Part shown: one piece after another, positions 1 through 64,000 of the stretch | How positions within the stretch are numbered: the stretch's first letter is position 1 | How the letters are laid out: every line of letters begins with the position of its first letter | Assembly (NCBI GenBank): GCA_004431415.1 | Contig: QPMI01000165.1 | Span: forward strand, 1-64,000 | Direction: 5' to 3' | DNA from: Cyanophora paradoxa CCMP329 | Lineage: Eukaryota; Plantae; Glaucophyta | Length of the DNA: 64,000 nt | Translations under genes and position numbers: made by a program | The notes under the pieces: model-generated | What the model was told of the DNA's origin: nothing | Databases searched by the model: none | What the model saw: the letters and a program-made list of their open reading frames with translations, nothing else

Positions 1-3000
1 CGCTTCCAATGTGACCATATCTTCGAACCTTGTGGGTAAAAGACTTTCTATTAAATCAGAGCAACCTTGAATATATTGATATCACCAGCAATCTCCCATT
101 TACCTATGGCACTGATAACTCAGCCCTCGTAATATATCATGGGGGCTCACCTGTTGCATTCTTTGGCAGCAATTTCCCCACTGTGCGAACCTTCCAGCAC
201 GAAATCAATAAAGCCCGCCCCATCCCACTGACAGCTGTCGTCGAATGGGATCCTGTTAAGTATTCGCAGAGCATCACAAGCAATATCACCCTCACTCGAC
301 CGCATTTAATTGATGTCATGGGGGTCGACCTTGTAAAGGAGTTTTATAGCGAGCGATTTACCAGAAATGAGCGAGATGTAGCCCAGGATCTCGAAATTTC
401 TGGTTTATCAATTGCTACCGCAGCAAACACGGCAGGGCTCGCCGTTCTAACAGGAGCTATCACCATCACTGATGCGATCATGTATTTATCCCGCGATTTG
501 GTGCCTTTGCTCGATCATCAGTTTAATCTCGGGCAATCTAACACTGATGCTGTTAAGAAATGGCTCAATGTGTATGCCTATGATGGGTGGTTTGATGACT
601 TGCACACGACCAATTTTTATAGCACGACCTCAAAAACAAGTAACATAATCTTGCCTTTCAATCACTCAGTCCGACCCAGTGATTTACCCACTGATGAGAG
701 AGCTCTGATCAGCTATAACGACTTTAACAGCAATCTTTCCGCTCAGTTCGCGAACTGAGACCTACACTGTCGAGGATACCCTCAGCAGCTCGCAAATGGG
801 TCTATGTCGCTTACGTAGGCAAACCTACATATACATTCACTTGGGATCAGTTGGGTGTCACAGGTTTGGAGAGTATACCCACTGTTCATTGGTGGATCAC
901 ACAACTTATTATAATCTATCACTAACAATAATGAATCTAATAAAGCATTTATCCAAAATGTCACCTCCACAGGGTTTCAGGTTCGTTGTCATTAACGAGA
1001 CATACAATTTACTTATCATCCGAAACAACTCATTGAGTTCCGAAGCTACTATTAGTTTCACTCTTAACATCAATTTATCACCCCTGAATTCGATAGCAAA
1101 CCCAGAGTGAAGGTTTACCGAGATTTACAAGGTAGCAATATCGTTCCCTTCTCACAGAATTTCGATCTTGGGGCGAATTCTTTGAGGTGGAACACAGTTT
1201 ATACTTTGAATGCAAACACCTGTAATATTGTGGTCGCAGGGTCATCGGCTACTATTGGAGATCTGACCGCCCCTTTCAAAAAGGAGTATCTTAAAGAGCT
1301 GTATATTACAAAGTCTGATTTACCAGATGCTATTTCGTTGGTGCTCTCCCCGACTCCCAGTATATCCTACCACAATGTGAAAGACACAAGTAATGTAGTG
1401 CAGAGTGGAAGCAAAGTATTCCAGGCATCCGAGATATCAGCAACAACATATAGATATCTTGCAGGGGTTCCAGCGAATTTTAATTTTACATTTGAGACAC
1501 CATTTGTCTCTCCTCCTACTATTGAAATAACTGACACGAATTTGTATGTGATCAATAATGGATCATCTACCTCTCTCAACAATGCGCCCCTTGGTTACTC
1601 TCCATTTGTCGCCACAAATATAACAACAACCGGCTTTACACTTGTCGGAAATGCAACAGTGACCTATGCTCTGTCAGGATATCCTGTTGGATTGTATTTT
1701 GCGAAGTTTAATCTTACTCCAATCCCACCTGTGTCCCTTTCTCCTCCCTTTACTATCAGTTGGAAGGCAACAGGAACTATTCCACGATTCGACCCCGAAG
1801 ATCGCTTGAAAATTAGGTATCCTCTCGATGTGACCGACCTCCATACTACGAGAATAAATGGGCAGAATTTCGTATTTAATGGAACCAATGCGACTCTGAT
1901 CAATAACAGTGTCACAAATAATTACTTTTTCGATTCTCGATATATTAATACTTGCAATATTGTCATACAAAACACGTTTGAAAATCGCAGTAAGACCTTA
2001 ACAGTCACCTTGCCCACTCACTCGAATGTCTCAGATGGATTTCACTATTATCTTTTCAATCGTAATTACACCTCATATATTCCATATCCTTCTGAGACTG
2101 TCAACATGAGCTATCCCAGAGTCACCCTAACATCGACCAATGCTGACTTCTTTGGATCCACGGACTTTATGACCTTCTTTGCTTCACATCCTCTACTGAT
2201 GGGCTCTTAGTTATTACACTTTCAGATATGATGCTGTTTGGACTCAGCTTGACAGCCACCCAAATACAGATGTAATCGAAGTGGGCGATAAGAAATATAT
2301 AAAAACCGCTTCCCCATGGGTGTGCACTGTCCGGCTCGATGACAGATACACTCCCAACCTAAATAACATTGGAATGCACTCGACTTGCAATATTTATGTG
2401 CAAGGTGCAATTTCGGCTACAAATATTTCGAGGGAGGAACTGTGATGCAGGGCATCGATTGCTATCGCGAAATGGATTCTTTGAGTCATTCAGTGGACAG
2501 CTCTACCGCCCTTTATCAGGGACACAGTGTATGATACCACATGCAATATTTGGGTGTGTCGATCTGTGAGCAATCCGCCTGTGACAAAGGAATTATATAA
2601 ATATCTGTCAGATACCTATGGTGCAATCTCAGGATCCTCCACAGGAAATCCAGCGACGGCTCCCATCGTGTTTGCAAATGCATACACAGCGCCGACATCA
2701 TTAGCAGGGTCGACAGAGCCGCCACCAAACGATCCCAATCCGAACCAGCCTAACCCAGATCCCGATTCAAAAGATCCCCCTACAACTAATCCAGATCCAA
2801 ACACGACACCTAATAATCCCTCAAATCCTACAAATCCAGTCGGATCGCCAGGAATGGATCCCGGGACGTTAGTGCTTCTAATTCTCTTGCCAATTCTCGG
2901 TGCTCTTGGACTTGTGCTTGCATACAAATTCCGAGCTCTATGTTGTGCTTGCATAGACAGAACCATTGCAGGAGCAGGTAATAAATACTCGGTGCCAGAA

Positions 3001-3228
3001 ATGAATGTGACCCAAACAGCCGAAGGAGATGTGGGCTTAGAGGTGAGGTCAGCCGAGGGCATGGTCTTAGTGTAGTGAGAACTGATCAACCACCAGCAAG
3101 TAGGCAGCACCCAAAAAATCGCGAGCAGAACGAATGCTGAATCAATAATAAAAGATAATGCAGACTTTATGGCGGAAATGGCACAGCGAGAAGGGAGAAT
3201 ATATGAACATGTTCCAAATGTTATGTAG
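1..3228 (+). pseudogene. Long fibre-like protein with C-terminal transmembrane helix; 5'-partial and frameshifted
   Basis: ORF pieces 30..758, 796..1110, 1107..2210 and 2527..3075 align to the intact 46687..50409 protein from SNIILPFNHS onward. The breaks are mostly 1-2 nt losses in homopolymers, so sequencing error is possible. Confidence 0.85.
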
Positions 3229-3265
3229 CGATCCTAATTTTTGTAGTATGCCATAATAGAGAATA

Positions 3266-4734
3266 ATGACGGAACCCATAGTAGAAACGACAGTAAAGAA
3301 TGCTGTATTGGATAATCAATTTTATATAACCCATGCCAATATACCCAGTGAATCCAATGACCTAATTGTTAATCTAAAAGGCTATGTGATGGAGCTATGG
3401 CTTCTAACCTATGGAATGACCTTTTCGGTTACGAGTTTGGTCACATCTATGACATTGCAAATGGGATCGGCTATGTGGATGCGATGGCAGGCACAGCCTT
3501 TCGAAATCTAAATTGCAACTGTGTGGGTGGGTGGATGTTTCAGATCTGTTCAAATGTCGATCCTACTATTGATCCCGCCACGATAACCTTTGATTGCAAT
3601 CTGTTTGCCCCCAAAACCATTTTCTCCATCACTTGCAATCTCGTTAATTCGGATGTGCCCATAGTAGCACCTGTAATAGGTGCATCAAATATGTATATCC
3701 AAAGAAACCCGGTCGTGCATACAGGTGCCGAATTTATATTGGCCGACAACACCCCAATTAGTCGACTCGAATTGCCCACGAATTTCACCTTTAATCTCGT
3801 GGATGAGTTCCCTAACAGTCAAAGTCTTATGTATTTCACCTCTGAAAATCGCCTTTCGGGTGCATTCTCACCCATTGAGCTGTCTATACCGAAGCAAAAG
3901 GTGAGCTATAAAGAGCTTACAGATGTGCCGGCGGGATTTAGTGGGAAGTGGAGTGATATCATTCAGAAGCCGACTTGGAGTAGTGTAGCATACACAGGAA
4001 ATTACTATGATTTAGTAGGAACTCCCGATTTCACAAGCTATATACCTCGTTGGATTGATCAAGGTGTAATTATATCAGAATCTACACTTCCTTTCAATGG
4101 GACATGGGATAGGTTATTTACTAAGCCGAATTTGCATGCTGTTGCCACAAGTGGTGACTACAACGATTTAACTAACACCCCTATTGCACCGACCTTGCAT
4201 GCTGTGGCTACAAGTGGAGACTACAATGATCTCATTAATACACCGAACCTACATGCTGTGGCTACAAGCGGGAACTATGACGATTTAATTAACACACCTA
4301 CTTCGCCACCTACTCACAATCACAGCATAGAGTTGCTCACGAATTTCGGTAATTATGTGAATCCAAATGCATATGTGCAACAAGGGACAGCGAATGTAGT
4401 TTTGGAAAATAGAATATACAATGCAGGAGAGACCTTTCAGTTATCGGGAACGGTCGTATTCTCTAACCCATTTTATAGTGATGCAGTGATTACTACCTCT
4501 ATCGAGAATAGCTACAACTCTGTAAATTGGGAAATGACCAACTGTGTGTATATCGGACCTGAGTATGTTAATAATGAGAGAGTAGGACTAAAAACTAAGT
4601 TTACATGGATCGTTAGATTCACAGCTTTCGCATCGACTAATTTCACAAATGTCACAGCAGCAAATCGCACCCTTAAACTCCATTGGATTGCTGTCGGACC
4701 TCTCCAAAACATAATATTCTCGCTTAATAAGTAA
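3266..4734 (+). CDS. Fibre protein with phage-like LHAVATSGDYNDL repeats and a lectin-like tip; one frameshift near 3391
   Basis: N-terminus matches 50448..52031 (atggagct here vs atgggagct there). Three LHAVATSGxYxDL repeats. Ends in LHWIAVG. Confidence 0.8.
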
Positions 4735-4748
4735 AGAACAATCAAAAG

Positions 4749-5501
4749 ATGTCAACTGTATTCACGCCTGTGTTTTCTTTGAGTGCAAGTGCTGTCCATA
4801 ATGTCCAACACACAGTCTATGATTTATCTCCGAGCCACCCTTCGACTGAGACAGCGAAAACCGATTCTTTTAATGACCAAAGCATACTCAGAGTCAAAGA
4901 ACTCAGAGCTGACAAGATTGATGGACTCGTTAAAGCTACTCAAATGATCGTATCGAATCGACCCGCAATCTCTTCGGGGCTGGTCACCAAAGAAAATCTA
5001 TATGAAGGTCAACAGGATTCCAAAACGGCTTTTAATCCGGCTGATAGGAATTCGGCGGCTTTCCAAGTTTACAGTGGCGGGGCATGGATTGGGACTGGCT
5101 TGGGGGTGAATGGGAATGCGACAGTTAGTGGGACAGGCTCATTTACTGGATTACTCACAGCAAATGGTGGTGTTAGTGGAACCACTGGGACTTTCTCAGG
5201 GCTCCTTACAGCGAATGGAGGGGTTACTGGAACCACTGGGACATTCAGTGGTAGTGTTAAAATGAACAGTCACCCAATGATGGGAAGGCGTGGAACCACA
5301 GCGCTTGGATCAGGGAGCACATTTATTAAATTTAACAGTTATACAACTGGTTTTACAAGGCTTGGGACATCAACGTTTGCTGATGGGCGTTTCACATGTC
5401 AGACAAAAGGAGTATACATTGTTCTGGGTTCTTCTTTATCAGCAAATATTTCGAGTGGCTTAGCACAGCTTCTTTATCAGCAAATATTTCGAGTGGCTTA
5501 G
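4749..5501 (+). CDS. Fibre-family protein (RVKELRAD/SGGAxIG N-terminal domain) with a disrupted C1q-like head
   Basis: Shares its N-terminal domain with 30391..31461 and paralogues; carries the GRFTCQTKGVY motif. A ~38-bp tandem duplication at 5432-5508 breaks the frame. Confidence 0.7.
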   Translation: MSTVFTPVFSLSASAVHNVQHTVYDLSPSHPSTETAKTDSFNDQSILRVKELRADKIDGLVKATQMIVSNRPAISSGLVTKENLYEGQQDSKTAFNPADRNSAAFQVYSGGAWIGTGLGVNGNATVSGTGSFTGLLTANGGVSGTTGTFSGLLTANGGVTGTTGTFSGSVKMNSHPMMGRRGTTALGSGSTFIKFNSYTTGFTRLGTSTFADGRFTCQTKGVYIVLGSSLSANISSGLAQLLYQQIFRVA

Positions 5502-5698
5502 CACAGCTACGGTGAGCCAATTTAGATATAACATAAATCCCGCTGGTAACTGGATTGGTATGGAGACAGGAGGAGTAGTAGAACTTTCTCCGGGAGATTA
5601 TGTAGAGCTCTGGATTCAGAATGCGTGGCAAGATGGTTGCGGGCTTTATATAGCTATGGTAACTGCCACTGATTAATTTTGTTTCCTTAGAATAAAGA

Positions 5699-5962
5699 AT
5701 GTCGAACGTATATGAAGTGATTTTATCGAATACAGAAAAGTTGGCAATGGAATATATTGCGTTCTCCCCTGCTGAATGGATTACAAATGTAGTGAAAAGT
5801 CGTGCAATGTCGGCAATGGATGACATTGTAGCCCAAGAGGTTCAATCGTGTATTGCCGCTGGAATTCCGATTCCACTCACAAAGGAGGCGATTGTAGAGC
5901 AAGCATTTAATCGGGGGACTGTTCGAAAGGCAAGCGAAATTCCTGTGAGTGCTCCTATGTAA
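5699..5962 (+). CDS. Small fibre-associated protein, 87 aa
   Basis: Homologous to 32528..32794, 54189..54452 and 60651..60917; always follows the C1q-like genes. Confidence 0.85.
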   Translation: MSNVYEVILSNTEKLAMEYIAFSPAEWITNVVKSRAMSAMDDIVAQEVQSCIAAGIPIPLTKEAIVEQAFNRGTVRKASEIPVSAPM

Positions 5963-6014
5963 AGAATTCGAATTCGAAGAATGAGAGATGGGTTTATTGT
6001 TATTTTTCATAGAT

Positions 6015-6057
6015 CATGCATAAGAAAGGCATGTATCTTGCATAGTGGGCGGGGCGC
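6015..6057. promoter_or_regulatory. Conserved 43-bp non-coding motif after the fibre cassette
   Basis: CATGCATAAGAAAGGCATGTATCTTGCATAGTGGGCGGGGCGC is identical at 54481-54523. Confidence 0.6.
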
Positions 6058-7189
6058 ACTTATCCCCTTCGTATCCACTTCGTATCCACTTCGTATCCAC
6101 TTCGTGTTCACTAAATTATATCGCACTGATTCAGTTTGCATTTTGCCCCCACCCTACACCCCACCCTATACTACAATCTCGTTATTTCTATACATATTTA
6201 CTATCTATTTAATTAGAGTTTGTACATTGAAATAAGTGAGGTGTATCGATAAGTAATACAGGGTGGGGAGGGTGGGGTTGGGTGGGGTCTTTTTTGCCCA
6301 AAAATATTTGACCCCCCAAAAATTTAAGGGATTCAAAAAAAAGCCCCACCTCACCCCACTTACCCCACCCTATCGAAGTACGCACGATATCATAGTAGGC
6401 TACATCGGGATTGCGCTCATATCACAGTGTATACAGTGGAGGTGGTGCCCTCTTTCTCACCCCACCCTATCGATCGCGATATATATAGCGATCGCGAAAT
6501 ATACAGCACATGATACTTGTTTTTAATACAGATCGCGCCGTTCTAATACGATCCGATTATATCGTATCACGTCGGTATCACGTCGGTATCACGTCGGTTC
6601 AATATCCTAATTATTAAATGGTTGGCTGATACCACTTTCACACCCCACCCTCACACCCCACCCGGTATTAATTTTAACATACATAATATATATAATTTAT
6701 ACATTAATCACATTGAAATCAATCATGAATATAGTAAGTAATACAGGGTGGGGTAAGTGGGGTTGGGTGGGGTCTTTTTTGACCAAGAATTTTTGAGGGG
6801 GAATTATTTTAGGGAATTCAAAAAAATGCCCCACCTCACCCCACCCGCCCCACCCTATCGAAGCTACGTAGGTGATACACATGACTATATGGGGCGCGTC
6901 CCAAGCAGCACATTGTAGTTGTTTTCAATACACATCGCGCATCGTAAACACATATCGACTATATCGCGATTACATATTTTATATACATAATTTACAAAGA
7001 TTCCACGATACTTTTATTATATTTAATAATTCATTTACGAACTACCGATAAAAAACATATCACATATCGATATACACTATGATAAAAATGCTAATATCTT
7101 TATATAACTTATAGTAACACACATATAAAAACAAATATTATTATCCTGAGCGGAACGCGAGGGATAATAATATTTGTTTTTATATGTGT
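6058..7189. repeat. Probable right TIR of element A (inner boundary approximate)
   Basis: Non-coding. Contains (TTCGTATCCAC)x3, (ATCACGTCGGT)x3, two GGTGGGG/CCCCACC modules (~6260-6372, ~6746-6857) and the terminal hairpin. Confidence 0.7.
7119..7189. repeat. Terminal hairpin of element A: 28-bp stem, 15-nt loop
   Basis: ACACATATAAAAACAAATATTATTATCC-TGAGCGGAACGCGAG-GGATAATAATATTTGTTTTTATATGTGT. Confidence 0.95.
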
Positions 7190-8422
7190 CACGGATCCCG
7201 AGAACATTATACAAAGTACGAACGGTAATATTCTCGATGCCGCGGACTTTGAGAGAGTCCCTCAGCTCCGCGCACTGTTTGTTATAGGGGCAAATAATCA
7301 AGCAATTCGATTTTTGGGAGGCGAAACAGTTAACTCCGAGGGTCGATTTTCCACTACCGGGCATGTCAGCAAGGACAAGCATACGATTGTGGAGCTCCGC
7401 AACCCGATTAAGGCACTCCGGATTAAATTCGTCCCTTAGCGAGAACCGGTTAATGAGTATGTCGGGATCCTGAAATTCGAGAGTTACACCCCGTGGTGGG
7501 CGGAGTGCATTCTCAGGGCATCTTTTCCCGGGAATATAGCTGAATTTGCCCATGTTCTCAAACGCATTTCGGTCGAACTCTTTCTTACTTGTCCATGAAC
7601 CTTCAATATATAGGCAATCCGTTCTGATCCCGGCAACCTTGTGCCCGCGCGCTGTCAGGCGCTTGTATTGCGCAAACATATTAGCGCGGTTGCGATCGTA
7701 AATATGAAAGTGGATCGGGAGGAATCCGTTAACGAGCTCGCGGTGAGAGCTGATCTTTACGAAATAGATGTGACCTTCGAATTCGCTGAGAGCTTTGACA
7801 CGTTTCGAATTCTTTGGATTGAAAGTAAACACCTCTACTGTTCCTCCGCATTCTTGGGCGAACCTCTCAGCCTCGGCACGGTTGTAGAACATTTTCGTGG
7901 ATGTTTGCGAGTCTTGGAATTTGCCGAGCATTCCGATCTCTTTCACTAAAAGGTGCTTCTTGTCTGTGGTTTGAATGTCACTTGAAAGCACTTTCTTCAT
8001 CTCAGCGATCGACGTATTGGGCACCAAATGCGAAGGCTCCGCGACCGCGATAATCTCTATCTTGTCCTTTACGTCCGCCCAGTGCATGGCGAGAGTGTAG
8101 CCTGTCATGAAATTATAACAGCGACCACTCACGGAAAATGCGCGATCCAGAATGATTTCGACTCCATCAATCTTGCGAGACATGGCGGCATCATAATCAA
8201 TGTCCTCATCGTCGGCGAAAGTCGCTTGCTCTCTCTCAAACGCGACCACACGCACGTAGTAGATCGCGTATTCGAGAATATCGCTTCCCGCTTTAAAGGG
8301 AACGAAGTCATCGAATACATTGTACTTCGGAAGATATTGCATGCCTTTCAGTATCGAAGGGTAGCACTTCGCCATATCGACGGCTGTGTAGGTGGCTTTC
8401 GGGTTTGGCTTATAGAAATAGC
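7190..8422 (-). pseudogene. Middle part of element C PolB-helicase fusion (polymerase palm plus helicase Walker A)
   Basis: AVDMAKCYPS, KHLLVKEIGMLGK and GIRTDCLYI resemble PolB motifs A/B/C, followed by ADMPGSGKS and LIICPYNK (SF1-like motifs I/Ia). Bounded on both sides by element ends. Confidence 0.8.
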
Positions 8423-8428
8423 CGCTAA

Positions 8429-8499
8429 ACACATAAAGATAAACGTATTTTTAACCCTCGCGTTCCGCTCAGGTTAAAAATACGTTTATCTTTATGTGT
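8429..8499. repeat. Left terminal hairpin of B: 28-bp stem, 15-nt loop
   Basis: ACACATAAAGATAAACGTATTTTTAACC-CTCGCGTTCCGCTCA-GGTTAAAAATACGTTTATCTTTATGTGT. Confidence 0.97.
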
Positions 8500-9452
8500 G
8501 TTAATACATATTTTATATAACTTTAACATGATATTATACATATTTATATGTAATTATCGATGTGAAAATGATAAATTCGATATAACCACGATTAATTTTT
8601 ATGCAAATTCGATATAATCGCGATATATTTAATGTAAATCCGATATAATCCCGATTGCGTTTATTGTAAACAACTACAATTTACTGCGTGATTCATTTAA
8701 TGATAAGGTGGGGCGGTGGGGTCTGGTTGGGTCTGTTTTTCGAATTGCTATAATTGTCTTGGCGTTCTAAATTTTTCTGAAAAGTGACCCCACCACACCC
8801 CACCACCCCACCCTATCGATTAATTTATACTTCCACACTTAATTATATGGTAATTGCAATCTAATATATATCAATTTGAATAGTGGAAATGTTATGTGTT
8901 ATGGTAATGGTTGGGTGTATGGTGGTGTGTAATCTCTTACGTAATTCAGTGTGGGAATCTCTACGATATAGAAGCGGAAATTAACATGTAAATACCGTTA
9001 GATCTGTACAGGTTGGGTGTAAATACCGTTAGATCTGTTCAGGTTGGGTGTAATCTCTCTGGTATTAGAGTGTTAATACTAACATATCATATATTTATCG
9101 ATGCGGTGGGGCGGTGGGGTCTGGTGGGGCATGTTTTTGAAATTAATTATTTTTGGGGATCCGCTCAAAATTTTCTTGAAATTTGACCCCACCACACCCC
9201 ACCCTCCCACCCTATCGATTAATTCATACATCCACCACTTATTTATATGTTAATTTCAATCTAATATATAGCAAAAATAAAGGTGGTGATGTTATAGATT
9301 ATAGTAACGGTGGGGTGTAGGGTGGGGTGTCATTTCTTACTGATTCACGTAAGATTAACATGGAAATCGCGCTACTATATGCTTCTCCGCTTTCTCCAAC
9401 CCGCTAAACATACACGTTATCCTCTCATCTATCATTTGCGTTATTACTGATG
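8429..9452. repeat. Left TIR of element B (1024 bp)
   Basis: Reverse complement of 36148-37169. I saw only 2 substitutions and 2 single-base homopolymer indels. Confidence 0.95.
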
Positions 9453-9564
9453 ATCGTGGGAAAATTTGAAAGTCCCGTGAGCAACCGAAAATGATTTAAG
9501 GAAAACGCGATACATTGGGGTAAGAAGGAAAACATTTTCTCTGTCGAAGATAAGTAAGGATCAA

Positions 9565-10179
9565 ATGGCGGTTACTATTAATACTGATCAGATGGCGTAC
9601 CTCTTCAATGGTAAACGTATCTTTGAATATCCTCTTTCCGATCTATCTTTCAACGTTGCCGAATTGTTTGATATCATCTTCTCACTTGATAATGACCGTA
9701 TGCTATTTTCCTTTATTAATACATTCTTTGCTCCGAAAGATATCCAATCGATCGGTTTCTTTATTGAAGAACCGCATAAGATTGTCATCCGTTCTACCGC
9801 TGGTTTCTCGTACGTAAAAATCCATGATTTTTCAATTAAGTATAGCATTGTTGACATCGACACAGAAGATGAAGGAGGATACCAACCTGTTGTGGATTTC
9901 TGGCATCTGTATAGATGCACTCCGTTTACTCTTATCGATGTTATCAGAACAATTAAGCGTGTTCAATCATTTAACCTTCTCTATTTCAAGGTTGATCGCA
10001 ATATGTCCGTTTATTATAAGAAGTTTGAAGAGCATGGATTGAAGATTACACGCCGTGTTACACTGCGGAAATTCTTGAAAGCCAACGGGGCTAAGTGGAG
10101 CCGCAATTGTAGAAGGTGGTATATTGAGGAAAACAACCAACTCATCGCTGATATCTTTTCAATCGCTCCCCAACGCTAA
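9565..10179 (+). CDS. Hypothetical protein with a DUF5710-like C-terminal motif
   Basis: 204-aa ORF; LKANGAKWSRNCRRWYI resembles the GAxW...WY motif. Confidence 0.6.
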   Translation: MAVTINTDQMAYLFNGKRIFEYPLSDLSFNVAELFDIIFSLDNDRMLFSFINTFFAPKDIQSIGFFIEEPHKIVIRSTAGFSYVKIHDFSIKYSIVDIDTEDEGGYQPVVDFWHLYRCTPFTLIDVIRTIKRVQSFNLLYFKVDRNMSVYYKKFEEHGLKITRRVTLRKFLKANGAKWSRNCRRWYIEENNQLIADIFSIAPQR

Positions 10180-11070
10180 AACCTCCAACTGAAACGAATT
10201 ATCTATACCGTTCATATCTACAAGATCACCATAATAATCACGAAACTCTACTGTTAACTCTTTAATCACCAAATTACGATCGTTTATTTTTACATACTCG
10301 CTCACTTCTCCGGTGTGATAGATGTATTTCCCGATGTCCTGACTCAATTGCAATCGCATTATTGCGCCTTGATTCTGCGGTTGTGATTTCGGTACTATGT
10401 TATGGTTTGATGCAAATGGTGCGAGTTCTTTGATGTGCATGTATAAATACTGTTCAGCGTTCATATCCGCCATCTTTGGACTAACTGCTTTAAACGACAA
10501 TGCTAACGGATCTGCGCCTTCAAATGTAATCCCCCACTGTGGGTGATCTGGTGTTATTGGTATTCTTTCATATGATAAGAAATTTTCCGGTGCAAACCGT
10601 GACCTGTTTCCTTCTATTAAGTTTTGTGCGCTTACTAATAGTTCTGTGGAGCTGAGACCAAGTAATTTTGCGATCCTGTTGTTTGCCGGAATAAGTTCAA
10701 AAGGGAAATTACAATAAAACTCCAACTTGTATGTTGTTGGGTTGTAATAAATTTTAAAGTACACTGTTTCGGTTGCGTTTGTTTCATAGTTCAACCCATA
10801 GTTATAAGGATAAGTAACCCCGAAATGCCCTTGATTTATGTAACCACTTGGTAATGGAAATAGATGCTGATTAATATCAACGCCATTGACTTTGTAACTT
10901 ATGACAATATAATCGGTTCCAATCGAATTATAAATGCTGTTGGGAATCTCTGCATATAAAACTCGACATTCTCGTGGTCTGGTTATTGGTGTGGTGAGTG
11001 CAACCTTATAAGAGTTTTCTTTTTGTCCAAACTGTCGATCTCTACTATCGACATTTACAAGCCGAATCAT
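10159..11070 (-). CDS. Minor capsid (penton-like) protein 1
   Basis: Likely start MIRLVNVDSRDR. VLYAEIPNS and ELTVEFRDYYGDLVDMNGIDNSFQLEV match PLV/NCLDV minor capsid motifs. Homologue at 44298..45143. Confidence 0.8.
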   Translation of the reverse strand: MIRLVNVDSRDRQFGQKENSYKVALTTPITRPRECRVLYAEIPNSIYNSIGTDYIVISYKVNGVDINQHLFPLPSGYINQGHFGVTYPYNYGLNYETNATETVYFKIYYNPTTYKLEFYCNFPFELIPANNRIAKLLGLSSTELLVSAQNLIEGNRSRFAPENFLSYERIPITPDHPQWGITFEGADPLALSFKAVSPKMADMNAEQYLYMHIKELAPFASNHNIVPKSQPQNQGAIMRLQLSQDIGKYIYHTGEVSEYVKINDRNLVIKELTVEFRDYYGDLVDMNGIDNSFQLEVLALGSD

Positions 11071-11098
11071 TTTATTATATGAATATAGATTAAAGAAA

Positions 11099-12109
11099 AT
11101 GCCTGTGGAATATGTTGAAGTGTCTTCATTCAAACAACTACCTAACCTTGATGCTCCAACATCGCGATTCATTGCCGATCTCCGTAAAACATTCGATGAT
11201 GTGAGAGCGGTTCGACTTGTTTCGGCGGAGTTTTATAATTCCATTCCAATCATTAGCGGTGATTCGGTTGCTGGTGATGCAACAGTTGAAGATGCATTCA
11301 CAATCAATTTCAGTATAGCAAATGCCGCTGTTAATTCTACGGCTGCTCCCGCTCCTGGTTTTGATGTGTGGCGAAGTATTCGACCCGGTATTGGTCTTGG
11401 TCTGAACGTTATTAATACGCATCAAGAACTGGCGGATCGGATTACTGAACTATTCGCTGGAAATACACCAAACCCAAATATAGTCTGCAAATGGGACGCT
11501 TCCAACAAGAGATTCATATTTCATGCTCCGCATCAATTCTATATTGCATTCGTGACAGATAAAGACCCAAAGGTATCCGGTGCCGAAGCGGGTAACCGTC
11601 GCGCTCGTGTTTTAGGTCTCGATGCTGGGCGTAGAGGTAATAGATTTATCAAATCGAGTGTGTACACTGCTCAAACAGATCCCGTATTTACCGGTGCAAA
11701 TGTACATGGGATCATCTCAACTTTTCCAACTGAAACTTGTAAGGATAATGTAATATTTGTGAGAGTAAAAGAACTCGGTGACCTCATCCAATGCGCTGAT
11801 GGTCTTCTCACTGGATATTTTCATAAGTTGACTGTTCAAGATAAAAATTTCGCTGAACACATAATATATAATTCAACGGAAGCAAACCCGATGTATAAAT
11901 ACTACAATAAGAAGATGTCACTATCGCAACTCTCAATAGATATAGTGAACGCTCAGAATCAGTTAATAGATTTTGAAGGTCAACCTGTGCATCTGACATT
12001 CGAAATCCGCTATGGAGATGAACCCGCCGGTGATCCCATTTATGAATATTTCAAAATGAGAATGAGAGAGACCCACCCCTTCTATCCAAATATTGCCGGA
12101 TTCGCGTAA
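11099..12109 (+). CDS. Minor capsid (penton-like) protein 2
   Basis: VRAVRLVSAEF and LSIDIVNAQNQLIDFEGQPVHLTFEI motifs; homologue at 43355..44281. Confidence 0.8.
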   Translation: MPVEYVEVSSFKQLPNLDAPTSRFIADLRKTFDDVRAVRLVSAEFYNSIPIISGDSVAGDATVEDAFTINFSIANAAVNSTAAPAPGFDVWRSIRPGIGLGLNVINTHQELADRITELFAGNTPNPNIVCKWDASNKRFIFHAPHQFYIAFVTDKDPKVSGAEAGNRRARVLGLDAGRRGNRFIKSSVYTAQTDPVFTGANVHGIISTFPTETCKDNVIFVRVKELGDLIQCADGLLTGYFHKLTVQDKNFAEHIIYNSTEANPMYKYYNKKMSLSQLSIDIVNAQNQLIDFEGQPVHLTFEIRYGDEPAGDPIYEYFKMRMRETHPFYPNIAGFA

Positions 12110-12163
12110 ATTAAGGATCATTCACAGAATTTTTATATTTTTGTATAGTAAAAGCAAAACAGA

Positions 12164-13564
12164 ATGGATGTTACATCGACCCTTCAACGTCTATCGCTCA
12201 AAGAGGCGCTAACAACGCCGGAGGAAGCCAAAGCGTTCTTCCTCGATAACTCGCTTATGCTTGGTCTTGAATCGAAGACTAAACCCGTTCTGGTAACTGT
12301 TAGTCCATCAACAACCTACGATAACAACGTTGGTCAACGCGTTTCTTTCAAACTTCCCCGCTATAACTTTGTTGGTAAAATTGAACTCGCTTTCGATCTT
12401 CCCGAACTAACCGCTTTCGAAGGCGATACCGACCTTGTGCGAAACGGTTACACCCGTCCCGTTGGTGCGCTTGTAGAGCGTCTCGAATTCTCGTATGGCT
12501 CGTATACCTACCACGTGCCGTCTGATTTCCTGGCAATTTTCCCGCTGGTCTACTATTCTGAGGATCAGCTCGCGAAAAAGAAGCGTTCAATGGGTATGCT
12601 CCATGGTATTCCCGCTCACGGAACCAACCGCAAAGGTGGCGCTTTCTTCGTTGAAATCCCGGTGCCGTGGTTGAATCATTACTTGCCCCTTGGTGCGCTC
12701 TCGGGCGAAGCCGTTATCACTGTGTGGTTTAAGGAAACTAACAAGGGTTACCTTGAAACTTCTTATGGCGGTCGCTCTCTTCCCGTTGTTGGAACCACTG
12801 CTACCGATAAATCATCAGATGATGGACTCGGAAATGCTACAAGCGTTACACTTGCTAATGTAGGTCAAAACATCACCACTGGCGGTATCACTGGGTTCGA
12901 AGTTGCTGGAACTGTTCCACCAATGACCCATTACATCTCCATTAAGTCTCCTCGTCTCTACATGCATGCTATCAACGTGTCAGATGAACTGTTTGCTACT
13001 GTTATTGAGAAGGTTAAGACCACGGGGATGGCTATTCCCGCTCTCGACATCGGTTTTGTCGATGCAATTGGTGTTGCTGCGAAAGGTAACACTCAACCCA
13101 ACCGAATCAATCTTAGCCAAATCTCCGGTCTGGTTTATGCTCTTCTTGTCTCTGTTCGCGATGCTGATGGTGTCGATACTTCCAATGGTTCTCACAGCGT
13201 CCTTAAAACGCTTGCGAATGCGAAGGATATCACGATGACTTGTGAGATCAACGGACAGCGTCTCTATTCGACCGAGCCAATCCCTCTACTAAAAGGTGCG
13301 GAACTCATCGCCGATGCCTTCAAATGCTCAAACATGGACAAGGAAGCAAACCGCTACGTCCTTACCGGTCTTCCATTCTGTGTTGACGGTGAGAAGGCGA
13401 TTCGCAACATTGCCCAATCTGGATATGTTGACCTTACAAACTCATCGTCATCGTTCCTCACTCTGTATCTCCCTGCTGATCGTACAATTACTGTTAACGT
13501 TCGCGCTCTCATGCATTCGTTCATTATTGTCGATAAGGACGGAATTCGCCGCATTAATCTCTAA
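12164..13564 (+). CDS. Major capsid protein (putative double jelly-roll)
   Basis: 466 aa, beta-rich, RVSFKLPRYNFV motif, lies between minor capsid and ATPase genes; homologue at 41994..43307. The fold is inferred from context. Confidence 0.78.
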   Translation: MDVTSTLQRLSLKEALTTPEEAKAFFLDNSLMLGLESKTKPVLVTVSPSTTYDNNVGQRVSFKLPRYNFVGKIELAFDLPELTAFEGDTDLVRNGYTRPVGALVERLEFSYGSYTYHVPSDFLAIFPLVYYSEDQLAKKKRSMGMLHGIPAHGTNRKGGAFFVEIPVPWLNHYLPLGALSGEAVITVWFKETNKGYLETSYGGRSLPVVGTTATDKSSDDGLGNATSVTLANVGQNITTGGITGFEVAGTVPPMTHYISIKSPRLYMHAINVSDELFATVIEKVKTTGMAIPALDIGFVDAIGVAAKGNTQPNRINLSQISGLVYALLVSVRDADGVDTSNGSHSVLKTLANAKDITMTCEINGQRLYSTEPIPLLKGAELIADAFKCSNMDKEANRYVLTGLPFCVDGEKAIRNIAQSGYVDLTNSSSSFLTLYLPADRTITVNVRALMHSFIIVDKDGIRRINL

Positions 13565-13625
13565 ACCATTATCAGTAAGATTTTGTTATTTTTATCTATC
13601 TTTATTAAGAAAGATCTACTACGCC

Positions 13626-14408
13626 ATGTCTGACGTTCCCGAATTTAATGCTGGTGAGATGATAAACCCACCATTCCGTGTCTTAGCAATCGGAAAATCT
13701 GCGACGGGTAAAAGCGAAGCGGTAAAGTATTGGCTAAAACAGTTACATGATGCTAAAAAAATCGATGTTGTTCTTGTTGTAAGTGGAACCTCATTCAATC
13801 ATTTCTGGGATAAAGTAGCAACCTTACAACTCGGAAAATGGGATGCGCCTTACATCGCTAAACTTCTCGATGAAAGACAAGAGAAAATTGAGAAAGGAGA
13901 ACCCGTAAACCAATTATGTGTTGTCCTTGATGATCTTATAGATAATGAGATTGTAGACCTAACCCGTGATAAAATTATTGGATCTCTGTATTCGAGGGGG
14001 CGTCACAGCGCGATATCGATAATTTGCATCACACAGAAACTTCGTAAGGTTTCTTCAACCATTCGCGTCAATTCTGATTACGCAATGTTTCTTAGTGCCG
14101 CTAACAGGAAAGAACTTGAAGCCATCGAAGAAGAATACAATATCATGCGGGATAAAGACGCTTTTTATAAGATGTTTGAAGAGTATGTACATTCCTATCA
14201 GTTTCTCATTTGGAGTTCTGCTAATTATTCGGTGGAATACTATGTTGATAAAGCGGAACTCGTTAAAGAGTTTGGGTTTCCTCGGTTTCACAGAAAGCCC
14301 AAAAAGAAAGAAGACGAATTAAAACCGCCTGAGAAGGAGGAAGCGCCAAAAGAGATTAAAAGCGCTGTTCACACTAATAAATTGATGCGATATAAGAGGG
14401 GATTGTAA
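13626..14408 (+). CDS. A32/FtsK-like genome packaging ATPase
   Basis: GKSATGKS (Walker A), VVLDDL (Walker B), RGRHSAISIICITQ. Confidence 0.93.
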   Translation: MSDVPEFNAGEMINPPFRVLAIGKSATGKSEAVKYWLKQLHDAKKIDVVLVVSGTSFNHFWDKVATLQLGKWDAPYIAKLLDERQEKIEKGEPVNQLCVVLDDLIDNEIVDLTRDKIIGSLYSRGRHSAISIICITQKLRKVSSTIRVNSDYAMFLSAANRKELEAIEEEYNIMRDKDAFYKMFEEYVHSYQFLIWSSANYSVEYYVDKAELVKEFGFPRFHRKPKKKEDELKPPEKEEAPKEIKSAVHTNKLMRYKRGL

Positions 14409-14436
14409 AATTATCTCTGTATGTTATAAATATACA

Positions 14437-15168
14437 ATGCCGCCGAAACGTAGAGGTGTTCCCGCTGGTGCTATATCGTATTCCGGCGGTGAAAGTCATG
14501 GATCTCTCAACACCACACCCATGAAATTCAACGGAATGAGCGAAGTGAAACCATCGCAACAAGAAGAAGACCCTTTAAATGCCGCTTATGAAGAAGCGCC
14601 CGGTGATAAAGCGCCGCAAACCTCCCAAAGTGAGCAATTGAACATTTCGCCGGAAGTCTCAAAGATGAAGGCGGTCGGTGAAGGCGCTCGCCGAATTATC
14701 GGTGCTGCCGATGATCGTGAACTTGGTCTAAAAGATCTTTCACTCGCTCGCAAGGGTGAAGGTGTTTCCAAAGAATCGGACAAGGTAATTCAATCGATGG
14801 CTGGTGAAGTCACTTACAAGGTTGCGCCAACTCAAAACATCCACCGAATCCCGAAAGCTCAATGGGATGAAATGACCGCTAAATTAAAGGATCTCGAAGC
14901 GAAATCAAGCGCTCTGGAACAGTATGTAACTGAGAAAAAGGAGAGATCGAAAATTAAGGAAATGCTGCGCAAAGAAGTATTCCGTATGGGTATCACAGGT
15001 CTTCCCGATAAGCAATTTATTGGTAAGAAAGAGACGCAAATAGATGAACAAGCGGTAGATGAGTTGAAGACCAAGACCCAAAAGGGTACTGTTGAACCCG
15101 GTGCTACGAAAGCGGAAGTTGATAAAGGTGTAGCTCCCACAGCATACAAGCGGAGAGTTTGGTTATAA
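14437..15168 (+). CDS. Hypothetical charged protein, possibly virion core
   Basis: 243 aa; syntenic homologue at 40392..41074. Confidence 0.7.
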   Translation: MPPKRRGVPAGAISYSGGESHGSLNTTPMKFNGMSEVKPSQQEEDPLNAAYEEAPGDKAPQTSQSEQLNISPEVSKMKAVGEGARRIIGAADDRELGLKDLSLARKGEGVSKESDKVIQSMAGEVTYKVAPTQNIHRIPKAQWDEMTAKLKDLEAKSSALEQYVTEKKERSKIKEMLRKEVFRMGITGLPDKQFIGKKETQIDEQAVDELKTKTQKGTVEPGATKAEVDKGVAPTAYKRRVWL

Positions 15169-15194
15169 ATATATATCTTTTAAAGAGGGAATCG

Positions 15195-15413
15195 ATGGAC
15201 TTTCTGAAAAAGATCATTGAGATGTTTGAGATGCATTGCGTAACTGATTGTCACAATGACTGCTGCGATACGAAATTCGAAATGGATTTCTCAGATGGTG
15301 GAAGCGATGGAGGGCGAAGGCATTCGCAAGATTCGATAACAACTGAGACAATCACCGTTACGGAAACAGAGACTGTCCGCCGCCGATCGTTTTCGCAAAA
15401 CGATCATAAATAA
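15195..15413 (+). CDS. Small Cys/His-rich protein
   Basis: IEMFEMHCVTDCHNDCCDT matches IEMFHLHFISHCKSGCCDT in 39774..40187. Confidence 0.75.
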   Translation: MDFLKKIIEMFEMHCVTDCHNDCCDTKFEMDFSDGGSDGGRRHSQDSITTETITVTETETVRRRSFSQNDHK

Positions 15414-15616
15414 TATCTTTGGTTATGGTATCAAATGTCACGTGAAGAGATCTACACCATCATACTATCGAAACGAAAGATTTACGCCGTTAAATCTGCA
15501 ATTGAAGAACGTAGACACCAACTGGCTTTGGTCGCCAAAAATTGACAACCCAAAAAGGATTTAAAGGTACTGCGATATTACACACTGATAAAATATTTTC
15601 TCTGCTTAAAATAAGG

Positions 15617-15880
15617 ATGGCTGCGTTTGCCGATGATGTTAGCGTTGTTGAACTTGAATTTGATAGCGACGAATCCATGGACTCTCCAACTGAGAAAACT
15701 AAAACAAGTGCTGATGGTATCAGTTATAGAATCCGTAAGATCATTGCTCAACGCAATAGATATAATGAGGATGCCGAATATCGCGAACTGAAAAAGAAGA
15801 AGGTATTAGAAGCGTATTACCGTCGTAAAGCGGAGGAGGGAACCAATATGGGAAAGCGTGGAAGACCGCGCAAGTATTGA
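15617..15880 (+). CDS. Small basic protein with AT-hook-like motif
   Basis: RYNEDAEYRE and KRGRPRKY; homologue at 39236..39649. Confidence 0.75.
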   Translation: MAAFADDVSVVELEFDSDESMDSPTEKTKTSADGISYRIRKIIAQRNRYNEDAEYRELKKKKVLEAYYRRKAEEGTNMGKRGRPRKY

Positions 15881-16092
15881 ATAGAAAACCCCCAATTGCC
15901 GCTGGACATCATTTCTTATTTTTCGAGCGGCTTACCGATTATATTCGGTAATTCCGTTACCATTTCTCGATTGCCCCGATTTAATCGATTTATTTCCCGA
16001 TACGGAGGAAAAAGTATTTAAAGACAAGGCGCCAAAAAATGACAAGGAAGAAAAATATTTTCTCAACCTATTGTAGAAAGAGAAAGTTGGAA

Positions 16093-18753
16093 ATGACCCC
16101 ATCAGACAAGCTCGGCAATCTGCACAAGTTTACCCCTGGAAAGGTAACATCTGGTATGTTTCTCAAAACACTCACTGGAACCCGAAATGCTGATAATCTG
16201 ATGGAACTGGATGATGATGTTATTCTTGATCGCATCAATAAGAGTTTGAAGAAGGGACTGTATCCAACATGGGCTGAATGCATCCAACCTGATCAGGTGA
16301 CTCGGGTTTACCTTGATCTTGATCGGTTCGTAGATTTGAAGCCCAACCTTGAAGACAACTACAAGGAAGCGGAAGAAACCATTAGAGCAATGCGTGAGAA
16401 ATTACATGATCTGACCGGCGCTACTATTGCTGTATCTGTTCGTCATCGCCGCATTCATCTTATCAAAGAAGATGTTGATCAATTCAAGATATCCGCTCAT
16501 TTCGTTTTCACTGATCTCTGCTGTCGCCATGAAGATATCCCGAAACTCTTCAATGAAATGGGTCTTGTCAAAAATGTAGAATTCGACAGCGGTGTTTATG
16601 GTACAACTCAAAACATAATCTGCTTGGGTTGTTGCAAGGGTGAGAAGATTGATTCCCAAAACAAGAGGGCGCATGACATTGATAAGAACGTTCTATTTAC
16701 TAAGTTTGTCGATTGCAAGGATATGCACGATAGTGAGTTTTTCGTACAATTTACCGATTGCCCCACGATGCTGGTGGACGAGACAAACTTTCACGTCTTC
16801 TCAGTGAACAAAACAGAGAAGAAGGCAAAGACAAAGAAGGAAGCGGAACCGAAGAAGGAAGCGGAACCGAAGAAGGAAGCGGAACCAAAGAAGGAAACCA
16901 AGAAAACCACTAAAAAAGAAGCCAAGAAAGAAGAGGTGGAAGAGGAAGAGAAAGGTGGCGAAGTTTCGTTTGATCTTCTGTACGGAGTTGTGATGGGTTT
17001 GAATGCTGAACGCGCGGATACCTACAAATCATGGATTGATACAGGTATTGCAATCATCAATGCTTGCGAAGACAACAAGATACCACGCAAGCAACAATTC
17101 GAAATATTCCATGACTTCTCACAAAAAAGTGAAAAGTTCGATTACGACGAATGCAATGACAAGTTCATGAGTCTTTGCAAAGGCAAGAAGATGGTGGAAG
17201 GTAAACGGCTTACGTACGGTTCGCTGGTATACTGGTTGAAGAAAGACGATATTGAGCTTTATAATGAGTTGTTCCCTACCAAGTATGCATTCTTGCCCGA
17301 AGATTCCGACGACATCGATTATAAGACCGCAAAGATCCCACCAATCGTTGAGGATTACGCTACGCATCGCCTTTACTTCAATGCAAGGATGCACCACATT
17401 GAAATGCTGGGTATTGTGATGCATTGGGATGAACAACAACTTGCGTGGAGACCGAAAGATAGTCAAAAACTTGGCTCCAAACACTACCCACACCTGATGC
17501 ATAAAATCGTTCTGAACAAGGGAACCGAGAAGGAAGTTGAGAAATGGATTCCCTCATTTCCGGAATGGATCAAAGACCCACAGGCGACACGTTCCATGTA
17601 CGTGGATTTCCTCCCGCCTCCGGCTAAACTGAGCGCGAAATGCAAATCTGTGTTTAATCTGTATCCTGGGTTCAAGATTGATCATGAGGTAGATGAAATC
17701 AAGGACTCACTACCGGAGGATGTGACCGAAGATATGATCAAACCGTTCCTGACTCATCTTCACCTGATGTCCGGAGAAGACGATAACACATACCAATACC
17801 TTCTTAAATGGTTCGCTCACATGATGCAAAAGCCTGGTGAACTTAACGGAGTGTCAATTATCCTAATTGGTGAACAAGGCACCGGTAAGAACGTGTTGTT
17901 TGATCTGTTCGAGAAAAGCATTCTGGGTGATGCTCTTTCCTATTCGACCGGCAAACCGAAAGATGACCTGTTCGGGCGCTTTGCTCACAATCGCGAAGAC
18001 AAGATCTTAATTGTTGTTAATGAGGCATCAGGAAAAGATACGTTCGAGAACAGCGATATCCTCAAAGATCTGGTCACCACAAAGAAAATTACTATTGAAC
18101 ACAAGGGAGTAGATTCATACGACAAAAAGAATTTCGCGCGCATTGTGTTCACAAGTAACAATAGCGTCCCTGTGAAGATCGAAGCGGGTGACCGTCGATT
18201 TGTCGTAGTGGAAGTGAGTAAGCGATACTGTAAGAATGTGGAGTACTTCACACCTCTTCTGAAATGGCTGAACGACATAAGGAATATCCGCAACATCACC
18301 CACTTCTTGCGCACAAAGGTGGATTGTGATAATATTAACTGGCAGGAAGAAAGACCCAAGACCAATAAGTATTATCTGGTTCAGCAAATCTCCGCACCAA
18401 TCATTCTGATGTTTGCAAAGTGGTTAATGGATACTGGGGAGATTACCGAAATCAAGTGTAAGTTAAGCGGTCTTGCTTCTACATGGGAGTTGTTCAAGAG
18501 CTTCATTACGGAAAATAAATACAAGAACGACTACAACAGCAAGCGGTTCTATACGGAGATGCGATGCACTTCCTATATTCAAGTGAAAACCGCAAATGGT
18601 AAACCCTACTACCACTTCATCTGGAACGAAATGCTGGCGGAATTCCGTAAGTTGAAGCTAATTGATGATGATTCGATTAAGGAAGAACCAAACCCCAAGA
18701 TTCCCGCCAAGAAAGCTGGGACGAAGTTTGAAGATTCTGACGTTGAATCGTAA
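16093..18753 (+). CDS. AEP primase-polymerase + PriCT-2 + D5-like SF3 helicase (alternative start 16039)
   Basis: RVYLDLD, KISAHFVF, FDSGVY (AEP); RADTYKSWIDTGIAI (PriCT-2); GEQGTGKN, IVVNEA, FTSNN, DRRF (SF3). KKEAEP x3 linker. Confidence 0.93.
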   Translation: MTPSDKLGNLHKFTPGKVTSGMFLKTLTGTRNADNLMELDDDVILDRINKSLKKGLYPTWAECIQPDQVTRVYLDLDRFVDLKPNLEDNYKEAEETIRAMREKLHDLTGATIAVSVRHRRIHLIKEDVDQFKISAHFVFTDLCCRHEDIPKLFNEMGLVKNVEFDSGVYGTTQNIICLGCCKGEKIDSQNKRAHDIDKNVLFTKFVDCKDMHDSEFFVQFTDCPTMLVDETNFHVFSVNKTEKKAKTKKEAEPKKEAEPKKEAEPKKETKKTTKKEAKKEEVEEEEKGGEVSFDLLYGVVMGLNAERADTYKSWIDTGIAIINACEDNKIPRKQQFEIFHDFSQKSEKFDYDECNDKFMSLCKGKKMVEGKRLTYGSLVYWLKKDDIELYNELFPTKYAFLPEDSDDIDYKTAKIPPIVEDYATHRLYFNARMHHIEMLGIVMHWDEQQLAWRPKDSQKLGSKHYPHLMHKIVLNKGTEKEVEKWIPSFPEWIKDPQATRSMYVDFLPPPAKLSAKCKSVFNLYPGFKIDHEVDEIKDSLPEDVTEDMIKPFLTHLHLMSGEDDNTYQYLLKWFAHMMQKPGELNGVSIILIGEQGTGKNVLFDLFEKSILGDALSYSTGKPKDDLFGRFAHNREDKILIVVNEASGKDTFENSDILKDLVTTKKITIEHKGVDSYDKKNFARIVFTSNNSVPVKIEAGDRRFVVVEVSKRYCKNVEYFTPLLKWLNDIRNIRNITHFLRTKVDCDNINWQEERPKTNKYYLVQQISAPIILMFAKWLMDTGEITEIKCKLSGLASTWELFKSFITENKYKNDYNSKRFYTEMRCTSYIQVKTANGKPYYHFIWNEMLAEFRKLKLIDDDSIKEEPNPKIPAKKAGTKFEDSDVES

Positions 18754-18757
18754 TGTT

Positions 18758-18977
18758 CACACCCCACCCTACACCCCACCGTTACCATAACCTTCTTGTA
18801 ATTCCTTATTTTTATAAACTATTTTGTAGATTGAATTGTATGTTAATATAGTAATTAATAGGGAAGGTGGGAGGGTGGGGTGTGGTGGGGTCAAATTTTA
18901 AGAAAAGTTGGGGACGCTTCAAAATTCTAAGGAATTTCAAAAACATGCCCCACCTGACCCCACCCGCCCCACCCTAT
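18758..18977. repeat. Internal copy of the TIR heptamer module, directly after the primase-helicase stop codon
   Basis: CCCCACC pair, then GGTGGGR x3, AT-rich spacer, CCCCACC x3; similar to 36271-36495. Confidence 0.85.
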
Positions 18978-19023
18978 CAAACGCGTTCAAAATCCAAAAT
19001 AAAAATGTTCCTTTATAATAAAG

Positions 19024-22000
19024 ATGCCCCGCCAAACGAACAGACTCATTAAAGAAAAGAAAAATGAAATACTTGGGCTGTTAGGAACTCTCTTTGTTAC
19101 CGGTGAGATCACCGAAGCGGAATTTGATAGAGAAGCCGCCATCTTAGATAGACGACCGCGATTAGCACAACTCAGAGATATTACAAATGACCTTTACGAT
19201 CGCCTGCAAAGAATGGAGGAGTTCATGGATGAAGGACAGAGATTAGGAGCAATTGAACCGGATATTGAAGATGGTCAAGCAATGAATCAAGCGTATTCGT
19301 GGTTAACCTATCGCGCCCGAAACGAAGTTGTCGTGGATGCTATCGAATTTCTCGAAAGAATCGCACCAAGTCTACCACAACGCATTAAGACCCGCTTGGA
19401 TCAACTGAATGCGGTTAAAGTACGTCTGACGTTCGTTTGCAAATTTACCAAAGTAGGAAATCCGCGAATCTACATCACCAAATACATTTACAGCGATTAT
19501 TTCGTAATTACCCGATCCCGCAACATTAACACAGAAGTTCGCAAAGCGTTACAGAAAATGCAAGAGGAGATGACACAAGTGGATAGTTACCGCCTGGAAC
19601 GTATCCAAATTTTGAGAGGTGTTATTATGTCTTATGCACCTGTGGGTGGTTGTTATTTCGCAACTCCTGAATGGATCGCATCCAAGAAGGCAACAGTGAA
19701 TGTTAAAAATATAGACGGTCAAGATTGCTTCAAATATGCAATTTTGGCGTACCTGCATCGAAAGGACATTAATAAACACAAGAGCAATGAACCGAGCCAA
19801 TATCGCCGTTGGTTAGATGAACTCAATTTTGATGGTATTCAGTTTCCGGTTGCTTGTGATGCTGAGGTAATCGATCGATTCGAAGAACTGAACCCTGACC
19901 TATCTATTAACATATATGGAGCGGATAACACCAAAGAGTGTTTCTTTCCACTGCATCAATCAAGTAACCCAAGGAGAAAGACCAAGATTAACCTTTTACT
20001 TATCGAAAACACCGAAGACGATCGGGGACACTACATTACTATCATGTCTTTTAGTCGTCTCTTAAAGACCACTTTCGATAAAGCATGTGATGGTCGCATT
20101 TATTACTGTGAAACCTGCCTGTCCCGTTTCAGAACTCAGGAGAAATTAGACCTACATGTTGAAGCGAACCGCTGCATTGATTGGAGGGAGAGCAAAGGCA
20201 AATGCCCGAAGCCCGGAAGCATAATTGAGTTCGGTCTGCAACATCTACGTAAAACCGTTTGGCTACCTGTGATCTGTTATGTTAAAGTCGAAGATCATTC
20301 GGTTGCGATTGATGCTCAGAGGAGTAAACGTGAGATTAAAGCGGTTTCATTGAGAGTGGTAATGGGAGAAGAAGTGAGATCATACCAATTTGAGGGAGCT
20401 GATCCGTTTGGTTCTCTCTTTGCTGCTCTACAAGATATCAGACCCGAAATAGTTGAAACGCTGTTTAGAAATATCCCGATGCATCCACTCACAGATGATC
20501 AGAAGGCGGAGTACAAGATAACAAAATACTGCTATATTTGCTCTCAGAGATTCACCCACGAAAATTTCCCGGTTCGGGATCATTGTCACCAATCCGGCGA
20601 TTTTATTGGAAAGGCATGCCGAAACTGTAACCTTCATAGGAGAATTTCGAAGCAAACCAAAGTAGCTATTGTGGTAGATCAAATGGATGAATGCGGTCAT
20701 GGAATATTCCGCAAGATTGCCCAACAAGACGATAAACTACGTGTTGAGATTCTAAGCAAGAATTTTGATCAGTACCTATCGCTTCAATGGGGTATGTGGA
20801 AGTTCATCGATGCTTCCCATTTTATGGATTTCCAATCTGTGGATGTGGAGGATTTAATGAGGAAATTCGAAGCATTCCGTAAATTGGCGTTTTCTCAATA
20901 TGGATTGGATCCCGCGCATTATGTTAGCGCACCGGGTCTATCTTGGGATGCAATGCTAAAACACACGAAGGTAAAGATTGGACTAATTGATGATGTAGAG
21001 AAATACGAATTTGTTGAGAGAGCCATTCGTGGTGGATTTGCTACCATGCCCACACGATATGCAAAGGTAGAGACCCCCGAAGATCATATAGTATTGTTGG
21101 ACGCAAATAATCTTTATGGGTATGCACTCAGTCAACCACTACCAATCGGAGATTATCGATGGGAAGACATCACAGAGGCACTTAAAGAGGTAGAGGGACG
21201 AAGCGCATTTATTGAAGTTGATCTTGAATACCCAACATCCCTTGAAGATCATTACGATTTCCCACTGATTGTGAATAAAGAAGTGATCACCAATGAGATG
21301 CTTGGTGATTATCAACGAAAACTATTAGATCTGACGGGCGAAAAGATCAGCAAAGACCCAAAACTTACAGCGACATTTACGCCCAAGAATAAATACGTGA
21401 TTGCCCGACCTCTTCTTAATTACATCGTTAAGAAGGGTGTGATTGTAAAAACAATACATAGAGTTCTCTCATTTGCTACTTCCCCATTCATGAAATCATA
21501 TATTGGTCTGAATACTCTACTCCGCCATGAATCTACTAACCATTTTGAAAGCGACTTTTTTAAACTCATGAACAATGCGATTTATGGTAAATGCTTGGAA
21601 TCTTGCAGGGGTCGCTCAACTGTCAAGATCGCTAACAGTGAGAAACTGTGTAAGAAATACGCAGCAAGCCCACTTATCAAAGCAACCAATGTATTAAACG
21701 AAAACGCTGTTGCCTTTGAGATGTATTCGAAGCATGTTAACTTAGATAAACCCGTTGCAATTGGCGCTTTCGTGTTGGATTTCGCGAAACTACATAATTA
21801 TGAGTTCTTCTACGATGTGGTAAGAAAGAAGTGGGAAACAGCTAAACTACTGTTTCACGATACCGATTCGTTCTGTCTTTTCTTGAAAACGAATAATCTC
21901 AATGAAGATATGAAAGAGATAGGTGAGCATCTCGATAGGAGCAATTACGATAAATCCCATCCTCTTGTGAGTATCAGGAACCGCATGGTTCCCGGTAAAT

Positions 22001-22305
22001 ATAAAAATGAGTTCCCAAACGCAAAGATCGTGGAGTATGTGGGTCTGAGGTCGAAACTCTATGCTTTCAGAACTGAGACCAACGAAAAAGTGAAGATGTC
22101 GGGGACTTCCTCGAAAGAAGTACACTTCGACGATTTTAAGAGATGTCTGTTTGAAGGAATCATAAAAACAGTATCAGTAACAAACAAGCGAAGGCAAGAC
22201 CACAACTTATATGACTTGGAGAGCAGAAGGGTCGCTCTAAACCAACTCGATAGCAAACGGAAGATATCAGCCGACGGCATTCACAGCATTCCATTCGGTC
22301 TTTAA
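19024..22305 (+). CDS. polB: Polinton/Maverick-type protein-primed DNA polymerase B
   Basis: LLDANNLYG, KLMNNAIYGK, HDTDSF, LRSKLY; EndoVII-like insert RDHCHQSG...CRNCN; N-terminal DCFKYAI...GHY (OTU-like protease dyad). Exonuclease motifs are degenerate. Confidence 0.95.
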   Translation: MPRQTNRLIKEKKNEILGLLGTLFVTGEITEAEFDREAAILDRRPRLAQLRDITNDLYDRLQRMEEFMDEGQRLGAIEPDIEDGQAMNQAYSWLTYRARNEVVVDAIEFLERIAPSLPQRIKTRLDQLNAVKVRLTFVCKFTKVGNPRIYITKYIYSDYFVITRSRNINTEVRKALQKMQEEMTQVDSYRLERIQILRGVIMSYAPVGGCYFATPEWIASKKATVNVKNIDGQDCFKYAILAYLHRKDINKHKSNEPSQYRRWLDELNFDGIQFPVACDAEVIDRFEELNPDLSINIYGADNTKECFFPLHQSSNPRRKTKINLLLIENTEDDRGHYITIMSFSRLLKTTFDKACDGRIYYCETCLSRFRTQEKLDLHVEANRCIDWRESKGKCPKPGSIIEFGLQHLRKTVWLPVICYVKVEDHSVAIDAQRSKREIKAVSLRVVMGEEVRSYQFEGADPFGSLFAALQDIRPEIVETLFRNIPMHPLTDDQKAEYKITKYCYICSQRFTHENFPVRDHCHQSGDFIGKACRNCNLHRRISKQTKVAIVVDQMDECGHGIFRKIAQQDDKLRVEILSKNFDQYLSLQWGMWKFIDASHFMDFQSVDVEDLMRKFEAFRKLAFSQYGLDPAHYVSAPGLSWDAMLKHTKVKIGLIDDVEKYEFVERAIRGGFATMPTRYAKVETPEDHIVLLDANNLYGYALSQPLPIGDYRWEDITEALKEVEGRSAFIEVDLEYPTSLEDHYDFPLIVNKEVITNEMLGDYQRKLLDLTGEKISKDPKLTATFTPKNKYVIARPLLNYIVKKGVIVKTIHRVLSFATSPFMKSYIGLNTLLRHESTNHFESDFFKLMNNAIYGKCLESCRGRSTVKIANSEKLCKKYAASPLIKATNVLNENAVAFEMYSKHVNLDKPVAIGAFVLDFAKLHNYEFFYDVVRKKWETAKLLFHDTDSFCLFLKTNNLNEDMKEIGEHLDRSNYDKSHPLVSIRNRMVPGKYKNEFPNAKIVEYVGLRSKLYAFRTETNEKVKMSGTSSKEVHFDDFKRCLFEGIIKTVSVTNKRRQDHNLYDLESRRVALNQLDSKRKISADGIHSIPFGL

Positions 22306-22463
22306 TCTACTTGCTCAATACCTCTCTTTTTATTTTTTCGATCCCCAAGAAGCAGTAAACCTCGGATCAGATGCAACAGCCATATGCACTTCAAGCCCGG
22401 ATCGTTTGGATCGATAGCAAAGTAGTTTGGTTTCGGGTGTTCTGTCCAAACCGGCTCGTCCAT
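22302..22463 (-). CDS. Possible 53-aa protein divergent from the integrase gene
   Basis: ATG-to-TAA ORF (MDEPVWTEHPKP...) fills the polB-integrase gap and starts 27 bp from the integrase ATG. Confidence 0.35.
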   Translation of the reverse strand: MDEPVWTEHPKPNYFAIDPNDPGLKCIWLLHLIRGLLLLGDRKNKKRGIEQVD

Positions 22464-22490
22464 TATTAATATATTGAAAATAAAGTAAAG

Positions 22491-23891
22491 ATGCCCTCAG
22501 CACAGATAGGATTACGACCCATTCCTAAAATCGTAAAGAAAAGTTTAAAAGAAGACCAAGGCAACATGCTACCCATAACTATTCCTGTCGAAGAGAAGAA
22601 CACAAGAATCTTAAAGAAGTCGGAGATGGTTAAAGAACTGATCCCGGAGGCATTACCTACTGAGACTGTAACAAAAGAATCGAAGATCGCAAAGAAGTTT
22701 TACGATCCGAGAACGGGTTACAAGGGTTTCGGGGCAATGAGAAAGGAACTACCGGATGAGGATTACAAGAAGATGAGAGAATGGTATGATAAACAGGAGG
22801 TAGTTCAGATAAACGCACCGACCCTTTCAAGAAAGAGAGACCCGATGATTCCAATTCGGCAACCTCTCGATACGTACGTTATCGATCTTCTGTTTTTCCC
22901 GGCTTATAAGAAGCAGAATGACGGATACGATACGTTCATGTCGGCTATGGAATCAACCCTTAGAACAGGTTATATTATTCCGATGAGAGACAAGAGCGCA
23001 ATTACAACTCTTGCCGCGTTTGAACAGTTACAACGAAGAGTACCACGACCTATCGCTCGTGTTCAGAGTGACAGCGGCAGCGAATTCAGTAATAACATGT
23101 TCACCAACTACCTTGCTAAGAAGTTCATAGATCATCAGATAAGCGATGTCGCAGATCATCGAAGCCAAGGTAGAATCGAAGCGTTTAACAAGCAGATCAA
23201 ACGATTGATCACGAACTATTGCATAGCAAACAACACAGCACGATTCTTTGATGTATTGGGAGATATAGAGTATAACTATAACAATACCATACACTCAGCA
23301 ACTAAGAGAAAACCAGCAGAGACCACCGAAGATCATTACCGCGAGATTATCGGATTAGAAGATGAGCGGTTCAAGAAGTCGATGGCTTACTTAGATGGTA
23401 TCAAACAAGGTATGTTTGTGAGAGTGAGAATAGAAAAGAATCCGTTCGCTAAACAGGGTGTAAATTGGTCGCGAATCGTCTATACTGTCGAAGGGAGAGA
23501 GGGTTTCAAGTTCAGATTACGAAACCCGAATGGCGAATTGGTCGAAGGGAGGTTTGCTTTCCACGAACTGTTACCTATCAAAGGTGTTGAATACCACGAA
23601 GCGCCCACAGTAGATGCACTTGAACAAGCGAAAGAAGAAGCCCGGGTTGATTCGGCGATTCGCAAGGAAGGCATCGAAAAAGCAGATGACGTCCCAGAAG
23701 AACCGTTAACACAAGCCAGAACCAAGAAGAAAGGGAAGGCGGAGCGTGAATTAAAGAAGTTAACCATAGCAGGAACCCAGAAGCTATCAGAGGTCAACAG
23801 CCAGAGATGGTATACAGACTTCCAGACCTCAAAAGAGACATATACAGCACCTCAAACCCGGGTAAATCTAAGATCCAGTTCGCGAAAGTAG
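22491..23891 (+). CDS. Retroviral-like (rve) DDE integrase
   Basis: VIDLLF, QSDSGSEF, GRIEAFNK, YNNTIHS; consistent with the 6-bp TSD. Confidence 0.95.
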   Translation: MPSAQIGLRPIPKIVKKSLKEDQGNMLPITIPVEEKNTRILKKSEMVKELIPEALPTETVTKESKIAKKFYDPRTGYKGFGAMRKELPDEDYKKMREWYDKQEVVQINAPTLSRKRDPMIPIRQPLDTYVIDLLFFPAYKKQNDGYDTFMSAMESTLRTGYIIPMRDKSAITTLAAFEQLQRRVPRPIARVQSDSGSEFSNNMFTNYLAKKFIDHQISDVADHRSQGRIEAFNKQIKRLITNYCIANNTARFFDVLGDIEYNYNNTIHSATKRKPAETTEDHYREIIGLEDERFKKSMAYLDGIKQGMFVRVRIEKNPFAKQGVNWSRIVYTVEGREGFKFRLRNPNGELVEGRFAFHELLPIKGVEYHEAPTVDALEQAKEEARVDSAIRKEGIEKADDVPEEPLTQARTKKKGKAERELKKLTIAGTQKLSEVNSQRWYTDFQTSKETYTAPQTRVNLRSSSRK

Positions 23892-24133
23892 AAAAGATGT
23901 GTAGAGGATGCAAAGAGGATTCCGGCGATGGTCGCAGTTTCGAAAATGGATGAGTTGGTGAAGAGTTACAGCAGTTTGTATGAATTTCTTGGAATTGTGG
24001 GTTTCCGAACCGAAACAATTAAATAAAGTAATTCTTAAAATACTACTATGTGGCATACTATATGTTTTCGGAATCGCCGACATATGGTGACCTCATATAT
24101 GTCGGTGACGTTGCGGCATATATGGATATGTCG

Positions 24134-24490
24134 ACATATATACACCATATATACACAACTTATTTTGATTTATTGAAACCGATTTGTAACCGGTTTGTAA
24201 TCGCATCAGAATTCGCGAACGAAGTAAATTTTGCTACACCTTATGAATGAGATTTGTAATCGCATCAGATTGTGCGAACAAAGTATTACAATGAATAGAC
24301 TTTGTTGAATGCGAAATTCAAGGAATTACAAACATATTTGTAATCGCATCAGAACGCGCGAACAAAGTAAATTTGGCTACACCTGATGAATGCGATTTGT
24401 AATCGCATCAGATTGCGCGAACAAAGTATTACAATGAATGGACATATATATACCATATATACACGACATATATACACTATATATACCAAA
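24134..24490. repeat. Internal non-coding repeat array
   Basis: TTTGTAATCGCATCAGA at 24194, 24253, 24337 and 24396, each followed by GCGAAC(A/G)AAGTA; flanked by ACATATATACAC-like repeats. Confidence 0.85.
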
Positions 24491-24603
24491 ACCTCTGTAA
24501 TGCCGTTTGACCAAGAAAAAAATGTTTGGAAAAAAATAAATAACTTATTATATATACATATACATATATATAATCAAAAAATCGGAAAAATTCCCTCTTT
24601 TTT

Positions 24604-26139
24604 CTATCGTATAAATGCGCCCGTTACATCGACTCTCATAGTCGGAGCATTTATATATACCAAAGGATAAATACGTATATATCGTGTTCTCAATGGATAA
24701 CCTATGTAAAATACATCGTTTACCGAAAGTGGGAACCCCATAGCATATGATACATCCCCAGAGTTATTAGCATTATTTATATTCTCACATACAAACATTC
24801 TATTTACACCCTCATATTTGATAAATGACCATGTTATACCATCTTGCGACGTCGCAACATTGAAAGTTTTTATAAACGCAGTTGTAATACCTGAACCATA
24901 TGCAATTATCGAAGCGATTTCATATGTATATGGGAATGCTATTTGCAGATACTCTGTTGGTGTTTCCCATACTCCGTTAATTGCGGATGCATTCGCTTCC
25001 CATCCAGTTAATGATGGGCGGGCTTTAAATGCCTCCTTTCCGAATTTCGCAGACGAAGCGGTAAACGCATTATCAGGCAGAAGATACCAATTAGCATCAA
25101 TGGGAGGTATGTTATTCAGAGTGGATGATATATAGAACCTTACAGGGTTCTTTATCTCATAGTTCGTTACCAACAAATCGCAGAGTCTATTAATCATGGT
25201 GTCGTTTGCTTCAATATACGATTCGGTCGCAGCTATCATTTCAGGAATCTTAGAGGTATCATCAAGGGAGTTCAATATATCTTTCGGAAGCGGCACAGAG
25301 AGTCTATAATATCTTGCATATCCTTGGTCTTCATTATAAGGTAGAAACTCATGCATCTTTTCAAGAGCCGACAGTTCACTTGCAGCCATAAGCATATTGA
25401 TTAATGGACTTCCAGAGGTCGAAGCGATCCACGAAAGAATTCCCCAGGTATTCACGTTCTCATAAGGATAACCGACAGTTGATGCGTCTGTTTCGTTGAC
25501 CTCACCACATGAGATGCTAATAACTATAATGTCGTCATCGTTATCGTATATCTTTTTTGCGTGACTGTAACCACAAACGCTTGGGTTATTGTTACCTGAT
25601 ATTGCGCCATCAATTAGACACATTCCGTCGTAATTGACAGGAGCGAAATATGTAGGAGCAGCCGAGGTTGACCGAGCCGCAATCTTACTTGGTATGGTCT
25701 TGTAATCGTTGTCATTTGCTATAAAAATTGGTTTCATACTCACAGTGTCGAACGTCGTAATCACCACGTCTTTCAGTGAATCTTGTATGAGAGCTTCCCC
25801 AGTCACAGAGAGAATGGCGGTCTCTAATGGTGTTACGTCGTATTTTGTATTAAAAAGGGCATTCTCTATGATGTTTCGCGGATTTGCAAAGATCAATGGG
25901 AGATGGTAAAGGTAAGTATCGTGAAGGTCGGTTGCAGTAAGTTTAGGTTCATTTGGAAATTCGGGGTTCTTCACATTGAGACCAATCGCAATAATACCGC
26001 CTGTGGATGTTCCACTTACGAGATCGACCAAATCTATAACGCGTTTACCCGTTCTTGTTTCGATCTCTTTTAGCAACCTTGTTATGATGATACCACGAGC
26101 GCCCCCGCCAGATAAACTAAGAACGACTTTTAGGGGCAT
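24604..26139 (-). CDS. Patatin-like phospholipase with C-terminal discoidin (F5/8 type C) domain
   Basis: LSGGGARG, GTSTGG, SAAPTYF, IDGA; C-terminal EYLQIAF...SQDGITW...TRYIRIYP. Confidence 0.9.
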   Translation of the reverse strand: MPLKVVLSLSGGGARGIIITRLLKEIETRTGKRVIDLVDLVSGTSTGGIIAIGLNVKNPEFPNEPKLTATDLHDTYLYHLPLIFANPRNIIENALFNTKYDVTPLETAILSVTGEALIQDSLKDVVITTFDTVSMKPIFIANDNDYKTIPSKIAARSTSAAPTYFAPVNYDGMCLIDGAISGNNNPSVCGYSHAKKIYDNDDDIIVISISCGEVNETDASTVGYPYENVNTWGILSWIASTSGSPLINMLMAASELSALEKMHEFLPYNEDQGYARYYRLSVPLPKDILNSLDDTSKIPEMIAATESYIEANDTMINRLCDLLVTNYEIKNPVRFYISSTLNNIPPIDANWYLLPDNAFTASSAKFGKEAFKARPSLTGWEANASAINGVWETPTEYLQIAFPYTYEIASIIAYGSGITTAFIKTFNVATSQDGITWSFIKYEGVNRMFVCENINNANNSGDVSYAMGFPLSVNDVFYIGYPLRTRYIRIYPLVYINAPTMRVDVTGAFIR

Positions 26140-26186
26140 CTTTACTTAACTTAAATTTAATAAATCTGTATAATAGAGAAAGCAGG

Positions 26187-29100
26187 ATGAGTTTCAATTA
26201 TCCAGCAAATTTACAAACCATAACAGGTAGTGGTGGTAAAGTGAACCCTAAACATGTGAACTTTGATAATATCACCATTAAAGGGTCGGCGTCAATTGAT
26301 CAGAGCGCCGATAAACCCAGTAAGACGCATCCCAGAATTCATGCTTTAACGGTGAATCAAACAGACCCAGAGAAAGAAGATGTAAGCATTGCTTTTAGTT
26401 TGGGGAACGTAAAAAAAAACGCGGTTGCAGAGATCAAAGCAACCAGAAGGAGACCACGGAAACTTAAAACCAGTGGAACCCATCCGGACATTCCCACACG
26501 ATTCGATAGCGGACGTTTAATATTCAATGTACAGGATGAGAAGGGAGTACACCGTAGCGGTTTGAGAATCTATAATGAAGGATCAAATTCGATAACACAA
26601 ATTCCCCAGATTTTACAGGTAGCCCCACATGGCGAAGAGAATCAGATTCGCCACACCAACAATATTTATCCGAAGGACATCGTCGAAAATGCAGAAACTA
26701 ATGCACTGTTTGGTTTCACTCTTCCATCGGATACTTCCAAAGAAAAAGATTCAATCACGGTCGACAGTAGCCCCAGTCAACCAGTAGCCATTCATTTACA
26801 CCCCGACCTTGTCGAAATGGATAGGCATTTACTACCTTTGAAGACAAACACCAAAGACCTTGGTATAAGAACCCGACAATGGCGAAATATTCATGGTAGT
26901 AATGTTTATGCAAATGGGGAGCGGCTCGTTAGTGAAAAGACCATAAGAGAGATCATAGAGCATTACGGACCTACTCCGGTTCCCTTTCCACTTCCATGGG
27001 ATCCACCAGATCTTACACCAAAGAAACAACCCGGAAGAGAATACACAGCAGATGAAACGGTAGCGTTTGGGCAGCATTTTGTTAGTTGGGAAAAAGTCCA
27101 TAATAAACCAGTTTTTAAAGATTACAAACCGCCCGCTGAGGAACTCTTAGCACCAGATATTAATGTTATACCTCTCGAACATAAAGAATGTGAAGACGTG
27201 GAAGAATTACCCGATGGATTTGATCCTAACCATATGTTATATGATCGTTACGAACCTTACGACGAACAACTTTTACCACATGGATTAGATCCACCAAACA
27301 TAGATTACGAACAGCCGCATATACCAGATGAAGAGTTATTACCAGACGGATTACAGCCGGGATTTTTCGATTTTACCGTAGATTGGAGGGATATTATTAA
27401 CAAACCCGACACATTCCCACCAGATCCCCACGATCACGAATGGGATGACATTCTAAACAAACCGGAAAGATTCCCACCGACAGAGCATAGGCACGATTGG
27501 GAAGATTTAGATAACATACCTACTGAATTTCCACCAGCAGACCACAGGCATAATTGGGACGAAATCGATGAGCAACCTACTTTCGCATCAGCAGGAAATG
27601 TATTAACAGATTTCCAACATGGCGTAAGTCTTTATAAAAATATTAACATAGAAGAAAGATTACAATTAAATGACCACTACCTTAATCGCATGGGAATAGA
27701 AGCAGGCACAGGAATGGAAGCCGAATTATTCATTAGACCACCCAGAAGAGATGGGATTTTAGAAGTTAGTGGTAATTTTGGTTTGTATGAGACAAAACCC
27801 GGAATTTATCTAACAAGTTACTACCCTGAGGACATCCCGATGACAGAAGTATTACCTCCGATACCGTCACTTCCATTAGATCCAAACAGTTACGATAACA
27901 AAGATGCAGCAATACAAATTAATGTAACAGATGTTAGCGATTTTGACCAATCGAGACCAAAATTAGTATTTACTCGGGAGCGTCTTTTACCTAATACTTT
28001 TATAGGAGATCGAGATGACTATAAGAGATGTGAGATAGCATGGATTAAAACAAATTATAATGATGGAGTTGGTGAAGGTTTATTAGAAATCAATCAAAGA
28101 GCAAGCGCCAAAAACATACACAATGAAGATATATCGAGAGTGGTAACAGAGGATTATTTAGAACATCAAGGATACATTGATGAAGGCGAACTTACTAATA
28201 TTCTTTCATTATTCGTGATAAAAAATGATACAAACCTTACAGTCACAAGTAACATTTACACCAGCAACATTTCAGCAAGTAACATTTACACAAGTAACCT
28301 ATGGGCGAGTAACATTTACACCAGCAACATTTCAGCAAGTAACATTTACACAAGTAACCTTTGGGCAAGTAATCTTTATTCCAGCAACTTAGTCGTCGAT
28401 TATTTGACTGTGAATATAGAAGCAAACCTTCCACATCATCCTACTTCTAATGTTGTTTTAGATTGGATAGCAAACCACACCCATACCAAAGATGAGATCG
28501 AGGATTTTGCCCATAGGCACATGTGGAGCGAAATAGATGACCAGCCTAAGTTTGCATCAGCAGGTGATGTATTCGACACCACACATGGTGTTACTCTCTA
28601 CCAAAGTAATACCATACCAGAGAGATTACGATTAGATGAATATTATGTGAATAGAAAAGGAATAGATGCAGGTACCACAATGGAAGGTGAATTATACATC
28701 AGACCCCCCACAAGAATGCAGATGATTGCAGCAGGCGGAAATTTCGGTTTGATGGACACCAAACCAGGTATCTATCTGACAAGCTACTATGCTGATGACA
28801 TCCCAATGACAGGAGGTTTAGTATCTCTACCATCTGATCCAGTCAACTATGATGACAAAGATGCAGCAATCCAAATTAATGTTACTGATGTAAGTGACTT
28901 AGATAGTTCGAGACCCAAATTAATATTCACCAGAGAGAGATTGTTACCAAATGCTCTTATTGGAAATCGAGATGACTACAAGAGATGCGAGATATCATGG
29001 ATAAAAACAAATTATAATGATGGAGTTGGTGAGGGTCTCTTAGAAATCAATCAGAGAGCCTCAGCGAAAAACATCCACAATGAAACAATTTCAAGAATTG

Positions 29101-30371
29101 TTACAGAAGATTACCTACAAGCCCAGAACTACATAGATGAAACAGAACTTGATACAATCATTGCAGGTATAAATATTGGTGTAACAGGTGATTACCTTCC
29201 GCTAACAGGTGGGATTATTGATGGAACAGTAACGGCATGTAACTTTTTTGTCCATACTGAATGTAATCAAACCTTCCCTGTGGTTCATCCAGGAGGTGAG
29301 TATGTGATACCTGACGATCCAGCTATTATGCCTATAAAGATTGATCTACCATCTGATTATGTAGGAAGGGGAGAGCTAAAAACCATTTCTTTCACAGGAG
29401 ACTACAATGATCTAATTAATAAACCCACCGCAGCAAATCTACATCCTGTTGCATTTTCAGGTAGTTTCCTCGACCTTAATAATAGATCACACACCCATAC
29501 AAAGGCAGAAATCACAGATTTTGCACACACTCACACCAAGTCCCAAATTACAGATTTTGCACACTATCACACCCGAGCAGATATTACGAATTTCGCTCAC
29601 ACTCATGTTAAATCAGAGATATTAGATCTCGGAAATGTTGCATATGTGGGTCACACCCATACCAAGGCAGAGATTACAGATCTTGGAAATGTTGCATATG
29701 TTGGTCACACCCACACAAAGGCAGAGATTACAGATTTTGCACACACTCATGATTGGAATACAGATATCTATAACAAACCTGCAATTTTCTCAGGAAACTA
29801 CAATGATTTGACCAATAGACCAACTCTTGATCCTTTCACAGCCACCACAATCAGAGCCAACAACACAATGTATGTAGGATCAGGTCAGATTGTAGAACCA
29901 GCAGGACCTATGTTTGAAGAAACATGGTTCTTCCACAATTCGCAGAATTACTTTGATAAAACCTTACTTGTTCGTGGAAATGCCTATGCAAGAAATTTCT
30001 ATGCTATGAACCCCTCAAATAATGCGACCATCAGTCGATGTATTACAGAGGCAGATCTTTCCAGTCAACTCAATGCATATTTTAATGGGAAAATCCAAGC
30101 AGGAACGTATGTTTACACTACTCCTTATCTTTGGGCAAATCCTGACCATAGGTTTAACCTCACTATTAATTTCAACAGCAGCTTTGCTAACCCTCCTATT
30201 GTAACAACTGGTATACAACACAATGAGACAGCCTACTACTATCGAATGTATGTTAGGCTTAAACAAGTTTACAGTAGCTATTTCACTTGTGAGCTTGACA
30301 TAGTTCCATTAAGTTCTTTTGACAGACCAGGATTTCCAGTTACAATTCATTACATTGCTGTCGCAATTTAA
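26187..30371 (+). CDS. Long fibre protein, 1394 aa
   Basis: HxHxW and HTHTKAEITD phage-fibre repeats, SNIYTSN repeats, an internal ~175-aa duplication, and a lectin-like tip (FANPPIVTTG...IHYIAV). Confidence 0.85.
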   Translation: MSFNYPANLQTITGSGGKVNPKHVNFDNITIKGSASIDQSADKPSKTHPRIHALTVNQTDPEKEDVSIAFSLGNVKKNAVAEIKATRRRPRKLKTSGTHPDIPTRFDSGRLIFNVQDEKGVHRSGLRIYNEGSNSITQIPQILQVAPHGEENQIRHTNNIYPKDIVENAETNALFGFTLPSDTSKEKDSITVDSSPSQPVAIHLHPDLVEMDRHLLPLKTNTKDLGIRTRQWRNIHGSNVYANGERLVSEKTIREIIEHYGPTPVPFPLPWDPPDLTPKKQPGREYTADETVAFGQHFVSWEKVHNKPVFKDYKPPAEELLAPDINVIPLEHKECEDVEELPDGFDPNHMLYDRYEPYDEQLLPHGLDPPNIDYEQPHIPDEELLPDGLQPGFFDFTVDWRDIINKPDTFPPDPHDHEWDDILNKPERFPPTEHRHDWEDLDNIPTEFPPADHRHNWDEIDEQPTFASAGNVLTDFQHGVSLYKNINIEERLQLNDHYLNRMGIEAGTGMEAELFIRPPRRDGILEVSGNFGLYETKPGIYLTSYYPEDIPMTEVLPPIPSLPLDPNSYDNKDAAIQINVTDVSDFDQSRPKLVFTRERLLPNTFIGDRDDYKRCEIAWIKTNYNDGVGEGLLEINQRASAKNIHNEDISRVVTEDYLEHQGYIDEGELTNILSLFVIKNDTNLTVTSNIYTSNISASNIYTSNLWASNIYTSNISASNIYTSNLWASNLYSSNLVVDYLTVNIEANLPHHPTSNVVLDWIANHTHTKDEIEDFAHRHMWSEIDDQPKFASAGDVFDTTHGVTLYQSNTIPERLRLDEYYVNRKGIDAGTTMEGELYIRPPTRMQMIAAGGNFGLMDTKPGIYLTSYYADDIPMTGGLVSLPSDPVNYDDKDAAIQINVTDVSDLDSSRPKLIFTRERLLPNALIGNRDDYKRCEISWIKTNYNDGVGEGLLEINQRASAKNIHNETISRIVTEDYLQAQNYIDETELDTIIAGINIGVTGDYLPLTGGIIDGTVTACNFFVHTECNQTFPVVHPGGEYVIPDDPAIMPIKIDLPSDYVGRGELKTISFTGDYNDLINKPTAANLHPVAFSGSFLDLNNRSHTHTKAEITDFAHTHTKSQITDFAHYHTRADITNFAHTHVKSEILDLGNVAYVGHTHTKAEITDLGNVAYVGHTHTKAEITDFAHTHDWNTDIYNKPAIFSGNYNDLTNRPTLDPFTATTIRANNTMYVGSGQIVEPAGPMFEETWFFHNSQNYFDKTLLVRGNAYARNFYAMNPSNNATISRCITEADLSSQLNAYFNGKIQAGTYVYTTPYLWANPDHRFNLTINFNSSFANPPIVTTGIQHNETAYYYRMYVRLKQVYSSYFTCELDIVPLSSFDRPGFPVTIHYIAVAI

Positions 30372-30390
30372 CTATTTCGTAATTATAAAG

Positions 30391-31461
30391 ATGACCTCTC
30401 TATTAGAAATCCCAAACTATGAACTTGCAGCCAAATCACTCCACAGCACCTCTCATGAAGTAGTCGACTCTACACCCGGTTTTATTTGCACTGAAACTAC
30501 AAGTAATACCTCTTTCACAGAGAACAGTATACTGAGGGTCAAAGAAATTCGATGTGATCGAAATGGAGGCAAGATTAGAACCACAGGCATTATAATCTCG
30601 AATAAAAACCAAGTTCAAGCAGGTCAGGTAGTCCCCAATTCAGCAATATATGATAATGTGGGTGGATTCACCACAGCACAGATAGTTACTTTCGATAACA
30701 CAATAAATAATTCGGCTCTTGTTGTCAAGAGTGGAGGAGCATACATTGGAGATGGGGCAAATGTTGCAGGGACTGTAACAGCGAATCAATTAAATGTGAA
30801 TGGGACAAGTTCATTTACAGGATTGATGACCTTCAATGGTGGACTCTTGGGAAATGTTAGCGTTGAAACTCGAAAAGCTACAACAAGAGTTAATGCACCT
30901 GAGATGGATAATGGGACAGATGCAAATGTGAATTATAAACGAAACGGAAATACCATTTTCACTCTCGAAAAGACAATAACAGATCTGAAAGCAATCACAA
31001 TCCCGGAAAATAGTGGTCTGAAACGATCCTATTGTCCAAGAATGAATATATCAAGACAAGCTCCTGGTTTGACAGGGTCCATAATACTTACAGCTGGAAC
31101 ACCCTTTAACTTTATAAATGGAGCTTATCTTGTAAACAATGAAGGAAACTTTTCATCCACAAAATTTACAGCTCCTGTTTCCGGAGTATATAGGGTGTTC
31201 TTTGCATGTATGAGAGCTGGCACAACCTCTTATACTCATATTGCTACCAGCATTTATTTAAATGGAAATCCTACAACCATCCAAACAAGGGTTTCAATGC
31301 CGTCCGCAGGGATTTCTAATACATTTGTAACTCCAATTTCATATGAAATTTTACTTTCTGTTATTGAAGGTGACTCCTTTGATATACGCAATTCTTCTGG
31401 AGCCAGTCTTCAATTTGATATCAGATACTATTTTTCATGTTATCTTGTTAGTACTACATAA
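30391..31461 (+). CDS. Fibre-family protein with C1q-like head
   Basis: Likely start MTSLLEIP; RVKEIRCD/SGGAYIG domain; FTAPVSGVYRVF. Confidence 0.85.
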   Translation: MTSLLEIPNYELAAKSLHSTSHEVVDSTPGFICTETTSNTSFTENSILRVKEIRCDRNGGKIRTTGIIISNKNQVQAGQVVPNSAIYDNVGGFTTAQIVTFDNTINNSALVVKSGGAYIGDGANVAGTVTANQLNVNGTSSFTGLMTFNGGLLGNVSVETRKATTRVNAPEMDNGTDANVNYKRNGNTIFTLEKTITDLKAITIPENSGLKRSYCPRMNISRQAPGLTGSIILTAGTPFNFINGAYLVNNEGNFSSTKFTAPVSGVYRVFFACMRAGTTSYTHIATSIYLNGNPTTIQTRVSMPSAGISNTFVTPISYEILLSVIEGDSFDIRNSSGASLQFDIRYYFSCYLVSTT

Positions 31462-31483
31462 TATTATCTGTATAATATAAAGA

Positions 31484-32506
31484 ATGTCCACACAAATAGC
31501 AGTTCCTGTTTTCTGTTATGCCGCCCCAAAAATACATCAACTGAACCATACAGTAACAGATGCAACACCTGGGTTTATTTGCACAGAAACAACAGGGGCT
31601 GATTCGTTTTCACAAAATTCTGTGATTAGATGCAAAGAAATTCGATGTGATCGCAATGGGGGAAAAATAAGAACCACAGGACTCATTGTATCTAACAAGA
31701 ACCAAGTCCAATCAGGTCAAATTGTTTCAGATACAGCAATTTATGACAATGTGGGAGGGTTCACCACACCCAAAATAGTTACTTTTGATAATACAATTAA
31801 TAATGCTGCTCTTTCAGTTAGAAGTGGAGGGGCATATATTGGAGATGGGGCAAGGATTGATGGAACTCTAACAGCCAATCAAGTAAACATTACAGGAACA
31901 AGCACATTTACAGGTTCAGTAACAGCCAATGGAGGCATAAGTATTCCAGAAACAACACAATCGATAATAACAGCAACTGCCAAGGTGGTCACACCTGAAA
32001 TCGATACAGGAGCAAATGTGAATCTTGTTTTGAAACGCAACAGTGATATTATGGCTACTCTGGAAGCCAATCGCTTGACAATCAACACAAATTGTTATTT
32101 AAAATATGACTATCAGCCTCGATTTTCTGTTCAACTTAATTATCCTCATGTTGCTACCAGTGAAACTGCTCTTATCAATTGGGGAGTAGTGTTTGTGAAT
32201 AATAGGGGGGCATTCAATGTCAGTAATGGAAGGTTCACTGCTCCTGTTGCAGGTCATTACAGATTTACAGCATATACCCATTCAACTTCAAGTAGTCCAA
32301 TAAGTCTCTCTTTAAAAGTAAATGACCAAGACCCAGGGGGTCAAAGTATCATAACACTAAATGACTCAACTCTTACGAATAAACCGCTTTACATTAGTGT
32401 AATTCTTAACATTGCTATGGGTGAGTATGTAACACTTGTAACCATTAATGGGGGTAGCTACACAAATCGAACAACATTCACAGGTGAGCTTCTCAGTCTC
32501 ACATAA
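31484..32506 (+). CDS. Fibre-family protein with C1q-like head
   Basis: Same N-terminal domain; GRFTAPVAGHYRF...FTGELL. Confidence 0.85.
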   Translation: MSTQIAVPVFCYAAPKIHQLNHTVTDATPGFICTETTGADSFSQNSVIRCKEIRCDRNGGKIRTTGLIVSNKNQVQSGQIVSDTAIYDNVGGFTTPKIVTFDNTINNAALSVRSGGAYIGDGARIDGTLTANQVNITGTSTFTGSVTANGGISIPETTQSIITATAKVVTPEIDTGANVNLVLKRNSDIMATLEANRLTINTNCYLKYDYQPRFSVQLNYPHVATSETALINWGVVFVNNRGAFNVSNGRFTAPVAGHYRFTAYTHSTSSSPISLSLKVNDQDPGGQSIITLNDSTLTNKPLYISVILNIAMGEYVTLVTINGGSYTNRTTFTGELLSLT

Positions 32507-32527
32507 TTTTCTCTCTATAAAATAGGA

Positions 32528-32794
32528 ATGTCGAATATATACCAAATGGCTCTCTCAGATATTGAAAAGTTGGGAATGGAATATTGCGCTGCTTCTGTTC
32601 AGGATTGGATTGATAATGTTGTTCATAACAGGGCAAGAATCGCAATTGATGATATTGTTCAGAAAGAGATTCAATCTTGCATCTCATCAGGAGTTCAGAT
32701 ACCAACATCAAAAGAAGCCATTGTTTTACAGGCATTCCAAAGGGGAACTGTAAAGAAAGGCATCGAGTATAATAATGTCACAGAAGGACAATGA
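32528..32794 (+). CDS. Small fibre-associated protein
   Basis: QDWIDNVVHNRARIAIDDIV; four homologues in the window. Confidence 0.85.
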   Translation: MSNIYQMALSDIEKLGMEYCAASVQDWIDNVVHNRARIAIDDIVQKEIQSCISSGVQIPTSKEAIVLQAFQRGTVKKGIEYNNVTEGQ

Positions 32795-32829
32795 ACATTA
32801 TTTTTCTTTCCTTCTTAGTAAAAGAAGCA

Positions 32830-33672
32830 ATGGGTGAATATAATCGTGTGCAATTGCCCGTTTACGCTTTGGGATCGCCCGCCGTCCACTTTCGACAACA
32901 CGAGGTAGCCGACGAAATTCGCGGTGTGGAATCTACGGAGCGCGCCAATTCCGCGAATGCATTCGATAAAAACAGTATGGTACGTGTGAAAGAACTACGA
33001 GCCGATAAGAATTCGGGAGTTGTTAAAACTACTCAACTTCTCGTAACAAATGCGAATTTCAACGCGGGTATTGGGCAACCAGACGCATGGGGTGTAGATA
33101 TTCGAACGTTAGATTTTGACGGAGAACGTGCCGCCGCTGTTGTCCGATCGGGAGGCGCTGTTATTGGTGGCGGCTGTCGTGTGTCGGGTATGCTTGCATC
33201 CTCCGTTGCTGTTACCGATATTCCCGATACTCTACCTGAGCATGCGGACAATCCGCAACGTATCCGTATGTACACTCCATGTGGAGACTATCCATATGTG
33301 TTTGGAATGGTTAGAGTTGGGGTAGATAACGTAAATGCAACACAACCCGATGGAATTATGGGTAATTGGTTATTACCAAATATTGCTATTCCTAAATCTA
33401 TTGAGTCTATATGTCGTTCACAAAATGGTATTATTGGTCCGGCTTATACTTTCTTTGTTCAGGGAATCAGACGCGGTAGAGGTTGGGTCGAATTTGACAA
33501 CCAGAACCCCGCAACGTTCAATGTTTGGACGACAGAAGTAGGAGGTTATGATATTCTCATTTTCGGAATGCGAACAGATCCAGCCGCTGTGGCGGCTACA
33601 CGTGGTCTCAATCCTGATAACAACATAAATAACTTCTACGATGATCCGTTCCCAGGTGATCCCACACCATAA
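32830..33672 (+). CDS. Fibre-family paralogue (shared N-terminal domain, non-C1q C-terminus)
   Basis: Likely start MGEYNRVQ; RVKELRADK...SGGAVIG; homologue at 59770..60615. Confidence 0.8.
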   Translation: MGEYNRVQLPVYALGSPAVHFRQHEVADEIRGVESTERANSANAFDKNSMVRVKELRADKNSGVVKTTQLLVTNANFNAGIGQPDAWGVDIRTLDFDGERAAAVVRSGGAVIGGGCRVSGMLASSVAVTDIPDTLPEHADNPQRIRMYTPCGDYPYVFGMVRVGVDNVNATQPDGIMGNWLLPNIAIPKSIESICRSQNGIIGPAYTFFVQGIRRGRGWVEFDNQNPATFNVWTTEVGGYDILIFGMRTDPAAVAATRGLNPDNNINNFYDDPFPGDPTP

Positions 33673-33691
33673 TTATGTTTTAATATATTAA

Positions 33692-34537
33692 ATGGCGGCA
33701 CCTGCTCCACCTGAACGCATCTTAACAGCGCAACTTTCATTAGCCGCGCCGGCAAATCACGTATTACAACATGCCGTTATCGATAATGTCGATGGTCTCG
33801 AATCTACCGAACTTGCACCAACTCTTAATACTTTCGGTGATACACACAAACTGCGACTCAAAGAGTTAAGATGTGACAAAAATAACGGAATCGTGAAAAC
33901 TACGAAACTCCTTGTAACAAATGCAAACTTTAACGCTTTTTATGGAGATCCAGATAGTTACAATGATGATAACAAGGTAACAAACTTTGCTTATGAATCG
34001 AGAAACGGAGCAATTAAATGTAGATCGGGAGGCGCTTACATTGGTGATGGTCTGAGAGTGGGTGGTATCGTGGGAGCGCCTCTAATCGTAAATGATCAAC
34101 CAAATCCCGATGATGAGAACACACGTATTAGGACATATTGCCCAGGTATGAATGAACCTTACATTATTAAAATTTACACGATTATTATTAGTTTACAAAC
34201 AGCGGTAGCTGATGTTTTAGAACCGTTGGGAAATCATTATAGATATAGAGACACGATACCAGAGGACATTTACGCATTATGTAGAAGAACCGACGGAGCA
34301 AGACCACGCCTTACGATACATATTATCCCCATAGATAATTTCGGTCAAGCGTTTCACTCAATACCTCTTTTAGATACACAAGATAACCAATTTATAATAA
34401 GAGCTACACAACTTGGAAATTATCGAGTCATTATGTATGCCGAAAGAAACGACGCAATTGCAACAGCTAACCGATTCGGTCAATATCTTAATACCAATCT
34501 ATACAATCCCGTCGGCGGTAGTGATCCGCTACCATAA
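33692..34537 (+). CDS. Fibre-family paralogue
   Basis: RLKELRCDK...SGGAYIG; homologue at 58910..59746. Confidence 0.8.
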   Translation: MAAPAPPERILTAQLSLAAPANHVLQHAVIDNVDGLESTELAPTLNTFGDTHKLRLKELRCDKNNGIVKTTKLLVTNANFNAFYGDPDSYNDDNKVTNFAYESRNGAIKCRSGGAYIGDGLRVGGIVGAPLIVNDQPNPDDENTRIRTYCPGMNEPYIIKIYTIIISLQTAVADVLEPLGNHYRYRDTIPEDIYALCRRTDGARPRLTIHIIPIDNFGQAFHSIPLLDTQDNQFIIRATQLGNYRVIMYAERNDAIATANRFGQYLNTNLYNPVGGSDPLP

Positions 34538-34558
34538 ATCTACGGTATATATAGAGGA

Positions 34559-34831
34559 ATGGATGAAAAAACAAGAAAGTTTATAGATACCGCTATGTCA
34601 GTCCATGGTAAGGATAAATTTGATTATAGCGACACTGTTTATAAGAAAGCGCAAGAAAAGGTATCTGTTAGATGCCTACAATGTAATAAAACGTTCCAAA
34701 CCTACGGATTTAATCACATTAAGGGGTCAGGTTGCCGACAGTGTTCTAAGAAACACTCACATGCATACAGAAAAAAAACTACATGGGGAATAGTAATAGA
34801 AGAGAAGCCAATTATGTTGTACTTTGATTGA
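34559..34831 (+). CDS. DUF723-like zinc-binding protein
   Basis: VHGKDKFDYS...CLQC...NHIKGSGCRQC; homologue at 58615..58887. Confidence 0.75.
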   Translation: MDEKTRKFIDTAMSVHGKDKFDYSDTVYKKAQEKVSVRCLQCNKTFQTYGFNHIKGSGCRQCSKKHSHAYRKKTTWGIVIEEKPIMLYFD

Positions 34832-35626
34832 TTTCGTAGTTAGTCATTATGAGATGGTTCCTTTTCTTTTTTGATATACCATACACTTTACCATATGTAT
34901 GTCGAATAAAGGGTTTAAATAGCAATTTCATTAATAAAGCATCATTAACAACCATCATAACTTTGCATTTCGCGGTCTTAAATAGATCTTCTAAATCCAA
35001 AAAGAATTTTTCCAAATCGAATTCTACATTTTCGTAAAAGTCATTATTGCTATTAACGTATGGAGGATCAAGAAATATGAATGCATCCTCATCATCTTTG
35101 TATTTCAACACAATATCCCGATAATCCCAAGAGATAAGTTCACATCTCGTAGGAAATCATCGTATGGTATCTTCTTTTTAAGAGTTGTATATGAACTCAC
35201 CTTAACGTTTCGTTTTTTGAAATCACGGAGGGTTTTAACATTTAAAACGCTGTTTTTAAGAAGATAGAAATTATGCGCTAAGTAATCTATTGCATCTTTA
35301 CGATCATGTTGTAGAAACTTCTTATAAACTTCTTTATGCTCTTCTATATTGCTTACTGCTTCGAACTGTTGAAGACTATCTAAAAGTTTTACTTTACTGT
35401 TTGGGTCTTTCATTGTATTCAAGAAAAGTATATGTGTTTCGTCGTTATCATTCATAAAGTAATCAAAACGTTCTTTATGCTTTTCCCAAAGATAGAAACT
35501 AAATGCACCTGAACCACAAAATGGTTCTATTATTTTATTTATGCCTTCTAAATCGATAAAAGGATTGATTGTATCCATTTCATTGTATTTATTACCTACA
35601 TATTTATGGTAAAAGTGAGTCTTCAT
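34812..35626 (-). pseudogene. Dam-like N6-adenine DNA methyltransferase with one frameshift near 35130
   Basis: YVGNK and EPFCGSGA in 35105..35626; FIFLDPPY in 34812..35111. A one-base shift joins them (SWDYRDIVLKY). Confidence 0.85.
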
Positions 35627-35846
35627 TTACCATAGATAGAGAAAAACAAATTACATATGTAGACGGGACAAAGGAATTAAGACTTTACCGGTTCTGTTTC
35701 TTGTGATTATGCAAGTATCGAAGCAATTCGGACATGTCTTATGATAGTAAACCATTATGATATCAACCAACTCATACGGGAATACTTTCGCTAAGATGGT
35801 TCGCATCCTACTAATTCCGTTTTTAATTTTTCTATATAATTCATAA

Positions 35847-36245
35847 ATGAATCATCGCGGATTCCATGTAATGTTAGATTACAAGTTCAACCATCCATTA
35901 ATGATAGGATTGGACAACTTAGAGACCACAACGAAGTGGTTAATGCAATTTTTTCAATCTATTATTCAAGAACAAGGTATCAGAGTAGTACACAAGCACT
36001 GCGAGATTTTCGATGGTGGTCTTTCACCTCCCGGTTTTGCTATGGTTCTTCTCCTTGATGAGAGTCATTTAACCGCTCATTGTTACTCAGATCAGGGAAT
36101 GTTAGCAATCGATATATTCACTTGTGGTACAGAAGCGGAGCATAAGACATCAGTAATAACGCAAATGATAGATGAGAGGATAACGTGTATGTTTAGCGGG
36201 TTGGAGAAAGCGGAGAAGCATATAGTAGCGCGATTTCCATGTTAA
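35847..36245 (+). CDS. speD: S-adenosylmethionine decarboxylase proenzyme (short prokaryotic-type family)
   Basis: GFHVMLD, LLLDESHLTAHCY (ESH autocleavage site), AIDIFTCG. Confidence 0.88.
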   Translation: MNHRGFHVMLDYKFNHPLMIGLDNLETTTKWLMQFFQSIIQEQGIRVVHKHCEIFDGGLSPPGFAMVLLLDESHLTAHCYSDQGMLAIDIFTCGTEAEHKTSVITQMIDERITCMFSGLEKAEKHIVARFPC

Positions 36246-37169
36246 TCTTACGTGAATCAGTAAGAAATGACACCCCACCCTACACCCCACCGTTACTATA
36301 ATCTATAACATCACCACCTTTATTTTTGCTATATATTAGATTGAAATTAACATATAAATAAGTGGTGGATGTATGAATTAATCGATAGGGTGGGAGGGTG
36401 GGGTGTGGTGGGGTCAAATTTCAAGAAAATTTTGAGCGGATCCCAAAAATAATTAATTTCAAAAACATGCCCACCAGACCCCACCGCCCCACCGCATCGA
36501 TAAATATATGATATGTTAGTATTAACACTCTAATACCAGAGAGATTACACCCAACCTGAACAGATCTAACGGTATTTACACCCAACCTGTACAGATCTAA
36601 CGGTATTTACATGTTAATTTCCGCTTCTATATCGTAGAGATTCCCACACTGAATTACGTAAGAGATTACACACCACCATACACCCAACCATTACCATAAC
36701 ACATAACATTTCCACTATTCAAATTGATATATATTAGATTGAAATTACCATATAATTAAGTGTGGAAGTATAAATTAATCGATAGGGTGGGGTGGTGGGG
36801 TGTGGTGGGGTCACTTTTCAGAAAAATTTAGAACGCCAAGACAATTATAGCAATTCGAAAAACAGACCCAACCAGACCCCACCGCCCCACCTTATCATTA
36901 AATGAATCACGCAGTAAATTGTAGTTGTTTACAATAAACGCAATCGGGATTATATCGGATTTACATTAAATATATCGCGATTATATCGAATTTGCATAAA
37001 AATTAATCGTGGTTATATCGAATTTATCATTTTCACATCGATAATTACATATAAATATGTATAATATCATGTTAAATTTATATAAAATATGTATTAACAC
37101 ACATAAAGATAAACGTATTTTTAACCTGAGCGGAACGCGAGGGTTAAAAATACGTTTATCTTTATGTGT
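36148..37169. repeat. Right TIR of element B (1022 bp), including the terminal hairpin 37099-37169
   Basis: Reverse complement of 8429-9452; followed by TSD CGCTAA. Confidence 0.95.
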
Positions 37170-39066
37170 CGCTAAGTGCGGATCGCTTGTAGTGCGTGAG
37201 AATTTCGCGCATGTTCGGGCTGTAATGTGAGATATTCGTCGCATTTAGTAGCGACTCGCGGAACCCCTTACCGATTTCACAGACCTTATTATAATACTCC
37301 TCTGTTTCGAAATCTTGCTCAATAAAGTGGTCTGTTGTGCGTGGATCTTTGATAGAGAACATCGAGCCATTGGCTTTGAATGTGATGCTGTCGATCTGTT
37401 TCGATGGTGTTAGCTTCACAGCGGGCTCATATCGCATTTTCAGGAACGTAAATAGAAGACCTTCCAGACCTTCGCGCCCAGTATACAGAATGCGAATGAA
37501 ACTGCGCTCGTCAGGCGATAGTTTTAATTGCGTGATCTTTAACAGATCCTTGGATGTGTGCGCGAAGATATCGTGAGTAAGACACGTCGGAATTTTATAG
37601 AGTGCTAACGAAGAGGTCGACTTAGGAACATGATTATCGAGCTCTTCGACCTCCATCTTTGCCATGCGCATTTCGAGCGACTTGATGTTATCGTTGAATA
37701 TATAGATGTGCTTGTTGTGAATCATAAAGTGAATATTGCGTGGAAAGATGTTTTTGTTAATTGATTCCGCCGCGAATTTGTATATTAACTTTCCGTCGAC
37801 ATCAAAGACGCGGAAGCCTGTCTGGATTCTCTTACAGAATTTCTCGATATGGCGGAGCGTGAGAGCCAGAGAGTCGCCAGGTGTGCGTTCACGACCGTGA
37901 AAGAATTTATAGAGACCGTCGTAGGACATAGTTAAGTCAGTATATCGCGGTTTTGGCGCCTCCTGACACTTCGTAATGGACTCTCCCCATGTGGAGATGA
38001 TCATATCATAGCCGCAAGCGTTAGATGTCGATGATTTGGGAAGCTCAATAACATCTTCGAACTCAGACGCGTTTGGATTTAATGTGTAGTCTGTGAATTT
38101 GCTCATAATCGCGGTGCATCGCATGCTGTCCATTAGCTCCTCATCCAGAAACTCATAGCGATTGCCAGGGATAGCACCGGCTCCGTCATCTTCGACACCT
38201 TCGTCCCCATAGATCACGACCTCATGAACAGTTATAAAGGCATCATCGACACTGCCGCCAAAATCATCGAAACCTTTGCGTAGTTTTTTCTGTTCCTCGG
38301 TTGGTGGTGTCTTAAAGAAGAACATCTCGTATGCTTGTCCGAAAGTTCCCAGACCAATCTTCAATTCATCGTAGTTTTCGAGTAAATCGAAGATTGAATC
38401 TCTCTCTTCCGAATAATAACGATTTTGAGCGGTGAGAATTCCATACACTCTATCGATTTTTGCCAGAGCAAAGTTTCTCAACACCCTCACCGAAACTGTC
38501 TCTCTTATATTCTGGTAGGTGACAAAGGTTTTGTCTTTTATATATGTTCCGGGAATTCCGGGAATAACAATTACCTCCGACGACCGAGCACCGGATCCGG
38601 GCGCCCATAGCTTGAACGTAATTGTTGCGAGAGTTTCCGGATCGTATGCGGCGATTGGGTCGAGAATATTGCGTTTTATCGCATCCTCTACCGCTTTTAC
38701 TTTACCTCTCTGCTGCTTCGCTTCGAGTTTCGCTTCTTTCGCTCGTTTCTGTTCTTGCTTGCGATCGAAGCGCTGTAAACGCTTAGCCTCTTGTTCTTTT
38801 TGCTTCTGCTTTTCTATATTAACTTGGGTGCGAGCGGCGCGCTTTTCTTTCCGCTCTGCCCTGCGGAAAACGCGGGGATTAATGATTCCATTCAGAGTAT
38901 CCCGAATGTCGATAAGCGTTTGGAGCTTGGGCTTCCTGTTCATCGTGCTGTTCATCGCCCAATGCGCCTGTTCTTCGGTTAGCAAATCCTGACTCAATCC
39001 CTGCATAATGTATCCGATAATCTCCTCCCGAACATTGTTAGCGATTCTGTTGGCTGCGCGCGGCAT
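37170..39066 (-). pseudogene. N-terminal part of element C PolB-helicase fusion
   Basis: Joins 8422 in frame after removing B and one TSD copy (...HYKRSALS|GYFYKPNPK...). NACGYDMI...HNKHIY is a possible OTU-like dyad. Confidence 0.88.
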
Positions 39067-39235
39067 CTCTATTAGTTCTTTTAAAATAACCGGAGAAAAT
39101 AATTTCGGCGCAATCTACCAAATCCTCCTTTTCATACCCTTGTCGCCAATTCTTTAAGTGCTTTTTTGACGGATACGGGGAATAAAAAGGGAGGTAAAAA
39201 ATTAATCATTTTTTGCATCGTACGGATACTTTCCG

Positions 39236-39649
39236 CTACGAATTTTTTGCGTTCTCGACGACATGCTTTCGGGGTCTCCCAGCGGGCTTTTGCGGCTGGG
39301 GCTTCACCGGCGGATTCAGCTTTCGTTCCGCTCTTTTTCTGCGTTGGTATTCCCGTGCCTTTTCCCTGATTTTCTCCCGATACTCTTCATCGTCTTGGTA
39401 TCGCTGCTGTTTACGAATTGCGATCTTTTGTAGCTGCTCCGGGGTAAATACGGTCGCTTCCCCTGCGGCTAATCGCTCTTGCTTTTGTCTCTGATGCTTG
39501 TTTCGCTGCCGCTCTGCATCTTTCTCGCGTTTTAGTCTTAATCTCTCCGCTTTCTCCTCTTCTGTGATCACCTTCTTCGGTCGCCCTGGTCTGCGCTTTT
39601 CTTGCTGTGCCGCCATTGCCTCTTGGTTTGAAATCTTGGGTTTCGCCAT
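39236..39649 (-). CDS. Small basic protein with two AT-hook-like motifs
   Basis: RRPGRPKK, KPAGRPRK, RYQDDEEYRE. Confidence 0.8.
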   Translation of the reverse strand: MAKPKISNQEAMAAQQEKRRPGRPKKVITEEEKAERLRLKREKDAERQRNKHQRQKQERLAAGEATVFTPEQLQKIAIRKQQRYQDDEEYREKIREKAREYQRRKRAERKLNPPVKPQPQKPAGRPRKHVVENAKNS

Positions 39650-39773
39650 TTACTATAACCGGAGAAAATAGTTTTTTGTCACTCTGTATTATTTCCCTTG
39701 CCCTTATATACCTTTTACCGAAACCTTCAATTTTTGCCCTCGGATCGATACAAGCGCCACCGAAATTCACCGC

Positions 39774-40187
39774 TCAATAACCGTTCCAGACGGTTCTTTC
39801 TTGTTGCTGAGGATATACATAAGGGTTTGTTAAGCTGTCATCGTCGCCTAATGCCATTTGATCCAATCTATACATCGGATAAGGTGAATCAGCGCGCAAA
39901 TGCCCTTCCACAAATTCAGGACATGATCGCCTTCTAATATGCTCTACATGCACATCCTCTATCTGAGAGGTCTCGATATTGGAACTCATAGCCGTGCGCA
40001 CAGGCGAGGGCGATCGAGATCGTGTGTGGTTGTGATTGTCGCTGTGGTTAGAATATACAGAAAGGCGCCTACCTCCATTCTCGTCGTCAGAAATATTAAC
40101 CTCTACGGTTGTGTCGCAACATCCGGATTTACAGTGAGAGATAAAGTGCAGATGAAACATCTCAATGCATTGTGTGATGAAATTCAT
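39774..40187 (-). CDS. Small Cys/His-rich protein
   Basis: Homologue of 15195..15413. Confidence 0.75.
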   Translation of the reverse strand: MNFITQCIEMFHLHFISHCKSGCCDTTVEVNISDDENGGRRLSVYSNHSDNHNHTRSRSPSPVRTAMSSNIETSQIEDVHVEHIRRRSCPEFVEGHLRADSPYPMYRLDQMALGDDDSLTNPYVYPQQQERTVWNGY

Positions 40188-40245
40188 CGACCCTACAATT
40201 GGGCAACGTATTAAATATCGGAGAAAATAAAAGGGAATGAGGGCT

Positions 40246-40392
40246 TTACTTGCTCGTGTGTTCCCCTACGAATTGGTCGACCTTATAATGCTGTTTATGG
40301 AGCCGACATGCCCGTTTTGCAAGGGCATTCATATTAAGACCCGCTCTAAATACGGGCGGGTTCAGCTTTGCCTTGCGGATATTCACAGCCAT
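40246..40392 (-). CDS. Possible 48-aa basic protein
   Basis: MAVNIRKAKLNPP...; ATG overlaps the upstream TAA (TAATG). Confidence 0.35.
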   Translation of the reverse strand: MAVNIRKAKLNPPVFRAGLNMNALAKRACRLHKQHYKVDQFVGEHTSK

Positions 40393-41074
40393 TAGCGGAT
40401 ATGGCGTTTACCACCGAGCATTGCGGCATAATTTGCTGGTGCGGTCGGCACTATATGTGCATATTGCGGGGCGACCGATTGCTGACGAGTTACGGCTTGC
40501 GCATCTGTCTTGTCCTCCTTTTTAATCTCCTCTACGTCGACCTTTTGCTTTAATCCGAGTTTCGAGATCTCTTTCTTTACGAGCCCTTTAATTTCTTGCG
40601 TTCGTTATAATCTTGCATCCATTTCTCGTAGTTTGACACTTTCATTTCAAGATCTCGCACTTTCTCTTCGAAGCTCATGACAACGTCGACTGGAACAGTG
40701 TGTTTTTGATAGGATCCGCGCTTTTTAAGCTCGGTTTCGGCGGCTTTCGGGACGTCTTGTGTCTTGTGCTGGCTTGCAACAACTTGCGCTTTGAGTACTT
40801 TGTCGGTTGCTTCATCAACAGAGCCGCCTCCAATCTGTGGTTTTACAGTAGCTAAATCCTCCATTTGTCGTTTACCGCTATCTTGGTTGCCCTTGTCCGC
40901 GGTGGCACTCGCAATAATCGCCTCTTGCTTGGCGACCTCTTCTGGCGAAGTGTCTACAAGATATTCGGGCATTTCGAGACCGCCACCCGACGTTAATCCA
41001 GACTCTTCAAGTCCGCGATTAGGATTACCAGAAGCGACCGTTTGTAGGGTTTGAGGCTTCTTTCGGTAGACCAT
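40392..41074 (-). CDS. Hypothetical charged protein; one frameshift near 40595
   Basis: Homologue of 14437..15168. The shifted frame continues EIKGLVKKEISKLGL, matching KIKEMLRKEVFRMGI. Confidence 0.7.
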
Positions 41075-41076
41075 GA

Positions 41077-41943
41077 TTATCTTCTCTTACATTTGATTAA
41101 CATTTTCTTTTTCTTAGGCGAAATTTGGGAAAGTTTGGGGATACCTTCAAGCTCACGTTCAAATTTGGATAAAGTTTTACAGACAGTTGTCGAATCTTTG
41201 ACAGGCGGCGGTTTTGTAGCTTGCTCCTCTTGCTGTTTGCGCTTCTTTTCTTCAAAAGCCGCCCGCTTGTGGAATTTAGTAAACGGGTGGTCATCGATCA
41301 TATCGGCTTTCTCTACCCACCATCGCACAGAATACCCGGTATTATCGTGAATGATCGCTTGGTAGCTATGACAGAATTCTTGGAACATGCGCTTGAAACT
41401 CTCTTTATCCATGTTCCCGAATTCCTCGTGATATGCTTCAAACTCTCGCATGTTTGACCAGCTTAGGAATATGATATACTCCGCATTGCTGCGAATGATC
41501 GTTGAAAGCTTTGTTAGTTTCTGCGATATTAAAGCCACGGAACAAAACGTATGACGACCTTGCGCCATCAATTTATTTAGCAAATGATCGCGCGAGAGAT
41601 CGATAGTTCCGGACTCCAAACAATCGTCGAGCACAATGAGAATATTCTTTGGTTTCTTACCCGCGATGATGGCTTTTTTGCGGGCTTCTATGATCGACTC
41701 TACATATTCCGGTTTCCAGGTATCATGCACTTCGTCTGTTATTTGACCCCAGAAACCGTTGAAACTCGTAGGACAGAAAACCAGAACATACGAGATCTGG
41801 TCTTCGAGTTCTTTGATCAGCCACTTTAAGAATACCGATTTACCACAATTGGTTTTCGCCAATAGGAGAAATCGTGCGGGAAGTTTCACCCTTTGTTTCG
41901 GGTTCCATTCTTCGAGATCCATGGGCGTCGTCCCTTTTTGCAT
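41077..41943 (-). CDS. A32/FtsK-like packaging ATPase
   Basis: AKTNCGKS, IVLDDC, QGRHTFCSVALISQ. Confidence 0.92.
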   Translation of the reverse strand: MQKGTTPMDLEEWNPKQRVKLPARFLLLAKTNCGKSVFLKWLIKELEDQISYVLVFCPTSFNGFWGQITDEVHDTWKPEYVESIIEARKKAIIAGKKPKNILIVLDDCLESGTIDLSRDHLLNKLMAQGRHTFCSVALISQKLTKLSTIIRSNAEYIIFLSWSNMREFEAYHEEFGNMDKESFKRMFQEFCHSYQAIIHDNTGYSVRWWVEKADMIDDHPFTKFHKRAAFEEKKRKQQEEQATKPPPVKDSTTVCKTLSKFERELEGIPKLSQISPKKKKMLIKCKRR

Positions 41944-41993
41944 TCTTTCACTATAAAAACAATAGAAAAATAAGACTGAATGTGGTCAATAGA

Positions 41994-43307
41994 CTAGGCG
42001 CTTACTCTTCGAAGACCGTCGCCTGTGACTATCATTATGTTATGAGCAAGGGCGATGCACTGAATTTGCATCTTCTGATATGCCGACGATGCATACCACT
42101 CCTCATTACCGACTCCACCGGCTGTGACACCATTGAATTCGAAGACCAGATCGAACGCCGATGTGCCTGTGGCATCGATGTAGCCCGTGTTCTCTTGGTT
42201 GAGAAGCGACGCCTTTCCGTTTCCAGCACCGAAGTAAATGCCAGAGAGAGCCGGGTAGCTTGTGCTCTCGGTGAAAATCGCCGAATTATATTTATCTTGA
42301 AGTTCGGTCGCGGCAATCATGAGAGGAAGCGAAGTATTCGAGTAGAGGCGGTTATTGTTGAGTTCCACATAGAAGCTTACAGCGTTGGTTCGGAGTGCAC
42401 GAGGAGCCAGAACCGAGAGAGTTCCGTTGTTCACCTTTGTCTTCGCGTTTTGGCGCACAGAGAATACGAGAGTGTGGATGAGACCCGCACCTGTGAGTTG
42501 CGAGAGATTGACTCGCGAACCGGAGGCGGTCGGCTGGAAATCTGTGTGGAGGAAACCGATTTCGTTGTAGGGGATCGCGATACCAGTCGATTTAACACGG
42601 GCAATGGTCTCAGATACAACCGCCTCATCGGCATTTACGACCTTGCAGATAATGCGGGGTTTCAGCACTTGAAGGGAAGCACCACTGTTTACGACCGAAA
42701 TATTGCCAACATTGTTTACATCCTCAATGATACCATCACCAATCGCCTTGAATTCGATTTCGACCACGATCTCAGAGTTCAGAGCGCAAAGTGGGAACAT
42801 CGCCTTCTCGAAAGGAGAGGGTAAATCGATTTCGTAGGTTCCACCGACAGTGTTACCAGCGGTTCCGACAAGACCACCCACATAGCGAAGTTTCTTATCG
42901 AGTTCGCCCTGTTCGGTCATCAGTAGAAAATACTGGGTGACGAAATCCTCTGGGACAACATAGCGGAATGAAGCGTGAGAGATTTCAATGCGCTTAATTA
43001 GCGATCCAATAACGCGAAGGTAGCCAGTAGTTCCAGCGACACCATTCGTGAGATCAGTGAGGGTGATCGGGTTAAGATCGAGTTGCAGCGCGAGACCATT
43101 CAGGAAATGGTAGCGGGGGATTTTGAAGACAACTCGGTTGCCGAGAGCGCTGGGTGGCTCAGTGTCGGGGGCGACCAGAACTCGAAGTGGCTTAGTGCCA
43201 GAGGACGTTCCAATGACCAGCGACTTGTTTAGGAAATAATCCTTGTAGTCATCGGTGGTGAGCATAGATTTCAGCGTTGGGCGCTGGAATTGGCTGTTAG
43301 TCTCCAT
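41994..43307 (-). CDS. Major capsid protein (putative double jelly-roll)
   Basis: Likely start METNSQ; RVVFKIPRYHFL; homologous along its length to 12164..13564. Confidence 0.78.
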   Translation of the reverse strand: METNSQFQRPTLKSMLTTDDYKDYFLNKSLVIGTSSGTKPLRVLVAPDTEPPSALGNRVVFKIPRYHFLNGLALQLDLNPITLTDLTNGVAGTTGYLRVIGSLIKRIEISHASFRYVVPEDFVTQYFLLMTEQGELDKKLRYVGGLVGTAGNTVGGTYEIDLPSPFEKAMFPLCALNSEIVVEIEFKAIGDGIIEDVNNVGNISVVNSGASLQVLKPRIICKVVNADEAVVSETIARVKSTGIAIPYNEIGFLHTDFQPTASGSRVNLSQLTGAGLIHTLVFSVRQNAKTKVNNGTLSVLAPRALRTNAVSFYVELNNNRLYSNTSLPLMIAATELQDKYNSAIFTESTSYPALSGIYFGAGNGKASLLNQENTGYIDATGTSAFDLVFEFNGVTAGGVGNEEWYASSAYQKMQIQCIALAHNIMIVTGDGLRRVSA

Positions 43308-43354
43308 GAGCGTTTCTTCTCTTATCTTTGGGATCAGAAAATAATTTACAGGGC

Positions 43355-44281
43355 TCAATAGAAATTCATTTCGGGCGGTGCGTCGTAGGTTTCGATTTCA
43401 AAAGTGAAATAATGCGCCCAAACCCCGAAATCTAAGAGAGCGCCATCATGGTCGATGAGTTTAATCGTGAGGCGGTCGAAAGATTTTAATTCGCGGAATT
43501 CACGAATGAGAGGCACAGTAGTGGACGTGTCGAAGTGGTAGATATCACCATGTTCGAGTTCCTGTGGGATTGGAATGCGCATGAAATAACCGTCGACGTG
43601 CTTGTTGACTGAGCGAATAAACGGCGCGAATTCGTCAATATATAGCCAGATCATTGCAGCCGGGGTCTCATCTCCACGAGTATAGCCGCGAATGCGTCGA
43701 TTAAGTGTCACAGTCCCCGATCCAGGATTGAATACAAGGAATGTATCGCTTGCAAGAGGGGTAAATGTCTCGTAAACATATAGCTGAATATCTTTGAAAC
43801 CGAATATTGCGAGTTTCTTAGCGATTGCTTTGCGATTACTGGATTTTCTGAGTGTGGCTTCGGAAGCCTGAGAGAACTTGAACCAGAAATTACTATCACT
43901 GAAAAACTCATAGATCTTTGAAGTAGTATTATAGCGGCATTTAATATATTTTCCACCGAAATCTGAAAGGCGAGCTGCTTCGAGTCTTTCTGTGACTTTT
44001 GCGGCAAGGTCGTCTTTGGTGTAAAATCCTTTGGGGATTGTGATGGTCACGAATCCGGAATCCGAAGCTGTGACCGAGAAATAGAGTTCCATGCGCTCGA
44101 TGGTTGCACCAGTGGCGTCTATATCATTTGTCACGGTCGAAAGAACATTGGGAACCGTTGCCTGCACCAGGCGCACCGATTTTACGTTGTCATAGCGACG
44201 AGGTAATGTCACTACATACTTGTTTGGCTGTGTGAACTCCTCGTCGCGATCATCGCTCGAAAAGCTCAGGTATTCTTTCAT
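43355..44281 (-). CDS. Minor capsid protein 2
   Basis: FSSDDRD, NVKSVRLVQATVPN, RLTIKLIDHDGALLDFG. Confidence 0.8.
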   Translation of the reverse strand: MKEYLSFSSDDRDEEFTQPNKYVVTLPRRYDNVKSVRLVQATVPNVLSTVTNDIDATGATIERMELYFSVTASDSGFVTITIPKGFYTKDDLAAKVTERLEAARLSDFGGKYIKCRYNTTSKIYEFFSDSNFWFKFSQASEATLRKSSNRKAIAKKLAIFGFKDIQLYVYETFTPLASDTFLVFNPGSGTVTLNRRIRGYTRGDETPAAMIWLYIDEFAPFIRSVNKHVDGYFMRIPIPQELEHGDIYHFDTSTTVPLIREFRELKSFDRLTIKLIDHDGALLDFGVWAHYFTFEIETYDAPPEMNFY

Positions 44282-44297
44282 CTTACTATAATAGATT

Positions 44298-45143
44298 ATG
44301 AAAAGAATAACAATAAATTGCGACAGTAGAGACCTTGAAAATGGCGTGCTGCACTTGAAAACGCGCCTTAATAATGTACGACGATTTCGTGTGCTATCAG
44401 CTGAGATTCCTAATAGCTCTTATGTTGTTCCGCCCGATCAGACAATAACTATAACGCTTCTGAACGAAGAGCCCACATTAATTCCCGCATCCAAAATGAT
44501 AGCACCGATTCCCAGCGTAAACGACTATTATTACGTCGATGCTGATAACGAACGATATCCGAAAGAGAGAGCTTTAAACAGGGATGCTTTACTCGGTTTT
44601 TCAGGCGGTTCTTTTAATCCACTCGGTCTCTTCCCGGTTTCCTATTCTCTCGCTCTGTCTACCAACCGCTTCGTGTTCTCATCTCCAAATAGCCCTTTTA
44701 CATTAGAGAGCTCAGACCAGGAGTTCTGTGATTGTCTCGGCATAGAACCCGGAGTGGTTTACGCCAGCACAACAGAACCAGTGACGGTTCCACTCAGAGA
44801 TTACCCCAGTCGCTATGCATTTACGTGCCCGAAAATGGTCGACTTTAATGCGATTCCATATATTTACCTTGATATCGAAGAGCTCCGCCCGTTTACCAAA
44901 TTCGCAGCGGTTACAGGTAGACAAAACAATGTCGACGACTCCTATCTATTGCGAATTCAGATGAACTCGGACTTTGGTAGATATTCCTTTTACCATGAAC
45001 CGAGCGCAAGCATCCCTTTCGTAAATGTCACATCGCAACTCGATTTAGATCGCCTCACAATTTCGCTTCGAAAATGGCGGGGCTCTGTTGCGGATATAAA
45101 CGGTCTCTCATTCTCGTTCCAGCTGGAAGTTATCACGGATTAA
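44298..45143 (+). CDS. Minor capsid protein 1
   Basis: NCDSRD, VLSAEIPNS, DINGLSFSFQLEV. Confidence 0.8.
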   Translation: MKRITINCDSRDLENGVLHLKTRLNNVRRFRVLSAEIPNSSYVVPPDQTITITLLNEEPTLIPASKMIAPIPSVNDYYYVDADNERYPKERALNRDALLGFSGGSFNPLGLFPVSYSLALSTNRFVFSSPNSPFTLESSDQEFCDCLGIEPGVVYASTTEPVTVPLRDYPSRYAFTCPKMVDFNAIPYIYLDIEELRPFTKFAAVTGRQNNVDDSYLLRIQMNSDFGRYSFYHEPSASIPFVNVTSQLDLDRLTISLRKWRGSVADINGLSFSFQLEVITD

Positions 45144-45149
45144 GCGCTG

Positions 45150-46643
45150 TCACACGTAGTAGCCCTCGAAATCAATTCGGCATGCCGAAGCAATATTCGT
45201 CGTGAGCACCCAGATTACGAGGGTTCTGACAGATCTCGGGTTCGCTAAGAAATGTTCGTCGGGATCAGCACTTCCGGCTATTTGATTCGCATTGGTAAAC
45301 ACTCTCGTCGCACCGGCTTCTGTGTATGTAACAAGCGCAGAAACTCCGGGAGTGAGCTGGTAATCGATCTCAAACGTTTTAATATAGTTGCCATTCGCAG
45401 CTGGCTTCATTTTTATTGAGGAAAGCATAAACAGACGCGGAAAATCGATGCGTAAATAATTGCCTCCCGACCTACTACCTTGCGGCGGGTTTGTGAATCC
45501 CACCCACCCCGTGGCATTCGACCAGCGGGCATTGGAGGCTGTGCCGAATTCCGCAATAAAGGCGCTATTATCGAGCGGCACCCAGTTAGACTCCGGGGGT
45601 GCACTTGTATCTGTGCAACCCGACAGATTAATTATGGGAACGTCTCCCTCTGATATATTCATGGTCAGCACTGAATACATCGCATTAAAATACGTTTGCT
45701 GTGCGGAAACAAAGGTGAGGGCTTCCGTTTCCAAATATTGCAGGTGACTGGTCGTGATCGTATCGAGAGTCATTTTATCTTTCGGTAAAGGCACACTCAG
45801 CTTATAGTAGCGATCGTAGTTCTGATCATCATTTCTGGGTAAAAGTTCCAGTAGCTTTACGTGAGCGTTTAGATCGCTCGACTCTAAGAACATGCTGAGA
45901 ATTGGCGATCCTGTCGCGCTTAGCATCCATTGCACGATCCCCCAATTTTTCATGGTGTCGTACGAATATCCCGCGGTTGCTTTATCGGCGTCTTGGACAT
46001 GACCCGCCGTAATCGAGACCACTATAAGCTCCTCCTCGCAAGAGTTTCCGAATAATGTGCGGGCGAACGTGTAGCCACAGATCCCGGGCGAATTATTTCC
46101 GCTCATGCAACCATCGATTAAACAGTATGTTCTCCCGGCGACTGTGACTTGTTTCGGCTCGAAATAGGTCGGAGCAGCCGAGGTAGCCCTTGCAGCATCG
46201 CGCACAAGCATCCCATTAATATCTTCATCGTTGCTTGAAATAAAAACGGGGGACATTAAGACCGTGTCAAACGCAGTCACGATGGTGGGTTTATAGAGAT
46301 CCGCCATAGTCGCTGAGCCGCAGAGTTCCAGAGCCACAGCTTCTAAGTTAGTTGCTTCGTACTTTGGGCGCTGTACAATCGATGTAAGCACTCGTGGATT
46401 CGCGAAAATCAGCGGTAGCTTTGCTTTGTAGAGCGCCAGAATATCAGTGGCAGTATATTTAGGGGCGCCATCGGTTCCCTTGATATTCAATAGGAGCGCG
46501 ATTAATCCACCTGTGGATGTTCCCGCAAAGCAGTCGAATAGCTGTTGGATTCGTTTACCTGTTTGTGCTTCAATCTGTGCCAGTATAGCAGCCTCGATTA
46601 TTCCGCGCGACCCCCCTCCACTCAAAGCGAGAACGGTCTTCAT
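45150..46643 (-). CDS. Patatin-like phospholipase with discoidin-like domain
   Basis: LSGGGSRG, GTSTGG, SAAPTYF, IDG; homologue of 24604..26139. Confidence 0.9.
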   Translation of the reverse strand: MKTVLALSGGGSRGIIEAAILAQIEAQTGKRIQQLFDCFAGTSTGGLIALLLNIKGTDGAPKYTATDILALYKAKLPLIFANPRVLTSIVQRPKYEATNLEAVALELCGSATMADLYKPTIVTAFDTVLMSPVFISSNDEDINGMLVRDAARATSAAPTYFEPKQVTVAGRTYCLIDGCMSGNNSPGICGYTFARTLFGNSCEEELIVVSITAGHVQDADKATAGYSYDTMKNWGIVQWMLSATGSPILSMFLESSDLNAHVKLLELLPRNDDQNYDRYYKLSVPLPKDKMTLDTITTSHLQYLETEALTFVSAQQTYFNAMYSVLTMNISEGDVPIINLSGCTDTSAPPESNWVPLDNSAFIAEFGTASNARWSNATGWVGFTNPPQGSRSGGNYLRIDFPRLFMLSSIKMKPAANGNYIKTFEIDYQLTPGVSALVTYTEAGATRVFTNANQIAGSADPDEHFLANPRSVRTLVIWVLTTNIASACRIDFEGYYV

Positions 46644-46686
46644 TATCTTATATACTTCTTATATATCTTCTTTGTTTATAAAGAGG

Positions 46687-49600
46687 ATGTCGTTCCTGAA
46701 TCCGAGACCCGATGCACGAGTAATTAATTCGACCACGCAGATAGAGGACACTGACCAGGTAAACACCGAAATTCGCGGGTCTCTGAGAATAAATTACAAT
46801 GCAGACCGCGAAGATCCAGTCAGTGGAACACCGAGCAGACCCGCAGCTTTGCAGTTAATGAACGTCGAGAAGGGGGATCATAAACTTGGAATCGACTTTT
46901 TACTTGATGATAACGAGCGAAACAGAGTTGCCAGCATCCAGGCGACTCGTCAGTTACCCAAAACGGTGCGCTATAATCGTAGGAACATCCCAAAAGCATT
47001 CGATAGAGGTCGCTTAAACTTCTTCATTCAAGATGAGAGCGGTTTCCAAAATGCAGCACTGAGAATCGTGGATAATAGCACGCTTATAGCCGGAGTATCC
47101 ACACGAAAAACAAAGGTAGAGGTCGTCCATGATCTCTCAGCAGGTAATCTAACGACGAGCAATATTACAGCAAGTAACATCACTACGGATACCCTAAACG
47201 TAAACTCGCTTAACTCCGAGTCGTTTTTCGCCACTAATGTCGCAACCTGTAACCTTAACATCGAATCCTTTGTGATTCAGAAGAGCGAATCGGTTCCCCA
47301 GATAACAGAGGGCGTTTTCACATTAGACCCCGCGAAACCGACCTTAGAAATTGTCGAAAATGGGAACGTTGTGGATATTATCGGCGCCAATGCTCCGAAT
47401 GTGAGATCCTTAGCACTTGATAAAACGACTATATCATTTGCAGAGGAAATTCCGGCATTTACCACAGAGAAACAGGCACTGAGAACAGATCATGTTCACA
47501 TTACCAGAGACAATATAAACGATCTTTTGGGCAAGGACATTGTAAAGGCGTTTTTGGAGTTTGAAAGGAGCAAGAACACCAAAGATTCCAGCCAGGATGG
47601 AACCCTCACGACCCACACAACCGAGATCGCGGCTTTGCAGTCCGAAATTAATGCACTGTTTGCAGCAGATGGAGCGCTTGCAATTACCTTAGCCCATATT
47701 CTATCGAAAAGGAACATTTACCCCGCGACTGATAACACATACCGAGTTGGTTTATCGAATCTGAGATGGTCAGAGGTGCATGGAGTTTCCGTGTTTGCCT
47801 CCAATTTAATCCTTCCATTAAATCACTCACTCCGACCTAATCAGATTCTTACCAATGGTAATGCACTGATCAGCTACACCGACTATAATAGTAACCTTTC
47901 CCGCTCGGTTTCGCAAACTGAGACCTACACTGTCGAGGGATACCCTCAGCAGCTCGCAAATGGGGTCTATGTCGCTTATGTAGGCAAACCTACATATACA
48001 TTCACTTGGGATCAGTTGGGTGTCACAGGTTTCGAGACGAATATACCCACTGTTTCATTGGTGGATCACACTACTTATTATAATCCTATCTATAACAATA
48101 ATGAATCTAATAAAGCATTTATCCAAAATGTCACCTCCACAGGGTTTCAGGTTTCGTTTGTCATTAACGAGACATACAATTTACTTATCATCCGAAACAA
48201 CTCATTGAGTTCCGAAGCTACTATTAGTTTCACTCTTAACATCAATTATATCACCCCTGAATTCGATAGCAAACCCAGAGTGAAGGTTTACCGAGATTTA
48301 CAAGGTAGCAATATCGTGCCCTTCTCACAGAATTTCGATCTTGGGGCGAATTCTTTGAGGTGGAACACAGTTTATACTTTGAATGCAAACACCTGTAATA
48401 TTGTGGTCGCAGGTTCATCGGCTACTATTGGAGATCTGACCGCCCCTTTCAAAAAGGAGTATCTTAAAGAGCTGTATATTACAAAGTCTGATTTACCAGA
48501 TGCTATTTCGTTGGTGCTCTCCCCGACTCCCAGCATCTCATACCACAATGTGAAAGACACAAGTAATGTAGTGCAGAGTGGAAGCAAAGTATTCCAGGCA
48601 TCCGAGATATCAGCATCAACATATAGATACCTTGCAGGGGTTCCAGCGAATTTTAATTTCACATTTGAGACACCTTTTGTTTCCCCTCCTACTATTGAAA
48701 TAACAGATACGAATTTGTATGTGATCAATAATGGGTCATCTACCTCTCTCAACAATGCGCCCCTTGGTTACTCTCCATTTGTCGCCACAAATATAACAAC
48801 AACCGGCTTTACACTTGTCGGAAATGCAACAGTGACCTATGCTCTGTCAGGATATCCTGTTGGATTATATTTTGCGAAGTTTAATCTTACTCCAATCCCA
48901 CCTGTGTCCCTTTCTCCTCCCTTTACTATCAGTTGGAAGGCAACAGGAACTATTCCACGATTCGACCCCGAAGATCGTTTGAAAATTAGGTATCCTCTCG
49001 ATGTTACCGATATTCATACTACGAGAATAAATGGGCAGAATTTCGTGTTTAATGGAACCAATGCGACTCTGATCAATAACAGTGTCACAAATAATTACTT
49101 TTTCGATTCTCGATATATTAATACTTGCAACATTGTCATACAGAACACGTTTGAGAATCGCAGTAAGACCTTAACAGTCACCTTGCCCACTCACTCGAAT
49201 GTCTCAGATGGATTTCACTATTACCTGTTCAATCGCAATTACACCTCATATATTCCATATCCTTCTGAGACTGTCAACATGAGCTATCCCAGAGTCACCC
49301 TAACATCGACCAATGCTGACTTCTTTGGATCCACCGACTTTATGACCTTCTTTGCTTTCACATCCTCTACTGATGGTCTGTTAGTTTATTACACTTTCAG
49401 GTATGATGCTGTTTGGACTCAGCTTGACAGCCACCCAAATACAGATGTAATCGAAGTGGGCGATAAGAAATATATTAAAACCGCTTCCCCATGGGTGTGC
49501 ACTGTCCGGCTCGATGATAGATACACTCCCAACCTAAATAGCATTGGAATGCACTCGACATGCAATATTTATGTGCAAGGTGCAATTTCGGCTACCAAAT

Positions 49601-50409
49601 ATTTCGAGGGTGGGAACTGTGATGCAGCCCATAGGTTGCTATCGCGAAATGGACTCTTTGAGTCTTTTAGTGGGACAGCTCTACCGCCATTCATCAGGGA
49701 CACAGTCTATGATACTACATGCAATATTTGGGTGTGCCGATCTGTGAGCAATCCGCCTGTGACAAAGGAATTATATAAATATCTTTCAGATACCTATGGT
49801 GCCATCACAGGGTCTTCAACAGGAAATCCAGCGACGGCTCCCATCGTGTTTGCAAATGCATACACAGCGCCAACATCATTGTCAGGGTCGACAGAGCCGC
49901 CACCAAACGATCCCAATCCGAACCAGCCTAACCCAGATCCCGATTCGAAAGATCCCCCTACAACTGATCCAGATCCAAACACGACACCTAATAATCCCAC
50001 CAATCCTACAAATCCAGTCGGAGCACCCGGAATGGATCCCGGGACATTAGTGCTTCTCATTCTCTTGCCAATTCTCGGTGCCCTTGGACTTGTGCTTGCA
50101 TACAAATTCCGAGCTTTATGTTGTGCTTGCATAGACAGAACCATTGCAGGTGCAGGTAATAAATACTCGGTGCCAGAAATGAATGTGACCCAAACAGCCG
50201 AAGGAGATGTGGGGTTAGAGGTGAGGTCAGCCGAGGGGCATGGTCTTAGTGTTGTGAGAACTGATCAACCACCAGCAAGTAGGGCAGCACCCAAAAAATC
50301 GCGAGCAGAACGAATGGCTGAATCAATAATAAAAGATAATGCAGACTTTATGGCGGAAATGGCACAGCGAGAAGGGAGAATATATGAACATGTTCCAAAT
50401 GTTATGTAG
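46687..50409 (+). CDS. Long fibre-like protein with Pro/Asn linker and C-terminal transmembrane helix
   Basis: Likely start MSFLNPRP; N-terminus related to 26187 (FDRGRLNF vs FDSGRLIF); LVLLILLPILGALGLVLAY. Confidence 0.85.
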   Translation: MSFLNPRPDARVINSTTQIEDTDQVNTEIRGSLRINYNADREDPVSGTPSRPAALQLMNVEKGDHKLGIDFLLDDNERNRVASIQATRQLPKTVRYNRRNIPKAFDRGRLNFFIQDESGFQNAALRIVDNSTLIAGVSTRKTKVEVVHDLSAGNLTTSNITASNITTDTLNVNSLNSESFFATNVATCNLNIESFVIQKSESVPQITEGVFTLDPAKPTLEIVENGNVVDIIGANAPNVRSLALDKTTISFAEEIPAFTTEKQALRTDHVHITRDNINDLLGKDIVKAFLEFERSKNTKDSSQDGTLTTHTTEIAALQSEINALFAADGALAITLAHILSKRNIYPATDNTYRVGLSNLRWSEVHGVSVFASNLILPLNHSLRPNQILTNGNALISYTDYNSNLSRSVSQTETYTVEGYPQQLANGVYVAYVGKPTYTFTWDQLGVTGFETNIPTVSLVDHTTYYNPIYNNNESNKAFIQNVTSTGFQVSFVINETYNLLIIRNNSLSSEATISFTLNINYITPEFDSKPRVKVYRDLQGSNIVPFSQNFDLGANSLRWNTVYTLNANTCNIVVAGSSATIGDLTAPFKKEYLKELYITKSDLPDAISLVLSPTPSISYHNVKDTSNVVQSGSKVFQASEISASTYRYLAGVPANFNFTFETPFVSPPTIEITDTNLYVINNGSSTSLNNAPLGYSPFVATNITTTGFTLVGNATVTYALSGYPVGLYFAKFNLTPIPPVSLSPPFTISWKATGTIPRFDPEDRLKIRYPLDVTDIHTTRINGQNFVFNGTNATLINNSVTNNYFFDSRYINTCNIVIQNTFENRSKTLTVTLPTHSNVSDGFHYYLFNRNYTSYIPYPSETVNMSYPRVTLTSTNADFFGSTDFMTFFAFTSSTDGLLVYYTFRYDAVWTQLDSHPNTDVIEVGDKKYIKTASPWVCTVRLDDRYTPNLNSIGMHSTCNIYVQGAISATKYFEGGNCDAAHRLLSRNGLFESFSGTALPPFIRDTVYDTTCNIWVCRSVSNPPVTKELYKYLSDTYGAITGSSTGNPATAPIVFANAYTAPTSLSGSTEPPPNDPNPNQPNPDPDSKDPPTTDPDPNTTPNNPTNPTNPVGAPGMDPGTLVLLILLPILGALGLVLAYKFRALCCACIDRTIAGAGNKYSVPEMNVTQTAEGDVGLEVRSAEGHGLSVVRTDQPPASRAAPKKSRAERMAESIIKDNADFMAEMAQREGRIYEHVPNVM

Positions 50410-50447
50410 CGATCCTAATTTTTGTAGTATGCCATAATAGAGAAATA

Positions 50448-52031
50448 ATGACGGAACCCATAGTAGAAACGACAGTAAAGAATGCTGTATTGGATAATCA
50501 ATTTTATATAACCCATGCCAATATACCCAGTGAATCCAATGACCTAATTGTTAATCTAAAAGGCTATGTGATGGGAGCTATGGCTTCTAACCTATGGAAT
50601 GACCTTTTCGGTTACGAGTTTGGTCACATCTATGACATTGCAAATGGAATTGGCTATGTGGATGCAATGGCAGGCACAGCCTTTCGCAATTTAAATTGCA
50701 ACTGTGTGGGGGGGTGGATGTTTCAGATCTGTTCAAATGTCGATCCTACTATTGATCCCGCCACGATTACCTTTGATTGCAATCTGTTTGCCCCCAAAAC
50801 CATTTTCTCCATCACTTGCAATCTCGTTAATTCGGATGTGCCCATTGTGGCACCTCTCATGGGTGCATCCAATATGTATATTCGAAGATACCCTGTTGTT
50901 CACACAGGTGGAGAGTATGTGATCCCAGATGATCCAGCTATAATGCCTATTAAAATCGATCTCCCTTCGGATTATGTAGGGAGGGGGGAACTGAAAACCG
51001 TTTCATTTACAGGAGACTATAATGATCTCATTAATAAACCCACCGCAGCAAATCTACACCCTGTTGCATTTTCGGGGAGTTTCCTCGACCTTAATAATAG
51101 ATCACACACCCACACAAAGGCAGAAATCACAGATTTTGCACACACTCACACCAAGTCCCAAATAACAGATTTTGCACACTATCACACCCGAGCAGACATT
51201 ACGAATTTCGCTCACACTCATGTTAAATCAGAGATTTTAGATCTCGGAAATGTTGCATATGTTGGTCACACCCACACCAAGGCAGAGATTACAGATCTTG
51301 GAAATGTTGCATATGTAGGTCACACCCACACTAAGGCAGAGATTACAGACCTTGGAAATGTCTCTTACGTAGGTCACACTCATGATTGGAATACAGATAT
51401 TTATAACAAACCCGCTATATTTTCAGGAAACTACAATGATCTGACCAATAAACCCACCCTTGATCCCTTTACAGCAAATAACATTACAGCAAATGCAAAC
51501 CTTCTTATTGGATCAGGCTATTTTCTTGATTATGACCCTTATATTATGCCTGATCCTCCTGTTATTTGGAATTTCCACAACTCTACCCTTTCTACTAACT
51601 CTATATCTTACTATCAGGATAAAACCCTACTTGTTCGTGGAAATGCATATGCAAGGGAAATGTGGGTTATGGATCCTCGGGACAACTCCAAGGTGACTAA
51701 GTTAGCACCCCAATACATGCTTGATAGCCTGATTAGAAAAGGTATCACAGCAATTACCATAACCAATCCTCAACAAATGCAAAATTCAGCAACAGCAAGA
51801 CCAAATTTCACTTTTACACTTACTTGGAGTCCGGCATTTTCAACTTCACCTTCTGTTGTTACAAATATGCAAGGATTGCTTGCGGATTGCACTGATCTCG
51901 AATATAAAATTGCAGTTACCAGCAACTCAACGACATCAACAACAATCAATGTGCAAGTTTGGGTTGCAGGTTTCAATGTTGTTTACCCTTCAAGCTTCAT
52001 AGTCTATATACATTGGATAGCAACAGCATAA
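50448..52031 (+). CDS. Fibre protein with HTHTKAEITD repeats and lectin-like tip
   Basis: Mosaic of the 3266 N-terminus and the 29277-29840 segment; ends in IHWIATA. Confidence 0.85.
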   Translation: MTEPIVETTVKNAVLDNQFYITHANIPSESNDLIVNLKGYVMGAMASNLWNDLFGYEFGHIYDIANGIGYVDAMAGTAFRNLNCNCVGGWMFQICSNVDPTIDPATITFDCNLFAPKTIFSITCNLVNSDVPIVAPLMGASNMYIRRYPVVHTGGEYVIPDDPAIMPIKIDLPSDYVGRGELKTVSFTGDYNDLINKPTAANLHPVAFSGSFLDLNNRSHTHTKAEITDFAHTHTKSQITDFAHYHTRADITNFAHTHVKSEILDLGNVAYVGHTHTKAEITDLGNVAYVGHTHTKAEITDLGNVSYVGHTHDWNTDIYNKPAIFSGNYNDLTNKPTLDPFTANNITANANLLIGSGYFLDYDPYIMPDPPVIWNFHNSTLSTNSISYYQDKTLLVRGNAYAREMWVMDPRDNSKVTKLAPQYMLDSLIRKGITAITITNPQQMQNSATARPNFTFTLTWSPAFSTSPSVVTNMQGLLADCTDLEYKIAVTSNSTTSTTINVQVWVAGFNVVYPSSFIVYIHWIATA

Positions 52032-52056
52032 TTAAGATTCTTACACAATTATAAAG

Positions 52057-53124
52057 ATGACCTCTCTATTAGAAATCCCAAACTATGAACTTGCAGCCAA
52101 ATCACTTCATAGCACCTCTCATGAAGTAGTCGACTCTACACCCGGTTTTATTTGCACTGAAACATCAAGCAATACTTCTTTCACACAGGACAATATACTG
52201 AGAGTGAAAGAAATTCGATGTGATCGAAATGGAGGCAAGATTAGAACCACAGGCATTATAATCTCGAATAAAAACCAAGTTCAAGCAGGTCAGGTAGTCC
52301 CGGATTCAGCAATATATGATAATGTGGGTGGAGTCACCACAGCACAGATAGTTACTTTTGGTAACACAAGCAATAATTCTGCTCTTGTGGTGAAGAGTGG
52401 AGGAGCATACATTGGTGATGGAGCAATTGTGGTAGGAACTGTTACAGCAAATCAATTAAATGTGAATGGGACAAGTAGTTTTGGTGGGTATATGAATTTC
52501 AATGGTGGGCTTTCAGGGAGTATTCAGTATGGAACACTCACACTTTCCACAAGAATAAATACACCTGAGATTGACAACATGAGTGACACAGTCATGAATT
52601 ACAAGAGGAATGGGGACACAATCTTTTCTCTTCAAAAAACAACTCAAACAGATAACACAACTGTTCAACATCTAACACTACCAACAGGCAAATACCTAAA
52701 ATTAAGTGATCACCCTCGTTTCTTTGCAACAAAACAGCAACCAAATGGGTCAATAACTGCAACGATTTCCTCAATTAATATATATCCAACAACAGGAGTC
52801 ATAGTGAACCAAGGGAATAATTTCGACCCTGCAACAGGGCTTTTTACTGCTCCTGTTACAGGAAACTATCTTGTCACATTTAGTGGATCCTGTTATTGGA
52901 CTGGAAGAACAACTAATATTGTAACATTTTTACAGAAAAACGGAAGCTCATCTGGAATTGAAGTTAATACCAATTATGCATCTGCATTTGCAAACAATGG
53001 GTTCGAAATAATCGTTGACCTTCAAGCTAATGATTCCATCAGAATATCATATAATAGCACTGGTGGAGGTTCTATATATTATAATATCAGATGGTTCTTT
53101 GGATGTATGCTTGTCCATTCATAA
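52057..53124 (+). CDS. Fibre-family protein with C1q-like head
   Basis: Shared N-terminal domain; GLFTAPVTGNYLVTF. Confidence 0.85.
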   Translation: MTSLLEIPNYELAAKSLHSTSHEVVDSTPGFICTETSSNTSFTQDNILRVKEIRCDRNGGKIRTTGIIISNKNQVQAGQVVPDSAIYDNVGGVTTAQIVTFGNTSNNSALVVKSGGAYIGDGAIVVGTVTANQLNVNGTSSFGGYMNFNGGLSGSIQYGTLTLSTRINTPEIDNMSDTVMNYKRNGDTIFSLQKTTQTDNTTVQHLTLPTGKYLKLSDHPRFFATKQQPNGSITATISSINIYPTTGVIVNQGNNFDPATGLFTAPVTGNYLVTFSGSCYWTGRTTNIVTFLQKNGSSSGIEVNTNYASAFANNGFEIIVDLQANDSIRISYNSTGGGSIYYNIRWFFGCMLVHS

Positions 53125-53146
53125 TATTGTCTACATAATATAAAGT

Positions 53147-54166
53147 ATGACCACTCAAATAGCTGTTCCTGTGTTCTGTTATGCTGCCCCGAGATTACAT
53201 CAACTCAACCACACAGTAACAGATGCAACCCCTGGGTTTATTTGCACTGAAACAACAGGTGCCGATTCGTTTTCTCAAAACTCTGTGATCAGATGCAAAG
53301 AAATTCGATGTGATCGCAATGGGGGCAAGGTGAGAACCACAGGTTTAATTGTCTCCAATAAGAACCAAGTCCAATCAGGTCAGATTGTTTCTGATTCCAC
53401 AATATATGATGATGTAGGAGGGTTCACCACACCCAAAATAGTAACCTTTTACAACACAATTAATAACTCTGCTCTTGTTGTGAGAAGTGGAGGTGCCTAC
53501 ATTGGAGATGGGGCGAGAATTGATGGAACCCTTACAGCAAATCAGGTAAGTATTACAGGAACAAGCACCTTTACAGGATTGGTAACAGCAAATGCTGGTA
53601 TTTCACTACCAATTGCCTCACAATCCATAATCACAGCAACAAACAAGGTTGTCACACCGGAAATCGATACAGGAGCCAATGTAGACCTTCTTCTGAAACG
53701 GAATAGTAACACTGTCGCTACTCTGGAAGCGAATAGTTTGACAGTTAATACAGGGTGTTATCTCAAAACATCACATCCACGATTTTCAGTTCAACTCGGC
53801 TATAATCACACTGCTACAAGTTCTGCTGTTCTTATAAACTGGGCAACAGTTCGAGTAAACAATACCAACTCATTCAGCATATCAACTGGAAGGTTCACAG
53901 CACCTGTTGCGGGACACTATCGATTTTCAGTTTTCACTTCTTCAACCACAACTTCTGCAATTGAATTATTTGTAAGGGTTAATGATGCTGACCCTGGGGG
54001 ATTGAGCATTTCCCAAGTTCACAATCTGTCAACAACAAATAAAGCGCTGTGTTTCTCTTGCATTCTCAATCTTGCCCAAAACGAATATGTGACACTTGTT
54101 ACAAATTCAGTCGGTTCCTATGCAAGTCAAACAGCCTTCTCAGGTGAATTAATAAGCATCGTATAA
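53147..54166 (+). CDS. Fibre-family protein with C1q-like head
   Basis: Shared N-terminal domain; GRFTAPVAGHYRFS. Confidence 0.85.
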   Translation: MTTQIAVPVFCYAAPRLHQLNHTVTDATPGFICTETTGADSFSQNSVIRCKEIRCDRNGGKVRTTGLIVSNKNQVQSGQIVSDSTIYDDVGGFTTPKIVTFYNTINNSALVVRSGGAYIGDGARIDGTLTANQVSITGTSTFTGLVTANAGISLPIASQSIITATNKVVTPEIDTGANVDLLLKRNSNTVATLEANSLTVNTGCYLKTSHPRFSVQLGYNHTATSSAVLINWATVRVNNTNSFSISTGRFTAPVAGHYRFSVFTSSTTTSAIELFVRVNDADPGGLSISQVHNLSTTNKALCFSCILNLAQNEYVTLVTNSVGSYASQTAFSGELISIV

Positions 54167-54188
54167 TTTTCTTATGGTAGTTTAGGAA

Positions 54189-54452
54189 ATGTCGAATATT
54201 TACCAAGTGGTTCTATCTGATATCGAAAAGTTGGGAATGGAATATTGTGCTGCCTCTGTTCAGGATTGGATCGATAATGCTGCCCACAACAGAGCAAGGA
54301 TTGCAATTGAAGAAATTGTTCAGAAAGAAATCCATTCTTGCATCTCAGGTGGAGTTCAAATACCAACCTCAAAGGAAGCGATTGTGTTACAGGCGTTCCA
54401 AAGGGGAACTGTGAAGAAAGCAATTGAATATAATACAGTTGCTGAGGAATGA
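54189..54452 (+). CDS. Small fibre-associated protein
   Basis: Homologue of 32528..32794. Confidence 0.85.
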   Translation: MSNIYQVVLSDIEKLGMEYCAASVQDWIDNAAHNRARIAIEEIVQKEIHSCISGGVQIPTSKEAIVLQAFQRGTVKKAIEYNTVAEE

Positions 54453-54480
54453 AGTCTAAATTAATTGGTTTTTCATAGAG

Positions 54481-55160
54481 CATGCATAAGAAAGGCATGT
54501 ATCTTGCATAGTGGGCGGGGCGCGAGTGTATTTTAACGTGGTCTATCGTCGTACTTTGTCGTAAATATGCTAATCGTACATTTCGATTCGTACATTTCGA
54601 TTGAAGTACATTTCGATTGAAGTACATTTCGATTGAAGTCGCAAGTTTGTGCAGGTGGGCATTTTCGGCATGCTTGCTCATGCACAAACTTGCTTTCGTT
54701 ATTTTTCATTGCTTGCGATAAATCGATTAATCGTGTTCTATCGTCGTACTTTGTCGATTATCGTACTCTATCGGTGGGGTTCACCTTGATTTCGTATTTG
54801 ATCCATCCGGATTAAGGCTATCGGTGGGGGTCACCTTGATTTTTCAATTTGGGTAACTGTAAACAGTCTGGAAACGATCGGGAACATTTCGTAAAAATAA
54901 GGGTCTTACTGTCCTTACTGAGAAATCGAGAGAGGGTTTTAGGGCTTACTGAAAATGGTAAGGGATTAGAAAAATGAAGAATGAAAGGGTTTCGTGATTG
55001 GTTTCAGTAAGGAGGAGTTAGATGTTTGAAAAATGTAGTGTGGCTCAGTGCGAATTTATGATTTTTTAACGATTTTGTGACTGAGATTCGCGATGCTGTA
55101 AATGTGCTTATTGAAAATGGTCGCGCGAATTGGTGGGGGTCACCTGCATGCGAGCCAAGG
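54481..55160. repeat. Repeat-rich non-coding right flank of element C
   Basis: 43-bp motif shared with A, (GTACATTTCGATT)x4, GGTGGGGKTCACCT x3, CTTACTG x3. No terminal hairpin. Confidence 0.6.
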
Positions 55161-57164
55161 GCAGCGGTTTGCGACAGAGTCCTTTGGGCTGAGGGACCTT
55201 TTCCTCGCGGGCCGGGTGGACGAGGCGCTGGATCTCTTCGAGGCGGCAGCCGAGCTCGATGCAGGCCTGCTCACGGGCGGCCACCTGAGCGATCTGCTGG
55301 AGGGGCTCTTCGACTTGGGGCGGGCTGACGACGCTCGCAAGTACTTCGAACTGGCTGCCAACAAAGCGCCGGGCTATCCGTCGCTCGACAGCAGCCACTA
55401 CGAGCTGATGAGTGAGCTCTTTGACTGCGAAAATGTATAGCCCTAAGCCCTTTTTATCTCTCAAAATTATTTTTCATTTGAACCGGGCAGTGATGAAGAA
55501 CTTGAAAGCGAAGAAATTTGCAGAGGCGCTGGACCTCGCGCAGGCAATGCGCGCGAAGCTCGAGTTCGAATTTAATATCAACGGATCCCGCCGCGGACGC
55601 AAAATTATTGATATCTCTCTTCTCGATCTCGAGCTACGTCTTTGGCACGACGGAGCGGTCGCAACATGCCGACTTATTGCGGCCGTAGCGAAAGAGTACA
55701 GGCACGCCTGTTGAATTTCTTATCGGTGCTGTTATTTTGGTACTGTTGGCGCCCCTGACGCAATTCAGTGCGTTCGGGCTCGAGCTCGAGGATGCTGTTC
55801 GACTGAAGGGCAGGGCATGTGCGCTGGCAGAGGAGCTCCAACTTCTCTTCGGCCTCAATCAACTTCGAGCTAAACTGAGAAATGCCGAATGGGTTTCGAT
55901 TTTGATTCCTGGATTTGTGTTTAAATATGACTTTGTCGGAACGTCGTCACACCCCCGGCAGGTGAAGTGGACGACGCGAACGTATTCGCCCGTCAGTGAT
56001 TATGATTATGATGCGAATTATAAAGAGCACTTGGAGTCGGCTCTCCGCGAAGTCGACGCGCTTCTCGCCCGATGTGCCAGGGCCTCACTTCCCGTCCCAA
56101 GCTCCTTCTTCTGCGACCTCATCGAAGTCTGTGCCGCTTCTGGCGACTGGAAACGCGTCCAGAAATATTGGGCTCTCATGCCGCAACTGGGCCTCCAACG
56201 CGGCGTCAATGCTTGGAGTGCGTCACGCAATTGAAACTCCCCAACGAAAGGTTTCGCAAGGTCTGAGCTCACAGTTTCAACTCTCCAGAAGCGTACACCA
56301 AGCTCTCCGTCTGGTGTCACGACGAGTTCATCGACAATTTCGGGCAGAGGTTGATCGGAGCTGGTCTTGAACTCAACACCTATGGAGTGATGCGGCTGCT
56401 CCATGAGGACATGTATCTCGAATTCAGTGCCTTCAAACAAACGGACGAATTCTCGGCCTTGCCAGATGAGGAGAAGCGTGCTCACGAAGAATTCGTTCTG
56501 CAATTGGAAGCTGAGGAAGTGCGTGCCCCGTTTGCGCGCTGGTCATGATATGATTTCAACGTGCTACCAGTGGAACTAACCCGATTTCGTCGTCAGCTGC
56601 GCCTGCGCATGCAGAGTCAGTCGCAAACTCAGTCTCAAGCTCTGCTTCTGGGTCGCTTCTGCCTTCCTTTCACGACAGGCGATCGTGGCCACGATAATGT
56701 CGGTCACAATCAGAGCAGTGGCGATCGCCGCGCCCGCTATTGCAAGGCTTCATCGCCCTTGAAGGTCTTGCTCCGCCGCGAGCAGCGGTTCGCGACAGCG
56801 TCCTTTGGGCTGAGGGACCTTTTCCTCGCGGGCCGGGTGGACGAGGCGCTGGATCTCTTCGAGGCGGCAGCCGAGCTCGATGCAGGCCTGCTCACGGGCG
56901 GCCACCTGAGCGATCTGCTGGAGGGGCTCTTCGACTTGGGGCGGGCTGACGACGCTCGCAAGTACTTCGAACTGGCTGCCAACAAAGCGCCGGGCTATCC
57001 GTCGCTCGACAGCAGCCACTACGAGCTGATGAGTGAGCTCTTTGACTGCGAAAATGTATAGCCCTAAGCCCTTTTTATCTCTCAAAATTATTTTTCATTT
57101 GAACCGGGCAGTGATGAAGAACTTGAAAGCGAAGAAATTTGCAGAGGCGCTGGACCTCGCGCAG
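55161..57164 (+). other. GC-rich host segment: spliced gene fragments with PPR-like helical repeats; 383-bp direct duplication (55161-55543 and 56782-57164)
   Basis: Abrupt rise in GC. AGRVDEALDLFE and DLIEVCAASGDWKRVQKYWALMPQLGL are PPR-like. Short GT..AG intron-like gaps at ~55435-55490 and ~55893-55960. Confidence 0.6.
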
Positions 57165-57237
57165 ACACATATGAATATTCATATTTTAATCCCTCGGCGT
57201 TCCGCCTCAGGATTAAAATATGAATATTCATATGTGT
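57165..57237. repeat. Terminal hairpin of D: 28-bp stem, 17-nt loop
   Basis: ACACATATGAATATTCATATTTTAATCC-CTCGGCGTTCCGCCTCA-GGATTAAAATATGAATATTCATATGTGT. Confidence 0.96.
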
Positions 57238-58186
57238 GATTCGATGTTATATCAATAAAATCGATTAATTTATTTGAATTTTCACATGAATTTTCATATT
57301 TTTATATGCATTTCAATTAATTTAATCGATGTTATATCGATAAACTCGATTAATCGATATTGTATCTTAATTGTAGTTAATCGGAATTATATCAATAACT
57401 TCGATTGATCTTAATTGAATCCTAAATGAATCTAATCGGAATTATATCAATAAATTCGATTAAATCATGTTCTTTTCCGATTAAATCAATTAAATATTTA
57501 AATTTGTTACCATAAGTGGTCTAAGTTGACTCACTTTTCATTAACATTTTGAACTCTTAGTCTCCTTGAATTTCTTAATATGACTCAACTTAGTCAACTT
57601 AGTCAACTTTGTTACCATAATCAATCAGGGTGGACTCACTTTTAGATCAACTTTGAAATTTCAAGCAAAATCAACTTGGATTTCAAAAGTGGATCTTCTA
57701 AGTGGACTCAATATGTTCACTTTGTGATACATGTTAGCTCAAATCCTTACTGTTTATGGTCAGGGTTGACTAAGTGGGGGGAGTTGACACATTTTTTGAA
57801 ATCCTTTTTAGAAAACTTTAGGTCCCAAATATTTCCTGTGAAATTTGAGTCAACTCAACCCACTTAGTCAACCCTTGCATTGAATTCGTAACAAAATCCA
57901 TATACTTTTACTACTTTTACGATTAATATGAGTCAACCATGAGTCCACTTAAATATAAATATAATATAATAGGGGGAATCTAGGGGAATGTTGAGTTTTA
58001 CTGTAATGAAATCGAATAGTATTCGAAATACTTGACATTGCTTAATGTAGGATGCATTCATATTTCGGCTACATCATACAGTAGAATTTCTATCGTAAAG
58101 AATGACCGGAATCCGGAAAATAATCATTGTAGAAAGCTATTGTAATAAAAAAGGTAAATCACCTTGATCATCATTATAGAAACTCA
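57165..58186. repeat. Probable TIR of element D (inner boundary unknown)
   Basis: ~1 kb of AT-rich non-coding DNA with GTTGAC/GTCAAC inverted modules. Confidence 0.7.
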
Positions 58187-58585
58187 TCAAAACGGGAATC
58201 TATCATGTTTATGTCTCTCAGTCTTCTCAAATGTGAGGAAATTCATTGTTTTATCGATCTCATCTGCTACTGCTTGTGTTTTATGCTGAGCTTCTTTACC
58301 ACAACTGAATATATCAATTGCTAACATGCCTTCATTGGAATAACAATGAGCTGTACAATGGCTTTCATCTAATAGCAGAACCAATGCAAAACCAGGAGGT
58401 GATAGTTTCCCATCAAATATCTCACAGTGTTTATGAACAATCCTAATACCTTGTCTCAATATTGCTTGTTCAAGGGTTCTCATAATCCAATTACCAAGAA
58501 AGCCAACATGCTCATAGCCTGTTGCTATAGCTGTTTTAGCCTTGTAATCAAGCATTACATGAAAGCCTCTGTATTTAGTCTCCAT
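58187..58585 (-). CDS. speD: S-adenosylmethionine decarboxylase proenzyme
   Basis: LLLDESHCTAHCY, AIDIFSCG. Confidence 0.88.
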   Translation of the reverse strand: METKYRGFHVMLDYKAKTAIATGYEHVGFLGNWIMRTLEQAILRQGIRIVHKHCEIFDGKLSPPGFALVLLLDESHCTAHCYSNEGMLAIDIFSCGKEAQHKTQAVADEIDKTMNFLTFEKTERHKHDRFPF

Positions 58586-58614
58586 TAAGAATACCTTAGA
58601 AAAATTAATTAAAC

Positions 58615-58887
58615 CTAATCGAACCTAATGCAAACATCCCTATATTCCACTGTGATTGATGAAGAAGCCCTTTTCCTGTAAGCCTGAGAATGTTTTTTGT
58701 TGCATTCCCTGCAACCTGACCCCTTCACATGATTAAAGGGATAGGTAAGGATCACCTTGTTACACTGCAAACATCTCACAGATACTTTCTCTTGAGCTTT
58801 GATGTAATGTGTCTCACTGTAATCGAATTTATCTTTACCATGAACTGTCATAGCAGCATCAATAAACTTTTTTGTTTTACTATCCAT
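58615..58887 (-). CDS. DUF723-like zinc-binding protein
   Basis: Homologue of 34559..34831. Confidence 0.75.
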   Translation of the reverse strand: MDSKTKKFIDAAMTVHGKDKFDYSETHYIKAQEKVSVRCLQCNKVILTYPFNHVKGSGCRECNKKHSQAYRKRASSSITVEYRDVCIRFD

Positions 58888-58909
58888 ACTCTATATATAA
58901 CCAATATTC

Positions 58910-59746
58910 TTATGGAGCAGTATCCTGCCCAAAAATGGGGAAATATCGATTTGTCCCATAGTACTCAGCATAGGTATTCTGCTTTGCAATAAAATCGGTT
59001 CTCTCAGCATATAATACACATTTGTATATACCAAACTTGGTGGCTCTCACTAAGAACTGATAATCTTCCAAACCGAAATTGACTCCATGATAAGCAATAC
59101 CAAAATTATCATATGGGGTGATCACAACAGCAAAATTAGGAGTTCCACCCTCTACTTGGCAAACAGCATAAACATCAGGTGGAATATCAACAACTACCTT
59201 ATAGTGGTCACCAATCTCAACAAGAGAGTCTACTACTGCTGTTTGTTCATTCACAACAATTGGGAATATCTTGATTATATAGGGGGCATTCATGCTGGGG
59301 ACATAGGTTCGAATTCTTGTGTTAGGATCAATGGGATTGGGTTGATCATTCACAAATAGAGGCGCTCCAACAGCCCCACCAACCCTAAGACCATCACCAA
59401 TATAAGCTCCCCCCGATTTGCAGTTAATAGCTCCAGACCTAGATTCAAAAGAATAAGTAGACAGAGGATCTCCATAGCTATCTGGGTCTCCATAATGAGC
59501 AGAAAAGTTTGCATTGGTAACAAGTAGCTTAGTTGTCTTAACTAATCCATTATTTTTATCACATCTGAGTTCCTGCAATCTCAGTTTGTGGGTGGAACCA
59601 AAGGTGTTCATTGTAGGTTGGACCTCTGTGGATGGGAGACCCTCTACATCATCAAATGTAGCATGCTGCAGAACATGGTTTGCTGGGGCAGCTAATGATA
59701 GCTGTGGTGTTATAATTCGCTCTATTGGTGTGGGTGCCTCTGCCAT
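58910..59746 (-). CDS. Fibre-family paralogue
   Basis: Homologue of 33692..34537. Confidence 0.8.
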   Translation of the reverse strand: MAEAPTPIERIITPQLSLAAPANHVLQHATFDDVEGLPSTEVQPTMNTFGSTHKLRLQELRCDKNNGLVKTTKLLVTNANFSAHYGDPDSYGDPLSTYSFESRSGAINCKSGGAYIGDGLRVGGAVGAPLFVNDQPNPIDPNTRIRTYVPSMNAPYIIKIFPIVVNEQTAVVDSLVEIGDHYKVVVDIPPDVYAVCQVEGGTPNFAVVITPYDNFGIAYHGVNFGLEDYQFLVRATKFGIYKCVLYAERTDFIAKQNTYAEYYGTNRYFPIFGQDTAP

Positions 59747-59769
59747 TTTACATTAAAGGGATATATCTT

Positions 59770-60615
59770 TTATGGGGTTGGGTCATCAATTACATCTGGC
59801 TCTTGGTAAAACCCTGTAACTGAAAGAGTATCAGGAGTTACACCTCTAAGAGCTGATACAGCGGCTATATCTGTTCTCAAACCGATAAGAGTTATAGTAT
59901 ATAACCCAATATCTGTAACAAACAAGTCAAAGGTGAAATTATTATTATAAACACAGTAGCCATAACCGAAATGATTATATCCCTGAACATTGAAATAGTA
60001 TTTATGACCTACTTGATTGTTGTTGGCTCTACAAAGGGAAAGCATTGCAGATGGAATCGCAAGACCTCTCAGTACTCTTTTGGTTCCTTCAATTAATTCC
60101 GAGTTTTCAAGAGTAACAGTATATCCAATGTAAAATTGAATTAATGGCTGCTGTGCGACAGGAGTATATAATCGAATTCGTTGGGGGTCTTCAACATTCT
60201 GCTCAAGAGTATCTGGGACATCATTATACGAAATTGAGGATGAGAGTTGACCTGAAACTCTGCAGCCACCCCCAATAAATGCTCCTCCTGATCTCACAGT
60301 AACAGCAGCAGTGTTTTTATCATAATCAAGGGCTTTCAGATCAACACTGTAAGCATCAGGACCTCCATTTGTAGGCTGAAAGAAGTTAGCATTTGTGACA
60401 AGGAGTCGAGTTGTTTTAACTACACCCGAATTCTTATCTGCTCTCAGTTCTTTAACTCGAATAATCGAATTCTTATCAAAGGAGTTACCATTGGAATTGG
60501 GTCTCTCTGTGGATTCTAAACCACGAACCTCATCATTAACTTCATGCTGGCGAAAGTGCATTGCAGGGGATCCAAGGGAATATATTGGAAGTTGAACTCG
60601 ATTATATTCACCCAT
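59770..60615 (-). CDS. Fibre-family paralogue
   Basis: Homologue of 32830..33672; likely start MGEYNRVQ. Confidence 0.8.
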   Translation of the reverse strand: MGEYNRVQLPIYSLGSPAMHFRQHEVNDEVRGLESTERPNSNGNSFDKNSIIRVKELRADKNSGVVKTTRLLVTNANFFQPTNGGPDAYSVDLKALDYDKNTAAVTVRSGGAFIGGGCRVSGQLSSSISYNDVPDTLEQNVEDPQRIRLYTPVAQQPLIQFYIGYTVTLENSELIEGTKRVLRGLAIPSAMLSLCRANNNQVGHKYYFNVQGYNHFGYGYCVYNNNFTFDLFVTDIGLYTITLIGLRTDIAAVSALRGVTPDTLSVTGFYQEPDVIDDPTP

Positions 60616-60650
60616 TGCTTCTTTTACTAAGAAGGAAAGAAAAATAATGT

Positions 60651-60917
60651 TCATTGTTCTTCTGTGACATTGTTATATTCGATCGCTTTTTTCACAGTTC
60701 CCCTTTGGAATGCCTGTAATACAATCGCTTCCTTTGAGGTTGGAATTTGAACTCCACCTGAGATGCAAGAATGGATTTCTTTCTGAACAATCTCATCAAT
60801 TGCAATTCTTGCTCTGTTGTGGGCAGCATTATCGATCCAATCCTGAACAGAGGCGGCGCAATATTCCATTCCCAACTTTTCGATATCAGAGAGAACCACT
60901 TGGTAAATATTCGACAT
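60651..60917 (-). CDS. Small fibre-associated protein
   Basis: Homologue of 32528..32794. Confidence 0.85.
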   Translation of the reverse strand: MSNIYQVVLSDIEKLGMEYCAASVQDWIDNAAHNRARIAIDEIVQKEIHSCISGGVQIPTSKEAIVLQAFQRGTVKKAIEYNNVTEEQ

Positions 60918-60939
60918 TTCTTAAACTACCATAAGAAAA

Positions 60940-61959
60940 TTAAACGATGCTTATTAATTCTCCTGAGAATGCTGTGCTACTTGCATAGGAAGCGACTGAA
61001 TTTGTAACAAGTGTCACAAATTCGTTTTGTGCAAGATTGAGAATGCAAGAGAAACACAGTGCTTTATGTGTGCTTGAGGCATTGTGAACTTGCGAAATGC
61101 TTAATCCCCCAGGATCGACATCATTAACCCTAAGAAACAATTCAATAACAGAAGTTGTGGTTGAAGAAGTGAATACTGAAAATCGATAGTGTCCCGCAAC
61201 AGGTGCTGTGAACCTTCCAGTTGATGTGCTGAATGAGTTGGTATTGTTTACTCGAACTGTTGCCCAGTTTATAAGAACAGCAGAACTTGTAGCAGTGTGG
61301 TTATAACCAAGTTGGATGGAAAATCGTGGATGTGATGTTTTGAGATAACACCCAGTATTAAATGTCAAACTATTGGCTTCCAGAGTAGCAACAGTGTTAC
61401 TATTTCGTTTCAGAAGAAGGTCTACATTGGCTCCTGTATCGATTTCCGGTGTAACAACCTTGGTTGTTGCTGTGATTGTGGACTGTGAGGCAATTGGTAG
61501 TGAAATACCAGCATTAGCAGTTACCAATTCTGTAAAGGTGCTTGTTCCTGTAATACTCACCTGATTTGCTGTTAGGGTTCCATCAACCCTTGCCCCATCT
61601 CCAATGTAGGCACCTCCACTTCTTACCACAAGAGCAGAGTTATTTATTGTGTTGTCAAAGGTTACTATTTTGGGTGTGGTGACCCCTCCCATATCATCAT
61701 AAATTGTGGAATCTGAGACTATCTGACCTGATTGAACTTGGTTCTTGTTTGAAACTATTAAACCTGTGGTTCTCACCTTTCCATTATTGCGATCACATCG
61801 AATTTCTTTGCATCTTATCACAGAATTCTGAGAAAACGAATCGGCACCTGTTGTTTCAGTGCAAATAAAACCAGGGGTTGCATCTGTTACTGTGTGGTTG
61901 AGTTGATGTATTTTGGGGGCGGCGTAACAGAACACAGGAACAGCTATTTGAGTGGTCAT
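60940..61959 (-). CDS. Fibre-family protein with C1q-like head
   Basis: Nearly identical to 53147..54166. Confidence 0.85.
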   Translation of the reverse strand: MTTQIAVPVFCYAAPKIHQLNHTVTDATPGFICTETTGADSFSQNSVIRCKEIRCDRNNGKVRTTGLIVSNKNQVQSGQIVSDSTIYDDMGGVTTPKIVTFDNTINNSALVVRSGGAYIGDGARVDGTLTANQVSITGTSTFTELVTANAGISLPIASQSTITATTKVVTPEIDTGANVDLLLKRNSNTVATLEANSLTFNTGCYLKTSHPRFSIQLGYNHTATSSAVLINWATVRVNNTNSFSTSTGRFTAPVAGHYRFSVFTSSTTTSVIELFLRVNDVDPGGLSISQVHNASSTHKALCFSCILNLAQNEFVTLVTNSVASYASSTAFSGELISIV

Positions 61960-61981
61960 AATTTATATTATATGGATAATA

Positions 61982-63052
61982 TTATGAAGAGCTGAGAAGC
62001 ATACATCCAAAGAACCATCTGATATTATAATATGAAGAAGCTCCACCACTGACACTATATGATATTCTGATGGAATCATTAGCTTGAAGGTCAACGATTA
62101 TTTCCAACCCATTGTTTGCATACACAGATGGATAATTATTATTAACTTCAATTCCAGATGAGCTTCCGTTTTTCTGTAAAAATGTTGTTATAATACCTGG
62201 TCTTCCAGCCGTATGACAGGATCCACTAAATGTGACAAGATAGTTTCCTGTAACAGGGGCAGTAAAAAGCCCTGTCGCAGGGTCGAAATGATTCCCTTGG
62301 TTCACTATGACTCCTGTTGATGGATATATATTAATTGAGGGCATGGTTGCAGTTATTAACCCATTTGGTTGCTGTTTTGTTGCAAAGAAACGAGGGTGAC
62401 CACTTAATTTCAGATACTTGTAGTCAGGAAGTGTGAGATGTTGAACAGTTGTATTATCTGTTTGAGTAGTTGTTTGGAGAGAAAAGATTGTGTCCCCATT
62501 CCTCTTGTAATTCATGACCATGTCACTCATGTTATCAATCTCAGGTGTGTTCAACCTTGTTGTAAGTGTGAGAGTTCCATACTGAATACTCCCTGAAAGC
62601 CCACCATTAAAGGTCATCAATCCTGCAAATGAACATGTCCCACTCACAGTCAATTGATTTGCTGTCAGAGTTCCTGCTACATTTGCTCCATCACCAATGT
62701 AGGCTCCTCCACTTTTCACCACAAGAGCAGAATTATTGCTTGTATTACCAAAAGTAACTATCTGTGCTGTGGTGAATCCACCCACATTATCATATATTGC
62801 TGAATTGGGGACTACCTGACCTGCTTGAACTTGGTTTTTATTCGAGATTATAATGCCTGTGGTTCTAATCTTGCCTCCATTTCGATCACATCGAATTTCT
62901 TTGACCCTCAGTATACTGTTCTCTGTGAAAGAGGTATTACTTGTAGTTTCAGTGCAAATAAAACCGGGTGTGGAGTCGACTACTTCATGAGAGGTGCTGT
63001 GGAGTGATTTGGCTGCAAGTTCATAGTTTGGAATCTCTAAAAGGGAGGTCAT
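61982..63052 (-). CDS. Fibre-family protein with C1q-like head
   Basis: N-terminus as in 30391, head as in 52057. Confidence 0.85.
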   Translation of the reverse strand: MTSLLEIPNYELAAKSLHSTSHEVVDSTPGFICTETTSNTSFTENSILRVKEIRCDRNGGKIRTTGIIISNKNQVQAGQVVPNSAIYDNVGGFTTAQIVTFGNTSNNSALVVKSGGAYIGDGANVAGTLTANQLTVSGTCSFAGLMTFNGGLSGSIQYGTLTLTTRLNTPEIDNMSDMVMNYKRNGDTIFSLQTTTQTDNTTVQHLTLPDYKYLKLSGHPRFFATKQQPNGLITATMPSINIYPSTGVIVNQGNHFDPATGLFTAPVTGNYLVTFSGSCHTAGRPGIITTFLQKNGSSSGIEVNNNYPSVYANNGLEIIVDLQANDSIRISYSVSGGASSYYNIRWFFGCMLLSSS

Positions 63053-63071
63053 CTTTATAATTACGAAATAG

Positions 63072-64000
63072 TTAAATTGCGACAGCAATGTAATGAATTG
63101 TAACTGGAAATCCTGGTCTGTCAAAAGAACTTAATGGAACTATGTCAAGCTCACAAGTGAAATAGCTACTGTAAACTTGTTTAAGCCTAACATACATTCG
63201 ATAGTAGTAGGCTGTCTCATTGTGTTGTATACCAGTTGTTACAATAGGAGGGTTAGCAAAGCTGCTGTTGAAATTAATAGTGAGGTTAAACCTATGGTCA
63301 GGATTTGCCCAAAGATAAGGAGTAGTGTAAACATACGTTCCTGCTTGGATTTTCCCATTAAAATATGCATTGAGTTGACTGGAAAGATCTGCCTCTGTAA
63401 TACATCGACTGATGGTCGCATTATTTGAGGGGTTCATAGCATAGAAATTTCTTGCATAGGCATTTCCACGAACAAGTAAGGTTTTATCAAAGTAATTCTG
63501 CGAATTGTGGAAGAACCATGTTTCTTCAAACATAGGTCCTGCTGGTTCTACAATCTGACCTGATCCTACATACATTGTGTTGTTGGCTCTGATTGTGGTG
63601 GCTGTGAAAGGATCAAGAGTTGGTCTATTGGTCAAATCATTGTAGTTTCCTGAGAAAATTGCAGGTTTGTTATAGATATCTGTATTCCAATCATGAGTGT
63701 GTGCAAAATCTGTAATCTCTGCCTTTGTGTGGGTGTGACCAACATATGCAACATTTCCAAGATCTGTAATCTCTGCCTTGGTATGGGTGTGACCCACATA
63801 TGCAACATTTCCGAGATCTAATATCTCTGATTTAACATGAGTGTGAGCGAAATTTGTGATATCTGCTCTTGTGTGGAAGTGTGCAAAATCTGTAATTTGT
63901 GATTTGGTGTGAGTGTGTGCAAAATCTGTGATTTCTGCCTTTGTGTGGGTGTGTGATCTATTATTTAGATCAAGGAAACTACCCGAAAATGCAACAGGAT
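63072..64000 (-). CDS. Long fibre protein, C-terminal part (5' end outside the window)
   Basis: Tip is identical at the protein level to the C-terminus of 26187..30371. Confidence 0.88.
   Translation of the reverse strand, partial: PVAFSGSFLDLNNRSHTHTKAEITDFAHTHTKSQITDFAHFHTRADITNFAHTHVKSEILDLGNVAYVGHTHTKAEITDLGNVAYVGHTHTKAEITDFAHTHDWNTDIYNKPAIFSGNYNDLTNRPTLDPFTATTIRANNTMYVGSGQIVEPAGPMFEETWFFHNSQNYFDKTLLVRGNAYARNFYAMNPSNNATISRCITEADLSSQLNAYFNGKIQAGTYVYTTPYLWANPDHRFNLTINFNSSFANPPIVTTGIQHNETAYYYRMYVRLKQVYSSYFTCELDIVPLSSFDRPGFPVTIHYIAVAI

What the first reader, a model, noticed from the sequence alone, without database searches (positions are those of the whole stretch)
7190..39066. Two PLVs inserted independently into the same replication gene of a third PLV
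Seen: deleting 8429-37169 plus one CGCTAA restores an open frame from 39066 to 7190 (1043 codons, ...RSALS|GYFYK...). That frame is cut again at 7189 by the hairpin end of element A. Two insertions lie 1.24 kb apart in one gene. Inference: either integration targeted to related elements (superinfection that disables the resident's replicase, or a safe harbour) or a tolerated endogenous-virus cluster. With only two events, chance cannot be excluded; D sits in host DNA.
Basis: partly seen in the sequence, partly recalled or inferred. Interest (0 to 1): 0.82.

Follow-up and report, generated by a model that had tools for sequence, protein, structure and literature searches.

The report
Virus pile-up splits a replicase gene
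One complete hairpin-ended DNA virus and the end of a second cut the polymerase-helicase gene of a third integrated virus at two points 1.2 kb apart, most likely because this spot is a crowded landing ground for such viruses rather than because they aim at that gene.

Summary
Element B (8429-37169) is a complete polinton-like virus with 1-kb TIRs, terminal palindromes, an rve integrase and a CGCTAA duplication. It splits a Tlr1-like pPolB-SF1-helicase gene of element C into two stop-free pieces, collinear in 91 of 91 homologues hit by both. The palindromic right end of element A cuts the same gene 1,239 bp away, leaving out about 380 helicase residues. A's left end lies outside the window, but a high-depth contig runs through that site uninterrupted.

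Gene-specific targeting is not supported. Contig depth suggests about 30 C-type genes. A third hairpin-ended element (D) sits 2 kb beyond C in single-copy host DNA. The three target sites share at most a CG step. Given a local cluster, two of three insertions in one ORF has a chance of about 0.2, or 0.08-0.09 for this gene. Uniform genome-wide insertion cannot explain the cluster, so a regional hot spot is needed; its cause is untested.

PLV-in-PLV nesting, hot spots, terminal palindromes and this replicase type are all in print. This is a clean new example of a known kind.

The parts
1..7189 (+). Element A, right part only: fibre-like genes, TIR region from about 6060-6150 to 7189
   Evidence: 646-3727 is 95% identical to C 47807-50910; TIR-like blocks resemble B's TIR at about 70-78%
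7119..7189 (.). Terminal palindrome of A (28-bp arms, branched 15-nt loop)
   Evidence: DNA fold; X1 contig ends exactly at 7189
7190..7195 (+). Presumed right copy of A's target-site duplication (CACGGA); left copy not in window
   Evidence: sequence; duplication inferred by analogy with B
7191..8426 (-). C replicase, middle piece: pPolB palm (motifs A, B, C) and start of the SF1 helicase (Walker A)
   Evidence: 412 codons without stop; profile positions 528-884; model pLDDT 85, top 8 Foldseek hits phi29 polymerase, best E 1.7e-3
8423..8428 (+). Left copy of B's target-site duplication (CGCTAA)
8429..37169 (+). Element B, complete 28.7-kb polinton-like virus
   Evidence: TIRs, duplication and gene set
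8429..9452 (.). B left TIR with terminal palindrome 8429-8499
12164..14408 (+). B major capsid protein (12164-13564) and A32 packaging ATPase (13314-14408)
   Evidence: MCP 29% identical to C's MCP, E 3e-62; Pox_A32 E 3e-10
16039..18753 (+). B primase-helicase (PriCT-2 plus DUF5906, D5-like)
19024..22305 (+). B family-B polymerase with an endonuclease VII-like stretch
   Evidence: PolB-like motifs read from the translation (motif names recalled); Endonuclease VII; no PDB sequence hit
22491..23891 (+). B rve (DDE) integrase, D132-D194-E229; no chromodomain hit
   Evidence: foamy-virus integrase E 2e-7; Atlas rve clusters 0.98; Pfam rve only weak, E 0.002; residue positions
36148..37169 (.). B right TIR with terminal palindrome 37099-37169
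37170..37175 (+). Right copy of B's target-site duplication (CGCTAA)
37171..39066 (-). C replicase, N-terminal piece, with the invariant Cys and His expected of the vOTU domain (domain name inferred)
   Evidence: profile positions 14-526, E 9e-70; Cys and His invariant in 105 of 105 homologues
41077..45143 (.). C morphogenesis module: A32 ATPase 41077-41943(-), MCP 41994-43307(-), two putative minor-capsid-like ORFs (label inferred from position)
   Evidence: Pox_A32 E 1.7e-10; Atlas capsid clusters 0.98 but recognition 1864, below the tool's 2300 mark
45150..54435 (.). C patatin-like gene and fibre-like genes
54524..55160 (.). C right terminal region, high-copy, without a terminal palindrome; exact end not fixed (about 55145-55160)
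   Evidence: depth falls from over 2,300 to 76-130 between 55004-55170 and 55171-55337; no palindromic end found by the window-wide search
55161..57164 (+). Host DNA, GC 55%, TPR-like coding sequence; 55161-55546 is repeated at 56782-57164
   Evidence: single-copy depth 37-43 (X6) and 68-85 (X1), duplicated part 1.6-1.7x; weak TPR hits; GC
57165..64000 (-). Element D, one end only; terminal palindrome 57165-57237, preceded by GCGCAG
   Evidence: fibre genes 91-96% identical to B's and C's

Best explanation
A complete hairpin-ended polinton-like virus (B) and the end of a second (A) interrupt the pPolB-SF1-helicase gene of a resident, non-hairpin PLV (C), most likely because this region is a PLV hot spot where new insertions accumulate, not because they aim at that gene. 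Shown: B sits between 6-bp duplications and encodes a DDE integrase; the C gene is one gene cut at two places; D sits 2 kb away in host DNA. Inferred steps: (1) the rve integrase joins the palindromic ends to target DNA with a 6-bp staggered cut and little sequence choice; (2) A entered the same way; (3) the region is favoured by its chromatin state and by weak purifying selection, since PLV DNA and duplicated host DNA are dispensable; (4) the first hit disabled this copy's own replication, the second was neutral, and roughly 30 sister copies would supply the protein in trans; (5) the replicase is C's largest gene (about 19-20% of its length) and richer in CG steps, so a double hit there is an unremarkable draw once the cluster exists. 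Which element came first cannot be told. Both hits are recent, as the pieces have no stop and B's TIRs differ at only 4 positions.
For: Four PLVs in 64 kb, three with palindromic ends, landing within about 21 kb of pre-insertion DNA, one of them in host DNA. Within such a cluster, P(two of three in the same ORF) = 0.21-0.22, P(two of three in the replicase) = 0.08-0.09 and P(closest pair within 1,239 bp) = 0.27-0.29; counting only A and B these are 0.09-0.10, 0.04 and 0.11 (C length of 21-23 kb assumed). Single-contig depth over host single-copy depth: C replicase 32-34x, A TIR 20-34x, B TIR 4-7x, D TIR 39-92x (rough). The main C-type contigs run uninterrupted across the A site. Target sites CACGGA, CGCTAA and GCGCAG have no common centre. 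No chromodomain hit on B's integrase. In print: PLV hot spots where new PLVs integrate into established ones (PMC9356565, passages); 5 PLVs and 9 virophages nested in other viral elements (10.64898/2026.07.28.741278, section 8); no sequence-specific integration of rve-type EMALEs (PMC8547959, passages).
Against: Tolerance alone is not enough on my rough model. With 30% of a 70-Mb genome tolerated, only 0.0006-0.0025 doubly hit replicase copies and 0.01-0.11 such triples are expected; insertions must be confined to about the PLV fraction to reach 0.05-0.20. So something concentrates insertions strongly, and I could not tell regional chromatin from attraction to PLV DNA. The replicase-specific chance (0.04-0.09) is lowish. 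All three sites contain CG (chance about 0.05 from the local 6-mer frequencies). Copy numbers rest on contig depth, which the tool warns is no copy number, and D's ratio differs twofold between runs. Element number and genome size in the model are assumptions.
Confidence: 0.63

Rival explanations
1. Soft targeting. The integration complex of the hairpin-ended family is drawn to resident PLV DNA, perhaps to PLV ends or to CG-rich viral DNA, and lands within 1-2 kb. The cluster would then be built by the elements themselves as a safe harbour.
For: Every site lies close to another PLV end: A and B 1.24 kb apart, D 2.0 kb from C's right end. In a related contig the integrase directly follows the replicase (L001), so both hits may lie near C's left end (inferred). 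A and B share a 19-nt palindrome core. A G-rich motif is concentrated in the A and B TIRs and C's end. Uniform and gene-avoidance models fail. The replicase has CpG o/e 1.35-1.40 against 0.99 in the rest of C. Precedent for virus-preferring elements: 91% of type 1 Ngaros lie in EMALEs (PMC8547959, passages).
Against: Three sites only. No targeting domain was found on B's integrase (one of the six Atlas rows shown has Chromo in 15% of members). A regional hot spot gives the same distances.
Confidence: 0.22
2. Gene-specific interference. Hairpin-ended PLVs aim at the replicase of the competing C family and disable it.
For: Both nested hits are in this gene; chance 0.04 if only A and B are counted. 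The families differ in end type and replicase while sharing fibre modules, so they likely share a host.
Against: The two sites differ in sequence and domain (just before the palm; inside the helicase). A second hit in a broken gene gains nothing. About 30 copies remain, with the main contigs uninterrupted and no further A- or B-end joints listed in the 1.24-kb piece in 4 of 4 runs (weak). D lies in host DNA.
Confidence: 0.05
3. Only B is a clean insertion. A's end was joined to C by a one-ended event or adjacent deletion, or by an assembly misjoin between high-copy repeats, so there is no second independent insertion.
For: A's left end is not visible. No listed contig piece bridges 7189/7190. 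The A part carries one-base deletions typical of poorly polished sequence: 19 of 20 indels in 3.1 kb are single-base.
Against: The join is exactly at the last base of A's palindrome, where a short-read contig also ends. A misjoin would need shared sequence, and the self-comparison shows none between A's end and the C gene.
Confidence: 0.1

Closest known systems
Nested PLVs and virophages with terminal palindromes in Halocafeteria seosinensis (bioRxiv 10.64898/2026.07.28.741278; passages and sections 7 and 8 read, supplements not seen)
   Same: PLV-in-PLV nesting, a three-layer nest, palindromes at TIR ends next to TSDs, rve integrases, and elements with both pPolB and a D5 primase-helicase (as B).
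   Different: There 52-nt palindromes are described for virophage subtype 5; here 71-73 nt with a branched loop. The sections read do not report two viral insertions in one gene.
PLV integration hot spot in Tetraselmis suecica (PMC9356565; passages)
   Same: 56% of PLV MCP ORFs lie in one 0.8-Mb region. The authors propose that new PLVs integrate into established elements and so exchange replication genes.
   Different: That is a megabase-scale distribution, with no base-resolved nested junction in the passages read. Here one locus is resolved to the base but the genome-wide distribution is unknown.
Tlr1-like pPolB-S1H replicases of PLVs and transpovirons (PMC11161782; passages)
   Same: TP-vOTU-palm-SF1 helicase order; motifs A and B kept, first Asp of motif C replaced.
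   Different: C's protein is only 23-38% identical to its nearest sampled relatives and is broken twice.
Ngaro retrotransposons in EMALE virophages of Cafeteria burkhardae (PMC8547959; passages)
   Same: A mobile element nested in an endogenous virus, at times in its primase/helicase or pPolB gene.
   Different: There a real preference was measured over 80 elements and the invader is a tyrosine-recombinase retrotransposon. Here the invaders are PLVs and n = 2.

Membership tests
Polinton-like virus (B, C) | [quoted passage not shown] | tested here: met
   C MCP: Atlas capsid clusters 0.98, recognition below the tool's mark; B MCP 29% identical to it. The single-sequence fold failed, pLDDT 32; no Pfam hit.
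Polinton-like virus (B, C) | A32/FtsK packaging ATPase | tested here: met
   Pox_A32 above cut-off in both
Polinton-like virus (B) | 14-40 kb, TIRs, rve integrase with 5-6-bp TSD | tested here: met
   28.7 kb, 1,024-bp TIRs, CGCTAA duplication, DDE integrase
Polinton-like virus (A, C, D) | Both ends, TSD and integrase | not testable with these tools
   Only one end of each is in the window; no genome held
Maverick/Polinton proper (B) | pPolB plus rve integrase | tested here: met
   19024-22305 and 22491-23891; PolB motifs read by eye, no database hit for the polymerase domain
Maverick/Polinton proper (B) | Capsid maturation protease | tested here: not met
   No protease family among the 42 ORFs scanned; a divergent one could be missed
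Maverick/Polinton proper (B) | AG...CT termini (recalled) | tested here: not met
   B begins ACACA and ends TGTGT, in palindromes
Tlr1-like pPolB-S1H replicase (C gene) | Protein-primed PolB palm with motifs A, B, C | tested here: met
   D17, K157, D270 invariant in 38 aligned sequences; top 8 fold hits are phi29 polymerase, E 1.7e-3 to 2.3e-2, none under 1e-3
Tlr1-like pPolB-S1H replicase (C gene) | C-terminal SF1 helicase | tested here: met
   Walker A present in the piece; 10 of 10 homologues scanned hit SF1-type families at E<=0.01, 7 of 10 above a curated cut-off. The rest of the domain is outside the window.
Tlr1-like pPolB-S1H replicase (C gene) | vOTU domain present, exonuclease absent | tested here: inconclusive
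   Invariant Cys and His align; the N-piece was not folded
Site- or element-targeted integration system | Enrichment of independent insertions in one target over many sites | not testable with these tools
   No genome; the end pattern found 0 loci in viral and metagenome contigs
Site- or element-targeted integration system | Shared target sequence | tested here: not met
   The three 6-mers share only a CG step at different positions; two of them are presumed TSDs

The most novel reading that the evidence does not exclude
Hairpin-ended PLVs home in on the replication-integration end of a second, protein-primed PLV family in the same genome. This would be virus-on-provirus targeted integration: it gives the invader a safe harbour, disables the resident copy, and places a new replication module next to the resident's capsid genes, which could drive replicase swapping among PLVs.
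Probability: 0.1. Interest if true: 0.75.

Novelty: new member of a known kind. Interest (0 to 1): 0.3.

Why it matters
The locus is a base-resolved snapshot of the process proposed to explain replicase and fibre-gene mosaicism in PLVs: elements landing in one another in hot spots (PMC9356565; 10.64898/2026.10.13.758929, section 13). The host carries roughly 70-100 related elements of at least two end types by depth, and 18 public runs hold half or more of the stretch's words. That makes it a good system for measuring whether PLV integrases prefer other PLVs, which is an open question. As it stands, the double hit does not itself show targeting.

Tried and rejected
No whole genome is held, so A's left end and a genome-wide map were out of reach. 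The palindrome-core pattern gave 0 loci in viral contigs and metagenome contigs. Related-locus scans of viral contigs with the C-piece, B's integrase and P0002 gave none; the alignment was too divergent for that scan. The word-indexed protein search found no longer relative of the C-piece, while the exhaustive search found 355 at E<=0.001. PDB sequence searches with the C-piece and B's polymerase gave nothing usable. The single-sequence MCP fold failed. The wide structural search was busy and never ran. The Atlas did not complete for the C-piece. Host not identified: the TPR-like ORF found only its own record and run labels are coded. No RNA holder listed. Earlier findings by place or sequence: none. 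Rejected: (1) that A is an old decayed copy; its differences from C are 75 synonymous to 30 non-synonymous, and the indels are mostly one-base deletions in runs, which look like consensus error; (2) that the rest of the helicase lies elsewhere in the window; a six-frame scan found only the two pieces plus one hit at E 0.95; (3) that A and B form one composite element; B has its own duplication on both sides; (4) that D lies in a high-copy repeat; depth is single-copy apart from a two-copy stretch.
Full report
LAYOUT. The window holds four related integrated viruses and 2 kb of host DNA. A (1-7189) is seen by its right part only. B (8429-37169) is complete. C is seen as 7190-8428 plus 37170 to about 55150. 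D (57165-64000) is seen by one end. Host DNA (55161-57164, GC 55%) has single-copy contig depth apart from a duplicated 386-bp segment. The host was not identified. All 24 listed runs carry one coded species label, and 18 hold half or more of the sampled words. PLV content and the size of the contig sets (69-124 million letters) suggest a microbial eukaryote, which is inference.

ELEMENT B. Its TIRs are 1,024 bp and 99.6% identical, differing by two substitutions and two one-base indels. Each ends in a 71-nt palindrome with 28-bp arms, and CGCTAA lies on both flanks. It encodes an A32 ATPase, a PriCT-2/D5-like primase-helicase, patatin and fibre-like proteins, an MCP 29% identical to C's, a family-B polymerase (motifs read) and a DDE integrase. 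No protease family was found among 42 ORFs scanned.

THE INTERRUPTED GENE. The pieces 39066-37171 and 8426-7191 are stop-free and in the phase a clean insertion predicts; together 1,043 codons. The second piece finds 355 proteins at E<=0.001, mostly 1,200-1,400 aa. A profile of 105 of the 150 listed (those of 1,150-1,500 aa) places the pieces at positions 14-526 and 528-884 of 1,275. This is independent support, since the homologues were collected without the N-piece. The N-piece hits 91 of 105, always upstream; a median 378 residues remain beyond A's cut. Ten of 10 homologues scanned carry SF1-helicase-type families there, 7 above a curated cut-off. A model of the second piece (pLDDT 85) has phi29 polymerase as its eight best structural matches, best E 1.7e-3, none under 1e-3. 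This is the Tlr1-like pPolB-S1H fusion (PMC11161782, passages; PMC12721341, passages). B entered just before polymerase motif A; A entered shortly after the helicase Walker A motif.

ELEMENT A'S JUNCTION. A ends in the same kind of palindrome. In short-read contigs, one ends exactly at 7189 and another, at depth 1,375, runs through 7190 into 175 letters of non-A sequence. The 30 letters shown read by eye as an open continuation of the frame, if they are the junction-proximal ones. So the site is a true break in a gene that exists uninterrupted elsewhere. No listed piece bridges the junction (32 of 4,429 pieces shown), A's left end is unseen, and A's part of the window shows consensus-type errors. 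I give 0.1 to a one-ended event or misjoin.

IS IT MORE THAN CHANCE? Ratios of single-contig depth to host single-copy depth give about 32-34 for the C replicase, 20-34 for A's TIR, 4-7 for B's and 39-92 for D's. The tool warns that depth is no copy number, so these are rough. With 30-60 hairpin-ended elements, 33 C copies and 70 Mb assumed, uniform insertion expects 0.0001-0.0002 doubly hit replicase genes; a 30%-tolerated genome 0.0006-0.0025; insertion confined to 2.2 Mb of PLV DNA 0.05-0.20. The clustering is therefore real and needs a strong concentrating cause. But D, in host DNA 2 kb from C, shows that the cluster is wider than the gene. Given three insertions over 23-25 kb, two share an ORF with chance 0.21-0.22 and the replicase with 0.08-0.09. 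With A and B alone, the figures are 0.09-0.10 and 0.04. The three target 6-mers share only a CG step (chance about 0.05), and the replicase is the CG-richest part of C; this is a lead only. No joint from an A or B end to another place in the 1.24-kb piece was listed in 4 of 4 runs, and none from D's end into C's last 2 kb in 2 of 2; contigs drop rare variants, so this is weak.

MECHANISM. Most likely (0.63): rve-mediated integration with little sequence choice into a PLV-dense region; the first hit left this C copy dependent on its sisters and the second was neutral. Next (0.22): attraction to resident PLV DNA or ends, which fits the 1-2-kb distances and the failure of the tolerance-only model. 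Gene-specific interference (0.05) has no payoff for a second hit or against about 30 copies.

PRIOR WORK. Nested PLVs and virophages, and terminal palindromes next to TSDs, are described in Halocafeteria (10.64898/2026.07.28.741278; passages and sections 7 and 8; supplements not seen, and they may list genes hit). Hot spots with PLV-into-PLV integration and replicase exchange were proposed for Tetraselmis (PMC9356565, passages). Tandem integration and multi-replicase genomes are in 10.64898/2026.10.13.758929 (passages and section 13). Retrotransposons nested in PLVs or virophages are in PMC8547959, PMC12220804 and PMC12747079 (passages). I found no report of PLVs targeting another PLV's replicase, or of two PLVs in one gene, in five searches and the passages read; other listed papers were seen as listings only. 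Two earlier scan notes on other genomes reached similar 'crowding' verdicts; they were not checked and are not counted as support.

VERDICT. Real, well resolved, and a new member of a known kind. Interest 0.3. The targeted-integration reading has probability about 0.1 and would merit 0.75.

Noticed in passing
window 18756-18981: A TIR-like block (about 70-78% similar to the A and B TIR repeats) lies inside B, between the primase-helicase and the pPolB-rve pair; AT-rich direct repeats follow the integrase at 24132-24486. B may have gained a repeat-bracketed second replication module, as described in 10.64898/2026.10.13.758929, section 13. The two brackets are not similar to each other.
   Followed up: partly
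window 646-3727 vs 47807-50910; 29443-30911 vs 62532-64000; 52047-54433 vs 60673-63062; 29276-29842 vs 50891-51475: Fibre-like gene blocks are shared at 89-96% between elements whose MCPs (B vs C) are only 29% identical and whose ends differ, so modules are being exchanged among co-resident PLVs.
   Followed up: partly
window 7119-7189, 8429-8499, 37099-37169, 57165-57237: All four terminal palindromes have the loop in the same orientation relative to the end (no flip-flop); chance 1 in 8 if orientation were random.
   Followed up: no
window 55161-57164: C's right end and D's end abut the two copies of a 386-bp duplicated TPR-like host segment. An X6 contig ending at 55567 fits a 6-bp duplication GCGCAG at D's other end (indirect). 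By eye, D may interrupt a short exon.
   Followed up: partly
window 6003-6057 and 54469-54523: A 55-bp block, 98% identical in A and C, lies just inside two unrelated terminal regions; a possible shared signal or crossover point.
   Followed up: no
window 5699-5962, 32527-32790, 54188-54450: A small conserved ORF of about 87 aa follows the fibre genes in A, B and C; very high contig depth at 54169-54335.
   Followed up: no
window 34780-35626 (-): B's adenine methyltransferase (Pfam MethyltransfD12) is split by a frame change near 35110-35190; decay or sequencing error not told apart.
   Followed up: partly
window 35847-36245, 58187-58585, 24604-26139, 45150-46643: S-adenosylmethionine decarboxylase-like genes next to the TIR in B and D; patatin-like genes in B and C.
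   Followed up: no
window 57165-57647: D's TIR depth over host depth differs between runs (39x in X1, 92x in X6) while the C replicase ratio does not (32x, 34x): library bias, strain difference or free copies.
   Followed up: no
L001 2622-8078: A distant 1,657-aa relative of the C replicase is followed after 39 bp by an ORF that reads like an rve integrase (by eye, not scanned).
   Followed up: no

Follow-up and report, generated by a model that had tools for sequence, protein, structure and literature searches.

Perfect 28-bp terminal hairpins bound a polinton-like virus and two further integrated elements in Cyanophora paradoxa

In a 64,000-nucleotide stretch of Cyanophora paradoxa CCMP329 DNA (hereafter the window), four hairpins sit exactly at the true ends of integrated elements, which we call A, B and D. 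Each hairpin has a perfect 28-bp stem and a short asymmetric loop, and the stems differ between elements in such a way that both arms change together. From the sequences compared, one stem arm was likely copied from the other, and the hairpin ends are very likely functional. We propose with moderate confidence, on the strength of integrated copies and contigs, that the 3' strand folds back into a cap that completes and protects the linear virus end, the integrase linking it to host DNA. The end type itself has already been described; what is new here is the covariation across elements, the fixed geometry, the single orientation and the exonuclease-less polymerase. The features are listed in Table 1.

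Table 1. Positions of the hairpins, duplications, repeats and genes in the window.
Feature	Positions	Strand	Description and basis
Right terminal hairpin, element A	7119..7189		B's loop (15 nt); 8/28 stem pairs unlike B
Element C replicase gene, next part	7190..8422	-	Lies between B and A; disrupted by A at 7189
Target-site duplication CGCTAA, left copy	8423..8428	+	Empty-site contigs; reading frame of the interrupted gene
Left terminal hairpin, element B	8429..8499		28-bp stem, 15-nt loop; stem scan, folding; unbroken in contigs of runs X1, X2, X4
Left terminal inverted repeat of B	8429..9452	+	1024 bp; 4 differences from the right copy, 99.6% identity
B major capsid protein, double jelly-roll	12164..13564	+	Predicted fold nearer PBCV-1/iridovirus than mavirus
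B A32-type packaging ATPase	13314..14408	+	Pfam PF04665, E 3.1e-10; true ORF start probably downstream
B primase-helicase	16039..18753	+	AEP-like N-terminus (motif), PriCT-2, SF3/D5-like
B protein-primed-type family B polymerase (pPolB)	19024..22305	+	TP-like domain, vOTU, EndoVII-like zinc finger, polymerase motifs, degenerate exonuclease
B retroviral-type (rve) integrase	22491..23891	+	D, D, E motifs
Right terminal inverted repeat of B	36148..37169	-	Repeat comparison
Right terminal hairpin, element B	37099..37169		15-nt loop; same sequence as left hairpin
Target-site duplication CGCTAA, right copy	37170..37175	+	Empty-site contigs; reading frame of the interrupted gene
Element C replicase gene, 5' part	37170..39066	-	Motifs like those of pPolB-S1H/Tlr1; disrupted by B
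Host-like repeat copy (TPR gene), empty site for the D insertion	55161..55546	+	Paralogue running through the D junction
Left terminal hairpin, element D	57165..57237		17-nt loop, one added G:C pair

Across all 64,000 bases of the window, we looked for perfectly paired stems of at least 11 bp, allowing loops of up to 40 nt. Five stems were found, four of which were the 28-bp stems; the remaining one, of 13 bp, lay at 54641-54693. Twenty copies of the window simulated with an order-2 Markov model had longest perfect stems of only 9–12 bp, and folding z-scores ranged from -12.8 to -14.4. The scan bore out the first-pass annotation, which had placed a 28-bp stem at all four visible ends in three elements. 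The same annotation had called the ends perfect palindromes from the terminal base; the stems do begin at the terminal base, but the loop is not palindromic, so the structures are hairpins. These span 71–73 nt in elements A, B and D. The two ends of B belong to a single 1024-bp repeat; therefore, three ends rather than four are independent, and the "fixed length" of 28 bp rests on three families, which is a small number.

Comparison of the stems showed that 17 of the 28 columns were invariant (ACACATA...A.A....TATT.T.A.CC) and that the stem sequence was 71–75% conserved, at odds with the earlier description of a free stem sequence sharing only ACACATA and CC. The arms differed pairwise at 7–8 positions, versus 10–16 in the neighbouring 28 bases. 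GC content of the stems was 18–25%, and the base immediately inside the stem was C in 3/3 families. The other 11 pairs varied, and all 12 changes were double-sided, with none one-sided and no G·T pair or mismatch; pairing was thus present in 100% of the cells, a level reached by 0 of 500 shuffles. Were a 28-bp stem under selection for pairing, some G·T pairs and single mismatches should be tolerated. Therefore, the double-sided changes and the absence of wobble point to copying from arm to arm, the simpler cause, rather than to slow compensatory selection. Together with the stem conservation, this pattern is a poor fit to the earlier view that structure and not sequence is under selection. The covariation that had been claimed for the loop came down to one event.

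Both the loop sequences and D's extra G:C pair agreed with the first annotation, as did the loop orientation relative to the end, which was identical, without flip or flop, at 4/4 window ends. The 3'-terminal strand at every end (the minus strand in the left B hairpin) carried a purine-rich loop, TGA-GCG-GAA-CGC-GAG in its A/B form, which can be drawn as one T·G pair followed by two G·A pairs, then a mini-stem of 3–4 bp and a GAA cap; the loop of the opposite strand has pyrimidine mismatches. The G·A pairs invoked for the purine-rich loop would be of the tandem sheared kind. The energy gap between the two loop strands was only ~1.1 kcal/mol in ViennaRNA. In addition, the GAA loop is closed by a CG-CG stem, so it differs from the canonical, extra-stable GC-GNA-GC mini-hairpin, in which C-G closes the GNA loop on a GC-GC or CC-GG stem, and a CG-CG stem has been reported as not unusually stable (GAAA loop tested; PMC13037366 section 2.3). 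Because the loop, unlike the arms, could not be copied from itself, the fact that it is conserved and has gained a G:C pair, a single event, points to selection.

The junctions were assessed in the window and in contigs of public sequencing runs. The exact CGCTAA duplication on both sides of element B was matched by an empty site with a single CGCTAA in contigs from runs X4 and X18, and the element C gene interrupted by B is in frame if one CGCTAA copy is kept. A-type contigs stopped at the terminal A of element A in 4/4 runs. One of them, a 297-nt contig from X4, comprised the entire A-type hairpin and inner repeat and ended at the terminal base; its depth was 1183, compared with 53 for one single-junction contig of the same run, contig depth not being equal to copy number. 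An unbroken B contig of 401 nt (8429-8829) that covers the hairpin was present in X1, X2 and X4, and GC-rich foreign flanks were joined precisely at 8429 in 4/4 runs. A B-like end with four differences and no gaps was also found at a foreign flank (X1, X4 and X18). The B contig of X6 was broken at 8472/8501, which could be explained either by a flipped end or by a flank ending in AC. Apart from this break, no flipped loop was seen among the four window ends or the unbroken contigs (3/4 runs), contigs being prone to lose rare variants. The A-type contig depth and the unbroken B contig suggest many copies in a single orientation. The source of the window may itself be among the public runs, which therefore exclude an assembly artefact yet provide no biological replication.

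Judged by its sequence, element B (8429-37169) is a polinton-like virus (PLV) or polinton, with a double jelly-roll major capsid protein (MCP), an A32 ATPase, a pPolB, an RVE integrase, terminal inverted repeats (TIRs) and a 6-bp target-site duplication (TSD). The capsid model (pLDDT 61.5) matched iridovirus (Foldseek E 7e-17) and PBCV-1 MCP (2e-16); the mavirus MCP came 49th (E 1e-10), after NCLDV capsids, and B did not fall within the virophages (Maveriviricetes). Among the Atlas clusters the capsid was assigned to Capsid_N at 0.98 with a low recognition score. A search of 1.84 billion representatives returned only 7 relatives, the closest being a Cyanophora paradoxa protein with 57% identity. 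The integrase matched rve at E 0.002, which is below the Pfam cut-off, and a PHROG transposase at E 4e-11. Further products were patatin, fibre-like proteins, a DNA methylase (D12-class adenine methylase gene at 35105-35626) and a SAM decarboxylase, whose gene adjoins the TIR in both B (35847-36245) and D (58187-58585). A Pfam scan of the 17 larger B ORFs gave no hit to an HUH nickase, to a protelomerase, to a stand-alone resolvase or to a maturation protease family.

Two replicases, the primase-SF3 helicase and the pPolB, lie next to each other in B (16039-22305). They are separated by a repeat of ~225 bp (18756-18981) that is 70–73% like the TIR sub-repeats; an intervening repeat likewise occurs in replicase-swap cases (bioRxiv 10.64898/2026.10.13.758929). 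The TIRs of A and B also contain duplicated G-rich/C-rich inverted motifs (GGTGGGG ... CCCCACC; 6147-6868, 8695-9347 and 36253-36903), possibly origin or promoter elements, for which blastn gave no match in the repeat of D. No Rfam or tRNA match was obtained in the window.

The B polymerase had Maverick-type homologues at E<1e-120, and its best fold match was the phi29 polymerase; no sequence match was found in the PDB. Its polymerase motifs and the vOTU residues Cys235/His336 agreed with 119/119 relatives. The Asp and Glu of ExoI were present in all 119, whereas the Asp was absent from B and from its nearest relative, P0002 (46% identical). The span bearing ExoIII comprised 20 residues in B versus a median of 114 in the relatives; i.e., the ExoI aspartate, ExoII and ~95 residues around ExoIII were missing in B and likewise in P0002. 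To judge from these motifs, the proofreading exonuclease has apparently been lost in the B polymerase, apparently a further such loss, beside an SF3 helicase. A TP-like topology was predicted at residues 106-203, with Ser188/Tyr189 at a helix-strand turn. The putative TP linking loop was D-S-Y in B versus G-S-G/N-W in 103/119 relatives; it was shortened and contained no Gly or Pro, making protein priming in B uncertain. The degenerate exonuclease and the shortened TP loop were common to B and P0002. The EndoVII-like domain inside the B pPolB scored below the Pfam cut-off, and such a domain was also found in many ordinary Maverick polymerases.

Elements A and B were inserted 1.2 kb apart in a single pPolB-S1H-like replicase gene of element C, which contig depth suggests to be a very abundant family. 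No terminal hairpin was seen at C's visible end near 55,100, the exact end of C being only approximately placed. The 13-bp stem of the scan, with a loop of 27 nt, lies ~450 bp inside this visible end and is followed by repeated GGTGGGG-TCACC motifs. A host-like TPR repeat with a period of 1621 bp (55161-55546 and 56782-57167) has D inserted in one copy and C bordering the other. For A and D, whose replicases fall beyond the window, kinship to PLVs is suggested by the hairpin and by fibre-like and SAM-decarboxylase genes held in common. Fibre-gene blocks with 91–96% identity have been exchanged between the four elements A, B, C and D (646-3727 versus 47807-50910; 29443-30911 versus 62532-64000; 52047-54433 versus 60673-63062), although B and C have capsid proteins with only 33% identity.

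We searched sequence collections for more ends of the family with the loop motif, an approach suggested by the first-pass annotation. Only chance matches were obtained, with a longest stem of 5 bp in each collection: 26 matches in IMG/VR, 43 in the JGI metagenomes and, in the GTDB genomes, 120 examined of ~160. A second IMG/VR pattern, which covered the D-type loop length only, gave 0 matches. Related-locus searches of IMG/VR with the B MCP, the B integrase, P0127 and P0124 led to no confirmed locus, and the seven-sequence MCP alignment was too diverse for use as a query. The B polymerase alignment retrieved 13 distant loci from IMG/VR with 28–36% identity. None of them showed a stem of at least 12 bp at a locus end; since most of these ends probably do not coincide with the termini of elements, the loci are a weak control. 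Internal stems of 21–33 bp occurred in the DNA of distant polymerase loci. A perfect stem of 33 bp, closed by a loop of 3 nt, directly follows the pPolB gene in one IMG/VR element (L081:5759-5827).

The first-pass annotation knew of no such ends in described PLVs and named a prior description as grounds for refutation. One exists: a 2026 preprint on Halocafeteria seosinensis describes palindromes inside TIRs adjoining TSDs in virophage subtypes 1, 2, 5 and 6 as well as in subtype 4 of the PLVs, and proposes hairpin priming (bioRxiv 10.64898/2026.07.28.741278). Element B resembles these elements in its TIR-internal palindrome beside the TSD, its RVE integrase and its protist host. The Halocafeteria palindrome is shorter, at 52 nt in subtype 5 versus 71–73 nt here, and the palindromes are preferentially linked to non-pPolB replicases; B has a pPolB together with a primase-helicase. 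Moreover, the loop is asymmetric and conserved here and the stems covary across three elements, whereas the main text of the preprint is silent on loops, covariation and flip/flop. No other description of terminal palindromes in PLVs or virophages was found in the open-access literature and bioRxiv main texts. A Cyanophora paradoxa PLV with a PTR + H-lectin fibre like that of B has been catalogued (PMC12220804), in a main text that does not mention a hairpin or palindrome. Polintons, Mavericks and PLVs share with B the double jelly-roll capsid, A32 ATPase, pPolB, RVE integrase, long TIRs, 6-bp TSD and short terminal dinucleotide repeat (10.1101/2024.03.18.585575; PMC12220804). Unlike them, B has a terminal fold-back hairpin, has lost the exonuclease and has no detected separate maturation protease. 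Exonuclease loss has also been reported, separately, for mavirus and pPolB-S1H proteins.

Poxvirus hairpin telomeres are terminal fold-backs with unpaired or non-standard loop bases. The ends described here are in this respect like parvovirus and poxvirus telomeres, and the left end of the parvovirus MVM retains a single orientation (PMC1185569). In contrast to those viruses, B has no HUH Rep or resolvase gene that we could find, shows no flip or flop and is a dsDNA genome that integrates with a TSD. The telomeres of Streptomyces are capped by a terminal protein, and their 3' overhang forms GNA loops with sheared G:A pairs; truncated ends are repaired by fold-back extension, shown only for a few bases (PMC5449611). 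The likeness comprises a linear replicon with a terminal protein (proposed here), a 3' strand folding into GNA-loop hairpins and fold-back end repair. Streptomyces differs in being bacterial and in having many short palindromes over ~170 bp, Tap/Tpg and no integrase; i.e., this is an analogy and not kinship.

Our preferred reading is that of the 3' fold-back cap. Each end consists, from the inside outwards, of the inner arm, the loop, the outer arm and the 6-bp target duplication. A 3' end, either single-stranded or newly made, would fold back, and the polymerase would complete or repair the outer arm on the inner arm; consequently, the arms would stay complementary despite drift and the loop orientation would be preserved. 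The purine-rich loop, with its non-standard pairs, mini-stem and GAA cap, is predicted to shield the end or to bind a protein. Host DNA would then be joined by the rve integrase to the 3' end behind ...ATGTGT, and the distance from this motif to the loop would thereby set the fixed length. New strands would most likely be started by the primase or through protein priming at the ACAC repeat, rather than by hairpin transfer of the parvovirus type. We favour the fold-back cap because the TP-like fold, the vOTU pair and the terminal ACAC repeat are kept and flip and flop were not seen; the TP-vOTU architecture has been assigned to protein priming (10.1101/2024.03.18.585575). In addition, the cap would keep the loop orientation without any nickase. 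The lack of an HUH nickase, protelomerase or resolvase among the 17 scanned ORFs also counts in its favour. Its weak point is the stop of synthesis at exactly 28 bp, for which it offers no mechanism. Self-priming, end repair and positioning of the integrase, which the first-pass annotation had suggested as roles of the hairpin, remain live options.

The main rival is that the hairpin itself is the replication primer (a rolling hairpin), which we consider possible, albeit with a fairly low probability. The ends of the free genome would be closed or nicked, and a 3'-OH would prime the polymerase; the integrase, or perhaps the EndoVII-like domain, might make asymmetric cuts at the junctions after ATGTGT, leaving only one loop orientation; integration would open the hairpin, and repair would unroll it into the palindrome. 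As the arms would be one duplex, their perfection and fixed length would be explained together. This model was put forward for the Halocafeteria elements (bioRxiv 10.64898/2026.07.28.741278), and asymmetric resolution that keeps the orientation is known at the parvovirus left end (PMC1185569). The exonuclease-less polymerase with its altered TP loop, the primase-helicase as a second replicase and the C just inside the stem in all three families are also in line with it. However, symmetric resolution would yield both flip and flop, which were not seen, neither an HUH Rep nor a protelomerase was detected by Pfam in the 17 B ORFs, the vOTU catalytic pair and the TP-like domain have been retained, and the EndoVII-like domain is commonplace in ordinary Maverick polymerases. 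We regard as doubtful the claim that a PLV lineage swapped protein priming for hairpin priming, with the exonuclease-less polymerase and its remodelled TP loop extending a G·A-capped 3' hairpin and the integrase acting as a terminal resolvase with a 28-bp ruler that leaves one orientation.

It is unlikely that the hairpins are neutral relics of one old fold-back accident whose arms are kept perfect by occasional template switching. Intra-strand template switching can perfect arms without flipping the loop, as in quasi-palindrome correction. The absence of a flipped loop is nevertheless counted against a relic, as are the paired G:C acquired by the mini-stem and the conservation between B and D of the loop, the length and 17 of the 28 stem positions, while the repeats show no blastn similarity beyond the hairpin. 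Accidental annealing is, for its part, named as an alternative by the Halocafeteria authors (bioRxiv 10.64898/2026.07.28.741278).

We hold it to be distinctly improbable that the palindrome acts only in the integrated duplex, where it would extrude as a cruciform and be cut after ATGTGT on both strands for precise excision. A 15-nt loop slows cruciform extrusion, and excision alone does not explain arms that stayed perfect through 12 changes. On the other hand, the AT-rich 28-bp stem should extrude readily, the same ACACAT motif stands at both boundaries, and after such cuts the purine-rich loop would always stay with the virus. Junction palindromes are also a known long-read artefact, but fold-back in sequencing or assembly is an extremely improbable source of these hairpins given the exact 6-bp duplication with fitting empty sites, the three different stems with a common loop and the recurrence of the same hairpins in contigs from public runs, five in number and made from different samples.

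The exit of integrated PLVs from the chromosome and the copying of their ends are still open questions, and the Halocafeteria preprint calls for experiments on such structures (bioRxiv 10.64898/2026.07.28.741278). The present case supplies constraints for such tests, namely three natural covarying variants, a fixed distance from motif to loop, one orientation, a strand-specific loop and exact junctions, and element B is intact with all candidate enzymes. With this set of constraints and the exonuclease-less pPolB, end replication in PLVs becomes directly testable. Terminal hairpins thus also occur alongside pPolB and are linked here to a polymerase that apparently lacks proofreading. If hairpin priming or integrase-led resolution were true, end strategies of the polinton type and of the parvovirus/poxvirus type would be combined in one virus.
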